Shown piece by piece: positions 1 to 64,000 of a stretch of DNA of 64,000 bases. The notes below the pieces were generated by a model. That model saw only the letters and a list, made by a program, of their open reading frames with translations. It made no database searches and was not told the origin of the DNA. How positions within the stretch are numbered: the first letter of the stretch is position 1; every line of letters starts with the position of its first letter. The translations under genes were made by a program, and so were the position numbers. This DNA is from a virus (Duplodnaviria; Caudoviricetes), in the IMG/VR virus record IMGVR_UViG_3300021600_000393, positions 37,133 through 101,132 of that record. One strand, given 5' to 3'.

Positions 1-3000
1 GACCAGAAAAAATATGTTTCATGTATTGATTTGGCGTTGGTCTTGTTATTTTTTCAACATCAAAATACCCAAATTGAGACGCTGCCCAAAATAATCTAAT
101 TGACCCATTATGTATTGAAGTATTTCCGGTTACACTTTGAATTAATTTATTATTATCGTTAATTATTTCATTATATGCTTGATTTTTAAAAGAACCGTGC
201 GAAGGTAAGATGTAACTATTTAATTTATCATCACTATAAATAATAGAAGTCCATGGTGTTATTGAAAAATCTTCAAATTTAGAAATTATTGCATCGTTTA
301 TTAAAAAAGTTTTAAGTCCTGGACTTCCATCTATAGACATTTTTGATTGTATCTCTTCTGAAATTGAAGTACCTGTTGTACCAGTTGTTTTAATTTCAAA
401 CAAATCTTTCCCCGTTAAGAAAAAATTAAAATCGTTAATAAGTTTAGGGTAAAACCCAACGTTTATTGAGGTAAATTTAACGTTTCCAAAAGACATATTT
501 TTTTCTAAAACAATGTCATAATTGTTATTAACGCCTGTTAAATAATACGTAAGTTCTGGATTTTTAGTTATTGGGTCATAATTATTAAGATAACTAAACC
601 CAGACCAAGATTGGTTTAAAATATCATTACCGGTTTGAATATGTTTCTTATAACGATGCCAAATTGACCCTATTTTTAATATCCAAGAATACGGTAATTT
701 ATGAACACCAGCAAATTTTTTCAACGACGCAAAAATATAATCTAAATCTTCAATAGAAGATGGCCCAGCTAAACCTTCCGGAGTAAATGTTTTATATTTT
801 TCTTTTAATGTTGACAATGGTAAACTATTTAAAAAAAGATAAGCGGCGGAAATAAATGGGGGGTCGATTGAGTTGTTTTTATAATTATTAATTCCTTCTT
901 GTAAAGCATTTATAAAAAATGGGGTGTTTAAAATTGAAGTTGTTTGATTGTTTCCTACAAACCCGCTATAATTAAAATATCTAACATTACCTTCAGTTAT
1001 AAATTGATTATTGAACTTTCTATCTTTATAAAATTCATTAAAAAAATTGTCATTAGACTTTAAAACTTGAGGCGTTATTGATTGTCCAGTCTCAGTTAAA
1101 AAATTAACAATTGGTCTTCTTGTTAAACTGGTAGTCTCAGAATTAAAATTAGTAATGGTTTTTAAAGTTTTGTGGTATTTTAATGTTGTTTTTGTTTCAA
1201 ATCCATTTTTTTTTATATTTTTTCCATCCGCAAAATAATCTTTAACCCAATTTAAATCTATAAATGGTTGTAAATCTGTAAAGTCAAAATTATTACCACT
1301 ATCCGAGCTAAGAAATTCATCTATTTCTACAACATTACTTAAAGAAGGTTTTGGTTGATATGCGGTGTTTGATAAAACATTAATATTTAAGATTGAAAAT
1401 TGAGAGTTTTTTAAAATGTTCTGTATATATGGCGTTACAAATTCTCCCCTTATAAACGTTAACCAATTATCCCCACTTCCGTTATTTGAAGCTTGTCTTA
1501 AAACATCCTGAAAATTAGTACTACTTATATTATATTCCTTTAAAATGTTAACTAAAAATGGGCTGTTATTACCTAAGGCGGTAATTAAATTATTTGACTC
1601 AACTTCGGTAACAGAAAATAATAATTTGGAATAATTATCTGTATCTGCCTTTTTAGATACTCTAGATAATCTTGAGTAGTTAGCAGTTAAAAATATTCTT
1701 TCATATAATTCATATAAAAATCTAACAACTTCTTTATTTGAAAAAACTTGGTTATTAATTGGTATTTCAATAGTGTTAAAACTAAGTCTTTCAATATCAA
1801 CATCTGAATTTACTGTTGGCGGTAAACCTTGTGATACTTCTTCAGTTTGCGTTAAAGCGTTAACAAATTCTTCAACAAACTCAACTTCAGGCCAAATACT
1901 ATAATCATTCCCTTTAGTCTGAGTAATTAATTCTGGGTCCCCAGGATATTTATGATTATAAATACCTTGACCATTTTCTCCTTTAGATTTAACAATAAAT
2001 GACGGCCAAGGATAAACTGGAGTGTCATTACCGTCAATTGCATCAGGATTTGCGCTTTTTGTAAAAGTATTTAAAACAGAATTAACTCTATCTTCATCCT
2101 TACTTTTTTCCCAAGCTTTAGTATGAACATCATCTAAAAGCCTTAAAAAAGCTTCTCCATTTGCAAAAAAAACAGATAAAACATTTCTTAAAGTTGGTTG
2201 AAATTTTATTCCTGTGTTTCCTCCACTTTTAACAAAATTTCCAAGAGCGGCGGTTATACTTTCTTCAATTTTATTTTTTTTATCTTCAAGTTCTTTTTTT
2301 ATGTCTTTTATAATTGGAGTAAAAGTGTTTGGTGTTCCATCATCAAAAACAAAAAACATTTGTCTTATTTCGTTTTTTGTGTTTCCTTCGGCGTCTATAA
2401 CTATTTCAATTTGTTTTGCTTTCAGTTTGAGAATTTCATTTTCATACGCCTTTTTTTGTGTTTCATTTGGTCCAGAATTACTCCCTGTCCTTTGTCTCCA
2501 AGTTTTTTCAATATTAATGTCTTCACCGTTATTAAAATTATAAACAAATTTTTCATAGGTTATCTTTGTAACATTTGAAATTTCTGAATCTTCTGAGTTT
2601 GATTTATTTCCATTACCATTATTAATAACATATTTTCCTCCAGTACCAAAAGTTTTATTTTTTAATAAAAGGTCATTAAATTTAATAATTATACCTTTTA
2701 ATTTCTCTTTTACCTCATATTCTTTACCGTCTAGTAAAAAAGCATCATTTAATTGATAAAATATTGCTCCATTATTTAAAACAAAAAAAGCTTTTGTATC
2801 TAAATATTGTTTAGCCCATGACCCTTCAATAGACGCGTCACCAAGAAAAATTTTTCGATTATACTCATTAAGGGTATCGTTGTAAGCCCTAATATCTGAT
2901 AACGGACCTAAATTTTGTTTACTAAAAGATTCTATAACATTTTTTGCAAAAGTATCTAAATACGCTTTAAGTTCCATTAAAGTGTATTCAGGTAAATTAT

Positions 3001-3898
3001 TATTAATCAAACCTTTTATTTTATATTCACTATAAACCTCACTTAATTTTTGTTGCCCTAAAGTAAGTGTGTTATTTGTAACGTTTTTACTTCCGTCATT
3101 TGAATTTAAAGTAGATGTTGTAGTAACTGTGGTTTTATACATATGAGGTAACGCTAAAACGTGTCCCATCGTTATTTCACTTAATATTGTATATTTATAA
3201 GTTAAAAAATTTAAATCAATTACAAAATTTCCCGTTTCATGAGAATACCTTGATGTAAATTTTTGTAACATTATCTCATATCTAACGGCTTTTCCATAAT
3301 AACCTTTTAAAGTTAAAAAAAATTTTGGGTATGGTAAATTAAAAAAGGCAGCATATGGTGAATTATCTCCAAGTTCAAATAATGCCCTTCCTTTTATGTC
3401 TTCTAAAACGACTGAAATTGTTGGTAGAAAAGATGTGTTTTGTTTAATTGTAATACTTTTTATTCCCAATAATCCATTATTAACAGAACCTGGTTTACCT
3501 CCCGAATTAATCGATTTTGATAAATAATATTCATCAGGTTTATTATCATTAACTTCGATTTTTGATGTTAACACAACTTGATTATTACCTTTACCCTCAA
3601 TAGAATCTTTACCAGTTATTTCATCTGTCCAACTATTATCCAAAAAAGTTTTATCCTGTTGTTTTAAAAAATTAATTGTGGCTAATGAAACAATATTTGC
3701 ACTATCATACGATTCACCTAAAACTAATTTAGTTCTAGGTATCATCTTACACTCAAGATTTGCATACATAACAAGATTTTCTTGTTTTACAAATCTATCA
3801 CTTACAATTCCATTTTCATTTATAACCCTATTAGGGTCAACAACAACAATGTTATTATAATCAAATTCTACAAAAATGTTTTCTGAATTATCTTCCAT
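1..3898 (-). CDS. Large baseplate hub/tail structural protein, runs off the window start (about 1299 codons visible); not in the ORF track
   Basis: ATG at 3898 overlaps the 3' end of the upstream gene and gives MEDNSENIFVEFDYNNIVVVDPNRV...GLLGIKSITIKQNTSFLPTISVVLEDIKGRALFELGDNSPYAAFFNLPYPKFFLTLKGYYG. The same frame is still open at the window edge (...VEKITRPTPNQYMKHIFSG). Position after the wedge gene fits a hub protein. Confidence 0.75.
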   Translation of the reverse strand, partial: MEDNSENIFVEFDYNNIVVVDPNRVINENGIVSDRFVKQENLVMYANLECKMIPRTKLVLGESYDSANIVSLATINFLKQQDKTFLDNSWTDEITGKDSIEGKGNNQVVLTSKIEVNDNKPDEYYLSKSINSGGKPGSVNNGLLGIKSITIKQNTSFLPTISVVLEDIKGRALFELGDNSPYAAFFNLPYPKFFLTLKGYYGKAVRYEIMLQKFTSRYSHETGNFVIDLNFLTYKYTILSEITMGHVLALPHMYKTTVTTTSTLNSNDGSKNVTNNTLTLGQQKLSEVYSEYKIKGLINNNLPEYTLMELKAYLDTFAKNVIESFSKQNLGPLSDIRAYNDTLNEYNRKIFLGDASIEGSWAKQYLDTKAFFVLNNGAIFYQLNDAFLLDGKEYEVKEKLKGIIIKFNDLLLKNKTFGTGGKYVINNGNGNKSNSEDSEISNVTKITYEKFVYNFNNGEDINIEKTWRQRTGSNSGPNETQKKAYENEILKLKAKQIEIVIDAEGNTKNEIRQMFFVFDDGTPNTFTPIIKDIKKELEDKKNKIEESITAALGNFVKSGGNTGIKFQPTLRNVLSVFFANGEAFLRLLDDVHTKAWEKSKDEDRVNSVLNTFTKSANPDAIDGNDTPVYPWPSFIVKSKGENGQGIYNHKYPGDPELITQTKGNDYSIWPEVEFVEEFVNALTQTEEVSQGLPPTVNSDVDIERLSFNTIEIPINNQVFSNKEVVRFLYELYERIFLTANYSRLSRVSKKADTDNYSKLLFSVTEVESNNLITALGNNSPFLVNILKEYNISSTNFQDVLRQASNNGSGDNWLTFIRGEFVTPYIQNILKNSQFSILNINVLSNTAYQPKPSLSNVVEIDEFLSSDSGNNFDFTDLQPFIDLNWVKDYFADGKNIKKNGFETKTTLKYHKTLKTITNFNSETTSLTRRPIVNFLTETGQSITPQVLKSNDNFFNEFYKDRKFNNQFITEGNVRYFNYSGFVGNNQTTSILNTPFFINALQEGINNYKNNSIDPPFISAAYLFLNSLPLSTLKEKYKTFTPEGLAGPSSIEDLDYIFASLKKFAGVHKLPYSWILKIGSIWHRYKKHIQTGNDILNQSWSGFSYLNNYDPITKNPELTYYLTGVNNNYDIVLEKNMSFGNVKFTSINVGFYPKLINDFNFFLTGKDLFEIKTTGTTGTSISEEIQSKMSIDGSPGLKTFLINDAIISKFEDFSITPWTSIIYSDDKLNSYILPSHGSFKNQAYNEIINDNNKLIQSVTGNTSIHNGSIRLFWAASQFGYFDVEKITRPTPNQYMKHIFSG

Positions 3899-4214
3899 AA
3901 TAGAAAAAACGGTTTTCTAACGCCGCTTTATAGTCTTGTAATGAACTTACTAAAGGAAATGGAATTGTCAAGATAGAATTATTAGGTATTGCCCACTCTT
4001 GACTCCCAAATTGTGGATTTGCCATCATAATTAACCACCCAAAATACGGTGTCCCATAATAAAGTTGAGATACTTTATCCATTCTAGATTGTCCAGACTT
4101 ATATATGTAACGTTTATCTGTTGATTTACTTTGTATTAAAACAAATGGTAATACCGTTTGTTCCCCATTAATTATAAAATCGGAATATCTATTATAATAT
4201 TGTCTTGATGCCAT
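3888..4214 (-). CDS. LysM-like baseplate wedge/tail X protein (T4 gp53/P2 gpX-like)
   Basis: RMDKVSQLYYGTPYFGWLIMMANP...LTIP motif; sits between tube initiator and hub genes. Confidence 0.7.
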   Translation of the reverse strand: MASRQYYNRYSDFIINGEQTVLPFVLIQSKSTDKRYIYKSGQSRMDKVSQLYYGTPYFGWLIMMANPQFGSQEWAIPNNSILTIPFPLVSSLQDYKAALENRFFYYGR

Positions 4215-4216
4215 TT

Positions 4217-7200
4217 TTAGTTAAATTTAATTTTACCGTCAAAAGTAGTTGTATCCACGTTAGGGTTTTGTGTTGCATATAAATCTTTTATTTTTTTCTT
4301 TTGGTCACTGTCCTCAGCAATTGGAACGGTTGTATATGTAAATTTTCTTATTGGCCCTTTTACATATGTATTTTGAGAAAGTTTATCAATAAACTCTTTT
4401 TTTACCGATTCTTTACGTTTTCCAAATTCTTTAATTTCATTATCAAATTTAGTAATATAAATTGTTGATACATTGTTTAACGAACTGTCAAAAGCTTGAA
4501 TTTCTTTTTTATATTTTTTTACGTCCTTTAACAACACACCTAAAACATTTGCTCTAAATTCATTTTTTTTGTTTTTAAGAGTTTGAACAATGACACTATA
4601 AAATGCTTTAGCAATCGGCGGATTTTCATTTCTTGTTATTTTTAAATAAAGGCTGCCTATTCCTAACCCTTGGTCACCATAAAATTTTAAAACGTTTTTG
4701 CCAAAATTATCAAAATCAGATTTTAACTCATCTAACGTATTATTAATACCCTGTTTTGCTGGTTTAGTTATATCATCTGTACCCTCTAAATTATAAATCC
4801 GTATATTACCACCACCTATAATAATCCCATCTGTTTTTTCAGATATTAAATTTATTTTTCTTATATCTTGAACTAAAGACTCTTGTTGTGTAGATAAATT
4901 TTGAATAATTTGTTGGATTGAATTACTAAAATTACTTTGTACTTTGTCTTTTATATAGGTTTTCATATTATCTTTAATTATTTTTAAAGTAGTACCTGAA
5001 ATATTTTGCATTTTTTCTAAAATTCCACCTATTATTGGATTTGACGATTTATCTATATCAGTATAAACACTTGTAAACAAGTCATTTATATTTGTACCAA
5101 TCTCCGGTTTTGGTTTACCAAAAATTTTAGTTTTTTGTCCACCTGTTAAAACGGTTCCCTCAATAAACAATCTGTCTTTTCTAAATAATTCTAAAATATC
5201 AAGATTATAAGTTTTAACAATAATTTCTAACTGATTTAATAAATTTGTATAATATGTTTTAGTATCGTCAAATAATAAATCCATTATGTTTTTATATGAA
5301 ATATCTCCATTTGACCCTACAGCATTTGATTTTGTTGTTAATATTTGCCCAATTGTAGTACCACCATTATTATTAATTTGGGAAGCTATGTTGTTAACAT
5401 CAGTTTTTATTTCACCTTTAACAATTGAATTAAAAAACTCCATATCCATAGCGGAAGTGTCTTCAGTTGGTACCGCTCTTTCATCGTAAATTTCAGTGTT
5501 TGCGTAATAATTAAAAGATAACGCATTTTGAAGTTGTTCTATTGGTCTTTGTAATCCAGACCCACCAATAAAATTAAACGCCATTGTTATTTTGGCAATC
5601 ATTGGTTGGACTCCTATTCCTTCGGGATTTAAATCAAATAAAAGCGGGTCATATTGAATACCGAATTGAGTTGGGACTATTTTGGTGTTATAAAAATCGC
5701 CAATTCTAAGAACTAAAATTGGTGGAGTCCCAAAAGAAGTGTTTAAAGCGTCATTAAATTTTGGCTTACCATCAGGGCCAATTACCGGAATTGTGTCACC
5801 AGGTCTTACGCATTGTTGTAAAAAAGTTAGTCTTGAATTTAATCCTTCAGGAGTCATTGAATGAAACGCAGGGTTAAAATGTTTAATTTTTTCTTTTATT
5901 GAGGCGTAAACCATTGGAGAATTCTCTTCAATCATTTCAAAATAACTAGCCTCGTTTAACAGCCCTCTTATTATTTTTTTTGCAATTCCTTCTTTAAGTT
6001 TTGAAGTTATTCCAATTACCTTTGGTAGAATTGGTGTTTTTTTAATCCCAATTTTTGACTTTTCAACAACATTTTCTTCTTTAATTGTTTTGGAATAGTC
6101 TTTCGCACTTATGTCAGAAATTACAACTCTACGACAAGCCATAGCACTAACCGAATAAACTTGAGCGTCCTTAGGCGTTTGTAAGTCAGTACATGTAATA
6201 TTATTACCAAAGTCACCTGTACCTCCTTTTGGGGTTACATTTTTTTCAGATTCTCCTTTGGAGTCAAAAGTTATTTCTAAACTTCCGTCCAATAAAGCCT
6301 CTTGAAACGTTTTAGATGATGTTTTAAAATACGTCTCAATAGAGTCAACTCTGTTTTTGGACAACGTTAGATTGTACTTATCATCAGCAAGAGCCGATGC
6401 TGAACCAACAAAAGTGATTTTTACTTCTCCCTGTTTTTTAATTAAATAAGTTTCAAGGTCAGACATAAGATTTTTATCGGGGTTACCAATTGTCTTATCA
6501 ATCTGTTTAAAATTATTAACAATTATGTTTTCAAAAAACTGTGTTGTGTTTTTATTAAAACCAGTAAAATTTTTAGAAAACGTTTCATATGTTCCACTTC
6601 TTCCCGTATACGTATTAAATAAAGTAAGATAATTTCCAGCACCAACATCATTATCAAAATAAAAACCAAGGGATTTGTAATCATTAAATGAATCGTTTGT
6701 TTTTGGACCAATCGTTGTTTCCTCTGTTTTTGTTTCTTTAACAATCTCAGTAATTTGTTCAACGCTAACTCCAGGTTTACTTAATATTTCTTGATACGTT
6801 ACCAAATCTTTTGATTCTACATAAGGAAATCTTTTTGCTAATTCAATTATGTCAAATTTTGCACATCCAGCAAAAAAAGATTCAACAATTGAATTTACTC
6901 TTTCACTATCAGCGTTTTGAAGTTGTTTTTTAACTATAAGGTTTAAAATTGATGGATGGTCAACAATTATTTTCCAAGATAAAGTTCCAGTCCTTGTAGT
7001 TTCTTTATATGTATATATTGGCTCTGGTCTTCCAAGAAAACTTGTCGGAGTAAAACTTGGATTACTGGTTTCGCTAAAACTAATATCATAAGGTGGAAAC
7101 CACATAACTCTACCCCCATTTTGTCCTTTTTCTTCAGCAGGTAATTGGTCATAAGTAAAACCATCTCTACTAGATGTTCTCCAAGCTAAATTTTCAATTG

Positions 7201-9115
7201 AAAACATGTATTTTTTAACCGATTTTTGTCCATTACTATTAACAACAATATTTGTAGACTCAGTCCCAGCCGCTCCATTCATTGGAGCAATATTTAAATT
7301 ATATGTATTATCTAAAACCGAATTTGTAAAACGTCTGTTTTTTGTTGTTATACCATCTGTTTTTTGTAAATCAGCATATGTAAAATATGGAGTATCTTTA
7401 GCAAATACTCTACCATATTCAAACCCTTTTTGAATCCCGGTAGTGTTATCTTTGTATCTTAAAATCTTAGAACCTTTAGTTATTTCTTTATACCCATCAT
7501 TAAAAACTTTACTTACTTGATTAATCGCATTACCAACATGTTTTAATCTAGTAATACCGTTAACGTTATCCGCAGAATCAATAAGTCTTTGAGTGTTATC
7601 TAAAATTGAACTTGATTTAAATTTTATGTTTGTTGATTCATTTTTAAAATAATCACTTGATATTTGATTAAATTGTTTATCAACAGGGCCAGGTCCTCCA
7701 CCAATTGTTGGTGCAAAACCAGCTGCGTTTTTATATCTTGGAGAAACCCAGACAAATTCACCTCCAATACCCCCACCATCAGTTAATGATTTACCAGCTA
7801 AACCAAAATTAAGTCTACCTATATTACCTTCATATAAATTACTTAACTCCGTTGGACCATAAACTGGTGACGACACTTGACGCCCAAAAATGTTTATAGG
7901 TATTTGATTTCCTGGTGAAGTAATTAAACTAGGTTCGGCATTTGCGCTACCAACATAGTAACCACCAGTTGGGTCTCCAAGAAACTTTAAGGCGGTATTA
8001 ATTGCTTTTAAAGTTGCCCCGACAATACCACCTGCGGTTCTATCTAACGATGGTTTATATCGATTTAAATCAATATTTGAAAATAAACTTGATTTTTGTC
8101 CGTCCCCAGTATTTGCTATAAAAATTTGTGAAGGATTTCTAATTGTATTTAACGCTCCGGATATAATCCCACCTGTTAATTGATTTAAAGAATTTAATAT
8201 TAAAGAACCTTGTATTGCTGACGCACCAAGAAATAAATTAGGTGTAAAATAATCACCAGGAATTGGTGATGTTGGATAAAACTCACCGTTCAATCTTGTT
8301 TTTAAATTTGTTTGAAAACTACTTTGGTTTTCTGGAACAGTAATTGACCAATTTTTATAAATTAATTGTTGTTTACCAGTCGCTAATGAACTTGTTTGAT
8401 TTGGGTCTTTTAATGATTGTAACGTATTTTTACCAAAATTGTTACGGGATAATTCAGCGTCAGCTCTAACTTTAAATAAACCTTGTAAATAACTTCCCCC
8501 TAACTTAGCAATAAATGAATCGCTAGATAATGCTCCATCACTACCATTTGGATTTTTATTATTAAATATTTCAGACGAAGTATATGTTGAAGGAACAAAA
8601 CTTGGAGGCCCCCAATAATTTTCATAAAGTTTATTATTATTTTGAATGTCGGTTATTGTTACCATATTTTGATAACCACCCGTTGGACCATAAACATTTT
8701 CATTATATGATAAATCAATAAAGAACTCATTTAATAAGTCCATTTTTGTGTCTTTTGGGCTATATTCACCTTGATTTGAATTAATAGGTAATGGAGCTCC
8801 ATTATATGTAATGTCAATGTTATAACCACCCTCAGGGCCATATTGATTTAAAGGAAATAATTTTTTTGCAAACGGGTCTTCCGCAATATAAGAATCCGGA
8901 GAATCGATAACTGGTGAATCAGTAAGAATTGTTTCGTAATTTAAATTTCCAACTGAAGGTGAAAAAACTCCAACAACTTTATACGCCGCAAGGTTTTTTC
9001 CAACTAATAAATCCCTAAATGTTTTTGTAGACGCAAAAGATAAAAAACTTTTACCCGGAGAACCAATTGAGTTCTGACCGTTTGTTACGCTATTTGGTAT
9101 ACCTTCAACCGCCAT
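4217..9115 (-). CDS. Giant tail-tube initiator/baseplate protein with an inserted OmpA-like peptidoglycan-binding domain
   Basis: Tube-like halves (WFPPYDISFSETS..FLGRPEPIYTYKETTRTGTLSWKIIVD and PPILVLRIGDFYNTKIV..QPMIAKITMAFNFIG) flank GSASALADDKYNLTLSKNRVDSI...SKGE...CRRVVI. Confidence 0.6.
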   Translation of the reverse strand: MAVEGIPNSVTNGQNSIGSPGKSFLSFASTKTFRDLLVGKNLAAYKVVGVFSPSVGNLNYETILTDSPVIDSPDSYIAEDPFAKKLFPLNQYGPEGGYNIDITYNGAPLPINSNQGEYSPKDTKMDLLNEFFIDLSYNENVYGPTGGYQNMVTITDIQNNNKLYENYWGPPSFVPSTYTSSEIFNNKNPNGSDGALSSDSFIAKLGGSYLQGLFKVRADAELSRNNFGKNTLQSLKDPNQTSSLATGKQQLIYKNWSITVPENQSSFQTNLKTRLNGEFYPTSPIPGDYFTPNLFLGASAIQGSLILNSLNQLTGGIISGALNTIRNPSQIFIANTGDGQKSSLFSNIDLNRYKPSLDRTAGGIVGATLKAINTALKFLGDPTGGYYVGSANAEPSLITSPGNQIPINIFGRQVSSPVYGPTELSNLYEGNIGRLNFGLAGKSLTDGGGIGGEFVWVSPRYKNAAGFAPTIGGGPGPVDKQFNQISSDYFKNESTNIKFKSSSILDNTQRLIDSADNVNGITRLKHVGNAINQVSKVFNDGYKEITKGSKILRYKDNTTGIQKGFEYGRVFAKDTPYFTYADLQKTDGITTKNRRFTNSVLDNTYNLNIAPMNGAAGTESTNIVVNSNGQKSVKKYMFSIENLAWRTSSRDGFTYDQLPAEEKGQNGGRVMWFPPYDISFSETSNPSFTPTSFLGRPEPIYTYKETTRTGTLSWKIIVDHPSILNLIVKKQLQNADSERVNSIVESFFAGCAKFDIIELAKRFPYVESKDLVTYQEILSKPGVSVEQITEIVKETKTEETTIGPKTNDSFNDYKSLGFYFDNDVGAGNYLTLFNTYTGRSGTYETFSKNFTGFNKNTTQFFENIIVNNFKQIDKTIGNPDKNLMSDLETYLIKKQGEVKITFVGSASALADDKYNLTLSKNRVDSIETYFKTSSKTFQEALLDGSLEITFDSKGESEKNVTPKGGTGDFGNNITCTDLQTPKDAQVYSVSAMACRRVVISDISAKDYSKTIKEENVVEKSKIGIKKTPILPKVIGITSKLKEGIAKKIIRGLLNEASYFEMIEENSPMVYASIKEKIKHFNPAFHSMTPEGLNSRLTFLQQCVRPGDTIPVIGPDGKPKFNDALNTSFGTPPILVLRIGDFYNTKIVPTQFGIQYDPLLFDLNPEGIGVQPMIAKITMAFNFIGGSGLQRPIEQLQNALSFNYYANTEIYDERAVPTEDTSAMDMEFFNSIVKGEIKTDVNNIASQINNNGGTTIGQILTTKSNAVGSNGDISYKNIMDLLFDDTKTYYTNLLNQLEIIVKTYNLDILELFRKDRLFIEGTVLTGGQKTKIFGKPKPEIGTNINDLFTSVYTDIDKSSNPIIGGILEKMQNISGTTLKIIKDNMKTYIKDKVQSNFSNSIQQIIQNLSTQQESLVQDIRKINLISEKTDGIIIGGGNIRIYNLEGTDDITKPAKQGINNTLDELKSDFDNFGKNVLKFYGDQGLGIGSLYLKITRNENPPIAKAFYSVIVQTLKNKKNEFRANVLGVLLKDVKKYKKEIQAFDSSLNNVSTIYITKFDNEIKEFGKRKESVKKEFIDKLSQNTYVKGPIRKFTYTTVPIAEDSDQKKKIKDLYATQNPNVDTTTFDGKIKFN

Positions 9116-9150
9116 GTTTTTTTAATAATAAATAGGTTGAATTTAATTTT

Positions 9151-11166
9151 TTAATTGGGTCGACTACCATTAGTTACAACATCTTTTATACTTGTTGCAA
9201 CAACTTGTTTTAATCCCATATCATCTTTAAATGCTTGAGTAACAACATCAACTATTTTTTGATTTAAATCAGGATTAATATTATCGTTTGATGTGCTTAC
9301 TCTAACTTCAATAACTACTTTATTTTCATTTGATGTTTCATTTGTTGTTGAATTTTTAGTCATATTTTCCAACTCTTTTGTTGGTATATTTAATCCTTTA
9401 GATATCATTTGAATAATATCACCGTTTGTATTAATAGGATTAATATCTTTAATAGTTGAACTTGTTTCCATACCATTAGACATTGGTGAAATATCACCTT
9501 TAATCATTTTTGCAATATTATTAAGTCCAGTTCCAGCAATAATTGTATCTTTTTCAAAAAATTCAATATCCCCATCTTCGGTCCTAATAAAATCATCCCC
9601 CGTTTGTGTCTTAATATTTTTTGATATTTCTGATAAAACACTCCCAATGCCCACACCTAATAAAGTTAATTTATTAGTTAACTCACCAATTACAATATTA
9701 AATGGTTCAGGTAATTTTGCAGTTTCTATATCTAGTTGTTGACCACCTTTATTTATATCAAATAATGATTTTGGAAATGTTTCTAAATACTTATCACGTT
9801 CGGCCTTGGTTGGAAAAGTTTTTACACTAACATTATCTTTTTTTTCTGTAATTTTTCTAGTACTACCCCCCGCAAATTCTCTAAATATTTTTGCTAAGGA
9901 TTCATTAATGTCCTGACCTATTTTTGCTGCGTTTATTGTTGATGACGCAACAGCCATACCTAACCCTTTACTCACACCAACAGTACCTATAGTTTTATTT
10001 AATAGTTCTAATTGAGTTAATTGCTCTTGAGCTAATTTTTCAACTGTTTTTGGTTCTAATTGTTTTAACATATCCTTATTTATTTCCCCATTTTCACTTA
10101 TTTTTGCCATATAATCATCCAGATTTTCGTCAACACCATTAACGGCAATTACAAATTTTCCTTTGTCATTTAAACGTGTCATATTTGCAATTAACGTTTT
10201 TTGTTCTTCAGTTGCCATTTCAGGAAATTTAATACCAGCCATTTTACTTTCTAATTCAACGCCAGACCTAGCCATATTAGTTAATGATTCATAAGGTATT
10301 TTTAATTCAGCAGCAATTGCTCTAAGTTGTTCTCTACCACCTGGTAATATTTCCATTTGACCCGCCTCATTTAATTTAGTAAACCCCTTTGTCATTTCAG
10401 CAATTTGTCTTTGAAGTTCCGCAGGGTCATTTTGAGATAAATTCATTAATCTCATTGGGTCTAATAAATCAGATTGAACAACACCTAACCTTTGTAACGC
10501 TGCCGCCATATCAATTGCATTTTCCGGGCTTAACATTCTGTCTGCAAAGTCTAATGTTGATTTCATTTCAACCCTCATTTGAACGGCCTGCGCAGCCATT
10601 TTTGTTAAACCATCAACCCCACCTTGAAATGTGTATTTATCCATAGCGGACATGTTACTAGCCATTTCGTCACTTACTTTTTTACCATTGAGCCCAGACG
10701 CTCTTGCAACATCAAGAGTCTTACCCATTTTTTCTGAAATAGATTCTAAACTAAATCCAGCATTAGTAAATTTTTCCGCCAAGGTTTTAGCCTCTATACC
10801 AGTAACCTTTGCTGTTCCTTGTAAGTCTCCAAATAACTTATCATTATATAAAGCGTTTTTTCCGGTGACCTGACTTAAAGTCACCATCATGCCTTGAGCG
10901 AGTTCTATTGATTTTTGAGCATCATACCCAAGTTTTTGGATACCTTCTACTGAACCAGCAATATTTTTTCTGATAGCGTCAGCAGATTCTTCTCCAAGAC
11001 CAAGTTGATTAGTTGTTTGAGCCGCTAAATCGTAAACGGTTTGAAAAGTTTTTTTAAGGGTTTTGGTACTTAAAGCGTCAGCAAGTTTTCCAAGGAAAGT
11101 GTTAAAAACATCATTTATGTCAGCTATTTCAGTTAAGACTGCCTTTTTTTTGTTACCTGGTGGCAT
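9151..11166 (-). CDS. Tape measure protein
   Basis: Ala/Leu/Met/Gln-rich predicted helical protein directly downstream of tube and chaperone genes. Confidence 0.7.
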   Translation of the reverse strand: MPPGNKKKAVLTEIADINDVFNTFLGKLADALSTKTLKKTFQTVYDLAAQTTNQLGLGEESADAIRKNIAGSVEGIQKLGYDAQKSIELAQGMMVTLSQVTGKNALYNDKLFGDLQGTAKVTGIEAKTLAEKFTNAGFSLESISEKMGKTLDVARASGLNGKKVSDEMASNMSAMDKYTFQGGVDGLTKMAAQAVQMRVEMKSTLDFADRMLSPENAIDMAAALQRLGVVQSDLLDPMRLMNLSQNDPAELQRQIAEMTKGFTKLNEAGQMEILPGGREQLRAIAAELKIPYESLTNMARSGVELESKMAGIKFPEMATEEQKTLIANMTRLNDKGKFVIAVNGVDENLDDYMAKISENGEINKDMLKQLEPKTVEKLAQEQLTQLELLNKTIGTVGVSKGLGMAVASSTINAAKIGQDINESLAKIFREFAGGSTRKITEKKDNVSVKTFPTKAERDKYLETFPKSLFDINKGGQQLDIETAKLPEPFNIVIGELTNKLTLLGVGIGSVLSEISKNIKTQTGDDFIRTEDGDIEFFEKDTIIAGTGLNNIAKMIKGDISPMSNGMETSSTIKDINPINTNGDIIQMISKGLNIPTKELENMTKNSTTNETSNENKVVIEVRVSTSNDNINPDLNQKIVDVVTQAFKDDMGLKQVVATSIKDVVTNGSRPN

Positions 11167-11194
11167 GTTATTTTTAATTATAAATATCTAAAAA

Positions 11195-11344
11195 CTATTT
11201 TTGAGACTCTAATAATTTATTCATTAAAAAAGTTTTTACATATGTAGGCATATTTAAAAATTCAGAATAACCAATATGTAGTAATTTTGCGAAATAAAAA
11301 TATTGGTTTAATACAACCTCAATATGATTAGAAGAAAGGCCGAA
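11195..11344 (-). CDS. Frameshift extension of the tail assembly chaperone (49 aa, gpT/gp51-like)
   Basis: The +1 frame from GAA-TTT-TTT-CGG reads FGLSSNHIEVVLNQYFYFAKLLHIGYSEFLNMPTYVKTFLMNKLLESQK*. It has no ATG before the conserved-looking part and fills the gap up to the tape measure gene. Confidence 0.7.
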   Translation of the reverse strand, partial: FGLSSNHIEVVLNQYFYFAKLLHIGYSEFLNMPTYVKTFLMNKLLESQK

Positions 11345-12086
11345 AAAATTCAACCCCGAAGGTAATATTAATATCTACCATTTCTCCTGACGGGGTTTTA
11401 ACTTTTCGTTTAAGGTCTAAACCTGGGTTATTGTTATTTAAAAATTTTCTTATGTGTTTAGAATCCATAATTGGAAGTTTTTCAACATATGTAGAAATAA
11501 AAATATTATCTTCATTACCATTAACACTAACAATTTCTTTATTAAGTCTTAATGTAATAGACGGAACTGTTCTTCCAACTGGGTATTGATTAATTATTGA
11601 TTCTAATTCTCTTTGTTCACCATACGACATTAGTTTTAACTTAATAGTATCCCCACTTCTTGGAAGAACGGTAGTTAAATGTCCATTTTCGTCTGGAGTA
11701 ACTTCAGTTTTTTTAATGTTTAATTCATCTAAAAGAATCGAAGATTCAAATTTTTTACTTGTTTTTGTGTCGGTTATTGAAAAGAAATATTCATGTCCAA
11801 ATGAGGTGTTTCTTAAAAAAATTAATATCGCTTCAATATCACCATCTAAAAGTTCTTCAACTTTTAATTCTGGTTCATAAAGTTTACTTCTAATTAATGT
11901 TGTTATTATGTTAGCCGATGGGTTAGATAACGCTGACGCAATTATATTTTCATCTGAAGCGGTTAAATAACCAACCTTAACAACCTTTTTTTTTGATTTA
12001 TAATAAATTCCACCTGACGGTAATGTTACCAAATCGTGGGGTAAATTCATATTTTGCGTTCCCGCATTAATTAATTCTTGGTCCAT
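11328..12086 (-). CDS. Tail assembly chaperone / baseplate hub assembly protein (T4 gp26-like)
   Basis: VTLPSGG.YY, LTASDENI, GDIEAILIFLR..SFG, LP.SG..IKLK repeat and C-terminal EFF; lies between tube and tape measure genes. Confidence 0.75.
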   Translation of the reverse strand: MDQELINAGTQNMNLPHDLVTLPSGGIYYKSKKKVVKVGYLTASDENIIASALSNPSANIITTLIRSKLYEPELKVEELLDGDIEAILIFLRNTSFGHEYFFSITDTKTSKKFESSILLDELNIKKTEVTPDENGHLTTVLPRSGDTIKLKLMSYGEQRELESIINQYPVGRTVPSITLRLNKEIVSVNGNEDNIFISTYVEKLPIMDSKHIRKFLNNNNPGLDLKRKVKTPSGEMVDINITFGVEFFRPFF

Positions 12087-12118
12087 CTTTTTATTTTAAA
12101 AATAAACCTTTAAATAAA

Positions 12119-12241
12119 TTAATCAATCTTTTTATTAACTTTTTTTACTTTTTTTTTATGTCTATTTTTAAATTCTTTTTCAGTTTCAAATATTTTTCCA
12201 CAATTTGTACAAGTATATCCGGTGATTATGTTGTTTTCCAT
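12119..12241 (-). CDS. 40-aa basic zinc-finger-like mini protein (not in ORF track)
   Basis: MENNIITGYTCTNCGKIFETEKEFKNRHKKKVKKVNKKID*; C-x2-C-GK-x-F...H pattern. Confidence 0.55.
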   Translation of the reverse strand: MENNIITGYTCTNCGKIFETEKEFKNRHKKKVKKVNKKID

Positions 12242-12280
12242 TTTATTTAGTTTTGTATTAGTACTTATTATTAATTTTTA

Positions 12281-12315
12281 AAAAAGAAAAACCCATATAT
12301 TTTAGTATATGGATT
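12281..12315 (-). terminator. Intrinsic terminator after the tail tube gene
   Basis: Minus strand ATCCATATAC-TAAA-ATATATGGGT followed by TTTTCTTTTT. Confidence 0.55.
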
Positions 12316-12347
12316 TAAAATTTGGATGTAAAGGATATGTAAAATAT

Positions 12348-12836
12348 TTAGTAAACTAATATACAACGGTCCATTCTTAATTCAGTAGTAATTGTTGCTA
12401 ATTTATCAGAATCATACCCAAGGGCTCCAAAATCAGCACTAGTTAAAAAACAACCTTCTAAAATCCATTTTTCAACTACAACACCTGTTGGGTCCAACAT
12501 TTCAAGGTCAACATTTTTTTTATATCCTGCGGCATAACCCATACGACCTGTAACGGATTCTGCACATAATCTAACCCATTCCATTAATGCTTGAGACGCT
12601 GAAGGACCTATAGGGTCTCTAAACGTAACCGAAATTGGTGACCATTCAAATCTACCAGCAACATAAGTTGATGTGTTTAAAAAAGGAATTGGGGTTGAGT
12701 TAATTTTTATGCTAGGTCTTTTTGCGGCTTCAACAAACCATTCGTTTATACCTAACGTTGAAGGAAAACGCATAATAAACCTGTTAGCTCTTTTTGGTTC
12801 ATACGGTATGGGCATTTTCATTAATAAATCGGCCAT
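12348..12836 (-). CDS. Tail tube protein (T4 gp19-like)
   Basis: YEPKRANRF, YVAGRFEWSPISVTFRD, GYKKNVDLEMLDPTGVVVEKWILEGCF, LRMDRC. Confidence 0.9.
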   Translation of the reverse strand: MADLLMKMPIPYEPKRANRFIMRFPSTLGINEWFVEAAKRPSIKINSTPIPFLNTSTYVAGRFEWSPISVTFRDPIGPSASQALMEWVRLCAESVTGRMGYAAGYKKNVDLEMLDPTGVVVEKWILEGCFLTSADFGALGYDSDKLATITTELRMDRCILVY

Positions 12837-12939
12837 GTTATTTTGTTTTAATTGTTTTTATTTCTTTTATTATAAATATACGGTTATAAAATTTTTCTAT
12901 TTACTTTTGTTTTTTATTTTTTATCATAACAATATAAAA

Positions 12940-13818
12940 TTACTGCAGTTTTTTAATTCCGCCATATGTTGAATATGTTTTAAGATTATTTTTTGGATTT
13001 TTATCAAAATGTCCTTTTATTTTTTCTACATTTTTTAAATCATCATCAGAAAAACCAATCATAGGTTCTCTTTCCATAAAAGAATTATTAACTTTTGTTA
13101 TAAGTCCTCCATTTTTAATTAATTCTTTTAAATTACCAACATTATGTTTTACATATTGTAAAAATTCAGTTAAAGCTTCAATTTTACCTTGTTCTGGGGA
13201 AGACGCTTGATTTGAACCAAAACTAACTGGATAAAATTTACAAAGATTTAAATATTCATTAACTAATTGTTCTTTAGTTTCATTTTTATTAATTGGTTCG
13301 TTAGCAAGTTTTTTAAATTTTATAATGTTTTTTACCACTTCATCAGAATTAATTCCGTTATGATTTGACATTATATACATATAAACACCTTTTTTAAGAG
13401 TATTTGGGTTATGTCCTCTTGCGGTCACTATTGAAAAAATTGAAGCGTGATTAATAGCTTCTTTAAAATCTTCCCAAGCCGGACCTTCTTTAGCATTTAA
13501 AATATCTTTTAAAAACTTAGAATCCCCCTGAACTTGAAAATTTCTAAAAGAATTATCTGCAAATTCAACAATTTCTTGTCCCTCATACGTAAATGGAACT
13601 TTACCTATTTTACTTCGATATGTTGCAAAATCTTCAGTTGACATTCCAACTTCATCACCTTTTGAATTTTTTAGCATAATTTCGGTTGGCATTGTTACAA
13701 TATTATCATCCCAATCAAATGAGTAATATTTTAAACTTGGTAGTCCTTCTTTATCAAAATTTTCATCAATTAAAAATTTAAAATTTTGATATTGTTTATT
13801 TGTTAATTTAAAGTTCAT
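12940..13818 (-). CDS. HAD-superfamily phosphatase-like protein
   Basis: Motif I FDWDDNI, motif II VTARGH, Lys of motif III (GKIEAL), motif IV FSDDDLKN. Confidence 0.65.
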   Translation of the reverse strand: MNFKLTNKQYQNFKFLIDENFDKEGLPSLKYYSFDWDDNIVTMPTEIMLKNSKGDEVGMSTEDFATYRSKIGKVPFTYEGQEIVEFADNSFRNFQVQGDSKFLKDILNAKEGPAWEDFKEAINHASIFSIVTARGHNPNTLKKGVYMYIMSNHNGINSDEVVKNIIKFKKLANEPINKNETKEQLVNEYLNLCKFYPVSFGSNQASSPEQGKIEALTEFLQYVKHNVGNLKELIKNGGLITKVNNSFMEREPMIGFSDDDLKNVEKIKGHFDKNPKNNLKTYSTYGGIKKLQ

Positions 13819-13830
13819 AATGGCTAATTA

Positions 13831-13863
13831 AAAAACAAGTTGACATTACATCAACTTGTTTTT
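13831..13863. terminator. Perfect 13-bp inverted repeat, terminator after the sheath gene
   Basis: AAAAACAAGTTGA-CATTACA-TCAACTTGTTTTT. Confidence 0.75.
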
Positions 13864-13872
13864 AATAAAAAT

Positions 13873-16800
13873 TTATATATTCTCAAACGATGCTCCAGTT
13901 GGAGTAATGTAAAAGGTTATGTCAATAAATTCAAGTGACTTAGTTGGTTTGATATAAATCTTACCAGTCAATTGATTTCTATCTAAATCAGCTGCGTCTG
14001 AAGAAACTGTTACACGAAAATCGTATAAACCTCTATCTCTTCTAATCGCGTCTAAAATTGGATTAACCGCGTCTAAGAAATCTTGTCTTACTTTAGCGTC
14101 ATTTTGTTCAAATAATAATCTAACAGAAACTGCTGATATTAATTTACGAGCTTGTAATAACAATCTTCTTACGTTTATTCTATCAAGTGCGGATTCTCTA
14201 ATTTGTAAAGTTTTATTTCCCCAAATAACAGTTCCAACATCAGAAAAAGTTGCAATTGGATTGATTCTACCTTTATATAAAGTATCTCTATCCTCTTGTG
14301 TTAATTTTTTTCTTGCTTTGATAGCGTTTACTAAACCACGTGTATAACCAGCCGCTGCGAACCAAGGGAACGCAATGTTATCGGTTAACGCTAAGTTTCT
14401 TGTAACCTCAGCGGTAGGTGGTAGGTAAATTTGAGTGTTATTAACACTATCTCTAGTTAAAACCCAAGGGTAATAAGTTGCGGTGTAGTTAGAGTCAATT
14501 CCAGTACCTTCTAAATTATCAACCGATTCTTGTGGGTAAATAATATCAGTTGGTTCTCCAACTGTAGGACTAAATAAATTATAATCTGGTGTTGTACAAA
14601 TATATAATGAATCAGCTCTATCAAATTCAATCATTTGAATTGCTCCTTCAACTAAATCAGAATTATTTAAATAATCAATACCAGGAGTCACAAATAAATT
14701 AATATTAACCGCCTCAGGATTAGAAAATGTATTAATACCTAAAAGATAAGCATAATAGTCAGAATTACCATATTCAATTGTGTTGTCACCAACAGTAATT
14801 TGTTTAAACGCTCCCCAACCTGTTGCTGTAGGATATTTAATTGACGGACAAGCTCCTTTTAAATAACCACCTCGACCTAAAACAAATCTATCAGCGTTAG
14901 TTCTATATTCTCTGTAAATATCCCAACCGTCAAAACCTCCTATACAAAGTAAAGTAAATTTACGAGAAAATAATCTATAATATTGGTTTGACTCATTTAC
15001 AGGGTCTGTTGTAAAAGATGATGCTCCAACAAAAAACAAAGGAGTTCCACTTGTAGTGTAATTACTAGATATTGTTAATGCACTTGCGTTAACATCCATA
15101 TGATAACCTCTTGTTTTATACGCCCAATCGTCACCAGTGCTATCTGAACAAACACTAAGAGGTAATTGTTTACCTTTGTATTGTAAGAAATCAGTATCAA
15201 CTCCAACTGAATCAGATATACCTAAATAAGTTCTTCTTACTTTATCACCGTTACTTCTGATTGCGTCATCAGCTCCTGATGCCAAACCAAATGGTGGATT
15301 GTAAACTACTTCCCCAGGAAAATCGTACTTTGTTTTATAAACTGGGAATGGAGGTCTTACACCAGCATATTCTCTATATTGGAAACCTTCAAATCCACAA
15401 GGTAACGCGTCAACCGGAGCGTCATCATTCATTTCAACCATTACTAATTTAGAATTTAATGTGTATTCTCCGTTTTTAGTTCCTATTTTTTTCCCAATAA
15501 ATCCATTATCATTAGGGTTCATATTACAATTTGTAAATTTTTCTAACACAACTGGTGCTTCGTCACTATCAAAGAAATCTCTAATTAATACGTCAAAATT
15601 ACCATTACCAAATGATATATTTGCAATTGAAATTTTAATTTCAGTGTTAGCAGCGTCACCATCAGCAATTGTTGTAAATTTAAATAAATTAGAAACTTTA
15701 TTTCCTCTTAATTCAGAAACTACCCAAGGTGATGTTGGTGATTGATATTGTTCTAAATACCAACCAATACTTGTTGGGTCTGAACCTTGTCTTGCATCTG
15801 GTAAATAAGTTAAGTTAGAACTTACACCTCTAATATATCCTTTTCTATAACCATATGTTAATAATGCCCCAAATTGTTCTTCAACAAATAAAGGTACCGT
15901 AGTCCTCGGTTTTGAAAAATTAGACGCTCCAAAAACTTTTGATACATAATTAACATCAGAAATTTGAAAAGAAGTTTCAAAAAATAAATTATTACCGTCT
16001 TTATCAGTAATATTAACACCAAAAGTTGAAAAAGGATTTTTAGATGCTCCAGAATAAGAACTTGAAAAATCTAAAGTCATTCCAGTTTGTCCGGTAACTT
16101 GATATACTGCCCCAGTATCGGTAGAGTAAGTCGCTAACCCTCTTGACCTCATTGTTGCAATAACTAAATCATCATAATTTAAGTAAGGTGTTCCTGAATA
16201 AATGTATAATGTTCCATTAACAGTTCCACTAAAGTTAGTAATTATAATTCCGTTATTATTATTTCCAGTATTACCTGTCACACAAGGATTACAAGGGTCA
16301 CTAATTTCAACATTTACTGTCCAACTTTCAGTTACCGTAGTATCTTCTGACACTAAAACGTATGTTTTTGTTAAACCGGTAAAATTAACGGTACTTCCGG
16401 TAGAGTATTGTGTTACAGAATTAAGAGTTACCCCTGTTGTACAAGCACTAAATGTAACCGTTAAAGCGGATAAATCATTAATAGTTGTTGCTGAAGGAAG
16501 ACAAAATGAAATAGTATTTGTGTTGTGGTTAATATTACCACTATAAGTACTACCACTAAGAGCGGATGATGCTCCACTAACTGAAAACGAATAAAACGTA
16601 GCACAATTTGATGAAGTGGATGTTTGAGTTAAACCTGAAATATAATTATAAAACGAATAACCGCTATATGTACCATTACCATTATTATCAAATAATGCAT
16701 AATACCAAGGGTCGTTATTTGGGTCATTAAAATTAGCATTTCCTGAATTAACATAATCTAAATTAAAGACATTTGTTGACGCTGTATAACCACTTAATGA

Positions 16801-17457
16801 ATTATAATCGGTTTGAGGTATAACACCAAAATATTTTATAGAATAGTTCTCAGTATTGTTATTAGATATTACACCATAAATTTGATTTTTTAAATCTGAA
16901 CTTAATGTTGATGTTGTACCGTTAAATTGTTGATAAGTAGAATTTAAGTCTTCATTTAATAACCAAGGAAATGTTTCTGTAAAATCTACCGAAGTAACAT
17001 TATCATTATTCCCTGTAAAAGAAACTGAATAAGCGTATTCTTCATATTCAACACAACTTTCAACACAATCAACTGTTGATGAACTAAAACAGTTTTGACC
17101 AACAGTAGTTGTATCAACGTTTGCAACAGTCGTTATACTCCAAGATGGACCGGCGTCATAACCAGATAAACCCAAAACTCTCGTAACAAATAATTGGTTT
17201 GATTGTTGTAAATAAGATTTAGCTATATAAGCAGCTTCATATTTAGGGATTTGTGTGTTTATGAATTTTTCGGCGGATGTTCCACCAAAATACGTTGAAA
17301 ATTCATCAAAATTTGTGATGAAAATAGGTTCAAAAGCGGGACCTTTTAATGTCTCACCAACAATACCTAAAGTTGTAACGCCAACACTTTGCGCAACAAA
17401 ACTCAAATCAACTTCCGAGGTATATACTCCCGGGGACACGAATACTTTATTTGCCAT
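13873..17457 (-). CDS. Contractile tail sheath protein (T4 gp18-like) with large Ser/Thr/Gly-rich and Ig-like insertions
   Basis: N-terminal SPGVYTSEVDLS; C-terminal PWFAAAGYTRG, LYKGRINPI, IWGNKTLQ..SALDRINVRRLL, IYIKPTKSLEFI. Confidence 0.95.
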   Translation of the reverse strand: MANKVFVSPGVYTSEVDLSFVAQSVGVTTLGIVGETLKGPAFEPIFITNFDEFSTYFGGTSAEKFINTQIPKYEAAYIAKSYLQQSNQLFVTRVLGLSGYDAGPSWSITTVANVDTTTVGQNCFSSSTVDCVESCVEYEEYAYSVSFTGNNDNVTSVDFTETFPWLLNEDLNSTYQQFNGTTSTLSSDLKNQIYGVISNNNTENYSIKYFGVIPQTDYNSLSGYTASTNVFNLDYVNSGNANFNDPNNDPWYYALFDNNGNGTYSGYSFYNYISGLTQTSTSSNCATFYSFSVSGASSALSGSTYSGNINHNTNTISFCLPSATTINDLSALTVTFSACTTGVTLNSVTQYSTGSTVNFTGLTKTYVLVSEDTTVTESWTVNVEISDPCNPCVTGNTGNNNNGIIITNFSGTVNGTLYIYSGTPYLNYDDLVIATMRSRGLATYSTDTGAVYQVTGQTGMTLDFSSSYSGASKNPFSTFGVNITDKDGNNLFFETSFQISDVNYVSKVFGASNFSKPRTTVPLFVEEQFGALLTYGYRKGYIRGVSSNLTYLPDARQGSDPTSIGWYLEQYQSPTSPWVVSELRGNKVSNLFKFTTIADGDAANTEIKISIANISFGNGNFDVLIRDFFDSDEAPVVLEKFTNCNMNPNDNGFIGKKIGTKNGEYTLNSKLVMVEMNDDAPVDALPCGFEGFQYREYAGVRPPFPVYKTKYDFPGEVVYNPPFGLASGADDAIRSNGDKVRRTYLGISDSVGVDTDFLQYKGKQLPLSVCSDSTGDDWAYKTRGYHMDVNASALTISSNYTTSGTPLFFVGASSFTTDPVNESNQYYRLFSRKFTLLCIGGFDGWDIYREYRTNADRFVLGRGGYLKGACPSIKYPTATGWGAFKQITVGDNTIEYGNSDYYAYLLGINTFSNPEAVNINLFVTPGIDYLNNSDLVEGAIQMIEFDRADSLYICTTPDYNLFSPTVGEPTDIIYPQESVDNLEGTGIDSNYTATYYPWVLTRDSVNNTQIYLPPTAEVTRNLALTDNIAFPWFAAAGYTRGLVNAIKARKKLTQEDRDTLYKGRINPIATFSDVGTVIWGNKTLQIRESALDRINVRRLLLQARKLISAVSVRLLFEQNDAKVRQDFLDAVNPILDAIRRDRGLYDFRVTVSSDAADLDRNQLTGKIYIKPTKSLEFIDITFYITPTGASFENI

Positions 17458-17519
17458 TATTAATTTTTTTTAATTAGTTATTTATTTTCTAATAAATATT
17501 TCATTAAATAGCAAAAAAC

Positions 17520-17572
17520 TTGACTTTATGATAAGTATTAATAAATTAGGTAGACTTTTTTCTGCCTTTTTT
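17520..17572 (+). promoter_or_regulatory. Putative sigma70-like promoter followed by a hairpin/operator upstream of the RHH gene
   Basis: TTGACT-N16-TAAATT, then AGGTAGA-CTTTTT-TCTGCCT and a T run. Confidence 0.35.
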
Positions 17573-17580
17573 ATCTTACC

Positions 17581-17748
17581 TTGCAAAACGAGTCAAAAAT
17601 AAAGAATTTAAAAATTTCAAAAGACGCTCATGAAATTTTAAAAACCTATTGCAACAAAAAAGGAATTAAAATTTATAGATTTATTGAAAAATTAATTTTA
17701 GAAAAATGTAAAAATAAAAAAGATATTTATGGGGATAATTTAGATTAA
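17581..17748 (+). CDS. Ribbon-helix-helix-like DNA-binding protein (55 aa, TTG start; not in ORF track)
   Basis: MQNESKIKNLKISKDAHEILKTYCNKKGIKIYRFIEKLILEKC...; beta strand KNLKI followed by helix-G-helix. Confidence 0.65.
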   Translation: MQNESKIKNLKISKDAHEILKTYCNKKGIKIYRFIEKLILEKCKNKKDIYGDNLD

Positions 17749-18777
17749 AGAATTTTCGTATAAAATTTTAGATTCTAAACTACCATTTGTTTTTATAATA
17801 ACAATTCTTAAAGTGTCTTTATTATTTATTTGTATCTCAGTTAAATCGGACCCATAATAATTATTGTTAATATACACATCAAAACTACTAATATTAATTT
17901 TTGATTTTATTAGAATATTTGTATTGTAATCATAAACTTGAGTTATAGTACTATTACCAATAATAAACAATATTTCTTTTGGTCCTATTATCACATCTTC
18001 TTTGTCTTTTTTACGATTAATAATTTTTCGATTATCTAACTCAAGTACTTTAAGAATTCTAGTGATTGCCGGGGAAACCTCAAATTCGTTTTCGTCTATT
18101 AAAAACCCCAACATTGTGAATTCATAACTTTGAATATAATACTTTCTTTTTTCAAGACCAGATTCAGACTCATCTGTTATGTTCCCCATAACAATTGGAA
18201 TATAATGTCCTTTAATTTCAGCGTAGGCTTGTCTTGACGAAAACTTTTCTAAAACATTCTTATTAAAAGAATTAATTTCTCTCATTCTATTACATATTAT
18301 TTTAACAGAATAAGTTATATCGACAGGAACTGGTTGTGGTATTTTATATACGTCCATACCATTTCGTGTACCATCCCAAGTAGGAACCTGAGCGTAAAAA
18401 AATTGTTTTCGATTGGGTATTGTGTAAAGTAGAGATGGATTTGTTCCGTATTTAACTTCAGGTATTCTAACTATAGTTATAAAAGGAGGTTCAACATTTT
18501 TATCAATATTTTGTAAATCCCAAGTTTCGGTAAATTGAACCCAATTTTGAGTTGTTATTAAGATATCAACCGTTGGAATAATTTTACCGTTAACAATTGT
18601 TTTAAGTTCGTTTTTTACAAAAGATAAAAACCCCCCATCTAAATCCGCATGTAATAAAGATTTTGGAAGGTAAGTTCCATCCATATTAATTTTTTCAACT
18701 AATTCTTCTCGTCTAGAAAATAACGTTCTTTGATTAGTTAAAGGTATATTTTTTTTTATTTTACTTGGTAACGCCAT
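17740..18777 (-). CDS. Tail terminator/completion protein (T4 gp15-like)
   Basis: PQPVPVDITYSVKIICNRMREIN motif; upstream of the sheath gene. Confidence 0.6.
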   Translation of the reverse strand: MALPSKIKKNIPLTNQRTLFSRREELVEKINMDGTYLPKSLLHADLDGGFLSFVKNELKTIVNGKIIPTVDILITTQNWVQFTETWDLQNIDKNVEPPFITIVRIPEVKYGTNPSLLYTIPNRKQFFYAQVPTWDGTRNGMDVYKIPQPVPVDITYSVKIICNRMREINSFNKNVLEKFSSRQAYAEIKGHYIPIVMGNITDESESGLEKRKYYIQSYEFTMLGFLIDENEFEVSPAITRILKVLELDNRKIINRKKDKEDVIIGPKEILFIIGNSTITQVYDYNTNILIKSKINISSFDVYINNNYYGSDLTEIQINNKDTLRIVIIKTNGSLESKILYENSLI

Positions 18778-19379
18778 TACATATCTTTTTTAACCCAATT
18801 ATAAAATAATTCAGATATTTCTTTTGGGTTTGTTATATTTTCATTTTTTAACATCATTCTAACTTGACTAATTAACCCAACAAAATGTTCTGGTGGTACA
18901 TTTTTATAAAAACCCTCAAAATTTGCTTCGTTTGGTTTAATTATTCCAAATTTAACAAATTCTCTTAATTTTCTTTTTGCAAATTCATCGGCAACGGTTT
19001 CTATTTTTTTCATAAAAATTGCGGCTTCAATCAAACTAATATTACCTAAATAGCACTCATACATTTTTTCAGCACCGTATTTTTTAAATTGATATTGATG
19101 AGCGATTTCGTGAAATAATATAAATAAAAAATTTGGTAAACTATTGTTAAATATCGTTGAATTTAATATTACCCTATCATCTAAAGAAACTCCCATCCCC
19201 ATTTTTAATGGTTCAACTGTTATCTTTTGACATTCAGAATTTTCTATAAATTTATTTATTTTTTCAATTTGGGTATCATCAATATTAAAATTATCTTTAA
19301 TTTGTGACAAAAAAATGTCAATACCTAAAGTTTCTTCGGTAATTAAATTATATTGTATTTTATTAATTTTATATCTCAT
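18777..19379 (-). CDS. Zn metallopeptidase, ImmA/IrrE (M78)-like
   Basis: LFHEIAHQYQ (HExxH) and downstream ETVADEFA. Confidence 0.65.
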   Translation of the reverse strand: MRYKINKIQYNLITEETLGIDIFLSQIKDNFNIDDTQIEKINKFIENSECQKITVEPLKMGMGVSLDDRVILNSTIFNNSLPNFLFILFHEIAHQYQFKKYGAEKMYECYLGNISLIEAAIFMKKIETVADEFAKRKLREFVKFGIIKPNEANFEGFYKNVPPEHFVGLISQVRMMLKNENITNPKEISELFYNWVKKDM

Positions 19380-19795
19380 AAAAATCTATATTCAAATTCA
19401 TTATAAGTTACCGTCTTAACAGGTAAATTAAAATAAAATTTAAACCATTCTTTCATTGGTTCCTTCCAATGATGACTAAACACAGAATTTAAATGTTCAG
19501 CGTATTTACCTTGAACTTCTAAAATTGGTGATTTATCTCTAAATGGTTTATGTGATTCGTCATTTTTATTGTAGTAATCAACATCAAAATAATAAAAAAT
19601 AACATCTGAATCTTCATCGCCTTCCCAATCTCCATTGTAAAATATTAAAAAATTTTCGGTTTCTTCTGGTTCATTATATTCATTTTCAGCATCAACAGCA
19701 CCATATGTCCAATTAATTTTATTACCCTCAAGATAATCATCGATATATTTACTGATTACATCGTGTAATTTATTTTCACTTATAATTGTTTTCAT
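19376..19795 (-). CDS. Acidic hypothetical protein
   Basis: ORF overlaps neighbours at start/stop codons. Confidence 0.6.
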   Translation of the reverse strand: MKTIISENKLHDVISKYIDDYLEGNKINWTYGAVDAENEYNEPEETENFLIFYNGDWEGDEDSDVIFYYFDVDYYNKNDESHKPFRDKSPILEVQGKYAEHLNSVFSHHWKEPMKEWFKFYFNLPVKTVTYNEFEYRFL

Positions 19796-20307
19796 TATAA
19801 TCCTCTAAATTCATTATCAACAACTGCTGACGCAGTTATTGTCCTATAAAATGGTTTGTATCCCGCATAATTATGTTTATTGTCAGATATTACTCTACCG
19901 TCATTATTAACCGTATAGTATCTTACGCGGTCTTCAGTTTCATAATAACCAATATAATCACCATAACTAATATCTATATTTAATTCATCAAGTTGTTTTT
20001 GATACACAGAAACAGTTAAATTTCCAGGTTCAAGTTGTTCTATTTTTGAAGTGCCGTAAGTTTTATTTTCTGGGGCCACTATTTTAACATACCCCTTAAA
20101 TTCAACCGGAGGTAAAAATTTAATTCCATCGGAAACGGATTCGCCGTAAACATTATCTGTTTTAGTTTTCATTCGGTCAATCCTATATAAAACCAATGTA
20201 AAATTTAAATCACCATAAAGCCACTCAGAACCTACTGACGTGTCTAAATCAAAATCTTCTTGTGAAAAAAATTTACCTAACCTTGTTATTGGTACTTTGT
20301 TAACCAT
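19795..20307 (-). CDS. Neck/head-closure protein (T4 gp14-like)
   Basis: LYRID..KT.TDNVYGE, L...GD.I.Y pattern; first gene of a late operon. Confidence 0.6.
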   Translation of the reverse strand: MVNKVPITRLGKFFSQEDFDLDTSVGSEWLYGDLNFTLVLYRIDRMKTKTDNVYGESVSDGIKFLPPVEFKGYVKIVAPENKTYGTSKIEQLEPGNLTVSVYQKQLDELNIDISYGDYIGYYETEDRVRYYTVNNDGRVISDNKHNYAGYKPFYRTITASAVVDNEFRGL

Positions 20308-20346
20308 TATTGATAAATATTAGAATAAGCCTTATTTTTCATTTAA

Positions 20347-22104
20347 TTGACATCAATAAAAAATAATACAATTGAACAAAAACCATTATCAATTCTAACT
20401 GATTATAATGGGGCTAATAATTATATTATTAATTTAAAAATAAAAAAAGAAAGTAATAATAAATTTTATTTAACCCCTTCTCAATCCGAATATTTAATTA
20501 ATTATTCAAAAATAATTCCAAAAGTCGCAAAAAAATGGGTGGACATTGACCCTTATTTTGCAAAAAAAATTGCCGACGAAAAACTATTAACTTTTATACC
20601 TGAAAAAATTTGGGTTGAAAAATTACTTGTTGAAAAAGAAAAATCTTATCATATTTGGGGAAAAATTTTATCGGGAGATACAAATTACGATTTTTGGTTA
20701 CCAAAAGGAGCTTTTATTAAAACCCACGTAATTAAAGATGTAAAAATTGATTATAATAAATACTCTAATAGGTTTCCACTTGAACATCAAAAAATAGCGA
20801 TTGAAAAATTGGCAGGGTCGTCAAGGTTTATTCTTGCGGACGACATGGGGTTGGGTAAAACTCTAAGTGCGGTAATAGCCGCGTTGGAAACAAATGAAAA
20901 AAGAATTTTGGTAGTTTGTCCTGCAACGCTTAAAATAAATTGGAGAAGAGAATTTGAATTTTTTACAAAAAAAACAATTTTTATTGCGGAAAGTAAAACA
21001 TTTTCTGACGACGCTGACATTGTGATTGTTAATTATGATATACTTAAAAATTTTCACAATCCAAAAAACATCAAGGAGTCTAAAATATACGATAAGTTTG
21101 ATATAATAATTGCGGACGAATGTCATTATGTGTCTAACCCTCAATCAAAACGAACTAAAATATTTAACCATTTTGCAAAAAAATCAAAGTATCTATGGTT
21201 ATTGTCAGGAACTCCAATGACTAATCGTCCAATTAATTATTTTAATTTACTTTCCCTTATTGATAGTCCAGTTGCTCAAAATTGGGTAGGTTATGCGGTT
21301 CGTTATTGCGAGGGGTACCAATTTAACGCCGGAGGTCGTAAAATATGGAATGTGTCTGGAGCATCTAATTTAGAAGAATTAAGAGAAAGAACATCAAGAC
21401 AATTTTTAAGACGATTGAAGACGGAAGTTTTAGAGTTACCTGAAAAAATAATAACCCCAATTTATTTAAAATTAAAATCAAAATTGTACGAAAACTTAAT
21501 GGGCGAATATTATGATTGGTACGATAATAAAAAAGAAGAGTCAACATCACTTACAATTCAATTTAGTAAATTAATGAAAGTAAGGCAAGTTATCGCCGAA
21601 GAAAAAATAAATAACACGATTGAATTAGCACAAAATATAATTGACCAAGACAAAAAAGTTATTATTTTTACAAATTTTACAGACACGTTAAATAGAATTG
21701 CTGACCATTTTGGTAAACAATCGGTTAGGTTAGATGGTTCAACCCCAAAATTAAAAAGACAAGAATCCGTGGACCAATTTCAAGAAAATGAAAAAGTAAA
21801 AGTCTTTGTTGGTAATATGAGAGCTGCCGGAGTTGGAATAACTTTAACATCGGCAGAAGCGGTTATTATTAACGATTTGTCTTTTGTTCCTGGGGAATTA
21901 TCTCAAGCTGAAGACAGAGCTTATAGGTACGGTCAAAAAAACAACGTTTTAGTTTACTATCCAATATTTCATAATACTATTGAAGGGGGGATATATGATA
22001 TTGTTGTAAATAAAAAACAAATCATTGATACTGTGATGGGTGATAATTTAGATAAAAGCGACGTTGTTGCTGAAATCATGAACAGAATACAAGAAAAAAG
22101 ATAA
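20347..22104 (+). CDS. SNF2-family (HARP/SMARCAL1-like) helicase
   Basis: LADDMGLGKT, DECH, LSGTPMTN, LRRLK, GVGITLT, QAEDRAYRYGQ. Confidence 0.92.
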   Translation: MTSIKNNTIEQKPLSILTDYNGANNYIINLKIKKESNNKFYLTPSQSEYLINYSKIIPKVAKKWVDIDPYFAKKIADEKLLTFIPEKIWVEKLLVEKEKSYHIWGKILSGDTNYDFWLPKGAFIKTHVIKDVKIDYNKYSNRFPLEHQKIAIEKLAGSSRFILADDMGLGKTLSAVIAALETNEKRILVVCPATLKINWRREFEFFTKKTIFIAESKTFSDDADIVIVNYDILKNFHNPKNIKESKIYDKFDIIIADECHYVSNPQSKRTKIFNHFAKKSKYLWLLSGTPMTNRPINYFNLLSLIDSPVAQNWVGYAVRYCEGYQFNAGGRKIWNVSGASNLEELRERTSRQFLRRLKTEVLELPEKIITPIYLKLKSKLYENLMGEYYDWYDNKKEESTSLTIQFSKLMKVRQVIAEEKINNTIELAQNIIDQDKKVIIFTNFTDTLNRIADHFGKQSVRLDGSTPKLKRQESVDQFQENEKVKVFVGNMRAAGVGITLTSAEAVIINDLSFVPGELSQAEDRAYRYGQKNNVLVYYPIFHNTIEGGIYDIVVNKKQIIDTVMGDNLDKSDVVAEIMNRIQEKR

Positions 22105-22150
22105 GGTACCTGTTATTAACAATTACAGTCCCTTGTAATATTTATTGTAA

Positions 22151-23701
22151 ATGGAAAAATTAAAATTAAAATCACAAAAGATTGAAAAACAAATCTTATT
22201 AGCCGAAAAACAAGACGTTAAAGAAACCCTTATTACCGAAATGAAAAAAATCGGTATTGAAAAATTACCCTATTCGTACACTTCTTTAAAAAAATTTATT
22301 GACTCTGAAACAATGTCAATACATTATAATCGTCATTATAAAAATTATGTTGAAAAATTAAACAAACTAATTTCTAAAAAAGATTATCCAGATATGGAAC
22401 TCGAAGAAATTGTTAAATCTATTAGTCGATTTAATAAAGGGGTTAGAAATAATGCAGGTGGGGCGTTTAATCACGCTTTGTTTTGGAAAATGTTGTCTCC
22501 AACAACTCAAGAACCTAATGGTGAAGTATTAGAAAGAATTAAAAAAGATTTTGGAACTTATAAAAGTTTTGTTAATATGTTTCAAAACGCAGCAAAAGAA
22601 AGATTTGGTTCTGGATGGGTTTGGTTGGTTTTAACTAAAAATAACGTATTAAAAATACTTTCGACTGAAAACCAAGACAATCCGTTAATGAATGTTGTGA
22701 AAGATGGCGGATACCCAATATTAGGGTTAGATTTATGGGAACACGCGTATTATTTAAAATATCGAAATAAAAGAGACGAATACGTTACTAATTTTTGGAA
22801 ATGTGTAAATTGGGAATTTGTTAATTCACTTTATAATTCAAGATTAAAGAAAAAAATTAATGAAACAGAAAATTTACGTAAACTTATTTCTGAAACAAAA
22901 TCAAATACTTGTAGTTGGCCAGAGGTTGAAGCGATTAGGTTTATTTTTAATAACAATCCAAATATTAAATATATGTACAGAACGGCTATAGATATAATTT
23001 TATCTGAAGTTTTTCCTGAACATTATTATAAAGAAAATGAGTATGAACCAAACAGTTTATATGGAATTTATGATTTAGAACAACCTGGAAGGTCAGGAAT
23101 AAATAAATTAAACACTAATTATAACACTTTTTGTACCTTACTTAAAGATATAAATCTTGTTATTACCCGTGAAAAAGGAAGTGACCCAATAAATAAAATA
23201 AATATTGTTGGTGTTAAACCATTTGAACAAATATTACAAACTAAAAAATTTATTGAATATTTAAACGAATATAAATTTCGAATCTTTTCAAGAAATTCAG
23301 AAACATTTAATAATTTAATGGTAATTTTAAAAGAAAAAGACTCTATTGGTGAAAAAAGAGAATCGTCAGTTGTCAAAAAACTTAAAGAAATTTATGGCGA
23401 AGACAACGTAATAAAAGTAGGTGAATTAGGTAGTAAAAGAGACACTAAAGATGGTGTGGATTGTGAAATAATTATAAATGGGGAGGTATTAACAGCTCAA
23501 ATAAAACCATTTTTAAAAGCTGAAGATATCGGGGAAAATTTTAAAATGCACAATACTGGAAATGTAAAACCTTACAAAACAAATTTTATTATTTTTTCAA
23601 CAATGAGTAATAAAATAATGGTATTTAAAAATGATGATATCACAATTAAAAATGGTAATTATATAATACCAAAGAAAAATTTAATTCATAATATTTATTA
23701 G
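22151..23701 (+). CDS. Mn/Fe superoxide dismutase fused to a C-terminal PD-(D/E)XK-like domain
   Basis: HYNRHYKNYV, NNAGGAFNHALFW, FGSGWVWL, NQDNP, DLWEHAYYL; C-terminus GEKRE...DTKDGVDCEI...AQIKP. Confidence 0.85.
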   Translation: MEKLKLKSQKIEKQILLAEKQDVKETLITEMKKIGIEKLPYSYTSLKKFIDSETMSIHYNRHYKNYVEKLNKLISKKDYPDMELEEIVKSISRFNKGVRNNAGGAFNHALFWKMLSPTTQEPNGEVLERIKKDFGTYKSFVNMFQNAAKERFGSGWVWLVLTKNNVLKILSTENQDNPLMNVVKDGGYPILGLDLWEHAYYLKYRNKRDEYVTNFWKCVNWEFVNSLYNSRLKKKINETENLRKLISETKSNTCSWPEVEAIRFIFNNNPNIKYMYRTAIDIILSEVFPEHYYKENEYEPNSLYGIYDLEQPGRSGINKLNTNYNTFCTLLKDINLVITREKGSDPINKINIVGVKPFEQILQTKKFIEYLNEYKFRIFSRNSETFNNLMVILKEKDSIGEKRESSVVKKLKEIYGEDNVIKVGELGSKRDTKDGVDCEIIINGEVLTAQIKPFLKAEDIGENFKMHNTGNVKPYKTNFIIFSTMSNKIMVFKNDDITIKNGNYIIPKKNLIHNIY

Positions 23702-23702
23702 T

Positions 23703-24842
23703 ATGTTAAATATTAAATTGTCAAAAAAACAATTAAAAGTTTTAGTTGAAGATATAAATAACAATATCGATTACACATATCGACTTTGCAAACAATCAGT
23801 TGACAAAAAAATTAACTCCTCCCCTTGGTGCGAATTAAAAAATATAAGTTATCGAGCGTCAGATGTTTTAAACAAACAATTACAGGAAACTTTAAAAACC
23901 TTACTTGATTTTTTTCCTAGACATCATACAGGTATTTTACCTAACATTATTAAAATTTCACAACAAGACCAAAATAGAACTATTTCGTTTTTAAAAACAA
24001 TTGCCGATTTTATAAACGACCCATTGTTTAGTGATGACCAAAGTAAAAAAACATTACAAAATTTTAAAAATCTTGATGAAATACCAAGTGATTTAGAAGA
24101 CCTTTTAAAAGTTGTAAGAGCTAAAGAATATTCAAATTATGAAAATTCTTTTGTTGGGAACGAATTTACACTCAAACGAGGAATGTTAAAACTAGATTAC
24201 AAATGTGGCGATTTAACTGAAACTAAAAATTTTTTTGAAATAATTAAAAAAATTAATCAAGATTCTAATTTAGCATCTGAATATTGTACAAAAATTATTG
24301 AATGTGTAAAATCTTCAATAAATAACATAAACATTCCGCAAAAAGGAGATTTAATTACTAATTCACCATTATACGTTATTGAAAATGGGGTTAATAAAAA
24401 GATTTTTGATGCCAATTCTTTTTTTGAAGTTAAAAAAATGGATGTCGAAATTGATAGTTACCTTTCAGAATTTTTTTCTATTTTTAAAAAAACAGATTTA
24501 AAAAGTTTAAAACCGGAGTATATTCAAACATATAATAAAGTAATGTCAGTATTATATATGTGGATTAAATCTAATGGAAATGAATTTTTAAATAATGTAA
24601 GAAAATCACTTAATGGAATAATTTATGATAAAAACATAATTGTTCCAACAGAAAATATTGAATTTTATTGGTCAAATAAAGGACAACGAGGTTGTGATGA
24701 ATTAAGACTTTCTATACGATTTAGAATTAAACCTCAAATCACAAAAATTAATGGTTACAAATACATTAACGGGTCAAATATTCTTGAAAATTTTGTTTTT
24801 GATGTAAAACAAAAAGACACTGAGCAAATAATTTGTAAATAA
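23703..24842 (+). CDS. Hypothetical protein, possible PD-(D/E)XK fold in the C-terminal half
   Basis: KGDLI...FFEVKK pattern; late motif 3 nt upstream of the ATG. Confidence 0.5.
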   Translation: MLNIKLSKKQLKVLVEDINNNIDYTYRLCKQSVDKKINSSPWCELKNISYRASDVLNKQLQETLKTLLDFFPRHHTGILPNIIKISQQDQNRTISFLKTIADFINDPLFSDDQSKKTLQNFKNLDEIPSDLEDLLKVVRAKEYSNYENSFVGNEFTLKRGMLKLDYKCGDLTETKNFFEIIKKINQDSNLASEYCTKIIECVKSSINNINIPQKGDLITNSPLYVIENGVNKKIFDANSFFEVKKMDVEIDSYLSEFFSIFKKTDLKSLKPEYIQTYNKVMSVLYMWIKSNGNEFLNNVRKSLNGIIYDKNIIVPTENIEFYWSNKGQRGCDELRLSIRFRIKPQITKINGYKYINGSNILENFVFDVKQKDTEQIICK

Positions 24843-24886
24843 TCGAGAGTTTTCAATAACTTAAATATTTATACAATAAATACTTT

Positions 24887-26014
24887 ATGTCAATTATCGC
24901 AGAACCGCAAAGAACGGAACTTTATACAAGATTGAGGCATTTACTTGGTGCTCCTCTTAGAAGTGTTGAATTAGAAGATGAGCAATTAGATTCTTTTTTA
25001 CAATTATCGATTGATGATTATTCACAATATGTTCAAGACTGGTTAATTGACTCACAATGGGCATCTTTGGATAATCTTAATTTATCAACACAATCATTAT
25101 CTAAAGCTTTTTTAACTAAAAGTTTAAATTATGAACAACGTTATTCCTACGCATATTCAAAAATAGTTGGGTTACAAGCCGGTGGAGATTCGGTCTTAAA
25201 AAAAGACTATATTGTTTTAGAAGCAAATCAACAAATTTATGAAATCCCAGCTGGGAGAGAAATTAATGAATTATTATGGTTTTCTCCATCGGAATTAAAC
25301 AACGCAATGTTTGACCCTTGGTCTTTTGGGTCATTGGGAGCTGGTGGGGGATTAGGTGGTGGAGGTGGATTGGCTCAACCGGCCGGTATGGGTGGTGGGT
25401 ATTTTATGATGCCGGCATTTGATATGTTGTTAAGAATGCAAGAGATTAACATTCAACGAAGAATTATTGCCGGAGACTTAACATATAGAATAACCGCATT
25501 ACCTGATGGTAAAAAAGCAATTCATTTAATGAACACTCCAGGTGGTAAATTTGATTTTGGTAACGGAACTTTAACTAAAGGTAAAGTTTGGTATTGGTAT
25601 TATGATGTTGGTCCAGACGATAGAGACAAATGTTTAAAAATGAATCCAGATATTATTAAATTACCATCAGACGTACCAATGGATAAAATTTACTGGGAAG
25701 AACTTAATAGTCCATCCCAAATTTGGATTCGTCGTTGGTTTTTTGCATACGCAAAAGAAGCTCTTGGAAGAATTCGTGGTAAATTTAGTGGTAATTTAAA
25801 AACGCCGGATAGTGAACTAACTATGGATTACGCATCGTTATTTACGGAAGCTAAAGATGAAAAACTTAAATTATTAGAAGAGTTAATTGGGGTTGAAGGT
25901 AGATTAACAAGACTAAGGCCAGAAAAAGTTATGGAAAGAGAGGCATTAATTGCAAAATCTTTAAACGACCAAATGAAATTTAGAGCGTTTCCAAGACAAA
26001 TTTATGTAATTTAA
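24887..26014 (+). CDS. Neck/head-tail adaptor protein (T4 gp13-like)
   Basis: LGAPLRSVELEDEQLD; WIRRWFFAYAKEALGRIRGKF. Confidence 0.8.
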   Translation: MSIIAEPQRTELYTRLRHLLGAPLRSVELEDEQLDSFLQLSIDDYSQYVQDWLIDSQWASLDNLNLSTQSLSKAFLTKSLNYEQRYSYAYSKIVGLQAGGDSVLKKDYIVLEANQQIYEIPAGREINELLWFSPSELNNAMFDPWSFGSLGAGGGLGGGGGLAQPAGMGGGYFMMPAFDMLLRMQEINIQRRIIAGDLTYRITALPDGKKAIHLMNTPGGKFDFGNGTLTKGKVWYWYYDVGPDDRDKCLKMNPDIIKLPSDVPMDKIYWEELNSPSQIWIRRWFFAYAKEALGRIRGKFSGNLKTPDSELTMDYASLFTEAKDEKLKLLEELIGVEGRLTRLRPEKVMEREALIAKSLNDQMKFRAFPRQIYVI

Positions 26015-26026
26015 AAAAATAAAAAT

Positions 26027-26386
26027 ATGAGTATAATTAAAAAAGGGAATTTTATAAGAAAAACAATTGGTGAAAAACAATTTAAAGTTGATTCTGCTGT
26101 AGATGAAGGTAAAAAATTTATAACTGAAGAAGTTTATAATACTAATGGTGAGTATCTGTTAGTGATAAAAAACGTTGACACATGTAGAGTTACTTTAGAT
26201 TCGGACACAACTGACCATATTATAATTAAAGCGTTAACAGGGACCTATATTGTTCCAAAACAAGGGTTAATTGATGACCAATATGGTGAAATTTTTATTG
26301 ATAAAGGAGCGTGTGTTGAATTTTATTCGTTAGAAAATCAATGGTTTATTGTATCTTCAGATGGACTTAAACTAGACGAAAACTAA
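26027..26386 (+). CDS. Small beta-rich virion-type protein
   Basis: VTLD..IIIK...LID...I..GACVEF....WFI pattern resembles fibre/decoration modules. Confidence 0.45.
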   Translation: MSIIKKGNFIRKTIGEKQFKVDSAVDEGKKFITEEVYNTNGEYLLVIKNVDTCRVTLDSDTTDHIIIKALTGTYIVPKQGLIDDQYGEIFIDKGACVEFYSLENQWFIVSSDGLKLDEN

Positions 26387-26387
26387 T

Positions 26388-27101
26388 TTAAAACTCCGAA
26401 TAAAAAACTTTACCTCGGTCTACAAAATCCTCGGTATTTTCGTTAAATTCTAATTGAATATTATTATCAATAGGGTTAAAAATAAATTTACCAAAAGACC
26501 CTTCATTTATTTCCCACCCACTATAAAAATTACCTAAACTCTCATATAAAAAATTCTCAACATCATTATCGTAATTTACGTCTAACAATCCATTATTTTC
26601 ATCATAAACTGACGTTTCTATATCACCACTATCTCCACCACCATTAAATTCAACATAAGCGATAGGAATACTTAATTCTGTTAACAGTTTCATAAATTTT
26701 ACAACCCCTTCATTATCTTCAAAATCAGTAAAATCATATTCAGTTCCGGATTCTCTTGTGCCATAAACTCTTTCATTTAAAGTAATTAATATTTTACATT
26801 CTACCGCGTCAATATTAATGTCTAATTCGCCACTATTATCACAATCAGAAAAAGATTTTGAAGATAATTCATTATCTTCTATAATTTGATTAATAACAGA
26901 ATCAATGGCATCGTAACTATCAAAAAAACGTCCAGTAGATGAAATCCAATTGTCATTTATATCGTCAATTGAACAATCAGAAATCCAACATGATTTATTA
27001 GTCTCGGTATGACCATATGATTGTACATAATAAGAAAATAATTTTAAAGTTTTTTTCTGAGCTGGGCTTAAATTATCAAAATCTTCTTTTGTCTTATCCA
27101 T
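26388..27101 (-). CDS. Acidic hypothetical protein with DUF6878-like C-terminus
   Basis: VEFNGGGDSGDIE...GWEINEGSFGKF. Confidence 0.5.
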   Translation of the reverse strand: MDKTKEDFDNLSPAQKKTLKLFSYYVQSYGHTETNKSCWISDCSIDDINDNWISSTGRFFDSYDAIDSVINQIIEDNELSSKSFSDCDNSGELDINIDAVECKILITLNERVYGTRESGTEYDFTDFEDNEGVVKFMKLLTELSIPIAYVEFNGGGDSGDIETSVYDENNGLLDVNYDNDVENFLYESLGNFYSGWEINEGSFGKFIFNPIDNNIQLEFNENTEDFVDRGKVFYSEF

Positions 27102-27150
27102 AAATATTTTATTTTTTTATAAATATTATAAATAACGTAAATATTGAAAT

Positions 27151-29934
27151 TTAAACAAAATTTTGCCAACCTTCAGACGCAAAATCATAAATATAATCAG
27201 GAGAAACATTTATATTTTTCCAAAATGTTTGTTCATCATTAGTGATTTCTAATAAATCTTCAATAGTGTCTTGATTTTCAATTTTAAATGGGTGACCATT
27301 TATTAGTTCACATTGTTCTTTAGTAAATAACCCCATATCATCTGGATTATTAACTAACAATGAATGCCTAACAATATCTTTAAAAACCACTAATAATGGT
27401 TGTATTCGTTTATTAAAAGTGGCAATAGCTCTAGCAACATTATAATCGCCTTTCATTTCTGGATTATTTTCTAAAGTTTTTTGTTCTAACAAATAACAAT
27501 TAATCTGTATTTCAGTTTTATCAGGAGGTGCCGGTTTACCGTTTTTAATTTCATATAATTCTCTTTGTTTTTTTGTCATTTTAAATGCAAAAACTTTTTG
27601 AACGTCCCCTTGAGAAGCTTTGTTTGCATTATTAACATAATAAACCACATCACCCAAATTAGGAGTTAATTTATTTTTAATGATTAATTCCATATGAGCC
27701 ATCATACTCATAGCTCCTCCAGACTTACTTGTTTGTTTAGAACGTTTTACATAATCACTTATACTTAATTTAACTTTGGCTCGTTGAGCAATTTTCATTA
27801 ATGGAATTTGTTTATTATATATAACTGACAAATATTCATAATACCAATCAACAAATTGTTTACCATTACCCTCAAGTAACATCCTAACACCTTTATCTAA
27901 AAAATCTTCAATATAAAGAGGTAATTTTTTTGATTTAATAGTATTACCAGTTAATTTAATTTTCCCTTCATGCTCTAAAGTGGCGTAATTTTTTCTTGCT
28001 AAATTTATACACGATTTCCAAGTACCGTCACAATCCAAACCCATTGCTCCTCTCATAAAAATATCGTTAAATTCGGCAACATCCGCATTATAACCAGTAT
28101 ATTCTTTGTCTTTTTTTACTAACCAATTAAGACCTTTACCAATGTATTTTCTATTATCTACCCCATCATTTGGTAATGAAAAATTCATACCATCTGTATC
28201 ACAAACAAGTGGGGTATATCCTCTTTTCATAAAAAATTTTAACATTTGACGAAGATATTGTCTACCAGTACAAGTAATTTTTTCTCCACAATCCATATCC
28301 CCCCAATTAAAAACGTGAGGGGCGCTTAACGAACCAAAAAAAGCATTTATAAATATTTTTAGTGGTAATTGTTTACGTCCATATGATAATGATTTTTTAT
28401 AATCAATAGATTTGTATTCGGAGGCTAAATTTTTATACATAATACGAGAATCCCTAAAATATCCTAACATTCCTTTCATTACCCCAGTTACATCGCATTT
28501 AGGAAAAACATCATGTACTAATTGTATTGAAGGGTAAAGTGAAGAATAGTCAAGTTTTAATACGTCTTTAGAATAACCAACTTTTAATAACCTTGATAAC
28601 CCACCAACAAAATCACGTTTTCCTTGTTTTTTAGGTATTGCTAATTTGTGTTTATATGACCAAGCTAACATAATCATACGCCAAAGAGTTGCGGTTCCCA
28701 TTGTTGATACTCTTTCATATGTTGTTGGTACTAGAGAAGCTAATAAAAACGTACCTTGGTTAAATTCATCATCCACTAATAAAGTTTCTTCTAAGTCATC
28801 ATCAAGATATCTTTCAACAATATTATCTCCGGTTACTTTGATATACGTTCCCGGAAATCTTTTATCTAAATCATTAAATTCTGGTTTATCGGCCATTTTA
28901 TATTTGCCATTGGTAACGTTTAACCAAAATTCATTTTTTTCTTTATACATTTTTCCAATTTCTTCGTGATTTATATAAACACGGTCAGGAGCTTCGGCAT
29001 CAATATATTTTGTAATATATTTTAGACCCGCAGATTTTATACCAGAATTAATTGCTTGAGCTCTTCTTACAGAATGGATAATATCAATTACATTATATCC
29101 CCATATACCTACTTGATTGTATCGTTCAACCTCATTAGCTAATTTTAATAAGTTTTCGGTTTGTTTTATTTTATGGTTTGGATTTAAAGTTTTACAAACT
29201 TTTTTAATGTCAACATTAAGTGATTTACATCTTTCAAATATCCAAAACCAATCAAAATTTGCTGAATTATATCCACCAATAATACTTGGTTTAATTTCAT
29301 CAATAATATTAAAAAACTCAATTAAACCTGATTTTTCCTCTTCTTCATTAGAACATTCAATAACTCTTTGTAAACCTTTATTGGTTTTTATACCAATCAT
29401 GAAAATACGCCCATCTTTAGGCTCAAGGGAGGTTGTTTCTAAGTCAAATACTAATCTTGTGATATCGTTATACTCACTATACCCTTTAAATAATCGTTTT
29501 TCTTTTTGTATGAGATACTGTTCTACAGGAGGTAAAATAGTGATTAAATCTTTTGTGTTTTCCCCCCAAGGCTCAAGACCACCATCTTTAAAAAATTGAA
29601 TTAATGAACGGTACCCTTTAAGAGATTTAACCATAAACTTTAATCCCGATTCCAATCTTTCGTCCCCTTTAGTTTCAAGTTTTTCAACCATGATACCGTA
29701 TTTAGACATTGCTTCTTTTTGAATCGCTTTGGACGATTTATAAAAATTTAATTCTTTTAGGTCTCCGACCCAAGCAAATGCGGTAAAAGTGTCTTTTTTA
29801 ATTGTTTTTCCTTGACCAGGGATTTCTTTGATTTTATAAATTGAATCTGACATATAATCAAATTCAATTGATACTATATGTTCTTCTGGGTCATTACCTT
29901 CTAAAAAAGACTTAATTTCTTCTTGACTAATCAT
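27151..29934 (-). CDS. polB: Family B DNA polymerase with 3'-5' exonuclease
   Basis: ExoI DLETT, ExoII GYNSANFD, motif A DYSSLYPS, motif B KIFINAFFG, motif C DTDG. Confidence 0.95.
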   Translation of the reverse strand: MISQEEIKSFLEGNDPEEHIVSIEFDYMSDSIYKIKEIPGQGKTIKKDTFTAFAWVGDLKELNFYKSSKAIQKEAMSKYGIMVEKLETKGDERLESGLKFMVKSLKGYRSLIQFFKDGGLEPWGENTKDLITILPPVEQYLIQKEKRLFKGYSEYNDITRLVFDLETTSLEPKDGRIFMIGIKTNKGLQRVIECSNEEEEKSGLIEFFNIIDEIKPSIIGGYNSANFDWFWIFERCKSLNVDIKKVCKTLNPNHKIKQTENLLKLANEVERYNQVGIWGYNVIDIIHSVRRAQAINSGIKSAGLKYITKYIDAEAPDRVYINHEEIGKMYKEKNEFWLNVTNGKYKMADKPEFNDLDKRFPGTYIKVTGDNIVERYLDDDLEETLLVDDEFNQGTFLLASLVPTTYERVSTMGTATLWRMIMLAWSYKHKLAIPKKQGKRDFVGGLSRLLKVGYSKDVLKLDYSSLYPSIQLVHDVFPKCDVTGVMKGMLGYFRDSRIMYKNLASEYKSIDYKKSLSYGRKQLPLKIFINAFFGSLSAPHVFNWGDMDCGEKITCTGRQYLRQMLKFFMKRGYTPLVCDTDGMNFSLPNDGVDNRKYIGKGLNWLVKKDKEYTGYNADVAEFNDIFMRGAMGLDCDGTWKSCINLARKNYATLEHEGKIKLTGNTIKSKKLPLYIEDFLDKGVRMLLEGNGKQFVDWYYEYLSVIYNKQIPLMKIAQRAKVKLSISDYVKRSKQTSKSGGAMSMMAHMELIIKNKLTPNLGDVVYYVNNANKASQGDVQKVFAFKMTKKQRELYEIKNGKPAPPDKTEIQINCYLLEQKTLENNPEMKGDYNVARAIATFNKRIQPLLVVFKDIVRHSLLVNNPDDMGLFTKEQCELINGHPFKIENQDTIEDLLEITNDEQTFWKNINVSPDYIYDFASEGWQNFV

Positions 29935-29997
29935 ATTATATTTTTTTAAAATGACATATTAGCTCTGATTTTAAATCAGATTTGTCTTGTTTCTATA

Positions 29998-30026
29998 AAT
30001 ATATTGGAAATCTTTAGTTAAGTCAA
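29998..30026 (-). promoter_or_regulatory. Sigma70-like promoter for the DNA polymerase gene, overlapping a TATTTATA motif
   Basis: TTGACT-N17-TATATT on the minus strand. Confidence 0.5.
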
Positions 30027-30031
30027 ATAAT

Positions 30032-30056
30032 AAAAAAAGACCCGAAGGTCTTTTTG
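30032..30056 (-). terminator. Intrinsic terminator with cUUCGg tetraloop
   Basis: Minus strand AAAAAGACC-TTCG-GGTCTTTTTTT directly after the stop at 30058. Confidence 0.85.
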
Positions 30057-30057
30057 T

Positions 30058-31131
30058 TTATAAAGGTAATCCTGAAATATATTCTGATGTTAGGTCAACC
30101 CAACCACCGTTAACGCTATATTTCCAAAATTGGTCAATGTTAACATACGATTCATATCCATAATCAGTATTAATAAACACACCACTAGCAAAAAATATTT
30201 CAAGAGAAGGTCTTGATGCTAAAATACTATTTGTTGCTCCAGATAAATTAGTTTTTAAATAATCAAATGCGTTTTCTTTAATTTTATTTGTCGCAAAAAC
30301 CATTCTTTTATTATATATTTGTTCTGTTGTTCCTGTAAACCCTGTTAATGTACTACTAAACGGCCACAAAATATCAATTAATTTATAAAACTCATAATCA
30401 CCGGAACCTGAATAAGTACTAAATGTTGGTGTACTAGCACTCCAAGTTGTTAATACCTCACCTATTGCTCCGGCTACGGCTCCACAAGTATTGTCAGTAA
30501 TACTATCTGTTTTATCTTTTCTAAACATTCTACCCGCACGACCATCTATTGTAACACCAATGTGTGGAGTACTTGTAATAAATAAAGTTCCGCCACTTGT
30601 AATGTGACTAGCCCATGCTCCTAATCCAACAGTTCCAACAAATGGAAACCCAGCCAAACCTCCTGACATAAACGGACCAAGAAATGTGTTCATAGAATTT
30701 GGAAATTGTCCAATATTATCAACTCCCGTAAAAACAGGTCCATCAACATCATCAGAACATATACCTTCGGCATAAATTATATCATTAGCAGAATAACCTT
30801 TACTAGTAATAAAACCTTTTGTGTATTCCCCCCAAGATTCAGATAATGTTGAGGATGAATACGATAAACCACCTTCCGGATTAACAACACTTCTAACAGT
30901 AGTTGTATAACCAGATTGTAATGGTGCTGGTTCTGCAACATTAAAATTATAAATGTAATTATATTCTAATACATTAATATTGTAACTACCATACGGATAT
31001 GAAGTTAAGTTATTAAATGGTATTGTTTTGATACCTAAATTTTGTAATGTTCCACCTGACGCTGGTGTAAAGGTAACCGCGGCGGTTTTACCTATTAAAT
31101 TATTACTGATAAATCTTAAACCTATTGACAT
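30058..31131 (-). CDS. LCIB/C-type (theta-like) carbonic anhydrase with an N-terminal virion-type module
   Basis: ICSDD, GPFMSGGLAGFPFVG.VG..AWASH, PHIGV..DG..G...R, TCGA; putative Cys/His/Cys Zn ligands present. Confidence 0.75.
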   Translation of the reverse strand: MSIGLRFISNNLIGKTAAVTFTPASGGTLQNLGIKTIPFNNLTSYPYGSYNINVLEYNYIYNFNVAEPAPLQSGYTTTVRSVVNPEGGLSYSSSTLSESWGEYTKGFITSKGYSANDIIYAEGICSDDVDGPVFTGVDNIGQFPNSMNTFLGPFMSGGLAGFPFVGTVGLGAWASHITSGGTLFITSTPHIGVTIDGRAGRMFRKDKTDSITDNTCGAVAGAIGEVLTTWSASTPTFSTYSGSGDYEFYKLIDILWPFSSTLTGFTGTTEQIYNKRMVFATNKIKENAFDYLKTNLSGATNSILASRPSLEIFFASGVFINTDYGYESYVNIDQFWKYSVNGGWVDLTSEYISGLPL

Positions 31132-31167
31132 ACTTATTTTTTTTGTTTTGTTTATAAATATCCGTAA

Positions 31168-31803
31168 TTATAATAAAATTTCTAATCTGATATCATTATT
31201 TGGTATAATGTCATCGTCTAAATTATTATCAGGAATATAATATGATATAATATCATTATTTAGTATTATTTCATCGTCTAAATTATTATCAGGAATATTA
31301 TATGATATAATATCATTATTTGGTATAGCAATCTCTGTTAAATCATTCGATGGAATATTTGTTGGTGTTGGTGTTGGATTGACTGGGTTAACACAACACG
31401 GAAAATCTGAAACATAACAAGATGTAAATTCTAAATCGTCAGCAATAAACGAATCTTGAATATTAATATATAATTTTTCTCTAGTTGGTGTAATTAAAAC
31501 ACCGTCACTATTTCTTAACATGAATTGACCTTCAAACCTTCCAGTTTTACTAGTGTCTTTTGAGGTAAATTGATAATATATATAATATTCTGGTTCAGCG
31601 TTTGGTTCATCAAAAGTTTTTTCTACAAACCCTGCAGGTCTAGATGAAATTTTTGGTATTCCACTTTCAATATCAGTCATTGAAAAGAATATTGATGAAA
31701 CTTCAATTAACTTCATAAAGTTATTGTAATCACTTCTACCGTCTTTAACAATTTGCAATTTTAATAAGGGTAACGTTGAATTTTTTTTAATTATAAATTC
31801 CAT
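31168..31803 (-). CDS. BppU-N-like virion structural protein with PT linker and acidic repeat tail
   Basis: FIIKKNSTLPLLKLQI...YYQF...DT...GRFEGQF; late motif upstream. Confidence 0.55.
   Translation of the reverse strand: MEFIIKKNSTLPLLKLQIVKDGRSDYNNFMKLIEVSSIFFSMTDIESGIPKISSRPAGFVEKTFDEPNAEPEYYIYYQFTSKDTSKTGRFEGQFMLRNSDGVLITPTREKLYINIQDSFIADDLEFTSCYVSDFPCCVNPVNPTPTPTNIPSNDLTEIAIPNNDIISYNIPDNNLDDEIILNNDIISYYIPDNNLDDDIIPNNDIRLEILL
31190..31327. repeat. 60-bp coding tandem repeat (about 2.3 copies)
   Basis: Lines starting at 31201 and 31261 are near-identical; encodes I(P/L)NNDIISY(N/Y)IPDNNLDD(E/D)I. Confidence 0.9.
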
Positions 31804-31893
31804 CTAAATTTTATTTATAAATACCTGAGAAAACAAAAATATTAACATCCGATATTGGATGAATTTAATTAAAAAAAAGTAATAAAGATTAAA

Positions 31894-33570
31894 TTAACAT
31901 TCTTTTCTTAATTCCGCCGCGTAATGATGAAATCTATGATGCTCAGTAGGTGTTAATAATAATATTCCGGGATTTATTAGACCTTTTACTGTTTCTTGAT
32001 AAGCGTAGGACATTAATGTTTGTTCAAACGGAGATTGGAATTTTGTTTCCAAATAACATCTAAAATTACCTTCTTTTGTTAAAAGAATTGGCCAGTTACA
32101 TAAATAAATATCACCTGATGCGTATGATAATCCTTTATGTGATTTAATATTTTTGAATACCGTATTAGGAGCATTTGGGTCTAATCCTTGAACAGGTAAT
32201 TTTGGTTTTTCAGGCCAATTTACCTCCCTAAATGATTGTGGGGTATTATACCAAGCAAATTGGATATCGTTAGACCCATAAAATTCAGTAAAGTTTAATT
32301 TTAAAAAATCAAAATTTTCTTTCTTTAAAATCTCTAATGATTTTTGATATAGGTTAGGAACATATCTATTGAAACCATTTCTACAAACCTCGCCTTTTTT
32401 TGAATAAAACTCCATGTCATCTTCGTAAAAATAATAGGCCGATAAATCTGTTGTATCAAAATGTTCGGCAATATAAACTCGGCCTCTAACAATACCAAGA
32501 TTTTCACCAGTACCAATCCTTTCAAACCCATATTCCTCACAAAGTTCTTGATATCTTGGAGTTGTTGTTAAATCAGTAGAATTGTCCAGTAAAAATTTTT
32601 TAGGTTTAAGTATAAAATCTTTATCGTATTCTAACATTGATTTAACTAATGTCTCAAATTGATTTGGGCTATTAAAAGTAATAACATAAAGCCCTACTTT
32701 ATTTACGTCTAAATTATTATTAACTAACATTTTACCTTCTGACTTAACTTTTAATTCATCATTTTTTAAATCTTCAAAAAACTTACCAATTAATCCGTTT
32801 TGTTCAATTTCAAAATAATTTATTATGTCTGGATGTTTATAACACATAATAGAAAAAAGACTTTCTTCAGTTCCCATGTACCCTTCATCTAATGTTGACG
32901 ATAATAATCCATAATAAATTGAATTAATATCTGATATAGTATGTTTAGGACCACCAAAAAATCCACCTCTAGCGACTTTATCAACTTTATTACCGGCAAT
33001 TGAATTTAATTTATTAAAATCAAATCCGTGAATTTCTGTTTCCGCTTGATATGGAAAAGTTATAAAAGAAAATTTTGAAATATACTTAGAAAGTTTATTT
33101 AAAACCTTATCATGTGTAAAGTAACCAGGGTGAACAGTATTTGTTAAACCGGCATCAATCCAAAACATGTATTCGGAATCAAATTTGTCTAAAATTTTAG
33201 CGTCATGAATTAAAAATATTTTACTCATGACTAATGGATTGTACATTTCTAATTTAGCTTGAGTAGACTCACCTAACCAACCCGATTTATTGTACCAATC
33301 AGGGTTTGTTCTAATAGTTTGTATTTTATCAAAATAATTGTTTGATTTAAACCAAGACACATCTCTTAAAATAAATTGAGTGTTTGATGGTGAACGTCTT
33401 TCCGATACAAATTTTTCTAATTCAGAATCCCCAAAAATTATTAAATTATTATCAATTTTTAATAATTGGTCAAACTTTTCTAAATAATGTGAAAATGTTC
33501 TAGACCAACCTTCAGTAAGTTCATCTCTTTTAATATTCCAAAGACCTGTAACTAATGTAATATTATCCAT
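31894..33570 (-). CDS. HtrL/YibB (WlaTC)-family glycosyltransferase fused to a GT-A domain
   Basis: ITLVTGLWNI, YNPLVMSK, YMFWIDAG, GGFFGG, GTEE; second domain LLDNS...YYFYEDD. Confidence 0.75.
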   Translation of the reverse strand: MDNITLVTGLWNIKRDELTEGWSRTFSHYLEKFDQLLKIDNNLIIFGDSELEKFVSERRSPSNTQFILRDVSWFKSNNYFDKIQTIRTNPDWYNKSGWLGESTQAKLEMYNPLVMSKIFLIHDAKILDKFDSEYMFWIDAGLTNTVHPGYFTHDKVLNKLSKYISKFSFITFPYQAETEIHGFDFNKLNSIAGNKVDKVARGGFFGGPKHTISDINSIYYGLLSSTLDEGYMGTEESLFSIMCYKHPDIINYFEIEQNGLIGKFFEDLKNDELKVKSEGKMLVNNNLDVNKVGLYVITFNSPNQFETLVKSMLEYDKDFILKPKKFLLDNSTDLTTTPRYQELCEEYGFERIGTGENLGIVRGRVYIAEHFDTTDLSAYYFYEDDMEFYSKKGEVCRNGFNRYVPNLYQKSLEILKKENFDFLKLNFTEFYGSNDIQFAWYNTPQSFREVNWPEKPKLPVQGLDPNAPNTVFKNIKSHKGLSYASGDIYLCNWPILLTKEGNFRCYLETKFQSPFEQTLMSYAYQETVKGLINPGILLLTPTEHHRFHHYAAELRKEC

Positions 33571-33572
33571 AA

Positions 33573-34199
33573 TTATTTTAATTTACAAACCCAAACCGCT
33601 TGAGAAAATTTATTTTGATTATATGACTTAAGATTATTTTCAATCACAGATTGTTCAATATCTGACTCAGTAATTTCACACCAGTTCCAGATTTTATCTT
33701 TAATCTCGGTTTCATAAACTTCTTTACTAAACGAATAATCATGGGCTAAAATATAATCGCCTTCTTTAATTAATTTTGAAAATATTTTAAACTCACCAAT
33801 TTTCCAACCTCCATCACAAAGAACAATTGTAACACCGTCTTGTTTTACAAAATCAACAACCTCTTGGTTAACACCACTCCAATCCTTATTAAAGATATTT
33901 TCAACTCTAACATCAATCCCTTTTTCTATCATTTGGTGGTACCAGGGTCTTTCAGAAATGTCATAAGACAAAATCTTGGTATTTAATTCTAATTCATCAG
34001 TAATAATTTTTAAAAATTCTGTAAACCCTCCTAAAGCAGTTCCAATTTCTAAAATTCTATTTGGTTTAACTTCCGAAATAAAATCATAAAAAACTTGGTA
34101 AGCGTTATGACTTTGTTGTGCCGTATGTCCTTTAAATGCGGACAAACTATCGTTTTGTTCAAGGTTAGTAAATCTTGTTATATTTTCTTGTATATTCAT
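33573..34199 (-). CDS. Class I SAM methyltransferase (CmcI/Methyltransf_24-like)
   Basis: ILEIGTALGG, LCDGG, ILAHD. Confidence 0.75.
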   Translation of the reverse strand: MNIQENITRFTNLEQNDSLSAFKGHTAQQSHNAYQVFYDFISEVKPNRILEIGTALGGFTEFLKIITDELELNTKILSYDISERPWYHQMIEKGIDVRVENIFNKDWSGVNQEVVDFVKQDGVTIVLCDGGWKIGEFKIFSKLIKEGDYILAHDYSFSKEVYETEIKDKIWNWCEITESDIEQSVIENNLKSYNQNKFSQAVWVCKLK

Positions 34200-34201
34200 A
34201 A

Positions 34202-34915
34202 TTAAAATCTTATATGTAAATTTCCTGATTTATCGTGGAATTCAAAACAGTTTGGAATAAACCCCCTAAAACTGTTCCAATCCCAATTCATTTCGGCCTC
34301 TAAAGCCGATACTCCAATGTCAAACCCATCTGGGTAATTTCTAATATTATTATGTATTGAATACCATAAAAATTCTTCCCATCTTCTAACAAAATATCTA
34401 AATTTCCAATTGTTTCTGAATACCATAAATTGTTCATTTACAACGTGAGCTTCATCCCATTTTGTATGTTCAAACACATGATAATCATATAACTTTCTAT
34501 CAAAAAAACAATCATTCATATTTTTTTTATGGTCCCCAACTTTTGATGGTCGTTCAAATAAAAAATCTAAATTATTTTTTTCCATATGATTAAATAAATT
34601 AAATAATTTATCTTCACTGAAATTATCTATCATTCTCCAATCGGCGTCATTGTAAATAATATAATCATATCCTTTATCTAAACAATATTTCAAGGATAAA
34701 ACTTTTAAATTTAAAAAAAATGAAAAACCTGGATTTCCGTCATCATATCGGTCAAGTTTAAAAAGGTCTAAATTTACTTTTGGACCCGCTTCGCAAATTT
34801 CATTAGTGGTAATGTTAAAATCTGCGGAACATTTTTCACTGTATTTAGTATAACATTCTGAGGCATTTTTTACATATGACTCTCCAACTGCTAGTGTGGT
34901 AAAAATATATTTCAT
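34202..34915 (-). CDS. GT-A glycosyltransferase (GT6-like)
   Basis: FTTLAVG..Y, K..SLK, YIIYNDAD (DxD). Confidence 0.55.
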   Translation of the reverse strand: MKYIFTTLAVGESYVKNASECYTKYSEKCSADFNITTNEICEAGPKVNLDLFKLDRYDDGNPGFSFFLNLKVLSLKYCLDKGYDYIIYNDADWRMIDNFSEDKLFNLFNHMEKNNLDFLFERPSKVGDHKKNMNDCFFDRKLYDYHVFEHTKWDEAHVVNEQFMVFRNNWKFRYFVRRWEEFLWYSIHNNIRNYPDGFDIGVSALEAEMNWDWNSFRGFIPNCFEFHDKSGNLHIRF

Positions 34916-35898
34916 TAGGTTTCAATAATTTTTTCTAAAAAATTTAGTGTGTAATCAAAGTCATAATAATCAGGTAATTTGTTGTCTACAAAAATTGGAG
35001 ATTCAATATACTTTCTATATAATGTTTCGTTATTATCAATTTCTTTAACTAAAGATAAAAAGTCATTTAAATCAGTAAAGTCGTGTAAATTAATAAAACT
35101 TTCAGGATTAAAACCTTCTTCTAAAATATGTTTATTACCAAAAAATATTGGAATTGCCCCACTAAAGAACGCATGATATATTTTTTCTTGTAAAATATAA
35201 TCTGTGTTTGTATAATGAATTGACATGTTAAACTTGTATTTTTGAAACAGACCTATCTTTTCTCTATAAGTTAAACCATCAATTCTACCAAGATACAAGT
35301 GATTTTGCCATTGGTACTTATTTAATGTCTCGTCACCATATAGTGTTTGTCTCCAAGGACCTGACGAACTAACCATTTTATATTCAGATAATTTATCAAA
35401 AACTTTGCTCCTAAAATCATTATTTGATGCTTGAGTTATTGAACAAAAACCTGTATTTCTTTTTGATATCACATTAAAATTTCTTTTTTCTGTTAACCAA
35501 TTTAAAGGACTATCAACTAATCTTGATTCATCATACAAAGTCCAAACATCAAAAACACCAGATGGTTGTCTTAAGTATTTGTCATGTTCAAATTTATTAT
35601 AACCTAGCGCCCATTGATTTTCATTTGCCAAAATTGGACTTCTAAAATCAGCAACTTCACCTGAAACATATAAAAATTTTTTATTTTTATCTGATTGATT
35701 ATGGTTTGTTGGTAATTTACCTGTATACGTATCAATTTGATTTTCATTATAATTTAAATCAGAATGGATTACAATATCAGGATTTATTGGGTCAATAACT
35801 ACATTATATTTTTTTGATAAAATAAATTTAAAATAATTCATCCAACTATGTTGACCAACATTTGGAAATCCTTGTCTAGTTATTCTAATTGTTTTCAT
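34915..35898 (-). CDS. GT10 alpha-1,3-fucosyltransferase-like
   Basis: NPDIVI, FCSI..SN..FR, KYKFNMSI..T..YI.EKI..AF.SGAIPIFFG. Confidence 0.8.
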   Translation of the reverse strand: MKTIRITRQGFPNVGQHSWMNYFKFILSKKYNVVIDPINPDIVIHSDLNYNENQIDTYTGKLPTNHNQSDKNKKFLYVSGEVADFRSPILANENQWALGYNKFEHDKYLRQPSGVFDVWTLYDESRLVDSPLNWLTEKRNFNVISKRNTGFCSITQASNNDFRSKVFDKLSEYKMVSSSGPWRQTLYGDETLNKYQWQNHLYLGRIDGLTYREKIGLFQKYKFNMSIHYTNTDYILQEKIYHAFFSGAIPIFFGNKHILEEGFNPESFINLHDFTDLNDFLSLVKEIDNNETLYRKYIESPIFVDNKLPDYYDFDYTLNFLEKIIET

Positions 35899-36589
35899 TT
35901 AAAATTTGGGTCAATTTAAGAGTGTTATCAGTATATGGTCCATTATCATGTATAATATACGCTTCCAAATTTAAAAGTGAAACTTCCTTACCTATTATCT
36001 TAACACAATCTTTTGTGTCTAATGTGCTAAAAAAGAAATCACGTTCTTGGTCAATAATAATATCGTCATTAAGTAGATATTGAATTGTCCATCTACCTTG
36101 GTCATCAATACCTGTCTGGTATTCTTTTTCAATAATATCTTTTAAGTGAGATACGATTTTATCGGTGTATCCAAAATAAGTACCAGAATTTAAATACTTA
36201 CTATCATTAATGGCTCGTTTGTTATCATATAGATGAGTATAGTTTGTTGGTGGCCATAAACCTTTTTCCGAGCCCATAATAAGACTACAATTTAAAGATT
36301 TAAACTTTTCTATAATACCTTCAGGAGATTTAATAAAGTTGGTGTCTGTGGCATCTAAAAATAGAATATAATCATATTTCCCAACAATGTTTGATTCAAT
36401 ATATTCTAACACTTTTACTGTTTTGTAAAAAAACAATTTATCATAATAAGAACCATTTGTTATTAACCCTGAATTTCTTACAACATGAATATCTTCAGGT
36501 GAAAAATACTTTAAAGCGTTCTTATAAAAAGATGGTTCATAATGTTCGGGGTAATCAAACAAAGAAGTTATTAAAGCAATATTTTTCAT
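35885..36589 (-). CDS. PLOD/LH3-type glycosyltransferase domain protein (start re-assigned to MKNIAL at 36589)
   Basis: ILFLDATD, SEKGLWP, YLNSGTYFG, DDQGRWT, IIIDQ..FF. Confidence 0.75.
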   Translation of the reverse strand: MKNIALITSLFDYPEHYEPSFYKNALKYFSPEDIHVVRNSGLITNGSYYDKLFFYKTVKVLEYIESNIVGKYDYILFLDATDTNFIKSPEGIIEKFKSLNCSLIMGSEKGLWPPTNYTHLYDNKRAINDSKYLNSGTYFGYTDKIVSHLKDIIEKEYQTGIDDQGRWTIQYLLNDDIIIDQERDFFFSTLDTKDCVKIIGKEVSLLNLEAYIIHDNGPYTDNTLKLTQILNENN

Positions 36590-36590
36590 A

Positions 36591-37229
36591 TTAATTAGTT
36601 GATATGTCTTTATAAAATTCATTTATTAAATCCGCGTCACTATAAAATATTTTATCTTCCGCAAAAAATTTATAAGGTATTTCGTTTTCCCAAAATATAA
36701 CAAGTTCTTTACCTAATGAATTTTTTAATAATTCATTTGAATCTTCAAAAACTTCAATAAATGAAAATTTTGGATATATACAGATTTTATTATCTTTCAC
36801 ATCAATTATTTGTTTATGGTGAGCATTACCTCTATATTTATTATCCCACAAAAAAGAAAATTCGTCAAATTTAGAAGGGATTGCAATATATCCTTTATTA
36901 GATATTTTCGGTAATAAATCTAACAATTGAATTGGGGTTATAACGTCTTCTAAAGTGTGAGAACAAATACTATAGTCAAATTTACCGTTTTGTTCTACAT
37001 AATTTAATAATTCAGACCAAGTATTTTTATTTTGAATATTAAAATCAAAAAATTTTACATCTTCTTTTTCAATTTTAACAATATCAGCAACAAATTTACA
37101 TTCGGGGTACGACCAAAATTGTAAAGACGCTCCAATATCAATTGTTTTATATCCATTATCTGAAATTATTTTTTTTACGTCACCGATTAAGTCTTTAACC
37201 GAATTATTATATTGCCAATGTGTTATCAT
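36591..37229 (-). CDS. SAM methyltransferase (Methyltransf_11/23-like)
   Basis: TIDIGAS, FDYSICSHTLED, GYIAIP. Confidence 0.75.
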   Translation of the reverse strand: MITHWQYNNSVKDLIGDVKKIISDNGYKTIDIGASLQFWSYPECKFVADIVKIEKEDVKFFDFNIQNKNTWSELLNYVEQNGKFDYSICSHTLEDVITPIQLLDLLPKISNKGYIAIPSKFDEFSFLWDNKYRGNAHHKQIIDVKDNKICIYPKFSFIEVFEDSNELLKNSLGKELVIFWENEIPYKFFAEDKIFYSDADLINEFYKDISTN

Positions 37230-37836
37230 ATTTTTTATTTAAGAAAAGTATATCTTGTTGAATTAAGTTGTAAGTCAAAGGGTGATTTATGTTACCAATA
37301 AGTTCAACAGGTTTAAAACCTATTTTATCCATATAATCATAAACAAATTCCTTTGTAGGGGCGTTTTTATTGTATTCAATTAAAGATATTTCCATTAAAA
37401 TACCTTTAGATTCTTTAATAATATCTAATCCTCCGTTTATAATATCAATTTCTGAACCTTGAACATCAATCTTAATTAAATCAAATGTTTGTTTATTTAA
37501 AATTTTTGAAAGTATTTGTGTTTGTTTTTTTTCTATAAGAATTTGGTCGTCATCATAAAAAGAGGTATTTTCACGATAAATTGAATTACCAGTGCATCTT
37601 GGTTCATTTTTTCTAATATAAAAATCAACTTCTTTTTCATAATCACTTAATAAACAGATTGAATAATCAACATTTAAAATTTCCAATGCCGGTTCGCAAT
37701 TTTCACTACCTTCTATTAAGTAATAATAAGCGTTGGGGAATATCAATTTACATTCATTATAAAATTGACCAACATTTGCGCCAATATCTAAAATTGAATT
37801 AGGGGTAAAATATTTTGTTATTAAATTTAAATTCAT
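37207..37836 (-). CDS. FkbM-family methyltransferase
   Basis: ILDIGANVGQF, LIKIDVQGSE..II.GG. Confidence 0.9.
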   Translation of the reverse strand: MNLNLITKYFTPNSILDIGANVGQFYNECKLIFPNAYYYLIEGSENCEPALEILNVDYSICLLSDYEKEVDFYIRKNEPRCTGNSIYRENTSFYDDDQILIEKKQTQILSKILNKQTFDLIKIDVQGSEIDIINGGLDIIKESKGILMEISLIEYNKNAPTKEFVYDYMDKIGFKPVELIGNINHPLTYNLIQQDILFLNKKYDNTLAI

Positions 37837-37839
37837 TTT

Positions 37840-39090
37840 TTATAAATTACCTGTTATTCTGTCACACCACCCTTTTGATTCTGAATGAGGCCAAACTACC
37901 CAATATTTTGGTTTTTGAGTTGTTGGAAACTCTCTCCATACTTTACAGTAATTATCTGGGTCGTTCATCATACGTTTAATTTCATTTATATCGGCATCTT
38001 TTCTAAAAATTGTTTCGTCTTTTTCAGTATGAAAAGCAACTACCCAAAAGTCATAATCTTTTTCAGGGACTTGATGAAATCCAATATCTATACAATGTTT
38101 AAAAATACTTGAAAAACTATTAATCCACTCTTCTTCTGTTTCGTAAATAGTTGGGTTTGGTGGGTAATTTTTATCTAACGTGTGTTGTTGTACCGCTCTT
38201 TTTGAAAATAATAAACCTGAATAAATTTCATAATCTTTTAAACTTCTTTCAGTCCCAAATCCATATTTACTAAAATCCATTGTAATTTCTTCACCATCCA
38301 TACCAAAAAGTTGTCTGTTTTTTTTATGTGATGTACTATTTTTTATTCCCCATTCTTTATCATCGTCCCATTGTTTTGTTCTTCCTTTTCTTGTGTATTC
38401 ATGCCAAATAGCAACTTTATGTGGGTGAAATAAATCGTATCCGTGAGTAAAAGCTCTAACAGCAATTGAAATTTCTTCACCATGAAAATAAAATTCTGGG
38501 TCATGTTGTACTTCCACAGAAAATTTTCCTAATGTGAAACAGAAATGAGCCGAATAAAATCTAGCAGGTACTGGTTCTTTTAAATCTTGCCATCCTGGGA
38601 TTGATTCTGGTAAGAAAAACACCGCTCCTTCAGGAATAAATCTATCAAACGCCATTCTCCAAGGTTCTCTAACTCTTTGTTCAGGGTCATTTTCAGGATT
38701 AAAAGATGAAACATATCCAGTTAAAAGAGGTTTTTCAAACCCTTTTTTTTGCAATTGTTTAATCATTTTAATAAAAGTTTCGTCCCAATTTTTTTCAAAT
38801 CTCATATGAGAATCGATTTGTAATGTATATTCTTCACCACCATAAAGTTGTTGAACTTGATTTCTTGCCCAACATACCCCTTTTGATTCGGAATATAATA
38901 CATCCGTAACTCTAAATCTTTTATCGTTTTTATATTCATCTAACACATCAAATTTATCATCCGGATGATATTGCCTACAAATACCAATAATTAATTTTTT
39001 TGGATTTTTAGCATTTTCAATCATACTTTTTAAAGTAGGGATTAATTGAGGGTCTCTATAAGACGCAATTTGGACAAAGATGTTATTCAT
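37840..39090 (-). CDS. GT60-family polypeptide alpha-GlcNAc transferase (Gnt1-like)
   Basis: IFVQIASYRDP, SKGVCWAR, LQIDSHMRF..WD, FHGEEISIAVRAFTHGYDLFHP, YGFGTERSL.DYE. Confidence 0.85.
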   Translation of the reverse strand: MNNIFVQIASYRDPQLIPTLKSMIENAKNPKKLIIGICRQYHPDDKFDVLDEYKNDKRFRVTDVLYSESKGVCWARNQVQQLYGGEEYTLQIDSHMRFEKNWDETFIKMIKQLQKKGFEKPLLTGYVSSFNPENDPEQRVREPWRMAFDRFIPEGAVFFLPESIPGWQDLKEPVPARFYSAHFCFTLGKFSVEVQHDPEFYFHGEEISIAVRAFTHGYDLFHPHKVAIWHEYTRKGRTKQWDDDKEWGIKNSTSHKKNRQLFGMDGEEITMDFSKYGFGTERSLKDYEIYSGLLFSKRAVQQHTLDKNYPPNPTIYETEEEWINSFSSIFKHCIDIGFHQVPEKDYDFWVVAFHTEKDETIFRKDADINEIKRMMNDPDNYCKVWREFPTTQKPKYWVVWPHSESKGWCDRITGNL

Positions 39091-39212
39091 GTTTAATAAT
39101 TTTATAAAAATAATAACTAAAAATAGAATAATGTGTACATTTTTAAAAAATTATTTTAAGATAATTTGGTTATAAAAACAACCATTAATTTGACTAAAGG
39201 TGTTGAGGTAGG

Positions 39213-41399
39213 TTATACAATTTGATACGAAAAATCGTTAGTTTTGCATGAATCTATTTCATACGAAAAATCGTCAGTTTCGCATGAGGCTATAAAACAA
39301 TTTGGACAATCAGGGTTAAACATTCTAAATATAGTGTTACTTATTTTAAAATTATGTTTAATTTCTGGTGAAGAAAGAGGTTCAACGTACATTCTAAATT
39401 GTGAAATACCCCCATCAAAAGACCCTGCAAAATTTTGTTCAATTAATATATTAGTACTTAACCCACTTAAAGTTGTACCACTTAAATCCGAATTCGGTAA
39501 ACATTCCGGGTCTTGAAAAAATGGTGAAGACAATCCGGTTAAATTTTCTCTAAGACCTTGAGTTCCTCCACCCCAAGAGATATTAAAAGGGACTCCAAGT
39601 TGTTTTTCTTTTTCAGTATTTAATGCTCTTGGTATAATTTCTTCAAAATCTTCAATCGTATGAAAAAGTTTACCGTTTACGTAAAATTTTAATTTTCCTT
39701 TTCTATATTTTTTATCAATCAACCATCTTTCATTTAGATTAACAATCTCAATTTTTTCTGGAATTTTACCATCTACCTCAGTATAAGGAACTGTTATTAA
39801 TGATTGACTATTATTAACTAAAGATTCTAAAAATTCTTTTTTAGTAATATTATCTAAACCTCCTTTATATTTTAAATCACAAGTTTCAAACCAAGAATAT
39901 CTTTCCCAAACAGCGTTAAATTGGAACCAATGTTCTTGTTCAAGAAAATAAGAATTAATTGATTCACAATAATCATAAATTCTATTTGTTGAACAATATT
40001 CATTAATAGTATATCCAGTACTATATGTTATTCCAGTTGTTGAACAAGTCCCTGTTGTAATACAATCACCAGTAAATCTTAAAACTTTAACACAAATTTT
40101 AGGGTTTTTAACGTCGCCTGATAATCTAAACGACATAGCATTTGATATGGAATCATATAGTGGGTCAGTTTCGCACGTATTTTCAATTGAAGTGAAACCA
40201 GTATAACATTGGTCACAAACGGGGCAATCCGGAGTATGTGTTGAACAAGTTGGAGTACATAAAGGGGTTGTAGTCGTACATGAGGTTGGGGTTGAACTAG
40301 GGGTTGGAGTTGGGGTCGGTGTTAAATCAACTTCAGACTCACATATATGTGTTTTACATTCCCATCCGCAAGTTTCGCACGGATTATTTTGACAATCACA
40401 CCCACAATTGACTTCTATTGATTTATTAACGTCTCCATTACAAACTGGACACCCATAACTTAAATGAGAGTCATGAACCCCATCCTTAGACCTTTGAGGG
40501 TAAACAAATAAACATCTTGAGTTTGTTATATTTCTGTTACAACATGCACATGTTTCAAAATTTTCCATTCCTTCGGTTACTCTAGTATAACCTGTGTAAC
40601 ATTTTGGATTTCCACTAGCATAATGATAGAATTTATTTTCGGCTCTTGTTCCAAAATAAAAAAAAGTATTTTTATTTTCTGGGTAAATTTCATTTAATGT
40701 GGTTTGTCCGGTAGATGGGAAATATTCATCAATAAGTCTTGGTTTTAAAATCATTTCAACGGTCCAACCTTTATTGACTCTTTCCGGAAAAATTTCATAA
40801 TCATGACCAAATAATTTATAAAACCCTTGATAAAACCCACCATATAAATCATGATAATGTCCTCCATAAGGGGTGGTTTTACTTACAACTTCATACAAAA
40901 CAGTTTTATCAAAACCAGAAAAAGAACTATTTTGACTGGTATATCCTGTTATTTGAAATAATTTAAGTTTTTTATCATATGATAATCTATTAAACATTAC
41001 TTCATCGGATAACACCCCTTTAGTAAACGTGATAGATTTCCCAGTTATTGAATTAACTAATCCGTTATCAATACCGGTTAACCCAATATCACATACGGTT
41101 GTTGATGTCATACAATTCAAATCATCATTATTAATGTTATAAAAATTTTTAGAAATTAAAACATTATTTAAATTGTACACACCATAAGTTAACGTTTGCA
41201 TTTGACAGGACCCGCTATAATTAATATCAAAGTAAATTGGTAATTTATTACCGTATGTTTGAGCGATTAAATAAGGAGAAAAAACAACTTCTTGATTAAA
41301 CCCAGTTTCATCTGAGGTTAATGACATGTCATATAGTTCCAATTTTAACTTTGGAAACAAATTTGAATTAACGTACTGATTGATATTTGAGTATGCCAT
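39213..41399 (-). CDS. Virion protein with split LamG/ConA-like domain, Cys-rich insert and PT-repeat linker (start re-assigned to MAYSNIN at 41399)
   Basis: WTVEMILKP, GKLKFYVNGKL, FDGGISQFRMY.EPLS..EI; TPTPTPTPSSTPT; late motif just upstream of 41399. Confidence 0.65.
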   Translation of the reverse strand: MAYSNINQYVNSNLFPKLKLELYDMSLTSDETGFNQEVVFSPYLIAQTYGNKLPIYFDINYSGSCQMQTLTYGVYNLNNVLISKNFYNINNDDLNCMTSTTVCDIGLTGIDNGLVNSITGKSITFTKGVLSDEVMFNRLSYDKKLKLFQITGYTSQNSSFSGFDKTVLYEVVSKTTPYGGHYHDLYGGFYQGFYKLFGHDYEIFPERVNKGWTVEMILKPRLIDEYFPSTGQTTLNEIYPENKNTFFYFGTRAENKFYHYASGNPKCYTGYTRVTEGMENFETCACCNRNITNSRCLFVYPQRSKDGVHDSHLSYGCPVCNGDVNKSIEVNCGCDCQNNPCETCGWECKTHICESEVDLTPTPTPTPSSTPTSCTTTTPLCTPTCSTHTPDCPVCDQCYTGFTSIENTCETDPLYDSISNAMSFRLSGDVKNPKICVKVLRFTGDCITTGTCSTTGITYSTGYTINEYCSTNRIYDYCESINSYFLEQEHWFQFNAVWERYSWFETCDLKYKGGLDNITKKEFLESLVNNSQSLITVPYTEVDGKIPEKIEIVNLNERWLIDKKYRKGKLKFYVNGKLFHTIEDFEEIIPRALNTEKEKQLGVPFNISWGGGTQGLRENLTGLSSPFFQDPECLPNSDLSGTTLSGLSTNILIEQNFAGSFDGGISQFRMYVEPLSSPEIKHNFKISNTIFRMFNPDCPNCFIASCETDDFSYEIDSCKTNDFSYQIV
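39225..39287. repeat. 36-bp-period coding duplication at the C-terminus
   Basis: atacgaaaaatcgt(t/c)agttt(t/c)gcatga twice; encodes SC(E/K)T(D/N)DFSY. Confidence 0.8.
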
Positions 41400-41407
41400 T
41401 TTTTTTA

Positions 41408-41436
41408 AATAAATACTTAATAACGTAGTATTTATA
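41408..41436. promoter_or_regulatory. Back-to-back pair of TATTTAT late-promoter motifs (example of about 16 copies)
   Basis: Minus-strand GTATTTATT (41408-41416) before ATG 41399 and plus-strand GTATTTATA (41428-41436) before ATG 41449. Confidence 0.7.
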
Positions 41437-41448
41437 ATAAAAAATAAT

Positions 41449-42279
41449 ATGATTTCATATAACAAACTATACTTTAATGATGAAATTTCTTTTTTAATTA
41501 AAGAAAGACAAGATACTATTGACGTATTTTACGCCATAAGTAATATTTTAAATGAGACTAAAAAAGAAGTTTCAAAAAAAACATTTAGTAAAAAAAATGA
41601 AACTTCCGTAAAAAAAATGTTAAACGCTGCTTTAAAATCCGACAAAAAAACTTCTAAAAAAGAATTAGGTGATAAATTAGATAACATAGAAAAAAATGGA
41701 GAAATTGAAGAATTGGTAGATTCAGATGGAGCTTTAAAAGATTCTAGCGTTCCAATTTTAGATATGGCAATGCACCCGAAAAAAACTATGGACCAAACAG
41801 TTGTCATGGCAAGACCTATGAATGACCCTATAAAAAGAGGGTATCGTGTTTATTGGGGAGAAAGTGAAGATAAAAAAGACAATATTGTGTCAGAAGTCGA
41901 TTATTCAGACGCGTTTGGTTATGAAGAGACTGAAGATATGGATTATAAAAATACTGTTAAAACATTGAAAAAAATGGGGGTTGATAACCCTAAACATAGG
42001 GCCGATGAATTTGGAAAATTGCCTAACGCTAAAAAAATAAAAGGTAAATTAAAACAAAGACTTTCGGAAAAAGAACAATTAGAAAACGCACAGAAAGAAA
42101 AAATGGTAAAAATGGTTGAAGATATAATTGTTAAAAAAGGAGATGAGTCCGATATTTCAAAAAAATCAAAACCATTAAATAAAATTATATTTCAAAATAT
42201 TAAAGCCATAAAAAAATTAGCTGAAAAAGAAGGTGTTAGTATGTCTGAACTTATTAAAGCCCTAAAACAAAATGAATAA
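41449..42279 (+). CDS. Highly charged hypothetical late protein
   Basis: Late motif upstream; Lys/Glu/Asp-rich. Confidence 0.6.
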   Translation: MISYNKLYFNDEISFLIKERQDTIDVFYAISNILNETKKEVSKKTFSKKNETSVKKMLNAALKSDKKTSKKELGDKLDNIEKNGEIEELVDSDGALKDSSVPILDMAMHPKKTMDQTVVMARPMNDPIKRGYRVYWGESEDKKDNIVSEVDYSDAFGYEETEDMDYKNTVKTLKKMGVDNPKHRADEFGKLPNAKKIKGKLKQRLSEKEQLENAQKEKMVKMVEDIIVKKGDESDISKKSKPLNKIIFQNIKAIKKLAEKEGVSMSELIKALKQNE

Positions 42280-42742
42280 AGATTTATATGGACATAAAGT
42301 ATCTATACCTGAAGAAGTTATAATTTATTTAGGTAAATGTAATGATTCGGCAGTTAATGCGGATAAAAATACTGAAGGTTACAAAAGAAATCAAGAACTT
42401 AGAAATTCTAAAGAAGTTACTTACCAACAATTAAAAAGAATGAAAAATTGGTTTGATAATTTTAAAGGAGATAATAATGATTTATCGTTTATATTAAATG
42501 GTGGGGATTATGTTAAAAAATGGGTTGAAAATACTTTACGTAACATGAGAGATGACATTAGTGGTACAAAAAAACATACTTCTGTTGTTTTACCAAATAG
42601 GTTTAATGATGAACACGATAAAGATAATATTAAGGATATGAATAGACCGTCAAAATCGCATGGAGATTCATTAAATTATTACGGTTTAAAAATTACTGAA
42701 AATCTTGAAAGAATAAACGAAATAATAAAAAAAATAACATAA
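42272..42742 (+). CDS. Hypothetical head-associated protein
   Basis: G.KR..EL....VTYQQLKRMKNWF...LNGG...KW resembles a module seen in phage head-morphogenesis proteins (from recall). Confidence 0.45.
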   Translation: MNKDLYGHKVSIPEEVIIYLGKCNDSAVNADKNTEGYKRNQELRNSKEVTYQQLKRMKNWFDNFKGDNNDLSFILNGGDYVKKWVENTLRNMRDDISGTKKHTSVVLPNRFNDEHDKDNIKDMNRPSKSHGDSLNYYGLKITENLERINEIIKKIT

Positions 42743-42743
42743 C

Positions 42744-43037
42744 ATGGCACAAAAAGAATCGGTTGATTTATCACAACCAGTCAATAAATTATCAGCATAT
42801 GCTGACGCTGAAAGAGCGAAATTAATTCCAAAAAACGATTACACGTATAAAAACGAATACTCCGCAGTTAATCCAGACGCTCTTGCAGATGGAGATGAAA
42901 GAGGTAAAGGTACTGGTGGTGATTTAGACATTCATAATTTTTCTGCGGGAGCAAAACAAGATATTCTTGAAAGAAAAAGTGAATTAACTACTAATTTATA
43001 TCAACAAAATAAACCATATACCACTCCAGGGACATAA
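42744..43037 (+). CDS. Hypothetical protein
   Basis: Tightly packed ORF in the operon. Confidence 0.6.
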   Translation: MAQKESVDLSQPVNKLSAYADAERAKLIPKNDYTYKNEYSAVNPDALADGDERGKGTGGDLDIHNFSAGAKQDILERKSELTTNLYQQNKPYTTPGT

Positions 43038-43423
43038 TGAAACTTTACAATTCGGTAAAATCACTTATTTTAGAAATAGCGTCAATAGATTCAATTGTTG
43101 ACGCAATAAAAAAAAGAAATAAAGTTATAATTTATTATAATGGTGATGAGCCGGGAGGAAGAGGATTAAGACAAATAGAACCTGTATGTTTTGGTTATAG
43201 TAAATCTGATAATCCTGTATTAAGAGCTTGGGACGAAGAAGGAGCATCGTATACATCGTATAATGGAAAACAACCTTTACCTGGATGGAGATTATTTAGA
43301 GTTGACAAAATAATGTCTTTTAAACCTTCAAATGAAAAGTTTAATCAGGTAAGACCAGGGTATAATCCAAGTGGTGATAAAGGAATGGTAAGAGTCATTA
43401 TAAACACAAAATTTGACGACTAA
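43037..43423 (+). CDS. Stand-alone WYL-domain protein
   Basis: VIIYY.G....G.R.IEPVCFG...VLRAW...WRLFRVDKI. Confidence 0.75.
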   Translation: MKLYNSVKSLILEIASIDSIVDAIKKRNKVIIYYNGDEPGGRGLRQIEPVCFGYSKSDNPVLRAWDEEGASYTSYNGKQPLPGWRLFRVDKIMSFKPSNEKFNQVRPGYNPSGDKGMVRVIINTKFDD

Positions 43424-43435
43424 ATAGTATAATTT

Positions 43436-44002
43436 ATGAATGAAAATGATTTAATTAATAAGTTATTAATTTCCAAAAAAATAATGGAAAAACATAACGA
43501 AATACCTAGAGCAGGTAATACAAATTTAGGATTAAGTTCACCGACAGTTGATGATTATCAAGCTCCGCAAGCAAAATATAATTTACCAGACAATGTAATG
43601 TTAGAAAGTACTCCAAAAAAACAAATTGATTCTTCTCAAGTAAATTCTAAAGACAAAATTTTAAATTCAAAATTACCAGATGAAATTAAACGGTTAATGA
43701 TTGAACATCCTATACATCAACCTAAACAATCAACTTCAACTTTGTCTAACGATTTAATTGATAAAGCGGCAAGATTAATGAATGTTGACGCATCAGGTAA
43801 AAAAACAGTCCCATTATTACAAAAAGAACAATCTTCAGACTCAACTAATCTTAAAGAATTAATTAAAGAGAGTTTACGTGAAATCCTTTCGGAAGAAGGG
43901 TTACTAGTAGAATCCGTTAAAAAATCAAACGACATTTTTTCATTTAAAGTGGGTAAACATTTGTTTGAAGGAAAAGTAACTAAAATAAAAAAACTTTTAT
44001 AA
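43436..44002 (+). CDS. Hypothetical protein
   Basis: Last ORF before the terminator. Confidence 0.6.
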   Translation: MNENDLINKLLISKKIMEKHNEIPRAGNTNLGLSSPTVDDYQAPQAKYNLPDNVMLESTPKKQIDSSQVNSKDKILNSKLPDEIKRLMIEHPIHQPKQSTSTLSNDLIDKAARLMNVDASGKKTVPLLQKEQSSDSTNLKELIKESLREILSEEGLLVESVKKSNDIFSFKVGKHLFEGKVTKIKKLL

Positions 44003-44022
44003 CATTATTTTATAATTTTTTT

Positions 44023-44057
44023 AAAACCCTCCTACAGTAATTGTTGGGGGGTTTTTT
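44023..44057 (+). terminator. Intrinsic terminator
   Basis: AAAACCCTCC-TACAG-TAA-TTGTT-GGGGGG-TTTTTT. Confidence 0.75.
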
Positions 44058-44113
44058 AATATAATATTTTCCTTGGGTAATTAATAAAAATTGGAATTGC
44101 AATAAAAAAAAGA

Positions 44114-44142
44114 TTGATTTAATAATAAATTATGGTTATAAT
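44114..44142 (+). promoter_or_regulatory. Sigma70-like promoter of the large glycosylation operon
   Basis: TTGATT-N17-TATAAT. Confidence 0.65.
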
Positions 44143-44209
44143 TTAGAAGTAATTTGGGAGAATGACCTCAAATACGACAATAAAAAAATCATAACAATTT
44201 TAAATAAAT

Positions 44210-45466
44210 ATGACACAAAAAACAAATTCGCCCCTGAACGGTCGTCAAAAGATACGAGTATTAGTACTCCCGTCTGACCGTACAGGGGTAGGTTAAGGCA
44301 AATTTCGCTCTATTGACCCCCACATACACTTGCAAAATTTATACTCAGATGATTTCCATGTTGATATTGATTATGAACCAAAGATTAATGACGTTAACTA
44401 TTGGAAACAATACCAAATTGTACATGCTCATAGAAGTATTGGCAACCAATACGATGAATGCCCTAAAATAATTAAATCGCTTAAAAGTTTAGGTATAATT
44501 GTAATAATTGACTTAGATGATTATTGGTTACCCACAAAAGAACACCCAATTCATAGTTTAATTGTACAACATAAAATACACGAAAAAATTATTGCAAATT
44601 TAAAAGAAGCTTCTTGGGTAACAACTACAACTGAATTATTTGCTGATGAAATTAAAAAAATAAATAAAAATGTTATTGTATTTCCAAACGCAATTAATCC
44701 AAATGAAAATCAATTTAAAGAAAAAACGTTGGATTCTAAAAAAATTAGAGTAGGTTGGCTTGGAGGTTCTTCTCATTTGCACGATATTGAATTATTAAAC
44801 GGGTTTGTCCAAAAAATAGGGGATGAAATAAATAAAAATATACAATACGTTATTTGTGGTTTTGATTTAAGAGGGACGGTAACTGAAATTAACGCTCAAA
44901 CAAAAGAAGAAAAAAAGAGAGACATTCGTCCAGATGAGACAGTTTGGGTAAAATATGAAAAAATCTTTACTGATAATTACAATATCATTCCAAATGATTA
45001 TAAAAAGTTTTTGTTGGAATATAAAGATAAAGAATATATTTCACAAGAAGAGTTACCTTATTTACGTGTTTGGACAAAACCTGTTACATCATATGCTACA
45101 AATTATAGTAAGTTTGATATTTCATTATCCCCAATAAAAAACCATATTTTTAACAGAATGAAATCTCAATTAAAAGTAATTGAGGCTGGATTTTATAAGA
45201 AAGCATTAATCGCATCAAGTGTTGGACCTTACAATATTGATTTACAACATTGTCTTAAAGAGGGTCAATTTCATGATGGGAATGCGTTATTGGTAGATGA
45301 AAATAGAAATCATAGTGATTGGGCAAAATATATTAAAAAATTAGTACAAAACCCTAATCTTATTGAAGACATGGGAAATAGATTATACGAAACAGTTAAA
45401 GTTAAATACCATCTTGATACTGTTACAAAAAATAGAAGTGAATGGTATAAAACCTTAGTTAAATAA
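44210..45466 (+). CDS. GT-B glycosyltransferase whose true N-terminus (ATG 44210) is interrupted by an in-frame TAA at 44294-44296
   Basis: MTQKTNSPLNGRQKIRVLVLPSDRTGVG*GKFRSIDPHIHLQ... continues in frame into the tracked ORF (DLDDYW, VGWLGGSSH..D, FNRMKSQLKVIEAG). Confidence 0.75.
44230..44289 (+). other. Long GC-rich RNA hairpin inside the 5' coding region, ending just before GGT-TAA-GGC
   Basis: CCCCTGAACGGTC (44231-44243) pairs with GACCGTACAGGGG (44276-44288) at 12 of 13 positions; inner stems AGAT/GTCT and GAGTA-TTAG-TACTC. Confidence 0.7.
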
Positions 45467-45468
45467 AA

Positions 45469-46170
45469 ATGATAAAAATACCAATTACCAAAATTCTATT
45501 TCTTGATATTGAAACTGTTGGGGGATGTAAAGATTATGAAACTTGTAAGGAAAGTAATCCTAAAGTTGCCAAACAATTTATTAAATATATTGATTGGTTT
45601 AAAAAAAGATTTCCGGAAGATTCTTTATTAAGTTTAGATGAAATCTTTATTAAACGAACATCGTTAGTTCCTGAATTTGCAAAAATTATATGTGTTAGCG
45701 TTGCATTTGTAATAGATAATGGCGAAATTAAAAAACAAACATTTTCTGGGGATAATGAAAAAGAACTTCTAATTGGCGTTCAAAAATTATTAGATAGATG
45801 TGGCAAATTAGACTTTTTTCTATGTGGACATAATTTAAAGAATTTTGATATTCCAATGATGGCTAAACGTATGATTGTTAATGGGTTATTACCACCATCA
45901 ATACTTCCATCTTACGATACAAAACCTTGGGAGATTAAAGCAATAGATACTAAAGAAATATGGCAATATGGAGCTTACACTGCAATTGGGTCTTTAGATT
46001 TAATGTGTGCTTGTATGGATGTTGAGTCATCAAAACAAGGAGATGTTACTGGAGATAAGGTACATGATTCTTATTGGAATAAAGACATGTTAAAAGAAAT
46101 AACTGAATATTGCGAAAGAGATGTTGAAGTATTAATACAAGTAATAAAGAAATTAAAATTATTAAAGTAA
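45469..46170 (+). CDS. PolB-like/DnaQ-fold 3'-5' exonuclease
   Basis: FLDIETV, GHNLKNFDIP, YCERDV. Confidence 0.85.
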   Translation: MIKIPITKILFLDIETVGGCKDYETCKESNPKVAKQFIKYIDWFKKRFPEDSLLSLDEIFIKRTSLVPEFAKIICVSVAFVIDNGEIKKQTFSGDNEKELLIGVQKLLDRCGKLDFFLCGHNLKNFDIPMMAKRMIVNGLLPPSILPSYDTKPWEIKAIDTKEIWQYGAYTAIGSLDLMCACMDVESSKQGDVTGDKVHDSYWNKDMLKEITEYCERDVEVLIQVIKKLKLLK

Positions 46171-46172
46171 TT

Positions 46173-46769
46173 ATGACCGAAGAAGAAAAAAAATTTATGG
46201 AAGATTTTCAAAAAAGAATTTTTGAAGAAGAAATTAATTCTGATTTAGACATTGAAAAATTATATAGTGAATTTGGAATTGATATGGAAAAATTAGAAAA
46301 AGATTTAATGGAAAGCCCATCTCAAAAAGTACAATTAGGTTATACTAAAATACACCCTGACGCTATTTCGCCTTCATATAATTATGAAAGTGATAGCGGG
46401 TTTGATTTGTATTCAACTGAAGATGTTACTGTAGATGGATTTGGAAGAGCGTTAATACCAACAGGTCTTTCTTTTGACATTCCAGAAGGGTTTGAAATTC
46501 AAGTAAGGTCAAAGAGTGGATTAGCAATAAATCAAGGTCTAATGTGTTTAAATTCTCCAGGCACTGTAGATTATGGTTACACTGGGGAAGTAAAAGTTAT
46601 TATTTTTAATACAAATAAAACTCCATTTACTATAACAAAAGGAATGAAAATTGCTCAGTCCGTTATGACTAGAGTTGCAAATGGTAAATATGTTGATTTA
46701 AATGAAAAAAATAAAGTAGCAAATAAAGATAGAAATTCAAATGGGTTTGGGTCAACCGGATTATTTTAA
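46173..46769 (+). CDS. dut: Trimeric dUTPase
   Basis: SGFDL, RSKSGLA, GTVDYGYTGE, KIAQ, R..NGFGSTG. Confidence 0.95.
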   Translation: MTEEEKKFMEDFQKRIFEEEINSDLDIEKLYSEFGIDMEKLEKDLMESPSQKVQLGYTKIHPDAISPSYNYESDSGFDLYSTEDVTVDGFGRALIPTGLSFDIPEGFEIQVRSKSGLAINQGLMCLNSPGTVDYGYTGEVKVIIFNTNKTPFTITKGMKIAQSVMTRVANGKYVDLNEKNKVANKDRNSNGFGSTGLF

Positions 46770-46774
46770 AAATT

Positions 46775-48406
46775 ATGCCAGAATTATTAACAGTCGGGTT
46801 TTCAACCAGAAATCACAATCCAAATTTTATTGGTTACCTTAAAAAAACTTCAGGGTTTAAAAAAATTAATGTTATTGAAAAAATAAACACCGGTGAAAAA
46901 TCATTGAGTGAAATTTATAATGAAATTTTAAATGAATCAAAAACAGACATTGTTGTTTTATGTCATGATGATATTTTATTTGACACAACATCTTGGTATA
47001 GTAAAATATTAAAACATTTTGAAAAAAATGATTATGGTATTTTAGGTATGGCGGGAAGCACATCTTTAACCGATTCAGGTAGATGGTGGGACGAAAGAAA
47101 AAAAATGGTTGGGATTGTAAACCACGAAAACGATGGTAAAAAATGGGAATCAAAATATTCTGAATCATTTGAAAATGGAGTTTGTCAAACTTTAATGGTT
47201 GATGGTTTGTTTATGATAATCCATAAAAAAAGAATTAAAAAAACATTTGATGTGGATTTTAAAGGGTTCCATTTTTATGATTTTTCATTTTCTTTTTTAA
47301 ATCATTTAGAGGGGGTTAAAGTAGGCGTTATTACTAATATAAGATTAACTCATAAATCAATAGGACAAACAAACGAACAATGGGAATCAAATAGAGGTTT
47401 ATTTGTTGAAAAATTTAAAAATAATTTACCATTAAAATTACCTTTTGATGCAAATAGAAAAATTAAAGTTTTATTTTCTTGTTTATCATTTAAAACTTTT
47501 ACCGGTTCGGAAGTTTACGTTTATGAATTAGCTAAAAATTTAAAAAAATTAAATTGTGACGTAACGGTTTTATCAGAAATTGGTGGACCATTAACTGAAA
47601 TGGCAAAAAAAGACGGAATTAAAGTTTTACCATTTTCAAATCCTCCAGGGTTTAAGTTAGGAGACGGAAAATGGGGGTTTAATACTCCCGAAGGAGTTAA
47701 ACCAAGTCAACCAGATAATATGTATAAAATATCTGAAGCGAATTTTGATATAATTCACGTTCAACATAAACCAGTAGCCGAAAAGATGTTTCAAATGTAC
47801 CCGGAAATAAATAAAATTTATACCATACATTCTGAAGTTATAAGTTTAGAAGACCCGGTAAAAAATATAACTGTTAAAAAATATATTGCAATTAGACCAG
47901 AAATAAAAGATTACATTAAAACATTTGACATTCCTGAAAAAGATATTGAAGTTATTTATAACCCAGTCGATAATGAAAAATTTACAAATAAAAATATTTC
48001 TTCAGGGAATTATACATTATTTGTTGGTACTATAGATTATTTAAGGGAGAACACTATCAAAGATTTAGTTGAAAATACAAAAATAAATAATCAAGAACTT
48101 TGGTTAGTCGGAGAAAATAAATCAAATTATTTAGAGTTAATTTTAAAAAACTCCCATGTTAAACATTTTCCGCCAACATGGGACGTTCAAAAATATGTTA
48201 AAAACTCAAAAGAAACTGCCGGCATTCAGTTAGGTAGAACCACAATCGAAGGGTGGTTATGCGGAAAACCAAGTTGGATTTATAAAGTTGATAGTAATGG
48301 GGACATTATTGAAAAAAATAAATTTGAACCTCCATTAGATATTGAAAAATATCACTCGTTAAAAGTTGCAAATCAAATAAAAAACGAATATTTAAAAATT
48401 TTATGA
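46775..48406 (+). CDS. Bifunctional glycosyltransferase (GT-A plus GT-B)
   Basis: VVLCHDDI, VDGLF, FHFYD; second domain TGSEVYVYELAK, VIYNPVD, GRTTIEG. Confidence 0.8.
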   Translation: MPELLTVGFSTRNHNPNFIGYLKKTSGFKKINVIEKINTGEKSLSEIYNEILNESKTDIVVLCHDDILFDTTSWYSKILKHFEKNDYGILGMAGSTSLTDSGRWWDERKKMVGIVNHENDGKKWESKYSESFENGVCQTLMVDGLFMIIHKKRIKKTFDVDFKGFHFYDFSFSFLNHLEGVKVGVITNIRLTHKSIGQTNEQWESNRGLFVEKFKNNLPLKLPFDANRKIKVLFSCLSFKTFTGSEVYVYELAKNLKKLNCDVTVLSEIGGPLTEMAKKDGIKVLPFSNPPGFKLGDGKWGFNTPEGVKPSQPDNMYKISEANFDIIHVQHKPVAEKMFQMYPEINKIYTIHSEVISLEDPVKNITVKKYIAIRPEIKDYIKTFDIPEKDIEVIYNPVDNEKFTNKNISSGNYTLFVGTIDYLRENTIKDLVENTKINNQELWLVGENKSNYLELILKNSHVKHFPPTWDVQKYVKNSKETAGIQLGRTTIEGWLCGKPSWIYKVDSNGDIIEKNKFEPPLDIEKYHSLKVANQIKNEYLKIL

Positions 48407-50376
48407 TAATTTTAACCACCACATATAATTGTGAAAACTATATTGAAAAATGTTTATTTAGTATAATGAGTCAAAAATTTACTGACTTTAAATGTTATAT
48501 AACTGACGACCTTTCTACAGATAAAACAGTTACAATTATAAAAAATACAATTAAAGATGACTCAAGATTTATTTTAATTGAAAATACAAAAAAAATGTAT
48601 CAACCTGGAAATTATGACCAAGTTATTAGGGGGTTAGATATTGATGGTGATGAAATTTGCGTTGAGGTTGATGGTGATGATTGGTTACCAAATTCAAATG
48701 TATTGGGATACGTAGATAATGTTTATAAAGACAAAAATATTTGGATGACAAGTGGTTCTTTTAAATATCATGACGGTAGACTTGGATTTTCAAAACCCCC
48801 AAGTCAATACGATAATGTAAGAAAACAAACATTTACCCTTTCACATATTAGAACTTGGAAATCTTGGTTGTGGAAAAAAATAGAACCTAAAGATTTAAAA
48901 AATGAAAATGGGGAATATTGGGACGTTGCCGGAGATTTATCTTTTATGTTTCCAATGTTTGAAATGTCAGGCAAAAAACATTATTTATTTATTCCTGAAA
49001 CATTATACACCTACAATGAATTAAATCCTATTAATGACCATAAAGTCAATATGGATAAGGTTACAAAAACGGTAAATAAAATACGTAATATGTCTTCTTA
49101 CAAAAAAATATCTAATGACGATACAAAAACTATTGATATGGTTACACCATATAGATTTGATGTAATAATTAAATATTTATATGCAAAATCTATTATTGAG
49201 GGGTTTAAAACCGACTTTTTTAAAGAAATGTATAAAGAACATTTGCGTCTTTGGAATGGGTTTAAAGAATATGATAATCCAAATAAAAATACGTTTGAAT
49301 CGTTTGATAATGAATTTAAGTTAATTATTAATTCAATACAAAAAAAAGGATTTGACCCTGAAGTTTCAAAAATTCCAATTACTGAGGATAAGTACATTGT
49401 TAATGGAGCACATAGATTAGCCGCGGCTTTAGCATGTAATAAAGAAATTGTTACAAAATCAGCCAATATGCCAACTGACGGTCAAAAAGATTGTAGTTGG
49501 GATGGGTTATTTAAAGGATTAAATTTACCAGAAAAATACGCAAACCAGACGGCAATAGAATATTCCAAACTAAAAAATAACGTATATGTTGTTACTTTAT
49601 TTCCATCAACTAAAGGAGATTTTAAGTCGGCAATTGAAATAATTAAAAATCATGGTAAATTAGTTTATTATAGACAAATTAATTTAAAAAATAATGGACC
49701 TCTTAATTTAATGAAAGAACTTTACGTTGGTGAAGAATGGGCCGGAGGTTATTTTAATAATTATAATGGATTTCGACTTAAAGAAAGTCTTTGTTTTACG
49801 TCAGAACATCCAACGTGGGTATTTTTAGCGGAATTTGATTCTATTGAAATAACAAGAATTGTTAAAAATAAAATTAGAGAAAAACATGGGGTTGGAAATC
49901 ATTCGGTTCATATAAATGACACTCATGAACAAACATTACGTTTGTCAAAAATATTTTTTAATGATAATAGTATTAATCATTTAAATAATACCCCTCAATT
50001 TAATTATTTAAAATTTGAAAACACAATTTCTAGTTTTAAAAATTTAATTGAAAAAAATAATTTAGATATTGACGACTATTGTCTGGTTGGAAGTTCTCCT
50101 TTATCTGTATACGGACTAAGAGAAGGTGAAGACCTTGATTACTTACACATTAACCCATTTAATATTAAAGACGATAAAGATTTAATTCATAGTCATAATG
50201 AATATGGTAAAAATTTATATGATTTAAATTACGATGAAATCATATTAAACCCTGACAATCATTTTTATTCTAGAGGAGTTAAATTCGCATCTTTAAACGT
50301 TATTAAAAACATGAAACAAAAAAGAAACGAAATAAAAGACGTAATTGATGTTAATTTAATAAATTCAATAACATGA
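48403..50376 (+). CDS. GT2 glycosyltransferase fused to ParB/Srx-like and nucleotidyltransferase-like domains
   Basis: TTYNCENYIEKCL..DDLSTD..VDGDDW; IVNGAHRLAAAL; VGSSPLSVYGLREGEDLD. Confidence 0.7.
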   Translation: MIILTTTYNCENYIEKCLFSIMSQKFTDFKCYITDDLSTDKTVTIIKNTIKDDSRFILIENTKKMYQPGNYDQVIRGLDIDGDEICVEVDGDDWLPNSNVLGYVDNVYKDKNIWMTSGSFKYHDGRLGFSKPPSQYDNVRKQTFTLSHIRTWKSWLWKKIEPKDLKNENGEYWDVAGDLSFMFPMFEMSGKKHYLFIPETLYTYNELNPINDHKVNMDKVTKTVNKIRNMSSYKKISNDDTKTIDMVTPYRFDVIIKYLYAKSIIEGFKTDFFKEMYKEHLRLWNGFKEYDNPNKNTFESFDNEFKLIINSIQKKGFDPEVSKIPITEDKYIVNGAHRLAAALACNKEIVTKSANMPTDGQKDCSWDGLFKGLNLPEKYANQTAIEYSKLKNNVYVVTLFPSTKGDFKSAIEIIKNHGKLVYYRQINLKNNGPLNLMKELYVGEEWAGGYFNNYNGFRLKESLCFTSEHPTWVFLAEFDSIEITRIVKNKIREKHGVGNHSVHINDTHEQTLRLSKIFFNDNSINHLNNTPQFNYLKFENTISSFKNLIEKNNLDIDDYCLVGSSPLSVYGLREGEDLDYLHINPFNIKDDKDLIHSHNEYGKNLYDLNYDEIILNPDNHFYSRGVKFASLNVIKNMKQKRNEIKDVIDVNLINSIT

Positions 50377-51206
50377 AAAAAATATATTTCGCAAACACAA
50401 CTTGGAACGAAAGTCCCCAGTTAATTGAGAATTTTATTCATCAAACACCAGAAAATTTAGGTGTTTGGGAGAATATTATATACACTCTAAATAAAGATGA
50501 AAGCGATTATATTATTGTAATGGACGAAACTACAGAATCTGTTGACCCTAAAAAAGTTATTTTTTTTGGGCGTGAACCACATTATATAGGTCTTAGAAAA
50601 TGGACTCAAGAAAGTTATGGTAATTATCACCACGAATTAGGTAATTCATGGTTGGCAATGACATGGTGGACTAAAATTCAATTCAATGATTTAGTTAATA
50701 TGGAACCAATAAAGAATAAAGATTTAAGCGCAATTGATTCTGGTAAACGACATACTCCCTATCATAAATTTAGAGCCGATTTAATTACTTCTTTTTTAAA
50801 AAAACACCCAAAAGAAATAGATGGTTATGGACATATATGTAATAATGTTTTACCTTATAGAGACAAAACTAAAGGACTAATGGATTACAGATATAATTTA
50901 GTGTTAGAAAATGGCAAAACTGATTTTTATTTTAGTGAAAAATTTTGTGACCCTTTGTTGTTTCTTACAATGCCAATTTATAAAGGATGCAAAAAAATAG
51001 ATAAATTTTTTCCAAAAGGGAGTTATATTGAATTTGACGATTCTAAAGGGATTGATTACGCTATCGATATGATTTTTGATTATTCAAAATCAAAGTATAG
51101 AGAAGAAAATATTGAATTATTAAAAGAAGCTAGAGATTTAACACTAAATAAATATAACATATGGAACACCATTTCATTGGCAGTTAATAATAAAAAAATC
51201 ATATAA
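50373..51206 (+). CDS. GT10-like fucosyltransferase
   Basis: DK..GL.DYRYNLVLEN....YFSEKFCD.LL..PIY.G. Confidence 0.75.
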   Translation: MKKIYFANTTWNESPQLIENFIHQTPENLGVWENIIYTLNKDESDYIIVMDETTESVDPKKVIFFGREPHYIGLRKWTQESYGNYHHELGNSWLAMTWWTKIQFNDLVNMEPIKNKDLSAIDSGKRHTPYHKFRADLITSFLKKHPKEIDGYGHICNNVLPYRDKTKGLMDYRYNLVLENGKTDFYFSEKFCDPLLFLTMPIYKGCKKIDKFFPKGSYIEFDDSKGIDYAIDMIFDYSKSKYREENIELLKEARDLTLNKYNIWNTISLAVNNKKII

Positions 51207-51619
51207 TGGAAAAAATATATTCTAAAATAAATCCTGAAAAATTATTACATATAATTGTTCGTAAAGAAGACATTAAATCATTAAGAGAAGATATAATACC
51301 TGAAAATAACTTTTTACAATGTTCTACTTTAAATTTACATAAAGGAAAAACATTTAAACCACATAAACATATTTGGAAAGAAAAAAATCATAATGTTATT
51401 GCTCAAGAGAGTTGGGTCGTAATACAAGGTAGTGTGACGTGTTTTCTTTATGATTTAAATGACGAAATTATTTCAGAACCAATATTATATCCTGGTGATG
51501 CTAGTTTTACTTTAGAAGGAGGTCATAATTATTTAATTAATGAAGAGAATACTTTAGTTTATGAATATAAAACAGGACCTTATGAAGGTCAAAAAATGGA
51601 TAAAACTTTTATAAAATAA
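51206..51619 (+). CDS. WbuC-like cupin metalloprotein
   Basis: KPHKH...QESWVVIQG...GGH...EYKTGPY. Confidence 0.65.
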   Translation: MEKIYSKINPEKLLHIIVRKEDIKSLREDIIPENNFLQCSTLNLHKGKTFKPHKHIWKEKNHNVIAQESWVVIQGSVTCFLYDLNDEIISEPILYPGDASFTLEGGHNYLINEENTLVYEYKTGPYEGQKMDKTFIK

Positions 51620-51621
51620 TC

Positions 51622-52563
51622 ATGATTATAACTTTTTTCTGTGTAGGGGCAGTGATATTTGCGACCTACATGTATTTCACAATTTGGAATAATTATAATT
51701 CACAAACAAAGTCAAAAAGAAAAGATTATTCCAATCTTGGTGGTGAAAGTGTCGATTTACCAGAAAATATCCTGAAATTTACGGATTTTAAATACAAATA
51801 CGAAGAAATTGTAAAACACACTTTTAATAATTCTTTTTTTAAAAATTATTCAGTAAATGGTATTGATAAATTAACAGAAGATAAGTGGAGAGAGACTTTT
51901 CCGGCAATATATGTTATTGGGCCTGAAAATAATATAAGTGATATTATTAAGGAGGCAACTAAGGAGGGGTTTATAAATTTGATAAAATTTTTACACCCTA
52001 AACTTATGAAAGAAACAATTAAAGAAATTAATGGATGTGACGAATTTACTTCTTGGATGACTAAAAAAACAAATTTAAATTGTTTTGGTTGTCACTTGTC
52101 ACATGTTATAGTTGCTAAAGATATAATTGATAATAATTATGATTATGCTTTAGTTTTAGAAAACGATTGTAAATTTGAAGTGTCAATTTCAAATGAGATA
52201 TTAAATGAAATAAAAGATTTATATAAAAATTATTCAAATGATTTAAATTATTTAAATTTAGGAAATTCTAAAAGTGGTGAATTGTTTACAAAGACTAAAA
52301 ATTTAGAAATAGTGAACTCTCAAACTTTTTTTACTCACAGTTATATCATAAACAAATTAACTGCAAAATTTTTATATGAATCGGTTGACATAAGTAAACC
52401 CAAACCCGACCATAATTTTATGGGTGAAAGTTGGGACCATGAACAATTTTATAGGGCAGGAGCTGATGATTTTTTTAGTTGTTATGTGAATTCTTTTACT
52501 TTATCTAAAGGTTTTACATTTCAACAATTTATTGGTGATAACAGACATTTAAAAGCATTATGA
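51622..52563 (+). CDS. GT25-like glycosyltransferase with N-terminal hydrophobic anchor
   Basis: GCHLSHV...YALVLEND, THSYII; N-terminus MIITFFCVGAVIFATYMYFTIW. Confidence 0.7.
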   Translation: MIITFFCVGAVIFATYMYFTIWNNYNSQTKSKRKDYSNLGGESVDLPENILKFTDFKYKYEEIVKHTFNNSFFKNYSVNGIDKLTEDKWRETFPAIYVIGPENNISDIIKEATKEGFINLIKFLHPKLMKETIKEINGCDEFTSWMTKKTNLNCFGCHLSHVIVAKDIIDNNYDYALVLENDCKFEVSISNEILNEIKDLYKNYSNDLNYLNLGNSKSGELFTKTKNLEIVNSQTFFTHSYIINKLTAKFLYESVDISKPKPDHNFMGESWDHEQFYRAGADDFFSCYVNSFTLSKGFTFQQFIGDNRHLKAL

Positions 52564-53108
52564 TGAAATTACATTTAGGTTGCGGGAAAAGGGATTTTGG
52601 TCCTGAATGGATTAGTATTGATGGAGGAGATTACCCTCATCTAAAATACCATGATATTACATTATTACCATTTGAAGATAATTCAGTTGACCTTATATAC
52701 GCATCACACGTTTTAGAATATTTTGATAGAGAAGAAGTTGTTTTAATACTAAAAGAATGGCGTAGAGTTTTAAAACCGGAGGGTAATTTAAGAATTGCGG
52801 TTCCTAATTTTAAATCTATTTGTGAATTGTATCTACATAAAAATATACCTATTGAAAAATTTTTAGGTCCAATTTATGGAAAAATGAAAATGTTAAAAAA
52901 TACAATTTATCATAAAACAACTTATGATTTTAATTCTTTAAAAAATTTATTAACTATATGTGGATTTTACGAAATAATTGAGTATGATTGGAGAAACACG
53001 GAACACAGTAATTTTGATGACCATTCTCAAGCTTATATCCCTCACATGGACAAAACAAACGGAACTTTAATAAGTTTAAATGTGACATCAAAAAAAAATA
53101 AGTTATAA
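52560..53108 (+). CDS. SAM methyltransferase (Methyltransf_11)
   Basis: LHLGCG, LPFEDNSVDLIYASHVLE, RVLKPEG.LRIAVP. Confidence 0.9.
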   Translation: MMKLHLGCGKRDFGPEWISIDGGDYPHLKYHDITLLPFEDNSVDLIYASHVLEYFDREEVVLILKEWRRVLKPEGNLRIAVPNFKSICELYLHKNIPIEKFLGPIYGKMKMLKNTIYHKTTYDFNSLKNLLTICGFYEIIEYDWRNTEHSNFDDHSQAYIPHMDKTNGTLISLNVTSKKNKL

Positions 53109-53114
53109 AAAAAT

Positions 53115-53714
53115 ATGAGTGATTTTAATATTATAACAAAATTTGAAGAAGAAATGTCAATTTTTTTTGGCTCAAAATACGCAATCGCTGTTGACAGTTG
53201 CACACATGGTATTGAATTGTGTTTAAGACATTTTAATGTTAAAAATATTTCAATTCCAAAAAACACTTACATATCAGTCCCATTTTTATCTAATAAGTTA
53301 AATATTGCTCTTGAATGGCGAGATGAAATTTGGGAAGATTATTATTATATTACCCCAACTATTATTGACGCAGCAGTATTGTGGAAAAAAAATAGTTATG
53401 TCCCAGGGACGTTTATGTCATTAAGTTTTCAATATCAAAAACATCTTTCTTTAGGTAGAGGAGGTATGATTTTAACTGATAATGAAGATGTTGCAAAACA
53501 ATTAAAAAAAATGTCGTATGATGGTAGACTCCCAAATATTCCTTGGAGAGACCAAGATATTGATACCTTTGGATTACATTATTATATGACCCCTGAAACC
53601 GCAAAATTAGGTTTAGAAAAATTAGAATTAGCGATAAATACAGAACCCCGCAAATGGAAATGTTCCGATTGGCCGGACTTAACACAAATGAAAATTTTTA
53701 ATTATGAATTATAA
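53115..53714 (+). CDS. Compact DegT/DnrJ-family sugar aminotransferase
   Basis: AIAVDSCTHGIELCL, IDAA, SFQYQKHLSLGRGGMILTD. Confidence 0.75.
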   Translation: MSDFNIITKFEEEMSIFFGSKYAIAVDSCTHGIELCLRHFNVKNISIPKNTYISVPFLSNKLNIALEWRDEIWEDYYYITPTIIDAAVLWKKNSYVPGTFMSLSFQYQKHLSLGRGGMILTDNEDVAKQLKKMSYDGRLPNIPWRDQDIDTFGLHYYMTPETAKLGLEKLELAINTEPRKWKCSDWPDLTQMKIFNYEL

Positions 53715-53961
53715 TATTTTTGATTCGGTTTGTTATACAAATTTGGACCCTGTTGTTCCATTTACAAAAGTTGCCGAATATGATACACTTAATGAAGTGA
53801 GAAACTTTTTATCTAACTCTAATGAATTAATTAAATATTTTGTGTGTGATAAAAATAATAACATATTATTTGATAGTTTTACAAAAATTTATGAGTCGCC
53901 GGACAATGGTAAGACCATTTATGAAAGAAATATTTTACAATTAAATAAAAAAATTAAATGA
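53704..53961 (+). CDS. Hypothetical protein
   Basis: Overlaps both neighbours; YESPDNGKTIYER. Confidence 0.55.
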   Translation: MNYNIFDSVCYTNLDPVVPFTKVAEYDTLNEVRNFLSNSNELIKYFVCDKNNNILFDSFTKIYESPDNGKTIYERNILQLNKKIK

Positions 53962-54932
53962 TTAATAAAAAAGCTTTTATAACAGGTGTAAATGGTCAAG
54001 ACGGAAGTTATTTGGCCGAATATTTACTTTCATTAGGGTATGAAGTCCATGGTATGATTAGAAGACATTCTATGGCAGAAAACCAAGATTCTAGAGTTAC
54101 CCATCTAACAGATAAAATTGTAACTCATTATGGTGATTTATTAGATGAAAGTTCTATTGACACTATATTAAAAAAAATAAACCCAGACGAAATTTATAAT
54201 ATTGGGGCTCAAAGTCACGTTAGAATTAGTTTTGATATTCCACAATTTACAGTAAAAACAAACGCTCTGGGGGTATTAAATATGTTAGAATCATACCGAA
54301 GAGTTTGTCCTGACGCAAAATTTTATCAAGCAAGTTCATCGGAAATGTTTGGTAATAGTGTTGATGAAGATGGATTCCAAAGAGAAAGCACACCTATGAC
54401 CCCAGTAAGCCCTTATGGTTGTTCAAAACTATTCGCATATTCGATTGTTAAAAATTACAGAAACTCATATAAGTTACACGCGACTAATGGTATATTATTT
54501 AATCATGAATCCCCAAGACGAGGTTCTAATTTTGTAACAAATAAAGTTGTTAAAACCGCAGTTCAAATTAAATTAGGTTTATCTAAGAACCTTGAACTTG
54601 GTAATATGGACACTTACAGAGATTGGGGACATTCTAAAGACTATGTTAAAGCAATGCATATGATTCTTAATCATGAAAAACCGGATGATTTTGTTGTATC
54701 TACAATGATTACTCATTCAGTAAGAGAAATGACTGATTACGTATTTAAAAAATTAGATTTAAATTATAAAGATTATGTTAGTGAAAATATAATTTTAAAA
54801 AGACCTGAAGAATTAAAATATTTAAAGGGGGATTCTACAAAAACTAGAACAATTTTGGGATGGAAACCTGAATATACTTTTGAAAGTATGTTAGACGAGA
54901 TGATAGAATATTGGTTAGATAAATTTAATTAA
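53958..54932 (+). CDS. gmd: GDP-mannose 4,6-dehydratase
   Basis: ITGVNGQDGSYLAE, AQSHV, YQASSSE, SPYGCSK, FNHESPRRG..FVT, RDWGH. Confidence 0.95.
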   Translation: MINKKAFITGVNGQDGSYLAEYLLSLGYEVHGMIRRHSMAENQDSRVTHLTDKIVTHYGDLLDESSIDTILKKINPDEIYNIGAQSHVRISFDIPQFTVKTNALGVLNMLESYRRVCPDAKFYQASSSEMFGNSVDEDGFQRESTPMTPVSPYGCSKLFAYSIVKNYRNSYKLHATNGILFNHESPRRGSNFVTNKVVKTAVQIKLGLSKNLELGNMDTYRDWGHSKDYVKAMHMILNHEKPDDFVVSTMITHSVREMTDYVFKKLDLNYKDYVSENIILKRPEELKYLKGDSTKTRTILGWKPEYTFESMLDEMIEYWLDKFN

Positions 54933-54941
54933 TTTAAAAAA

Positions 54942-55676
54942 ATGGAAAAAAGAAATAGAAAAAAAGTAGTACAACAAAATACCGAAGACGTTACCGAAAA
55001 AAAAAGTAAAAAAGAACTAATTTGTTCAATAATAAAGAAAAAAACAAAAGAAAAATTTTTATCTGAAAATCAAAAAATTTATTATGATAATTTAAATAAA
55101 AATCAAATTACGCTATGTTCTGGACCGGCAGGTGTTGGAAAAAGTTACATTTCCATGAAATGCGCCATCGACTTATTATCAGACCCTGAAACCCCTTATG
55201 AGAAAATTATTATTGTTAGACCCGCAGTTGAAGCGGAAGAAAAACTTGGTAGTTTACCTGGAAATGTTGAAGAAAAGTTAGACCCATACATTTTTCCATC
55301 GTATTATTTGTTAAATAAAATTATTGGTAAAACCTCTAGAGAAAAATTAAAAGAGATTGAAGCAATAGAAGTTTTTGCGTTGGCATTTATGCGTGGAATG
55401 AACATTGATAATTCGATTTTAATTTTTGAAGAAGCTCAAAATTCTACTCCAAGTCAAATGAAATTATTATTAACTAGAATAGGGTATAACTCTAAGTTTT
55501 TTATATCTGGAGATTTAGAACAAACTGATAGATATAAAGATATAAAACAAAGTGGATTGTACGACGCAATACAAAAATTTCAAAATATGAATGACGTTGT
55601 TGTTTTTAACTTTGAAACTAAAGATATTGTGAGGAACCCATTAATTAGTAAAATACTTAAAAGATACGAAGAATGA
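54942..55676 (+). CDS. phoH: PhoH-family ATPase
   Basis: GPAGVGKS, RPAVE, LGSLPG, FMRG, EEAQN, LTRIG, GD..Q.D, VRNPL. Confidence 0.92.
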   Translation: MEKRNRKKVVQQNTEDVTEKKSKKELICSIIKKKTKEKFLSENQKIYYDNLNKNQITLCSGPAGVGKSYISMKCAIDLLSDPETPYEKIIIVRPAVEAEEKLGSLPGNVEEKLDPYIFPSYYLLNKIIGKTSREKLKEIEAIEVFALAFMRGMNIDNSILIFEEAQNSTPSQMKLLLTRIGYNSKFFISGDLEQTDRYKDIKQSGLYDAIQKFQNMNDVVVFNFETKDIVRNPLISKILKRYEE

Positions 55677-56275
55677 GAATTGGTGTGGAACTTAATGGTG
55701 TTTTAAGAAATACTCTTGGTAAAATAGAACAAACTTACCAAAAATATATGATTGAAAAAATGGAAGGGGTTGATGATGAAAACTCATTTAAGTACGAGTT
55801 AAAATTACCTATAACTTCTTTAGAACTTTCAAATCACTTAATGTTTGAAAATGAAGGTGATTTATATTCATTTCTTTATGAAGAATTTCCTATGGAAATA
55901 TTTGGACATTCACAATCAACAGAATATACCACATTTAATGATTTAAATGAACAATATGTTAATTTAAGAGATTCTCACGATTTATTAATAGTGTCTGATG
56001 AAATTGGAAAATCTAAACCATCGTCATTATTTTTTCTTTCTAAATTTGGATGTCAGTTGGAAAAAATAAAATTTTATAGTAATTCAACAATTAATTCAAT
56101 GTGGAATGAAATAGATGTTTTACTTACTGCGAATCCTACCTTATTATTAAACCATCCTGAAGATAAACTTGTTATTAAATATGAAACAATTTATAATCAA
56201 GAAATAAACACAATTCATAAAATTAAAAAAATAAAAGAATTGGAAGAAATTATTAAACAAATTGCAACATGTTAA
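55673..56275 (+). CDS. 5'-nucleotidase (NT5C)-like HAD-fold protein with degenerate motif I
   Basis: MRIGVELNGVLRN in place of I.IDxDGV; late ANP and YN motifs. Confidence 0.5.
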   Translation: MRIGVELNGVLRNTLGKIEQTYQKYMIEKMEGVDDENSFKYELKLPITSLELSNHLMFENEGDLYSFLYEEFPMEIFGHSQSTEYTTFNDLNEQYVNLRDSHDLLIVSDEIGKSKPSSLFFLSKFGCQLEKIKFYSNSTINSMWNEIDVLLTANPTLLLNHPEDKLVIKYETIYNQEINTIHKIKKIKELEEIIKQIATC

Positions 56276-56532
56276 AAATATTAGGGGAACATTATTATTT
56301 AGACCTTGATGAAATTGAAGAATATATTAACATTCCTCAAACAACCGCAACAACTGAAAATCATATCAGTATTGTTAAATATGAAATAGTAAAAGTCCTT
56401 ATGGATACAATATTAACTGAAAATGAACCTGTTGACGAAACGTTAGGGATAAAATCAAGCGGTAATATGACAATCTCATTTAAAGTTGCATTTAACACCT
56501 TATTAAATAAAAAATTATTAAACAAATACTAA
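56269..56532 (+). CDS. Hypothetical protein
   Basis: Overlapping ORF in the operon. Confidence 0.6.
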   Translation: MLKILGEHYYLDLDEIEEYINIPQTTATTENHISIVKYEIVKVLMDTILTENEPVDETLGIKSSGNMTISFKVAFNTLLNKKLLNKY

Positions 56533-56536
56533 ACAT

Positions 56537-57598
56537 ATGAATACAGAACAAATTTCAAAAATTAAAACATCAATTGACAACTTGAAAGAAAAAAAATCAA
56601 GGATTTATTTTTTAGTTCAAGACACTAAAGGTAATGCTAAAGCATCAATGGCCTACATTTATAGATTAGCTCTTACTTTAAAAAATAATGGGTATAATGC
56701 AATTATTTTACACGAAAAAGTAGATTATACTGGAGTTTCAACTTGGTTGGGTGAAGAATACATGGAGAATTTACCACATAAACCAATTGAAGGTGAAAAT
56801 TTAGAGGTATCACCTGAAGATTTAATTGTTATTCCAGAATTATTTGGTTTTGTAATGTCACAACTTACTAAAATGCCGTGTGGTAAAATAGTACTTTGTC
56901 AAGCATATGACCATATCTTAGAAACATTGCAACCTGGGGCCACATGGACTCAATTAGGTTTTTTAAAATGTATAACTACTTCAGATTATCAAAAAGATTT
57001 TGTTGAAGGTTTAATGAGAAATATGTCATTTGACATACTACCCCCTTATATTTCAGATTCTTTTGAAAAACAAATATTACCACCAAATCCAATAATTGCA
57101 ATACATTCTAGAGAACAAAGAGAAAGTATAAATATTATTAAATCTTTTTATATTAAATTTCCACAATATAGATGGGTTACATTTAGAGATATGAGAGGGT
57201 TAAGCGAACAAGAATTTGCGTCTGTTTTAAAAGATTCGTTTTTGTCTGTTTGGATTGATGAAACAAGTTCTTATGGAACGTTTCCATTAGAATCCATGAA
57301 AGTTGGCGTACCTGTTATTGGTTTAACACCTAATTTAGTGCCTACTTGGATGAACGAAAATAATGGAGTTTGGGTAAACAATAAAATTCAAATTCTTGAC
57401 TTTATTGCCGATTTTTTACAAAATTGGTTAGAAGATAACGTTAAACAAGATTTATATATTGAGATGTTAAAAACAGTTGAAAATTTACCATCAAAAACCA
57501 ATTTTGAAACTAAAACAGTTGAACTTTTTAGTGGATACATAAACACAAGAGCTACTTCATTTGAAGAGCAATTATCTAAATTAGAAACCACAGAATAA
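56537..57598 (+). CDS. GT-B glycosyltransferase-like protein
   Basis: DLIVIPE, SSYGTFPLESMKVGVPVIG. Confidence 0.7.
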   Translation: MNTEQISKIKTSIDNLKEKKSRIYFLVQDTKGNAKASMAYIYRLALTLKNNGYNAIILHEKVDYTGVSTWLGEEYMENLPHKPIEGENLEVSPEDLIVIPELFGFVMSQLTKMPCGKIVLCQAYDHILETLQPGATWTQLGFLKCITTSDYQKDFVEGLMRNMSFDILPPYISDSFEKQILPPNPIIAIHSREQRESINIIKSFYIKFPQYRWVTFRDMRGLSEQEFASVLKDSFLSVWIDETSSYGTFPLESMKVGVPVIGLTPNLVPTWMNENNGVWVNNKIQILDFIADFLQNWLEDNVKQDLYIEMLKTVENLPSKTNFETKTVELFSGYINTRATSFEEQLSKLETTE

Positions 57599-57599
57599 T

Positions 57600-58418
57600 A
57601 TGACAAAGACTACCGAAAAAAAATTTACAATTTCTGTAATTTTACCAATTAAATCAGGTAAAGCGAACGGATTTACAGATTACTTTACTAAATGTATTGA
57701 ATCTATTAAAACACAAGAATCTAAAATTAATGAATTAATTATTGTTCATACTGATGAAGATTATATTACTGAATATCTAAAAAGTTTTGATTTTGGAGAC
57801 ATAAATGTACAATCACTCCCTTGGACTGGAGAACCTAATTTTGCGGAACAAGTAAATTATGGTGTTGAACAATCCAAATCAGAATGGATTTCATTATTAG
57901 AATTTGATGATGAATATTCTAAAATATGGTTTAAAAATGTTGAAAAATATAGTTCAGTTTACCCAGATTGTGATGCTTTTTTACCAATTGTTGTTGACGT
58001 TGATGAAAAAAGTATGTTTGTTGGTTTTACAAATGAAGCTAGTTTTGCTTTAAATGTTTCATCTGAAATGGGAGTTTTAACAAATGAAACTTTACATCAA
58101 TTTCAAAATTTTCAAATTGCCGGAATGGCGTTTAAAAAAGAAAAATATATAGAATATGGTAAAATTAAACCAAGTTTTAAATTAACTTTTGGATATGAAT
58201 TCTTTTTAAGAATGACTTATAACATGTCAAAAATTATGACAATCCCAAGAATTGGTTATAAACACATGAATTTACGTGAAGGTTCTATTTTTTGGAATTA
58301 TAAAAACGGTGAAAATGTTTTATCTGAAAATGAAGTTAAATTTTGGATTGAAAGTGCAAAAAAAGAATATTTTTTTAATAAAGATAGACAGATAAAATAT
58401 GTACCAGAATCTATTTAA
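57600..58418 (+). CDS. GT2 glycosyltransferase
   Basis: ISVILPI, CIESIK.Q, VNYGV, WISLLEFDD. Confidence 0.75.
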   Translation: MTKTTEKKFTISVILPIKSGKANGFTDYFTKCIESIKTQESKINELIIVHTDEDYITEYLKSFDFGDINVQSLPWTGEPNFAEQVNYGVEQSKSEWISLLEFDDEYSKIWFKNVEKYSSVYPDCDAFLPIVVDVDEKSMFVGFTNEASFALNVSSEMGVLTNETLHQFQNFQIAGMAFKKEKYIEYGKIKPSFKLTFGYEFFLRMTYNMSKIMTIPRIGYKHMNLREGSIFWNYKNGENVLSENEVKFWIESAKKEYFFNKDRQIKYVPESI

Positions 58419-59170
58419 TGTTAGAAAATATAACAGTCACCGGAAATACTGAAAATGAGGTAAAGAAAAAAGGGAGAAAACCAACCCAAGTTAATTATTT
58501 TGATGTTAAAGAAGAGTTGGCAGTTGTTGCATTTATAAATGCTAAAACATACGAAGAAAAAAATAAAATATATAACGAATCTTTACTAAAACCTTTAGAT
58601 AAAATGATATCTTCAATTATAAGAAGATATAAACTATATAGAAGAGATATGAATTTTAATGAAATTCATACAGATACCCATTCATTTTTAATGACAAAAA
58701 TGGATAAGTTTAAACCGGCAAAAGAAAAAAAAGCATATTCTTATTTTGGTACTATCTGTAAAAATTATCTCATGGGGCAAATTATTAAAGACCAAAAAGA
58801 ATTTAATAGAAAAATATCTTACGAAGATATTTCATCTTCAATTGAAAATAATGAAAATTATTCTTATGAAATCGATTCTGATTTTTTTGATACCGAATCA
58901 ATTATTAAAACTTTTTTATTAGAATTAGAAAATTTTATGAAAACTGAAAATTTAAATCCTAATGAAAAAAAATTAGGTTTAGCTCTTTTTGATTTATTTG
59001 AAAATTACGAGTCTATTTTTATTGGTAGTGGAAATAATAAATTTAATAAAAACATTGTTTTATTATCTCTTAGAGAAATGACTAATTTAAACACAAAGGA
59101 AATTAGAAGTTCTATAAGAAAATTTAGAAATCTATATTTTGAATTAGTAACTAAACTTATAAAACAATAA
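58418..59170 (+). CDS. Phage sigma factor (T4 gp55-like late sigma candidate)
   Basis: Region-2-like KMDKFKPAKEKKAYSYFGTICKNYL; NYF near the N-terminus. Confidence 0.6.
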   Translation: MLENITVTGNTENEVKKKGRKPTQVNYFDVKEELAVVAFINAKTYEEKNKIYNESLLKPLDKMISSIIRRYKLYRRDMNFNEIHTDTHSFLMTKMDKFKPAKEKKAYSYFGTICKNYLMGQIIKDQKEFNRKISYEDISSSIENNENYSYEIDSDFFDTESIIKTFLLELENFMKTENLNPNEKKLGLALFDLFENYESIFIGSGNNKFNKNIVLLSLREMTNLNTKEIRSSIRKFRNLYFELVTKLIKQ

Positions 59171-59187
59171 TACAAATATTTATTGTT

Positions 59188-59559
59188 ATGGGAAGACCTC
59201 AAAAAAAAGAAATTAATTTAACTAAAGATTCAATACTATCTCTTATGCAAGAAATATACAATGAATTAGTTGAACAAAGAAATACTGCAATTAGAATACA
59301 AAATAAAATGTTATCGTTAATGAAAGATTCTGAAGATATGCAAACTATTGGACCTATAATTAAAGAACAACAAAAAATAGTTAACGATTGTGTTGAAAAA
59401 AAATTAACTCTTTCTAAATTGCAATCATCAATTTGGGAAAAATCGTCTAAATCAACAGAATCATTTTCTATTACCGATATGGATATGGATGATGTTTTAA
59501 TTAAAGATTTAATTGAAAAAGATTTAACAAACATAAATAAAACTTATAAAATGAAATAA
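59188..59559 (+). CDS. Coiled-coil hypothetical late protein
   Basis: Late motif 3 nt upstream of the ATG. Confidence 0.6.
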   Translation: MGRPQKKEINLTKDSILSLMQEIYNELVEQRNTAIRIQNKMLSLMKDSEDMQTIGPIIKEQQKIVNDCVEKKLTLSKLQSSIWEKSSKSTESFSITDMDMDDVLIKDLIEKDLTNINKTYKMK

Positions 59560-59565
59560 TTTAAC

Positions 59566-61545
59566 ATGGCAAAATCTAACGAATCTCTTGATTTAAAAGA
59601 TTCTTACCTAAAAGCTCAGAATGAAATTAACGCCGTTAAAACATATGTTGCATTAAAAGACCAATATAATGAAGCGGCTCGCTCTGTTGGAAATTCATTT
59701 GAAGAAGCCTCTTCAAAACTTGCTGAAAGTATTAATGGTTTTTCGGAAAAAACAAAAACCGTTAAACAAAACGTTAAAAACCAATTTGAAGAATTACTTG
59801 ATATTAATAAAATAACTGGCGGTTATGGTAATTCAACAAAATATATTACAAAATTATTAATAATTGCGTTAAAAAATATTAAACCAAAAATATTAGAAAT
59901 TTTAGTTGAAGAAATAATTAACATTACTGGTTGCGACCAAAACAAACAAATTGGAAGTTCTCAATCGACTCTTACTCCTCCACCAATTCCTTTCCCTGTT
60001 CCTCCTATATCAGTAGGATATGCGGGTCAAGTTATTTATATTAATGTTCAATCTGTGGATATTGGAGGAATATTAAAAATTAACCCAAAGTCAAAAGTTG
60101 GTGCTATTATTTATGAACCAATACCACTTGAAGTACAAAGTAATCCTTTTGCAATGAATAAGGAACTGTTTGAGTTAATTCAAACTGGAGAAGCTTATTC
60201 AACAACATATAATACAAAATACGTTGGAAGTTCAGGTCAACCGTTATTTGATATACAATATGTTACGTCAAATGATGTTGGAGACCAAGGAAAATTTTTT
60301 AAAATAACAATTATTAACCGTATAGGAATTGAGGGGTTACAAGGATTTATACGAGATTATTATTCAACAATTGAACCTTATGAATTTCAATCAGTCATTT
60401 CAAGAATTTTTGATTCTGTGTTAAATTGTATTAAAATTGAAGCTAATATTGGAGTATCACAAACTAAAGATATGAGTGCGTTTAGTTTACTTATAGCAAG
60501 AATATTTGGGTTATGTTCGGACAGTGATAATGAAATAAGTGTAAGCGGTATTTCAAAAGCCGGAGAATTAGATGGGCCTATTAATGATTCATTTTTTAAT
60601 TTATCTCCAATAGATTTAAGAAATATTGACCAGACAGTTAGTAATGTACAAAATAAAGTTGTTCAATTTGTAGATTGTGGTAACGTAAATATACCAGTTA
60701 ATTCCGCACAAATTATTGAAAATTTAACACAATTAAACTTTGTTGACGGTGACGCTTTAATAAAAAAAGCGGAAAATTTAAGTAATGTAATATCAAATGA
60801 CCCTCTATTAAAAGCCGTATCAGTTAATGCAAATATTAAGGCATCAATTGATACCGATTTTGTAAAACAAATGATTCAAGGATTAATTTCAGCATTATTT
60901 TCACCAAAAGTTATCTTAGGTTTAATCTTACCTTTAAAATTAGTAAATGTTGATATATCTTTTAAATCATATGTACAATTTATGAAAGACTTTAGTAAAT
61001 TTGTTGTTAAGGTTATAGGAAGAATTGGCGCGTTATTAGTTAAAGAAATTGTAGATGTAATTAAAAAAGATTTATTTAATCTTTTACAAGTCATAATTCG
61101 TGATTTAGCAAAAGAAAAAGCGGATAAAAGAATTATAATAGTTTTAAAATTAATTCTAGTATTAAATACTTTATCATCGTTTATTAGTGATTATAGAAAA
61201 TGTAAAAGTGTTATTGACGATATTCTTAAATTTATAAAGATAGCCTTAATGGGGACTCCATTTGACCTTCCATTACCATTATTATATGCTTGCGCGTTAT
61301 TACCAGGATTTTCCGCAACAAGAGCAAATATAAATGTAATTAAAGAATTACAAAAATTTGGGTTTAATACTGGAACATTACCAAGCGGTGCTCCAAATAA
61401 AGACTTGTTATCAAAACAGGCAGTTGTTAAAGGATATTCTGACGAATTTTCTGAAAATAATAAAGTTTCAATTGGACTTCCTCCAATACCTGTTGGTCTT
61501 GTTGTATCGTCACCAATGCCAGTCCCATTTGGAAAATGTTTTTAA
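59566..61545 (+). CDS. Large hypothetical structural protein
   Basis: Late operon upstream of the spike gene; Pro-rich segments and amphipathic helices. Confidence 0.55.
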   Translation: MAKSNESLDLKDSYLKAQNEINAVKTYVALKDQYNEAARSVGNSFEEASSKLAESINGFSEKTKTVKQNVKNQFEELLDINKITGGYGNSTKYITKLLIIALKNIKPKILEILVEEIINITGCDQNKQIGSSQSTLTPPPIPFPVPPISVGYAGQVIYINVQSVDIGGILKINPKSKVGAIIYEPIPLEVQSNPFAMNKELFELIQTGEAYSTTYNTKYVGSSGQPLFDIQYVTSNDVGDQGKFFKITIINRIGIEGLQGFIRDYYSTIEPYEFQSVISRIFDSVLNCIKIEANIGVSQTKDMSAFSLLIARIFGLCSDSDNEISVSGISKAGELDGPINDSFFNLSPIDLRNIDQTVSNVQNKVVQFVDCGNVNIPVNSAQIIENLTQLNFVDGDALIKKAENLSNVISNDPLLKAVSVNANIKASIDTDFVKQMIQGLISALFSPKVILGLILPLKLVNVDISFKSYVQFMKDFSKFVVKVIGRIGALLVKEIVDVIKKDLFNLLQVIIRDLAKEKADKRIIIVLKLILVLNTLSSFISDYRKCKSVIDDILKFIKIALMGTPFDLPLPLLYACALLPGFSATRANINVIKELQKFGFNTGTLPSGAPNKDLLSKQAVVKGYSDEFSENNKVSIGLPPIPVGLVVSSPMPVPFGKCF

Positions 61546-61550
61546 ATTAT

Positions 61551-61760
61551 ATGAAAGAAGAATCTAAAAAAGCGTTAGAAATTATTAAAAATTACAAATC
61601 TTCACCAAATAAAGATTTAATATTTGTTTTAGAAAAATTACAAGAAGATTTTAACCAAACAAAAAACGCGATAATAAAACTTACTCATCATTTAGATAAA
61701 GTAGAAATAACTTATAATTTAATATTAACTGAATATAAAAAAAGAACAAATACTGAATAA
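61551..61760 (+). CDS. Small coiled-coil hypothetical protein (start at MKEESKK)
   Basis: ATG 5 nt after the upstream stop; stop overlaps the next ATG. Confidence 0.55.
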   Translation: MKEESKKALEIIKNYKSSPNKDLIFVLEKLQEDFNQTKNAIIKLTHHLDKVEITYNLILTEYKKRTNTE

Positions 61761-63349
61761 TGAATATTTCCGAACTAAATCACCATCAAATTATATTTCA
61801 AGCAAGGATTGAAGACTCTGAAGACCCTGCAATGTTAGGTAGAGTTAGAGCTGTTTTAACATCAAATGAAGACCAATTCGCAATTACTAAAGGCGTAGAT
61901 TGGAATCCTGAAAAAGATAAATGGACAACTAAAGACCCTTTTATTTTTTTACCAATATTACCGTTTTTTTTATCTCAAACACCAAAAAAACATGAATTAA
62001 TAAACGTTATATTTCAAAATAAACAATCACCATTAGACAATAAATTTTATATTCAAGGACCATTTTCATCTCCATTACGTACAAATTTTGAAGAATCTAA
62101 CGGAGCTCAAGCATTATTAGCCTATGGTGATAGGATTAAAAAATCTCCAACTATTAGAAATCAAAATGGTAGTTATAACGTTGGAACTGAAGGAATTTAT
62201 GTAAAACCAGGAGATGTTGGAATTATGGGTAGAGGAACTTCTGATTTAATTTTTAAAGAAAATGAAGTAATTCTTAGAGCAGGTAAAATTAAATCAATTA
62301 ATGTTAAACCTCCATTAAAATTTCCAGAAATAAATAAAAATCGAGGGTTTTTACAATTGTCCTACTTTAATCAAAATAAAGTGTTAAAAGATACTAAAAC
62401 AAAAACTAACATAGTAGAAACTCCATTAAAAATAAAAAAAATAATAATTTGGAATATTTTAAATTTAGAAAATATTAATCCAAATGAAGATGGTACAATT
62501 GGATTATTTAATGGTAGCGTTGGTCTTTATAATTTAACCCCCTCAGAAAAAACAACAACTAAAACATTTGACCAGGACACAATTAATGATTTAGAAGTTG
62601 GCAAGGATTTTTCAGGTCCAATTGAAGAAATTAATTTTACCGAAAAAACTTTAAATGAAACTACTTTAATTATTAATGATTTTATGGATAGTTTATTTAC
62701 TAGGTCTGTAAAATTTAATGATTATCCGGTTAGAGACGTAAATAATTTTAAAGATGGGTTTCCATTTGCTATTACACCATCAAAAATAACTTATATGTCT
62801 GGGGCGTTTAATTATAGTCCAACGACCGCAGAACAAATATTTAAAAAAAGAAATTATAACGCCATATTTAATGAAATAAAAATTGATAATAATTTTAATG
62901 GTTTTTTTATTGTTTCGTCAAATAATAATAATGCCCCAGAATATGGTACACCATCCAGCCTTGAAAAAAATGACGTTAAGATATATGATTGGGAGGCAAC
63001 CCCAAAAAGTTATGGGGTTTTAGGGTCTCAAAAAATTTATTTATTATCTCAAGATTCTAAAAGTAGCAGAGGGTTTATTGATTTACAAAACACAATATAC
63101 GGTATTACTCAAGAAAATTTTTTAAATGGTGAAGATTCAATTGATTTAAAAACTTTTAGTACTGTAAGAGGTGAAGAATTAATGTCATTATTATCAAAAA
63201 TAGTTTCTTATTTAATTGGACATCTTCATAATCCTGTTGAAAAACCTGACACAGTTTCAACTGGAAATGGTGTTACAGTCGAAGAATTACAAAAAGCTAT
63301 TAATGCGGCAAATGAATTAATTCTTAATCAAAATATTAGGATTAACTAA
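61760..63349 (+). CDS. Baseplate central spike (gp5/VgrG/gpV-like OB fold)
   Basis: ARIEDSEDPAMLGRVRAV...LP..PKKHELINVIF...FYI; C-terminal VRGEEL..LL......HLH. Confidence 0.7.
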   Translation: MNISELNHHQIIFQARIEDSEDPAMLGRVRAVLTSNEDQFAITKGVDWNPEKDKWTTKDPFIFLPILPFFLSQTPKKHELINVIFQNKQSPLDNKFYIQGPFSSPLRTNFEESNGAQALLAYGDRIKKSPTIRNQNGSYNVGTEGIYVKPGDVGIMGRGTSDLIFKENEVILRAGKIKSINVKPPLKFPEINKNRGFLQLSYFNQNKVLKDTKTKTNIVETPLKIKKIIIWNILNLENINPNEDGTIGLFNGSVGLYNLTPSEKTTTKTFDQDTINDLEVGKDFSGPIEEINFTEKTLNETTLIINDFMDSLFTRSVKFNDYPVRDVNNFKDGFPFAITPSKITYMSGAFNYSPTTAEQIFKKRNYNAIFNEIKIDNNFNGFFIVSSNNNNAPEYGTPSSLEKNDVKIYDWEATPKSYGVLGSQKIYLLSQDSKSSRGFIDLQNTIYGITQENFLNGEDSIDLKTFSTVRGEELMSLLSKIVSYLIGHLHNPVEKPDTVSTGNGVTVEELQKAINAANELILNQNIRIN

Positions 63350-63368
63350 TATTTATTAAGAAAACAAA

Positions 63369-64000
63369 ATGTCAATTAATAATTCTTATTTTAATAAAAA
63401 TAACACACTTATTTCAAGGAGTTATACTAACACAGGTAGAAACCCTGTTACTGAAATTTTTTATGGTTCTTTACCAACGTCAGATTATCCAAATGGATAT
63501 AGTCGTTTTATCTTTAATTTAGATTTAGACTTATTAAAATCCAAAGTTCAAGATGGTACAATTTTTACTGGTAATACCTCAACAATTACGCATACTTTAC
63601 GGATGACAAACACCGTTGCATTTAATCCTGACACACTTAATACAACAACTTCACAAGCAAGACAAAGAGCAACATCTTTTGACTTAATTCTTTTTAGAAT
63701 ACCTAATGCTCAATATTGGGATGAAGGGGTTGGATATGATTTTGCTGATTTAAAATATAACTACGTAATCGATAAAAATTTTTCAAATAGACCCTCTAAT
63801 TGGTATCAAACAACCACACTTAGCGCTTGGACTGAAAATGGGATTTATAGTAACGATAATACTGGAACTATAAATTATAGTGGGTTAACAATTGTTGACA
63901 CTCAAACATTTGAATTTGGAAATGAAAATATATCGTTTGACATGTCAAATGAGATTGCGTCAATATTAAACGGTTCATTACCATTAATTTCAGGTTGGGG
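63369..64000 (+). CDS. Virion structural protein, truncated at the window end (DNRLRE-like)
   Basis: MSINNSYFNKNNTLISRSYTNTGRNPVTEIFYG...SRFIFNLDL...WDEGVGYD; late motif at 63349. Confidence 0.65.
   Translation, partial: MSINNSYFNKNNTLISRSYTNTGRNPVTEIFYGSLPTSDYPNGYSRFIFNLDLDLLKSKVQDGTIFTGNTSTITHTLRMTNTVAFNPDTLNTTTSQARQRATSFDLILFRIPNAQYWDEGVGYDFADLKYNYVIDKNFSNRPSNWYQTTTLSAWTENGIYSNDNTGTINYSGLTIVDTQTFEFGNENISFDMSNEIASILNGSLPLISGW

Follow-up and report, generated by a model that had tools for sequence, protein, structure and literature searches.

The window analysed here is a 64,000-nucleotide stretch of a Caudoviricetes virus (IMG/VR record IMGVR_UViG_3300021600_000393, positions 37,133 to 101,132), numbered from its first letter. 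It holds tail genes, further genes rich in the tetrapeptide [ST]-G-x-[ST], and two groups of sugar genes:

2..3898, minus strand: C-terminal 1299 of the 2306 residues of a tail-module protein that extends past the window edge; 5 copies in this portion
12348..12836, minus strand: tail tube (gp19-like); 0 copies
13873..17457, minus strand: tail sheath, 1194 residues (Pfam Phage_sheath_1C and Phage_sheath_1, PHROG 23); 13 copies
15802..17151, minus strand: sheath insertion (residues 103-552), beta-rich in an AlphaFold2 model; 12 of the 13 sheath copies
30058..31131, minus strand: LCIB-type beta carbonic anhydrase (Pfam LCIB_C_CA, residues 99-334) extended at the N- and C-terminus by phage-specific sequence; 6 copies
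31894..37836, minus strand, downstream of the GT60 gene: HtrL/YibB, CmcI-type and FkbM methyltransferases, GT10, a PLOD-type glycosyltransferase and two unknowns
37840..39090, minus strand: predicted GT60-family glycosyltransferase (Pfam GlcNAc, PF11397, E 1.4e-73), adjoining the LamG-like gene
39213..41399, minus strand: LamG-like protein (concanavalin-type lectin fold), 728 residues; 10 copies
40281..40322, minus strand: Thr-Pro linker TPTPTPTPSSTPTS within the LamG-like protein
44330..58418, plus strand: second sugar cluster, with a PHROG 7162 glycosyltransferase, GT2_5+GT4, GT2, GT10, WbuC cupin, GT25, a methyltransferase, a DegT fragment, GDP-mannose 4,6-dehydratase and a further GT2

The protein encoded at 37840..39090 is assigned to GT60 by family match (248.8 bits against a curated cut-off of 21; PHROG 24687, E 2.6e-172). 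Neither this protein nor the products of the sugar genes at 31894..37836 contain a membrane segment. The first-pass annotation had put the glycosyltransferases of the window at about a dozen; the genes with glycosyltransferase domains are fewer, ten, to which sugar methyltransferases are added. None of these has a membrane segment, save the GT25 protein with its hydrophobic N-terminus. Non-sugar genes (exonuclease, dUTPase, PhoH) are scattered within the second cluster. The LamG-like protein itself gave no Pfam match, and its fold is assigned through a homologue in the complete 322-kb relative G003 (Laminin_G_3, E 8.4e-15), with which the Atlas lead agrees.

This uncultured lake phage and its relatives form a clade of large freshwater phages whose hosts are probably Bacteroidota. 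GT60 is carried by 8 of 10 large clade contigs and, of 417 related viral stretches, the best 80 have it at 74-99% identity; on these sequences it appears as a near-core gene. In G003 the GT60 operon comes after a gene block for LamG-like, Thr-Pro-rich and fibre proteins, among them a 2276-residue fibre with 54 copies of the word, all on the same strand.

Sequence requirements of the enriched word

The excess of [ST]-G-x-[ST] was measured against shuffles of whole proteins (2000 per protein) and against local shuffles within segments of 15-60 residues. Over the contig (75 ORFs, 31,438 residues) the word occurs 94 times, with 49.4 copies expected (z 6.2-6.6), and with segments as short as 15 residues z is still 6.3. 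The excess thus survives composition-preserving shuffling, and the Ser, Thr and Gly content is not its source. Among the 12 arrangements of two Ser/Thr, one Gly and one free residue it is the sole enriched one (the other 11 occur 33-62 times). When 5 x 8000 gapped words were scanned without bias, TG.T came out at the top after the Thr-Pro repeat words (P 3.8e-8, ~1.5e-3 corrected). The copies are concentrated: 73 of the 94 lie in eight proteins, and the remaining 67 ORFs hold 21 with ~25 expected. As the first-pass annotation had held, the word is not a DNA repeat, since the 73 in-frame copies compare with 0-8 in each of the five other frames and the codons are mixed.

A hydrophobic residue, already suspected in front of the word, occupies position -1 in 67% of 72 sites (background 34%), and at +3 Thr is preferred over Ser (56 to 16). 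The sharper form hydrophobic-[ST]-G-x-T is found 42 times with 8.8 expected, a 4.8-fold excess. The excess is lost when any of these positions is changed: 0.7-0.8-fold with a polar residue at -1, 0.85-1.0-fold without Ser/Thr at position 0, and 1.0-fold without Ser/Thr at +3. Asn/Asp at either hydroxyl position and Val/Ile at +3 gave overall no enrichment (0.9-1.4-fold); because they do not substitute, both hydroxyl residues are required. The word is cooperative and hydroxyl-specific, with each position needed. The N-x-S/T sequon is not enriched over the contig (342 against 366 expected).

In respect to other genomes, the word is 2.8-fold enriched in G003 (z 5.8-9.3) and shows no enrichment in T4 (7 against 6.1), Mel-JY01 (7 against 9.6) or XacN1 (27 against 21.4), the last being the only independent GT60-bearing phage examined. 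The word is specific to the clade. Enriched short words as such are common in phage proteomes, and those without a known role as a tag include CP.C and G.IY in T4 and SGS in Mel-JY01 (65 against 22).

Distribution, conservation and modelled conformation

All hand counts of the first-pass annotation were reproduced on recounting per protein. The sheath has 13 copies with 3.6 in shuffles (p 0.0005; 4.0-4.4 in local shuffles over 40 and 20 residues), and 12 of them, at residues 222-472 of the insertion, are the same twelve tetrapeptides that had been listed. The LamG-like protein has 10 copies against 1.6 (p 0.0005; local 1.6-1.8) and the carbonic anhydrase fusion 6 against 1.85 (p 0.007; local 1.9-2.1), the apparent loops LTGFTGTT and LSGAT included. 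The 2..3898 portion has 5 copies with 1.8 expected (p 0.037), and the whole 2306-residue protein 7 with 3.3-3.8 expected (p 0.04-0.08).

The claim that outer virion proteins are saturated with the word stands for the sheath and for the LamG-like and carbonic anhydrase proteins, which are themselves putative virion proteins, but not for two large tail proteins (4217-9115, 2 against 3.5; 9151-11166, 0 against 1.05), nor for the hub (1 against 0.34) and the 63369 protein (2 against 0.67, p 0.14), where the word is present without significant excess. The single copy in the DNA polymerase and the absence from the tail tube, both counted correctly, are at chance level (0.66 and 0.18 expected), and the tail-tube zero carries no weight because so few copies are expected. 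The motif-rich proteins, for which unrelated folds had been proposed, are not detectably homologous: BLAST detects nothing between them, and hhalign of the sheath against the LamG-like protein gives a probability of 0.1.

The word is carried by conserved columns in three non-homologous families. The 55 distinct sheath homologues have 4-15 copies each, and eight motif columns recur in half or more of them (0-3 for other arrangements); one site reads Y55/55, S37 T15, G55, Y43, S55, F52. For the carbonic anhydrase, at least half of 121 sequences retain each of six motif columns (0-2 for other arrangements), most of which fall beyond the region alignable to solved LCIB structures; one site has the profile L121/121, S108, G121, x, T120. 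Enrichment at p<0.03 is seen in 29 of the 30 distinct ORFs homologous to the LamG-like protein. In the sheath phylogeny the word has arisen in 62 columns with 168 changes, as against 36-48 columns and 66-127 changes for other arrangements, and it is also longer-lived.

Some copies belong to recognisable repeats. A 1398-residue fibre protein outside the window contains three stretches of the SprB repeat (PF13573, E 6.5e-10), into which the copies of the TGGTTPYYYS type fall, explaining only a few of the 94; the same protein has a Thr-Pro run, (ITPT)n. The G003 fibre contains 'YLPLSGGTVTGxT' and 'FTGGTVSGATIFT' units, and its 'LPLSGGTVTG' presumably resembles coliphage fibre repeats; the phage tail fibre repeat PF03406 was matched neither in G000 nor in G003, even at E values up to 10.

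The AlphaFold2 model of the sheath insertion has pLDDT values mostly of 69-92 in 10-residue blocks, falling locally to 44 and 57; values for the sheath core stay below 50. In the confident part of this one model, 7 of the 12 copies have [ST] and Gly in coil. The +3 residue belongs to a strand in 8 copies, against a strand content of 46% for the region, and in 6 it is no more than one residue away from a strand start (baseline 26%). Position 0 lies at a strand end, or up to two residues after it, in only 2 of 12 (baseline 25%). As modelled, the [ST]-G of the insertion is thus usually in a loop and the +3 Thr usually in a strand.

Possible roles of the word

What emerges is a real five-residue word under selection, hydrophobic-[Ser/Thr]-[Gly, sometimes Ala]-x-[Thr>Ser]. 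We favour, at slightly less than an even chance, its being a structural signature of beta-sandwich and fibre modules on the tail exterior of this clade, namely of the sheath insertion, the fibres, the lectin-like proteins and the carbonic anhydrase extensions. As modelled, the hydrophobic residue closes or packs the preceding segment, Ser/Thr-Gly mostly lies in the loop, and the second hydroxyl residue mostly starts the next strand. The word may be retained for stabilising this junction, with no need of modification. The module class would have spread among tail proteins and diverged past sequence recognition; since no homology connects the motif-rich proteins, a shared class can only be suggested.

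Several observations are consistent with such a structural role. The excess is located largely in conserved columns; in the sheath and the carbonic anhydrase these are retained across 40% sequence divergence beside invariant neighbours, and invariant aromatic or hydrophobic residues flank the motif columns as in core structural elements. At some columns Asn/Asp does take the place of Ser/Thr (S30 N21 D4, for instance), and beta propensity is raised, in a partly circular measure, over the six residues upstream. Foldseek relates the insertion to Bacteroides surface proteins, through small domains of the beta-sandwich type (3owr, E 5.7e-4; 8a9y_G, TM 0.74). The copies in SprB repeats and in the G003 fibre units point the same way, and so do the frequency of enriched words with no known tag role and XacN1, which has GT60 without the word.

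Other results argue against a structural role. Were it a purely physical turn motif, the word ought to be found everywhere, yet T4, Mel-JY01 and XacN1 show no enrichment of it. The failure of Asn/Asp and Val/Ile to substitute sets the word apart from ordinary Asx/ST turns and strand positions. The more numerous origins and longer persistence on the sheath tree are as expected if the word itself is selected, and in outgroup sheaths the word is missing at the homologous sites. The 12 sheath copies also differ in conformation, with two mid-strand, one in a helix and two in tight turns.

A further argument for the structural signature comes from the Thr-Pro linkers, which track GT60 better than the word does. 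TPT/PTP are the top enriched words in all three GT60-bearing genomes, from two independent lineages, and Thr-Pro runs occur in 2/75, 9/314 and 13/320 of their proteins (0/110 in T4, 0/221 in Mel-JY01). Runs like TPTPTPTPSSTPTS recur in homologues of the LamG-like protein, and the characterised GT60 acts on mucin-like Thr. If the phage GT60 glycosylates virion proteins at all, the Thr-Pro linkers of fibre and lectin-like proteins would be the likelier acceptors.

The proposal of the first-pass annotation, a modification signal, keeps as its basis an excess that is non-compositional, hydroxyl-specific and shared by non-homologous proteins. In its glycosylation form, which we regard as possible though rather doubtful, the word would be the acceptor determinant of phage-encoded cytoplasmic O-glycosylation: a soluble transferase (GT60 or another of the ~ten) would read hydrophobic-[ST]-G-x-[TS] at the loop-to-strand position of folded tail proteins, and others would extend and methylate the glycan. 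The cooperativity of the word, its restriction to the clade with absence from homologous outgroup sites, and its excess of origins and persistence would all fit, as do the soluble transferases, the conserved GT60 and the position of the G003 operon behind motif- and Thr-Pro-rich genes. Against this, no link to any one transferase is demonstrable, and as GT60 is nearly universal in the clade it offers no within-clade contrast. XacN1, with glycoproteins and GT60, is unenriched, and so are the G003 major capsid protein (3 against 1.6) and head module, unlike the known glycosylated capsids of phages and chloroviruses. The invariant aromatics beside the word suggest partial burial, and the T-G-A core of the C-terminal sheath copy is also present in T4 and Mel-JY01. 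As enriched words are common, the base rate for a sugar tag is also low.

A different reader of the word, either an assembly chaperone or a modification enzyme that is not a glycosyltransferase, is unlikely, and so is a role as a ligand-binding element shared by tail surface modules. Specificity and clade restriction would suit such roles equally, the word is confined to tail, fibre and lectin-like proteins and not the head, and the insertion fold is like that of glycan-binding Bacteroides surface proteins, but the genes alongside yielded no candidate kinase, transferase of another kind or dedicated chaperone, and there is no positive pointer. An origin of the enrichment in composition, low complexity, DNA repeats or selective choice of word is very improbable: the motif-rich regions are high in Ser, Thr, Gly and Asn, many words can be tried and the control phages too have some enriched word, but the excess withstands 15-residue shuffles, leads the corrected scan after the Thr-Pro words, is confined to the coding frame with mixed codons, and is replicated in G003 and three protein families.

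If the structural signature holds, surface modules of one class, common to tail proteins that sequence search leaves unlinked, can be recognised by this compact word, and the case is a caution that enriched short words beside transferase genes are no evidence of modification. Were hydrophobic-[Ser/Thr]-Gly/Ala-x-Thr instead, as we consider rather less probable, the first sequon-like acceptor signal of phage-encoded virion glycosylation, a clade-wide set of soluble transferases would give the tail, but not the head, a coat of glycans of methylated and fucose type. It would then be a first predictive signal for phage glycobiology: glycosylated virion proteins could be predicted from sequence for uncultured large phages by the hundred, short peptides or single domains could serve to test the acceptor specificity of viral GT60-type enzymes, and tails rather than heads would be shielded or made sticky by glycans. 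Either way, the company of Thr-Pro linkers and GT60 in two unrelated phage lineages is noteworthy in its own right.

Comparison with known systems

Chlorovirus PBCV-1 encodes a cytoplasmic sugar machinery that makes fucose-type and methylated sugars, with glycans N-linked to the capsid protein. Sugars of both types are suggested here by the GDP-mannose dehydratase, the two GT10 genes and the sugar methyltransferases, whereas N-x-S/T is unenriched and the capsid is not involved.

Mycobacteriophages, as described in PMC12619734 (citing Freeman et al. 2023), use phage-encoded glycosyltransferases to place O-glycans at the C-termini of capsid and tail-tube subunits. The present virus likewise has its own soluble glycosyltransferases and virion proteins as proposed targets, but the candidate sites are internal in sheath, fibre and lectin-like proteins, with none in the tube and no enrichment in the capsid of the relative.

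The Xanthomonas jumbo phage XacN1 has a GT60 homologue, ORF334, 48.8% identical to that of the window, and a virion with 'at least two glycoproteins' (PMC5852040), which speaks for a sugar-accepting word. Thr-Pro linkers are found in 13/320 of its ORFs, the last of the counts given above. It differs in the unenriched word, in lineage, host and GC content, and in having only two transferases. PMC5852040 also mentions chlorovirus PBCV-1 and the glycosylation of its capsid by enzymes of the virus itself.

The autotransporter heptosyltransferases Aah and TibC O-glycosylate beta-rich surface proteins in the cytoplasm; PMC3835316 (citing Charbonneau 2012) describes recognition of a structural motif with no sequence consensus, a strand-loop-strand acceptor with the modified Ser/Thr at the loop start. 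The loop-to-strand setting of the word in the sheath model bears some resemblance to this, although position 0 is at or just after a strand end in only 2 of 12 copies; the word is, moreover, sharp in sequence, and a Pfam search of the 54 window ORFs gave no match to the heptosyltransferase family.

The GT60 UDP-GlcNAc:polypeptide alpha-GlcNAc-transferases of Trypanosoma cruzi are eukaryotic Golgi enzymes that add GlcNAc to Thr of mucin-like stretches, and the Thr-rich acceptors given in PMC9472816 and PMC3769586, such as the peptide KPPTTTTTTTTKPP, lack the Gly-containing word. They share the Pfam family of the 37840-39090 protein, and their preference for Thr parallels that at +3 of the word. 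Thr-rich mucin-like stretches are present here as well, as (ITPT)n and TPTPTPTPSSTPTS, and also in G003 and XacN1.

Gene content of the window and its relatives

The contig under study (G000) has a length of 101,132 bp, of which the window covers bases 37133-101132, with a GC content of 26-31%. A T4-like contractile tail is encoded (sheath, gp19-like tube and baseplate hub, with the gp25/gp6-like wedge protein genes lying immediately upstream of the window), along with replication genes, a superoxide dismutase fusion, a carbonic anhydrase and two blocks of sugar genes. The main features are:

13873-17457 (-), tail sheath, with an insertion (residues 103-552) at 15802-17151 (-)
22151-23701 (+), Fe/Mn superoxide dismutase fusion, with the enzyme at residues 37-226 and then ~290 C-terminal residues without assignment
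30058-31131 (-), LCIB-type beta carbonic anhydrase with ~98 extra N-terminal and ~100 extra C-terminal residues
37840-39090 (-), GT60-family glycosyltransferase
39213-41399 (-), LamG-like protein
40281-40322, Thr-Pro linker of the LamG-like protein
41449-42279 (+), 276-residue protein of no known family, divergent from the LamG-like gene
G000 1231-5427 (outside the window, locus L127), 1398-residue fibre protein with SprB repeats and long (ITPT)n and TPTP tracts

Ten genes of the window match glycosyltransferase families (HtrL/YibB, two GT10, a PLOD-type transferase, GT60, PHROG 7162, GT2_5+GT4, two GT2, and GT25); the "about a dozen" of the first-pass annotation was close. The GT60 protein (match to PF11397 at E 1.4e-73) and the other transferases are soluble, with the exception of GT25, whose N-terminus is hydrophobic. 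The sugar blocks also contain several methyltransferases (CmcI-type, FkbM, and Methyltransf_11 class), a WbuC cupin, a DegT fragment, and a GDP-mannose 4,6-dehydratase.

Among named phages, Microcystis phage Mel-JY01 has the sheath most similar to this one (31% identity). Closer relatives are found in at least 660 stretches of public viral contigs, with 55-81% best-segment identity for the best 80, and some of these contigs span 165-322 kb. The clade may or may not belong to the 'moraphage' lineage, a group of large freshwater phages that has four core transferase groups and whose predicted hosts are Bacteroidota (PMC12619734). The SprB repeats of the fibre protein, together with the Bacteroides-like folds of the sheath insertion (surface or glycan-binding proteins 3owr and 8a9y_G), hint at a Bacteroidota host.

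Enrichment and form of the word

The hand counts of the [ST]-G-x-[ST] word proved exact: residues 222-472 of the sheath hold 12 copies in the order originally listed, with one more at the C-terminus, and the counts are 10 in the LamG-like protein, 6 in the carbonic anhydrase, 1 in the DNA polymerase and 0 in the tail tube. In 2000 whole-protein shuffles per protein, the expected values are 3.6 for the 13 copies of the sheath, 1.6 for the LamG-like protein, and 1.85 for the carbonic anhydrase. These expectations barely move when residues are shuffled locally, inside 40- or 20-residue windows; the excess therefore goes beyond S/T/G composition, and a compositional or low-complexity artefact is ruled out. 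The absence from the tube and the single copy in the polymerase, earlier read as a contrast with the outer proteins, are both at chance level and carry no weight. Further copies had been listed for the hub and the 63369 protein, where neither count is significant against the shuffles, and no enrichment is seen in the large tail proteins of the window at 4217-9115 and 9151-11166.

Over the 75 ORFs of the contig, 94 copies are observed for 49.4 expected (z 6.2-6.6), while the remaining eleven orderings of the same residues show no enrichment (counts 33-62). Eight proteins account for 73 of the 94 copies, the other 67 ORFs having 21 (~25 expected). For four of the eight the genes lie beyond the window, on the downstream side of the baseplate genes: a fibre-module protein of 410 residues (9 copies, 1.3 expected), proteins of 689 residues (6 and 1.2) and 1019 residues (5 and 2), and the 1398-residue SprB-repeat protein (17 and 7.5). 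No relation among the word-rich proteins is detected by BLAST or profile comparison, so that paralogy was rejected. The in-frame copies number 73 versus 0-8 in the five other frames, with mixed codons, which rules out a DNA-level repeat, as the first reading had held, and an out-of-frame signal as well. The N-x-S/T sequon is not enriched. When 40,000 gapped words of three residues were scanned without bias, TG.T (39 observed, 14.1 expected, P 3.8e-8) came first behind the words of the Thr-Pro repeats.

The hydrophobic residue said to precede the word is borne out by the 72 sites in the eight proteins: of the residues at position -1, 67% are hydrophobic and 8% polar or charged, against backgrounds of 34% and 29%, respectively. 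At position +3, Thr outnumbers Ser by 56 sites to 16. The sharpened form, hydrophobic-[ST]-G-x-T, is enriched in the contig and in G003, a complete 322-kb relative of the same clade, and shows no enrichment in the three comparison phages.

Sharpened word and Thr-Pro runs in five genomes (GT60 gene; hydrophobic-[ST]-G-x-T observed/expected; ORFs with Thr-Pro runs)
Contig under study: GT60 yes; 42/8.8 (4.8-fold, z 12); 2 of 75
G003: GT60 yes; 69/24.9 (2.8-fold); 9 of 314
XacN1: GT60 yes; 27/21.4; 13 of 320
T4: GT60 no; 7/6.1; 0 of 110
Mel-JY01: GT60 no; 7/9.6; 0 of 221

Every position of the word is required. The ratio falls to 1.0-fold with a residue other than S/T at +3 and to 0.85-1.0-fold at position 0; it is 0.9-1.4-fold with N/D at either hydroxyl position, 0.9-1.2-fold with V/I at +3, and 1.0-1.5-fold for other residue spacings. 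Ala is tolerated in place of Gly (2.1-2.7-fold).

In G003, more than half of the hydrophobic-[ST]-G-x-[ST] copies (58 of 110) fall in seven tail-side proteins, for which 9.5 are expected; the capsid protein (3 copies, 1.6 expected) and the head module are not enriched. A fibre of 2276 residues (locus L161:9004-15834) alone contains 54 copies of the word for 13.9 expected, some of them in repeated 'YLPLSGGTVTGxT' and 'FTGGTVSGATIFT' units. This fibre weakly matches fibre gp28 of cyanophage P-SCSP1u (8i4m, E 0.038). The Pfam tail-fibre repeat PF03406 has no match in G000 or G003. A tblastn search of the G003 fibre repeat against named phages gave only two weak matches (E 0.4 and 1), both to tail fibre genes, and fibre peptide words gave nothing relevant among the literature matches listed.

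Conservation and structural setting

The word is maintained in each of the three families. The sheath carries 4-15 copies per sequence in 55 distinct sequences (the query and 54 homologues); in the LamG family 29 of 30 distinct ORFs are enriched (p<0.03), 6 of the 46 loci being without a usable ORF; and the carbonic anhydrases carry 2-9 copies, with a mean of 5.7 in 121 sequences. Homologues of the latter number 249 at E<=1e-5, and the 120 listed are full-length (336-363 residues), all with the LCIB_C_CA domain. Much of the excess is in conserved columns: those kept in at least half of the sequences number 8 in the sheath (0-3 for other arrangements of the word) and 6 in the carbonic anhydrase (0-2). 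The residues flanking these columns are invariant and often aromatic. On the sheath tree the word arises at 62 columns, versus 36-48 for other arrangements, and persists longer per change. The sheaths of Mel-JY01 and T4 are without the word at the homologous sites, save for a common T-G-A core at the C-terminus.

The structural evidence is one AlphaFold2 model of the sheath, built with 29 close homologues. The insertion, which holds twelve copies, is confidently modelled, with pLDDT of 69-89 in 10-residue blocks at the motif sites and below 50 in the sheath core. Confidence on a variable insertion and not on a conserved core is the reverse of the usual pattern. The insertion is beta-rich, and in Foldseek parts of it are similar to small beta-sandwich domains from surface proteins of Bacteroides (3owr, E 5.7e-4; levan utilisome chain 8a9y_G, TM 0.74). 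An Atlas look-up of the insertion gave no match, and among solved structures only the C-terminal core of the sheath finds a counterpart. DSSP on the model places [ST] and Gly in coil in 7 of the 12 copies. The +3 residue belongs to a strand in 8 copies, against a baseline of 46% for the region, and in 6 copies it falls at most one residue from a strand start, against a baseline of 26%. Conformation varies among the copies: two sit within a long strand, two in a tight turn and one in a short helix.

No solved structural relative was found for the LamG family. The middle of the LamG-like protein (residues ~280-480) is Cys-rich, with many CxxC-like pairs that are conserved in 22 aligned homologues; C284, C286, C296, C446, C452, and C478 are invariant in them.

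Readings of the word and the GT60 transferase

The original observation is confirmed, and in sharper form: the word is under selection, cooperative, specific for hydroxyl residues and for the clade, and restricted to tail-side proteins. An enriched word is by itself no sign of modification, since the same scan finds such words in the control phages as well: CP.C and G.IY in T4, both known motifs (zinc and homing endonuclease), and SGS (65 observed, 22 expected, 2.9-fold, 27 proteins), LCP, and GFH in Mel-JY01, a cyanophage free of GT60. The likeliest reading, at slightly less than even chances, is a structural role of the word in a shared class of surface modules.

The proposal that the word is an acceptor of O-glycosylation ranks second and is rather unlikely. 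It accords with the hydroxyl specificity and with the absence of the word from the three control phages, but it does not lead because of the base rate of enriched words, the core-like neighbours of the word, the unenriched capsid, and XacN1, a Xanthomonas jumbo phage whose genome, compared with its shuffles, lacks the enrichment despite encoding GT60. According to the XacN1 paper, the phage has two transferases and its virion contains 'at least two glycoproteins' (PMC5852040). XacN1 is in culture, and the paper names PXD008065 as the deposit of its virion proteome. In literature on phage GT60, virion glycosylation, and glycosylated sheaths, no description of the word was found. Recognition of the word by some other reader is improbable and comes third, and an artefact can be practically dismissed in view of the shuffles and the frame comparison. 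A small share of the probability is assigned to none of these four readings.

Of 10 large clade contigs, 8 carry the GT60 gene; the other two are 40% and 56% complete. The best 80 of 417 related stretches in viral contigs show 74-99% identity and all come from the clade of the window phage; among named phages, homologues are found only in XacN1 and three relatives. GT60 is therefore a near-core gene, and a within-clade contrast between word and GT60 is not possible. It lies within 10 kb of the LamG-like gene in only 4 of 46 loci. The linkage of the 276-residue protein to the LamG-like gene is tighter, a homologue adjoining it in 45 of the 46. In G003, one co-directional block comprises the LamG-like gene, two Thr-Pro-rich genes, the 2276-residue fibre, four small genes, GT60, and transferase/methyltransferase fusions.

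The strongest words of the contig are not [ST]G.[ST] but TPT, PTP, and ITPT, arising from the (ITPT)n tracts of the SprB-repeat fibre protein and the TPTPTPTPSSTPTS linker of the LamG-like protein. TPT and PTP lead the enriched words in all three GT60-bearing genomes and do not figure among the top words of either T4 or Mel-JY01. In XacN1, ORF232-237 make up six of the 13 ORFs with Thr-Pro runs; the main text of its paper makes no mention of them (PMC5852040). The association of Thr-Pro runs with GT60 is a lead and not a result, because only two independent GT60-bearing lineages are available. Characterised GT60 enzymes transfer GlcNAc onto Thr of mucin-like stretches (PMC9472816, PMC3769586). 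As candidate acceptors for GT60, the Thr-Pro stretches are a better fit than the Gly-containing word.

The sugar genes at 31894-58418 combine a GDP-mannose 4,6-dehydratase, two GT10 transferases of the fucosyltransferase type, a WbuC cupin, and several sugar-type methyltransferases. The combination is reminiscent of the methylated deoxy-hexose glycans made by chloroviruses.
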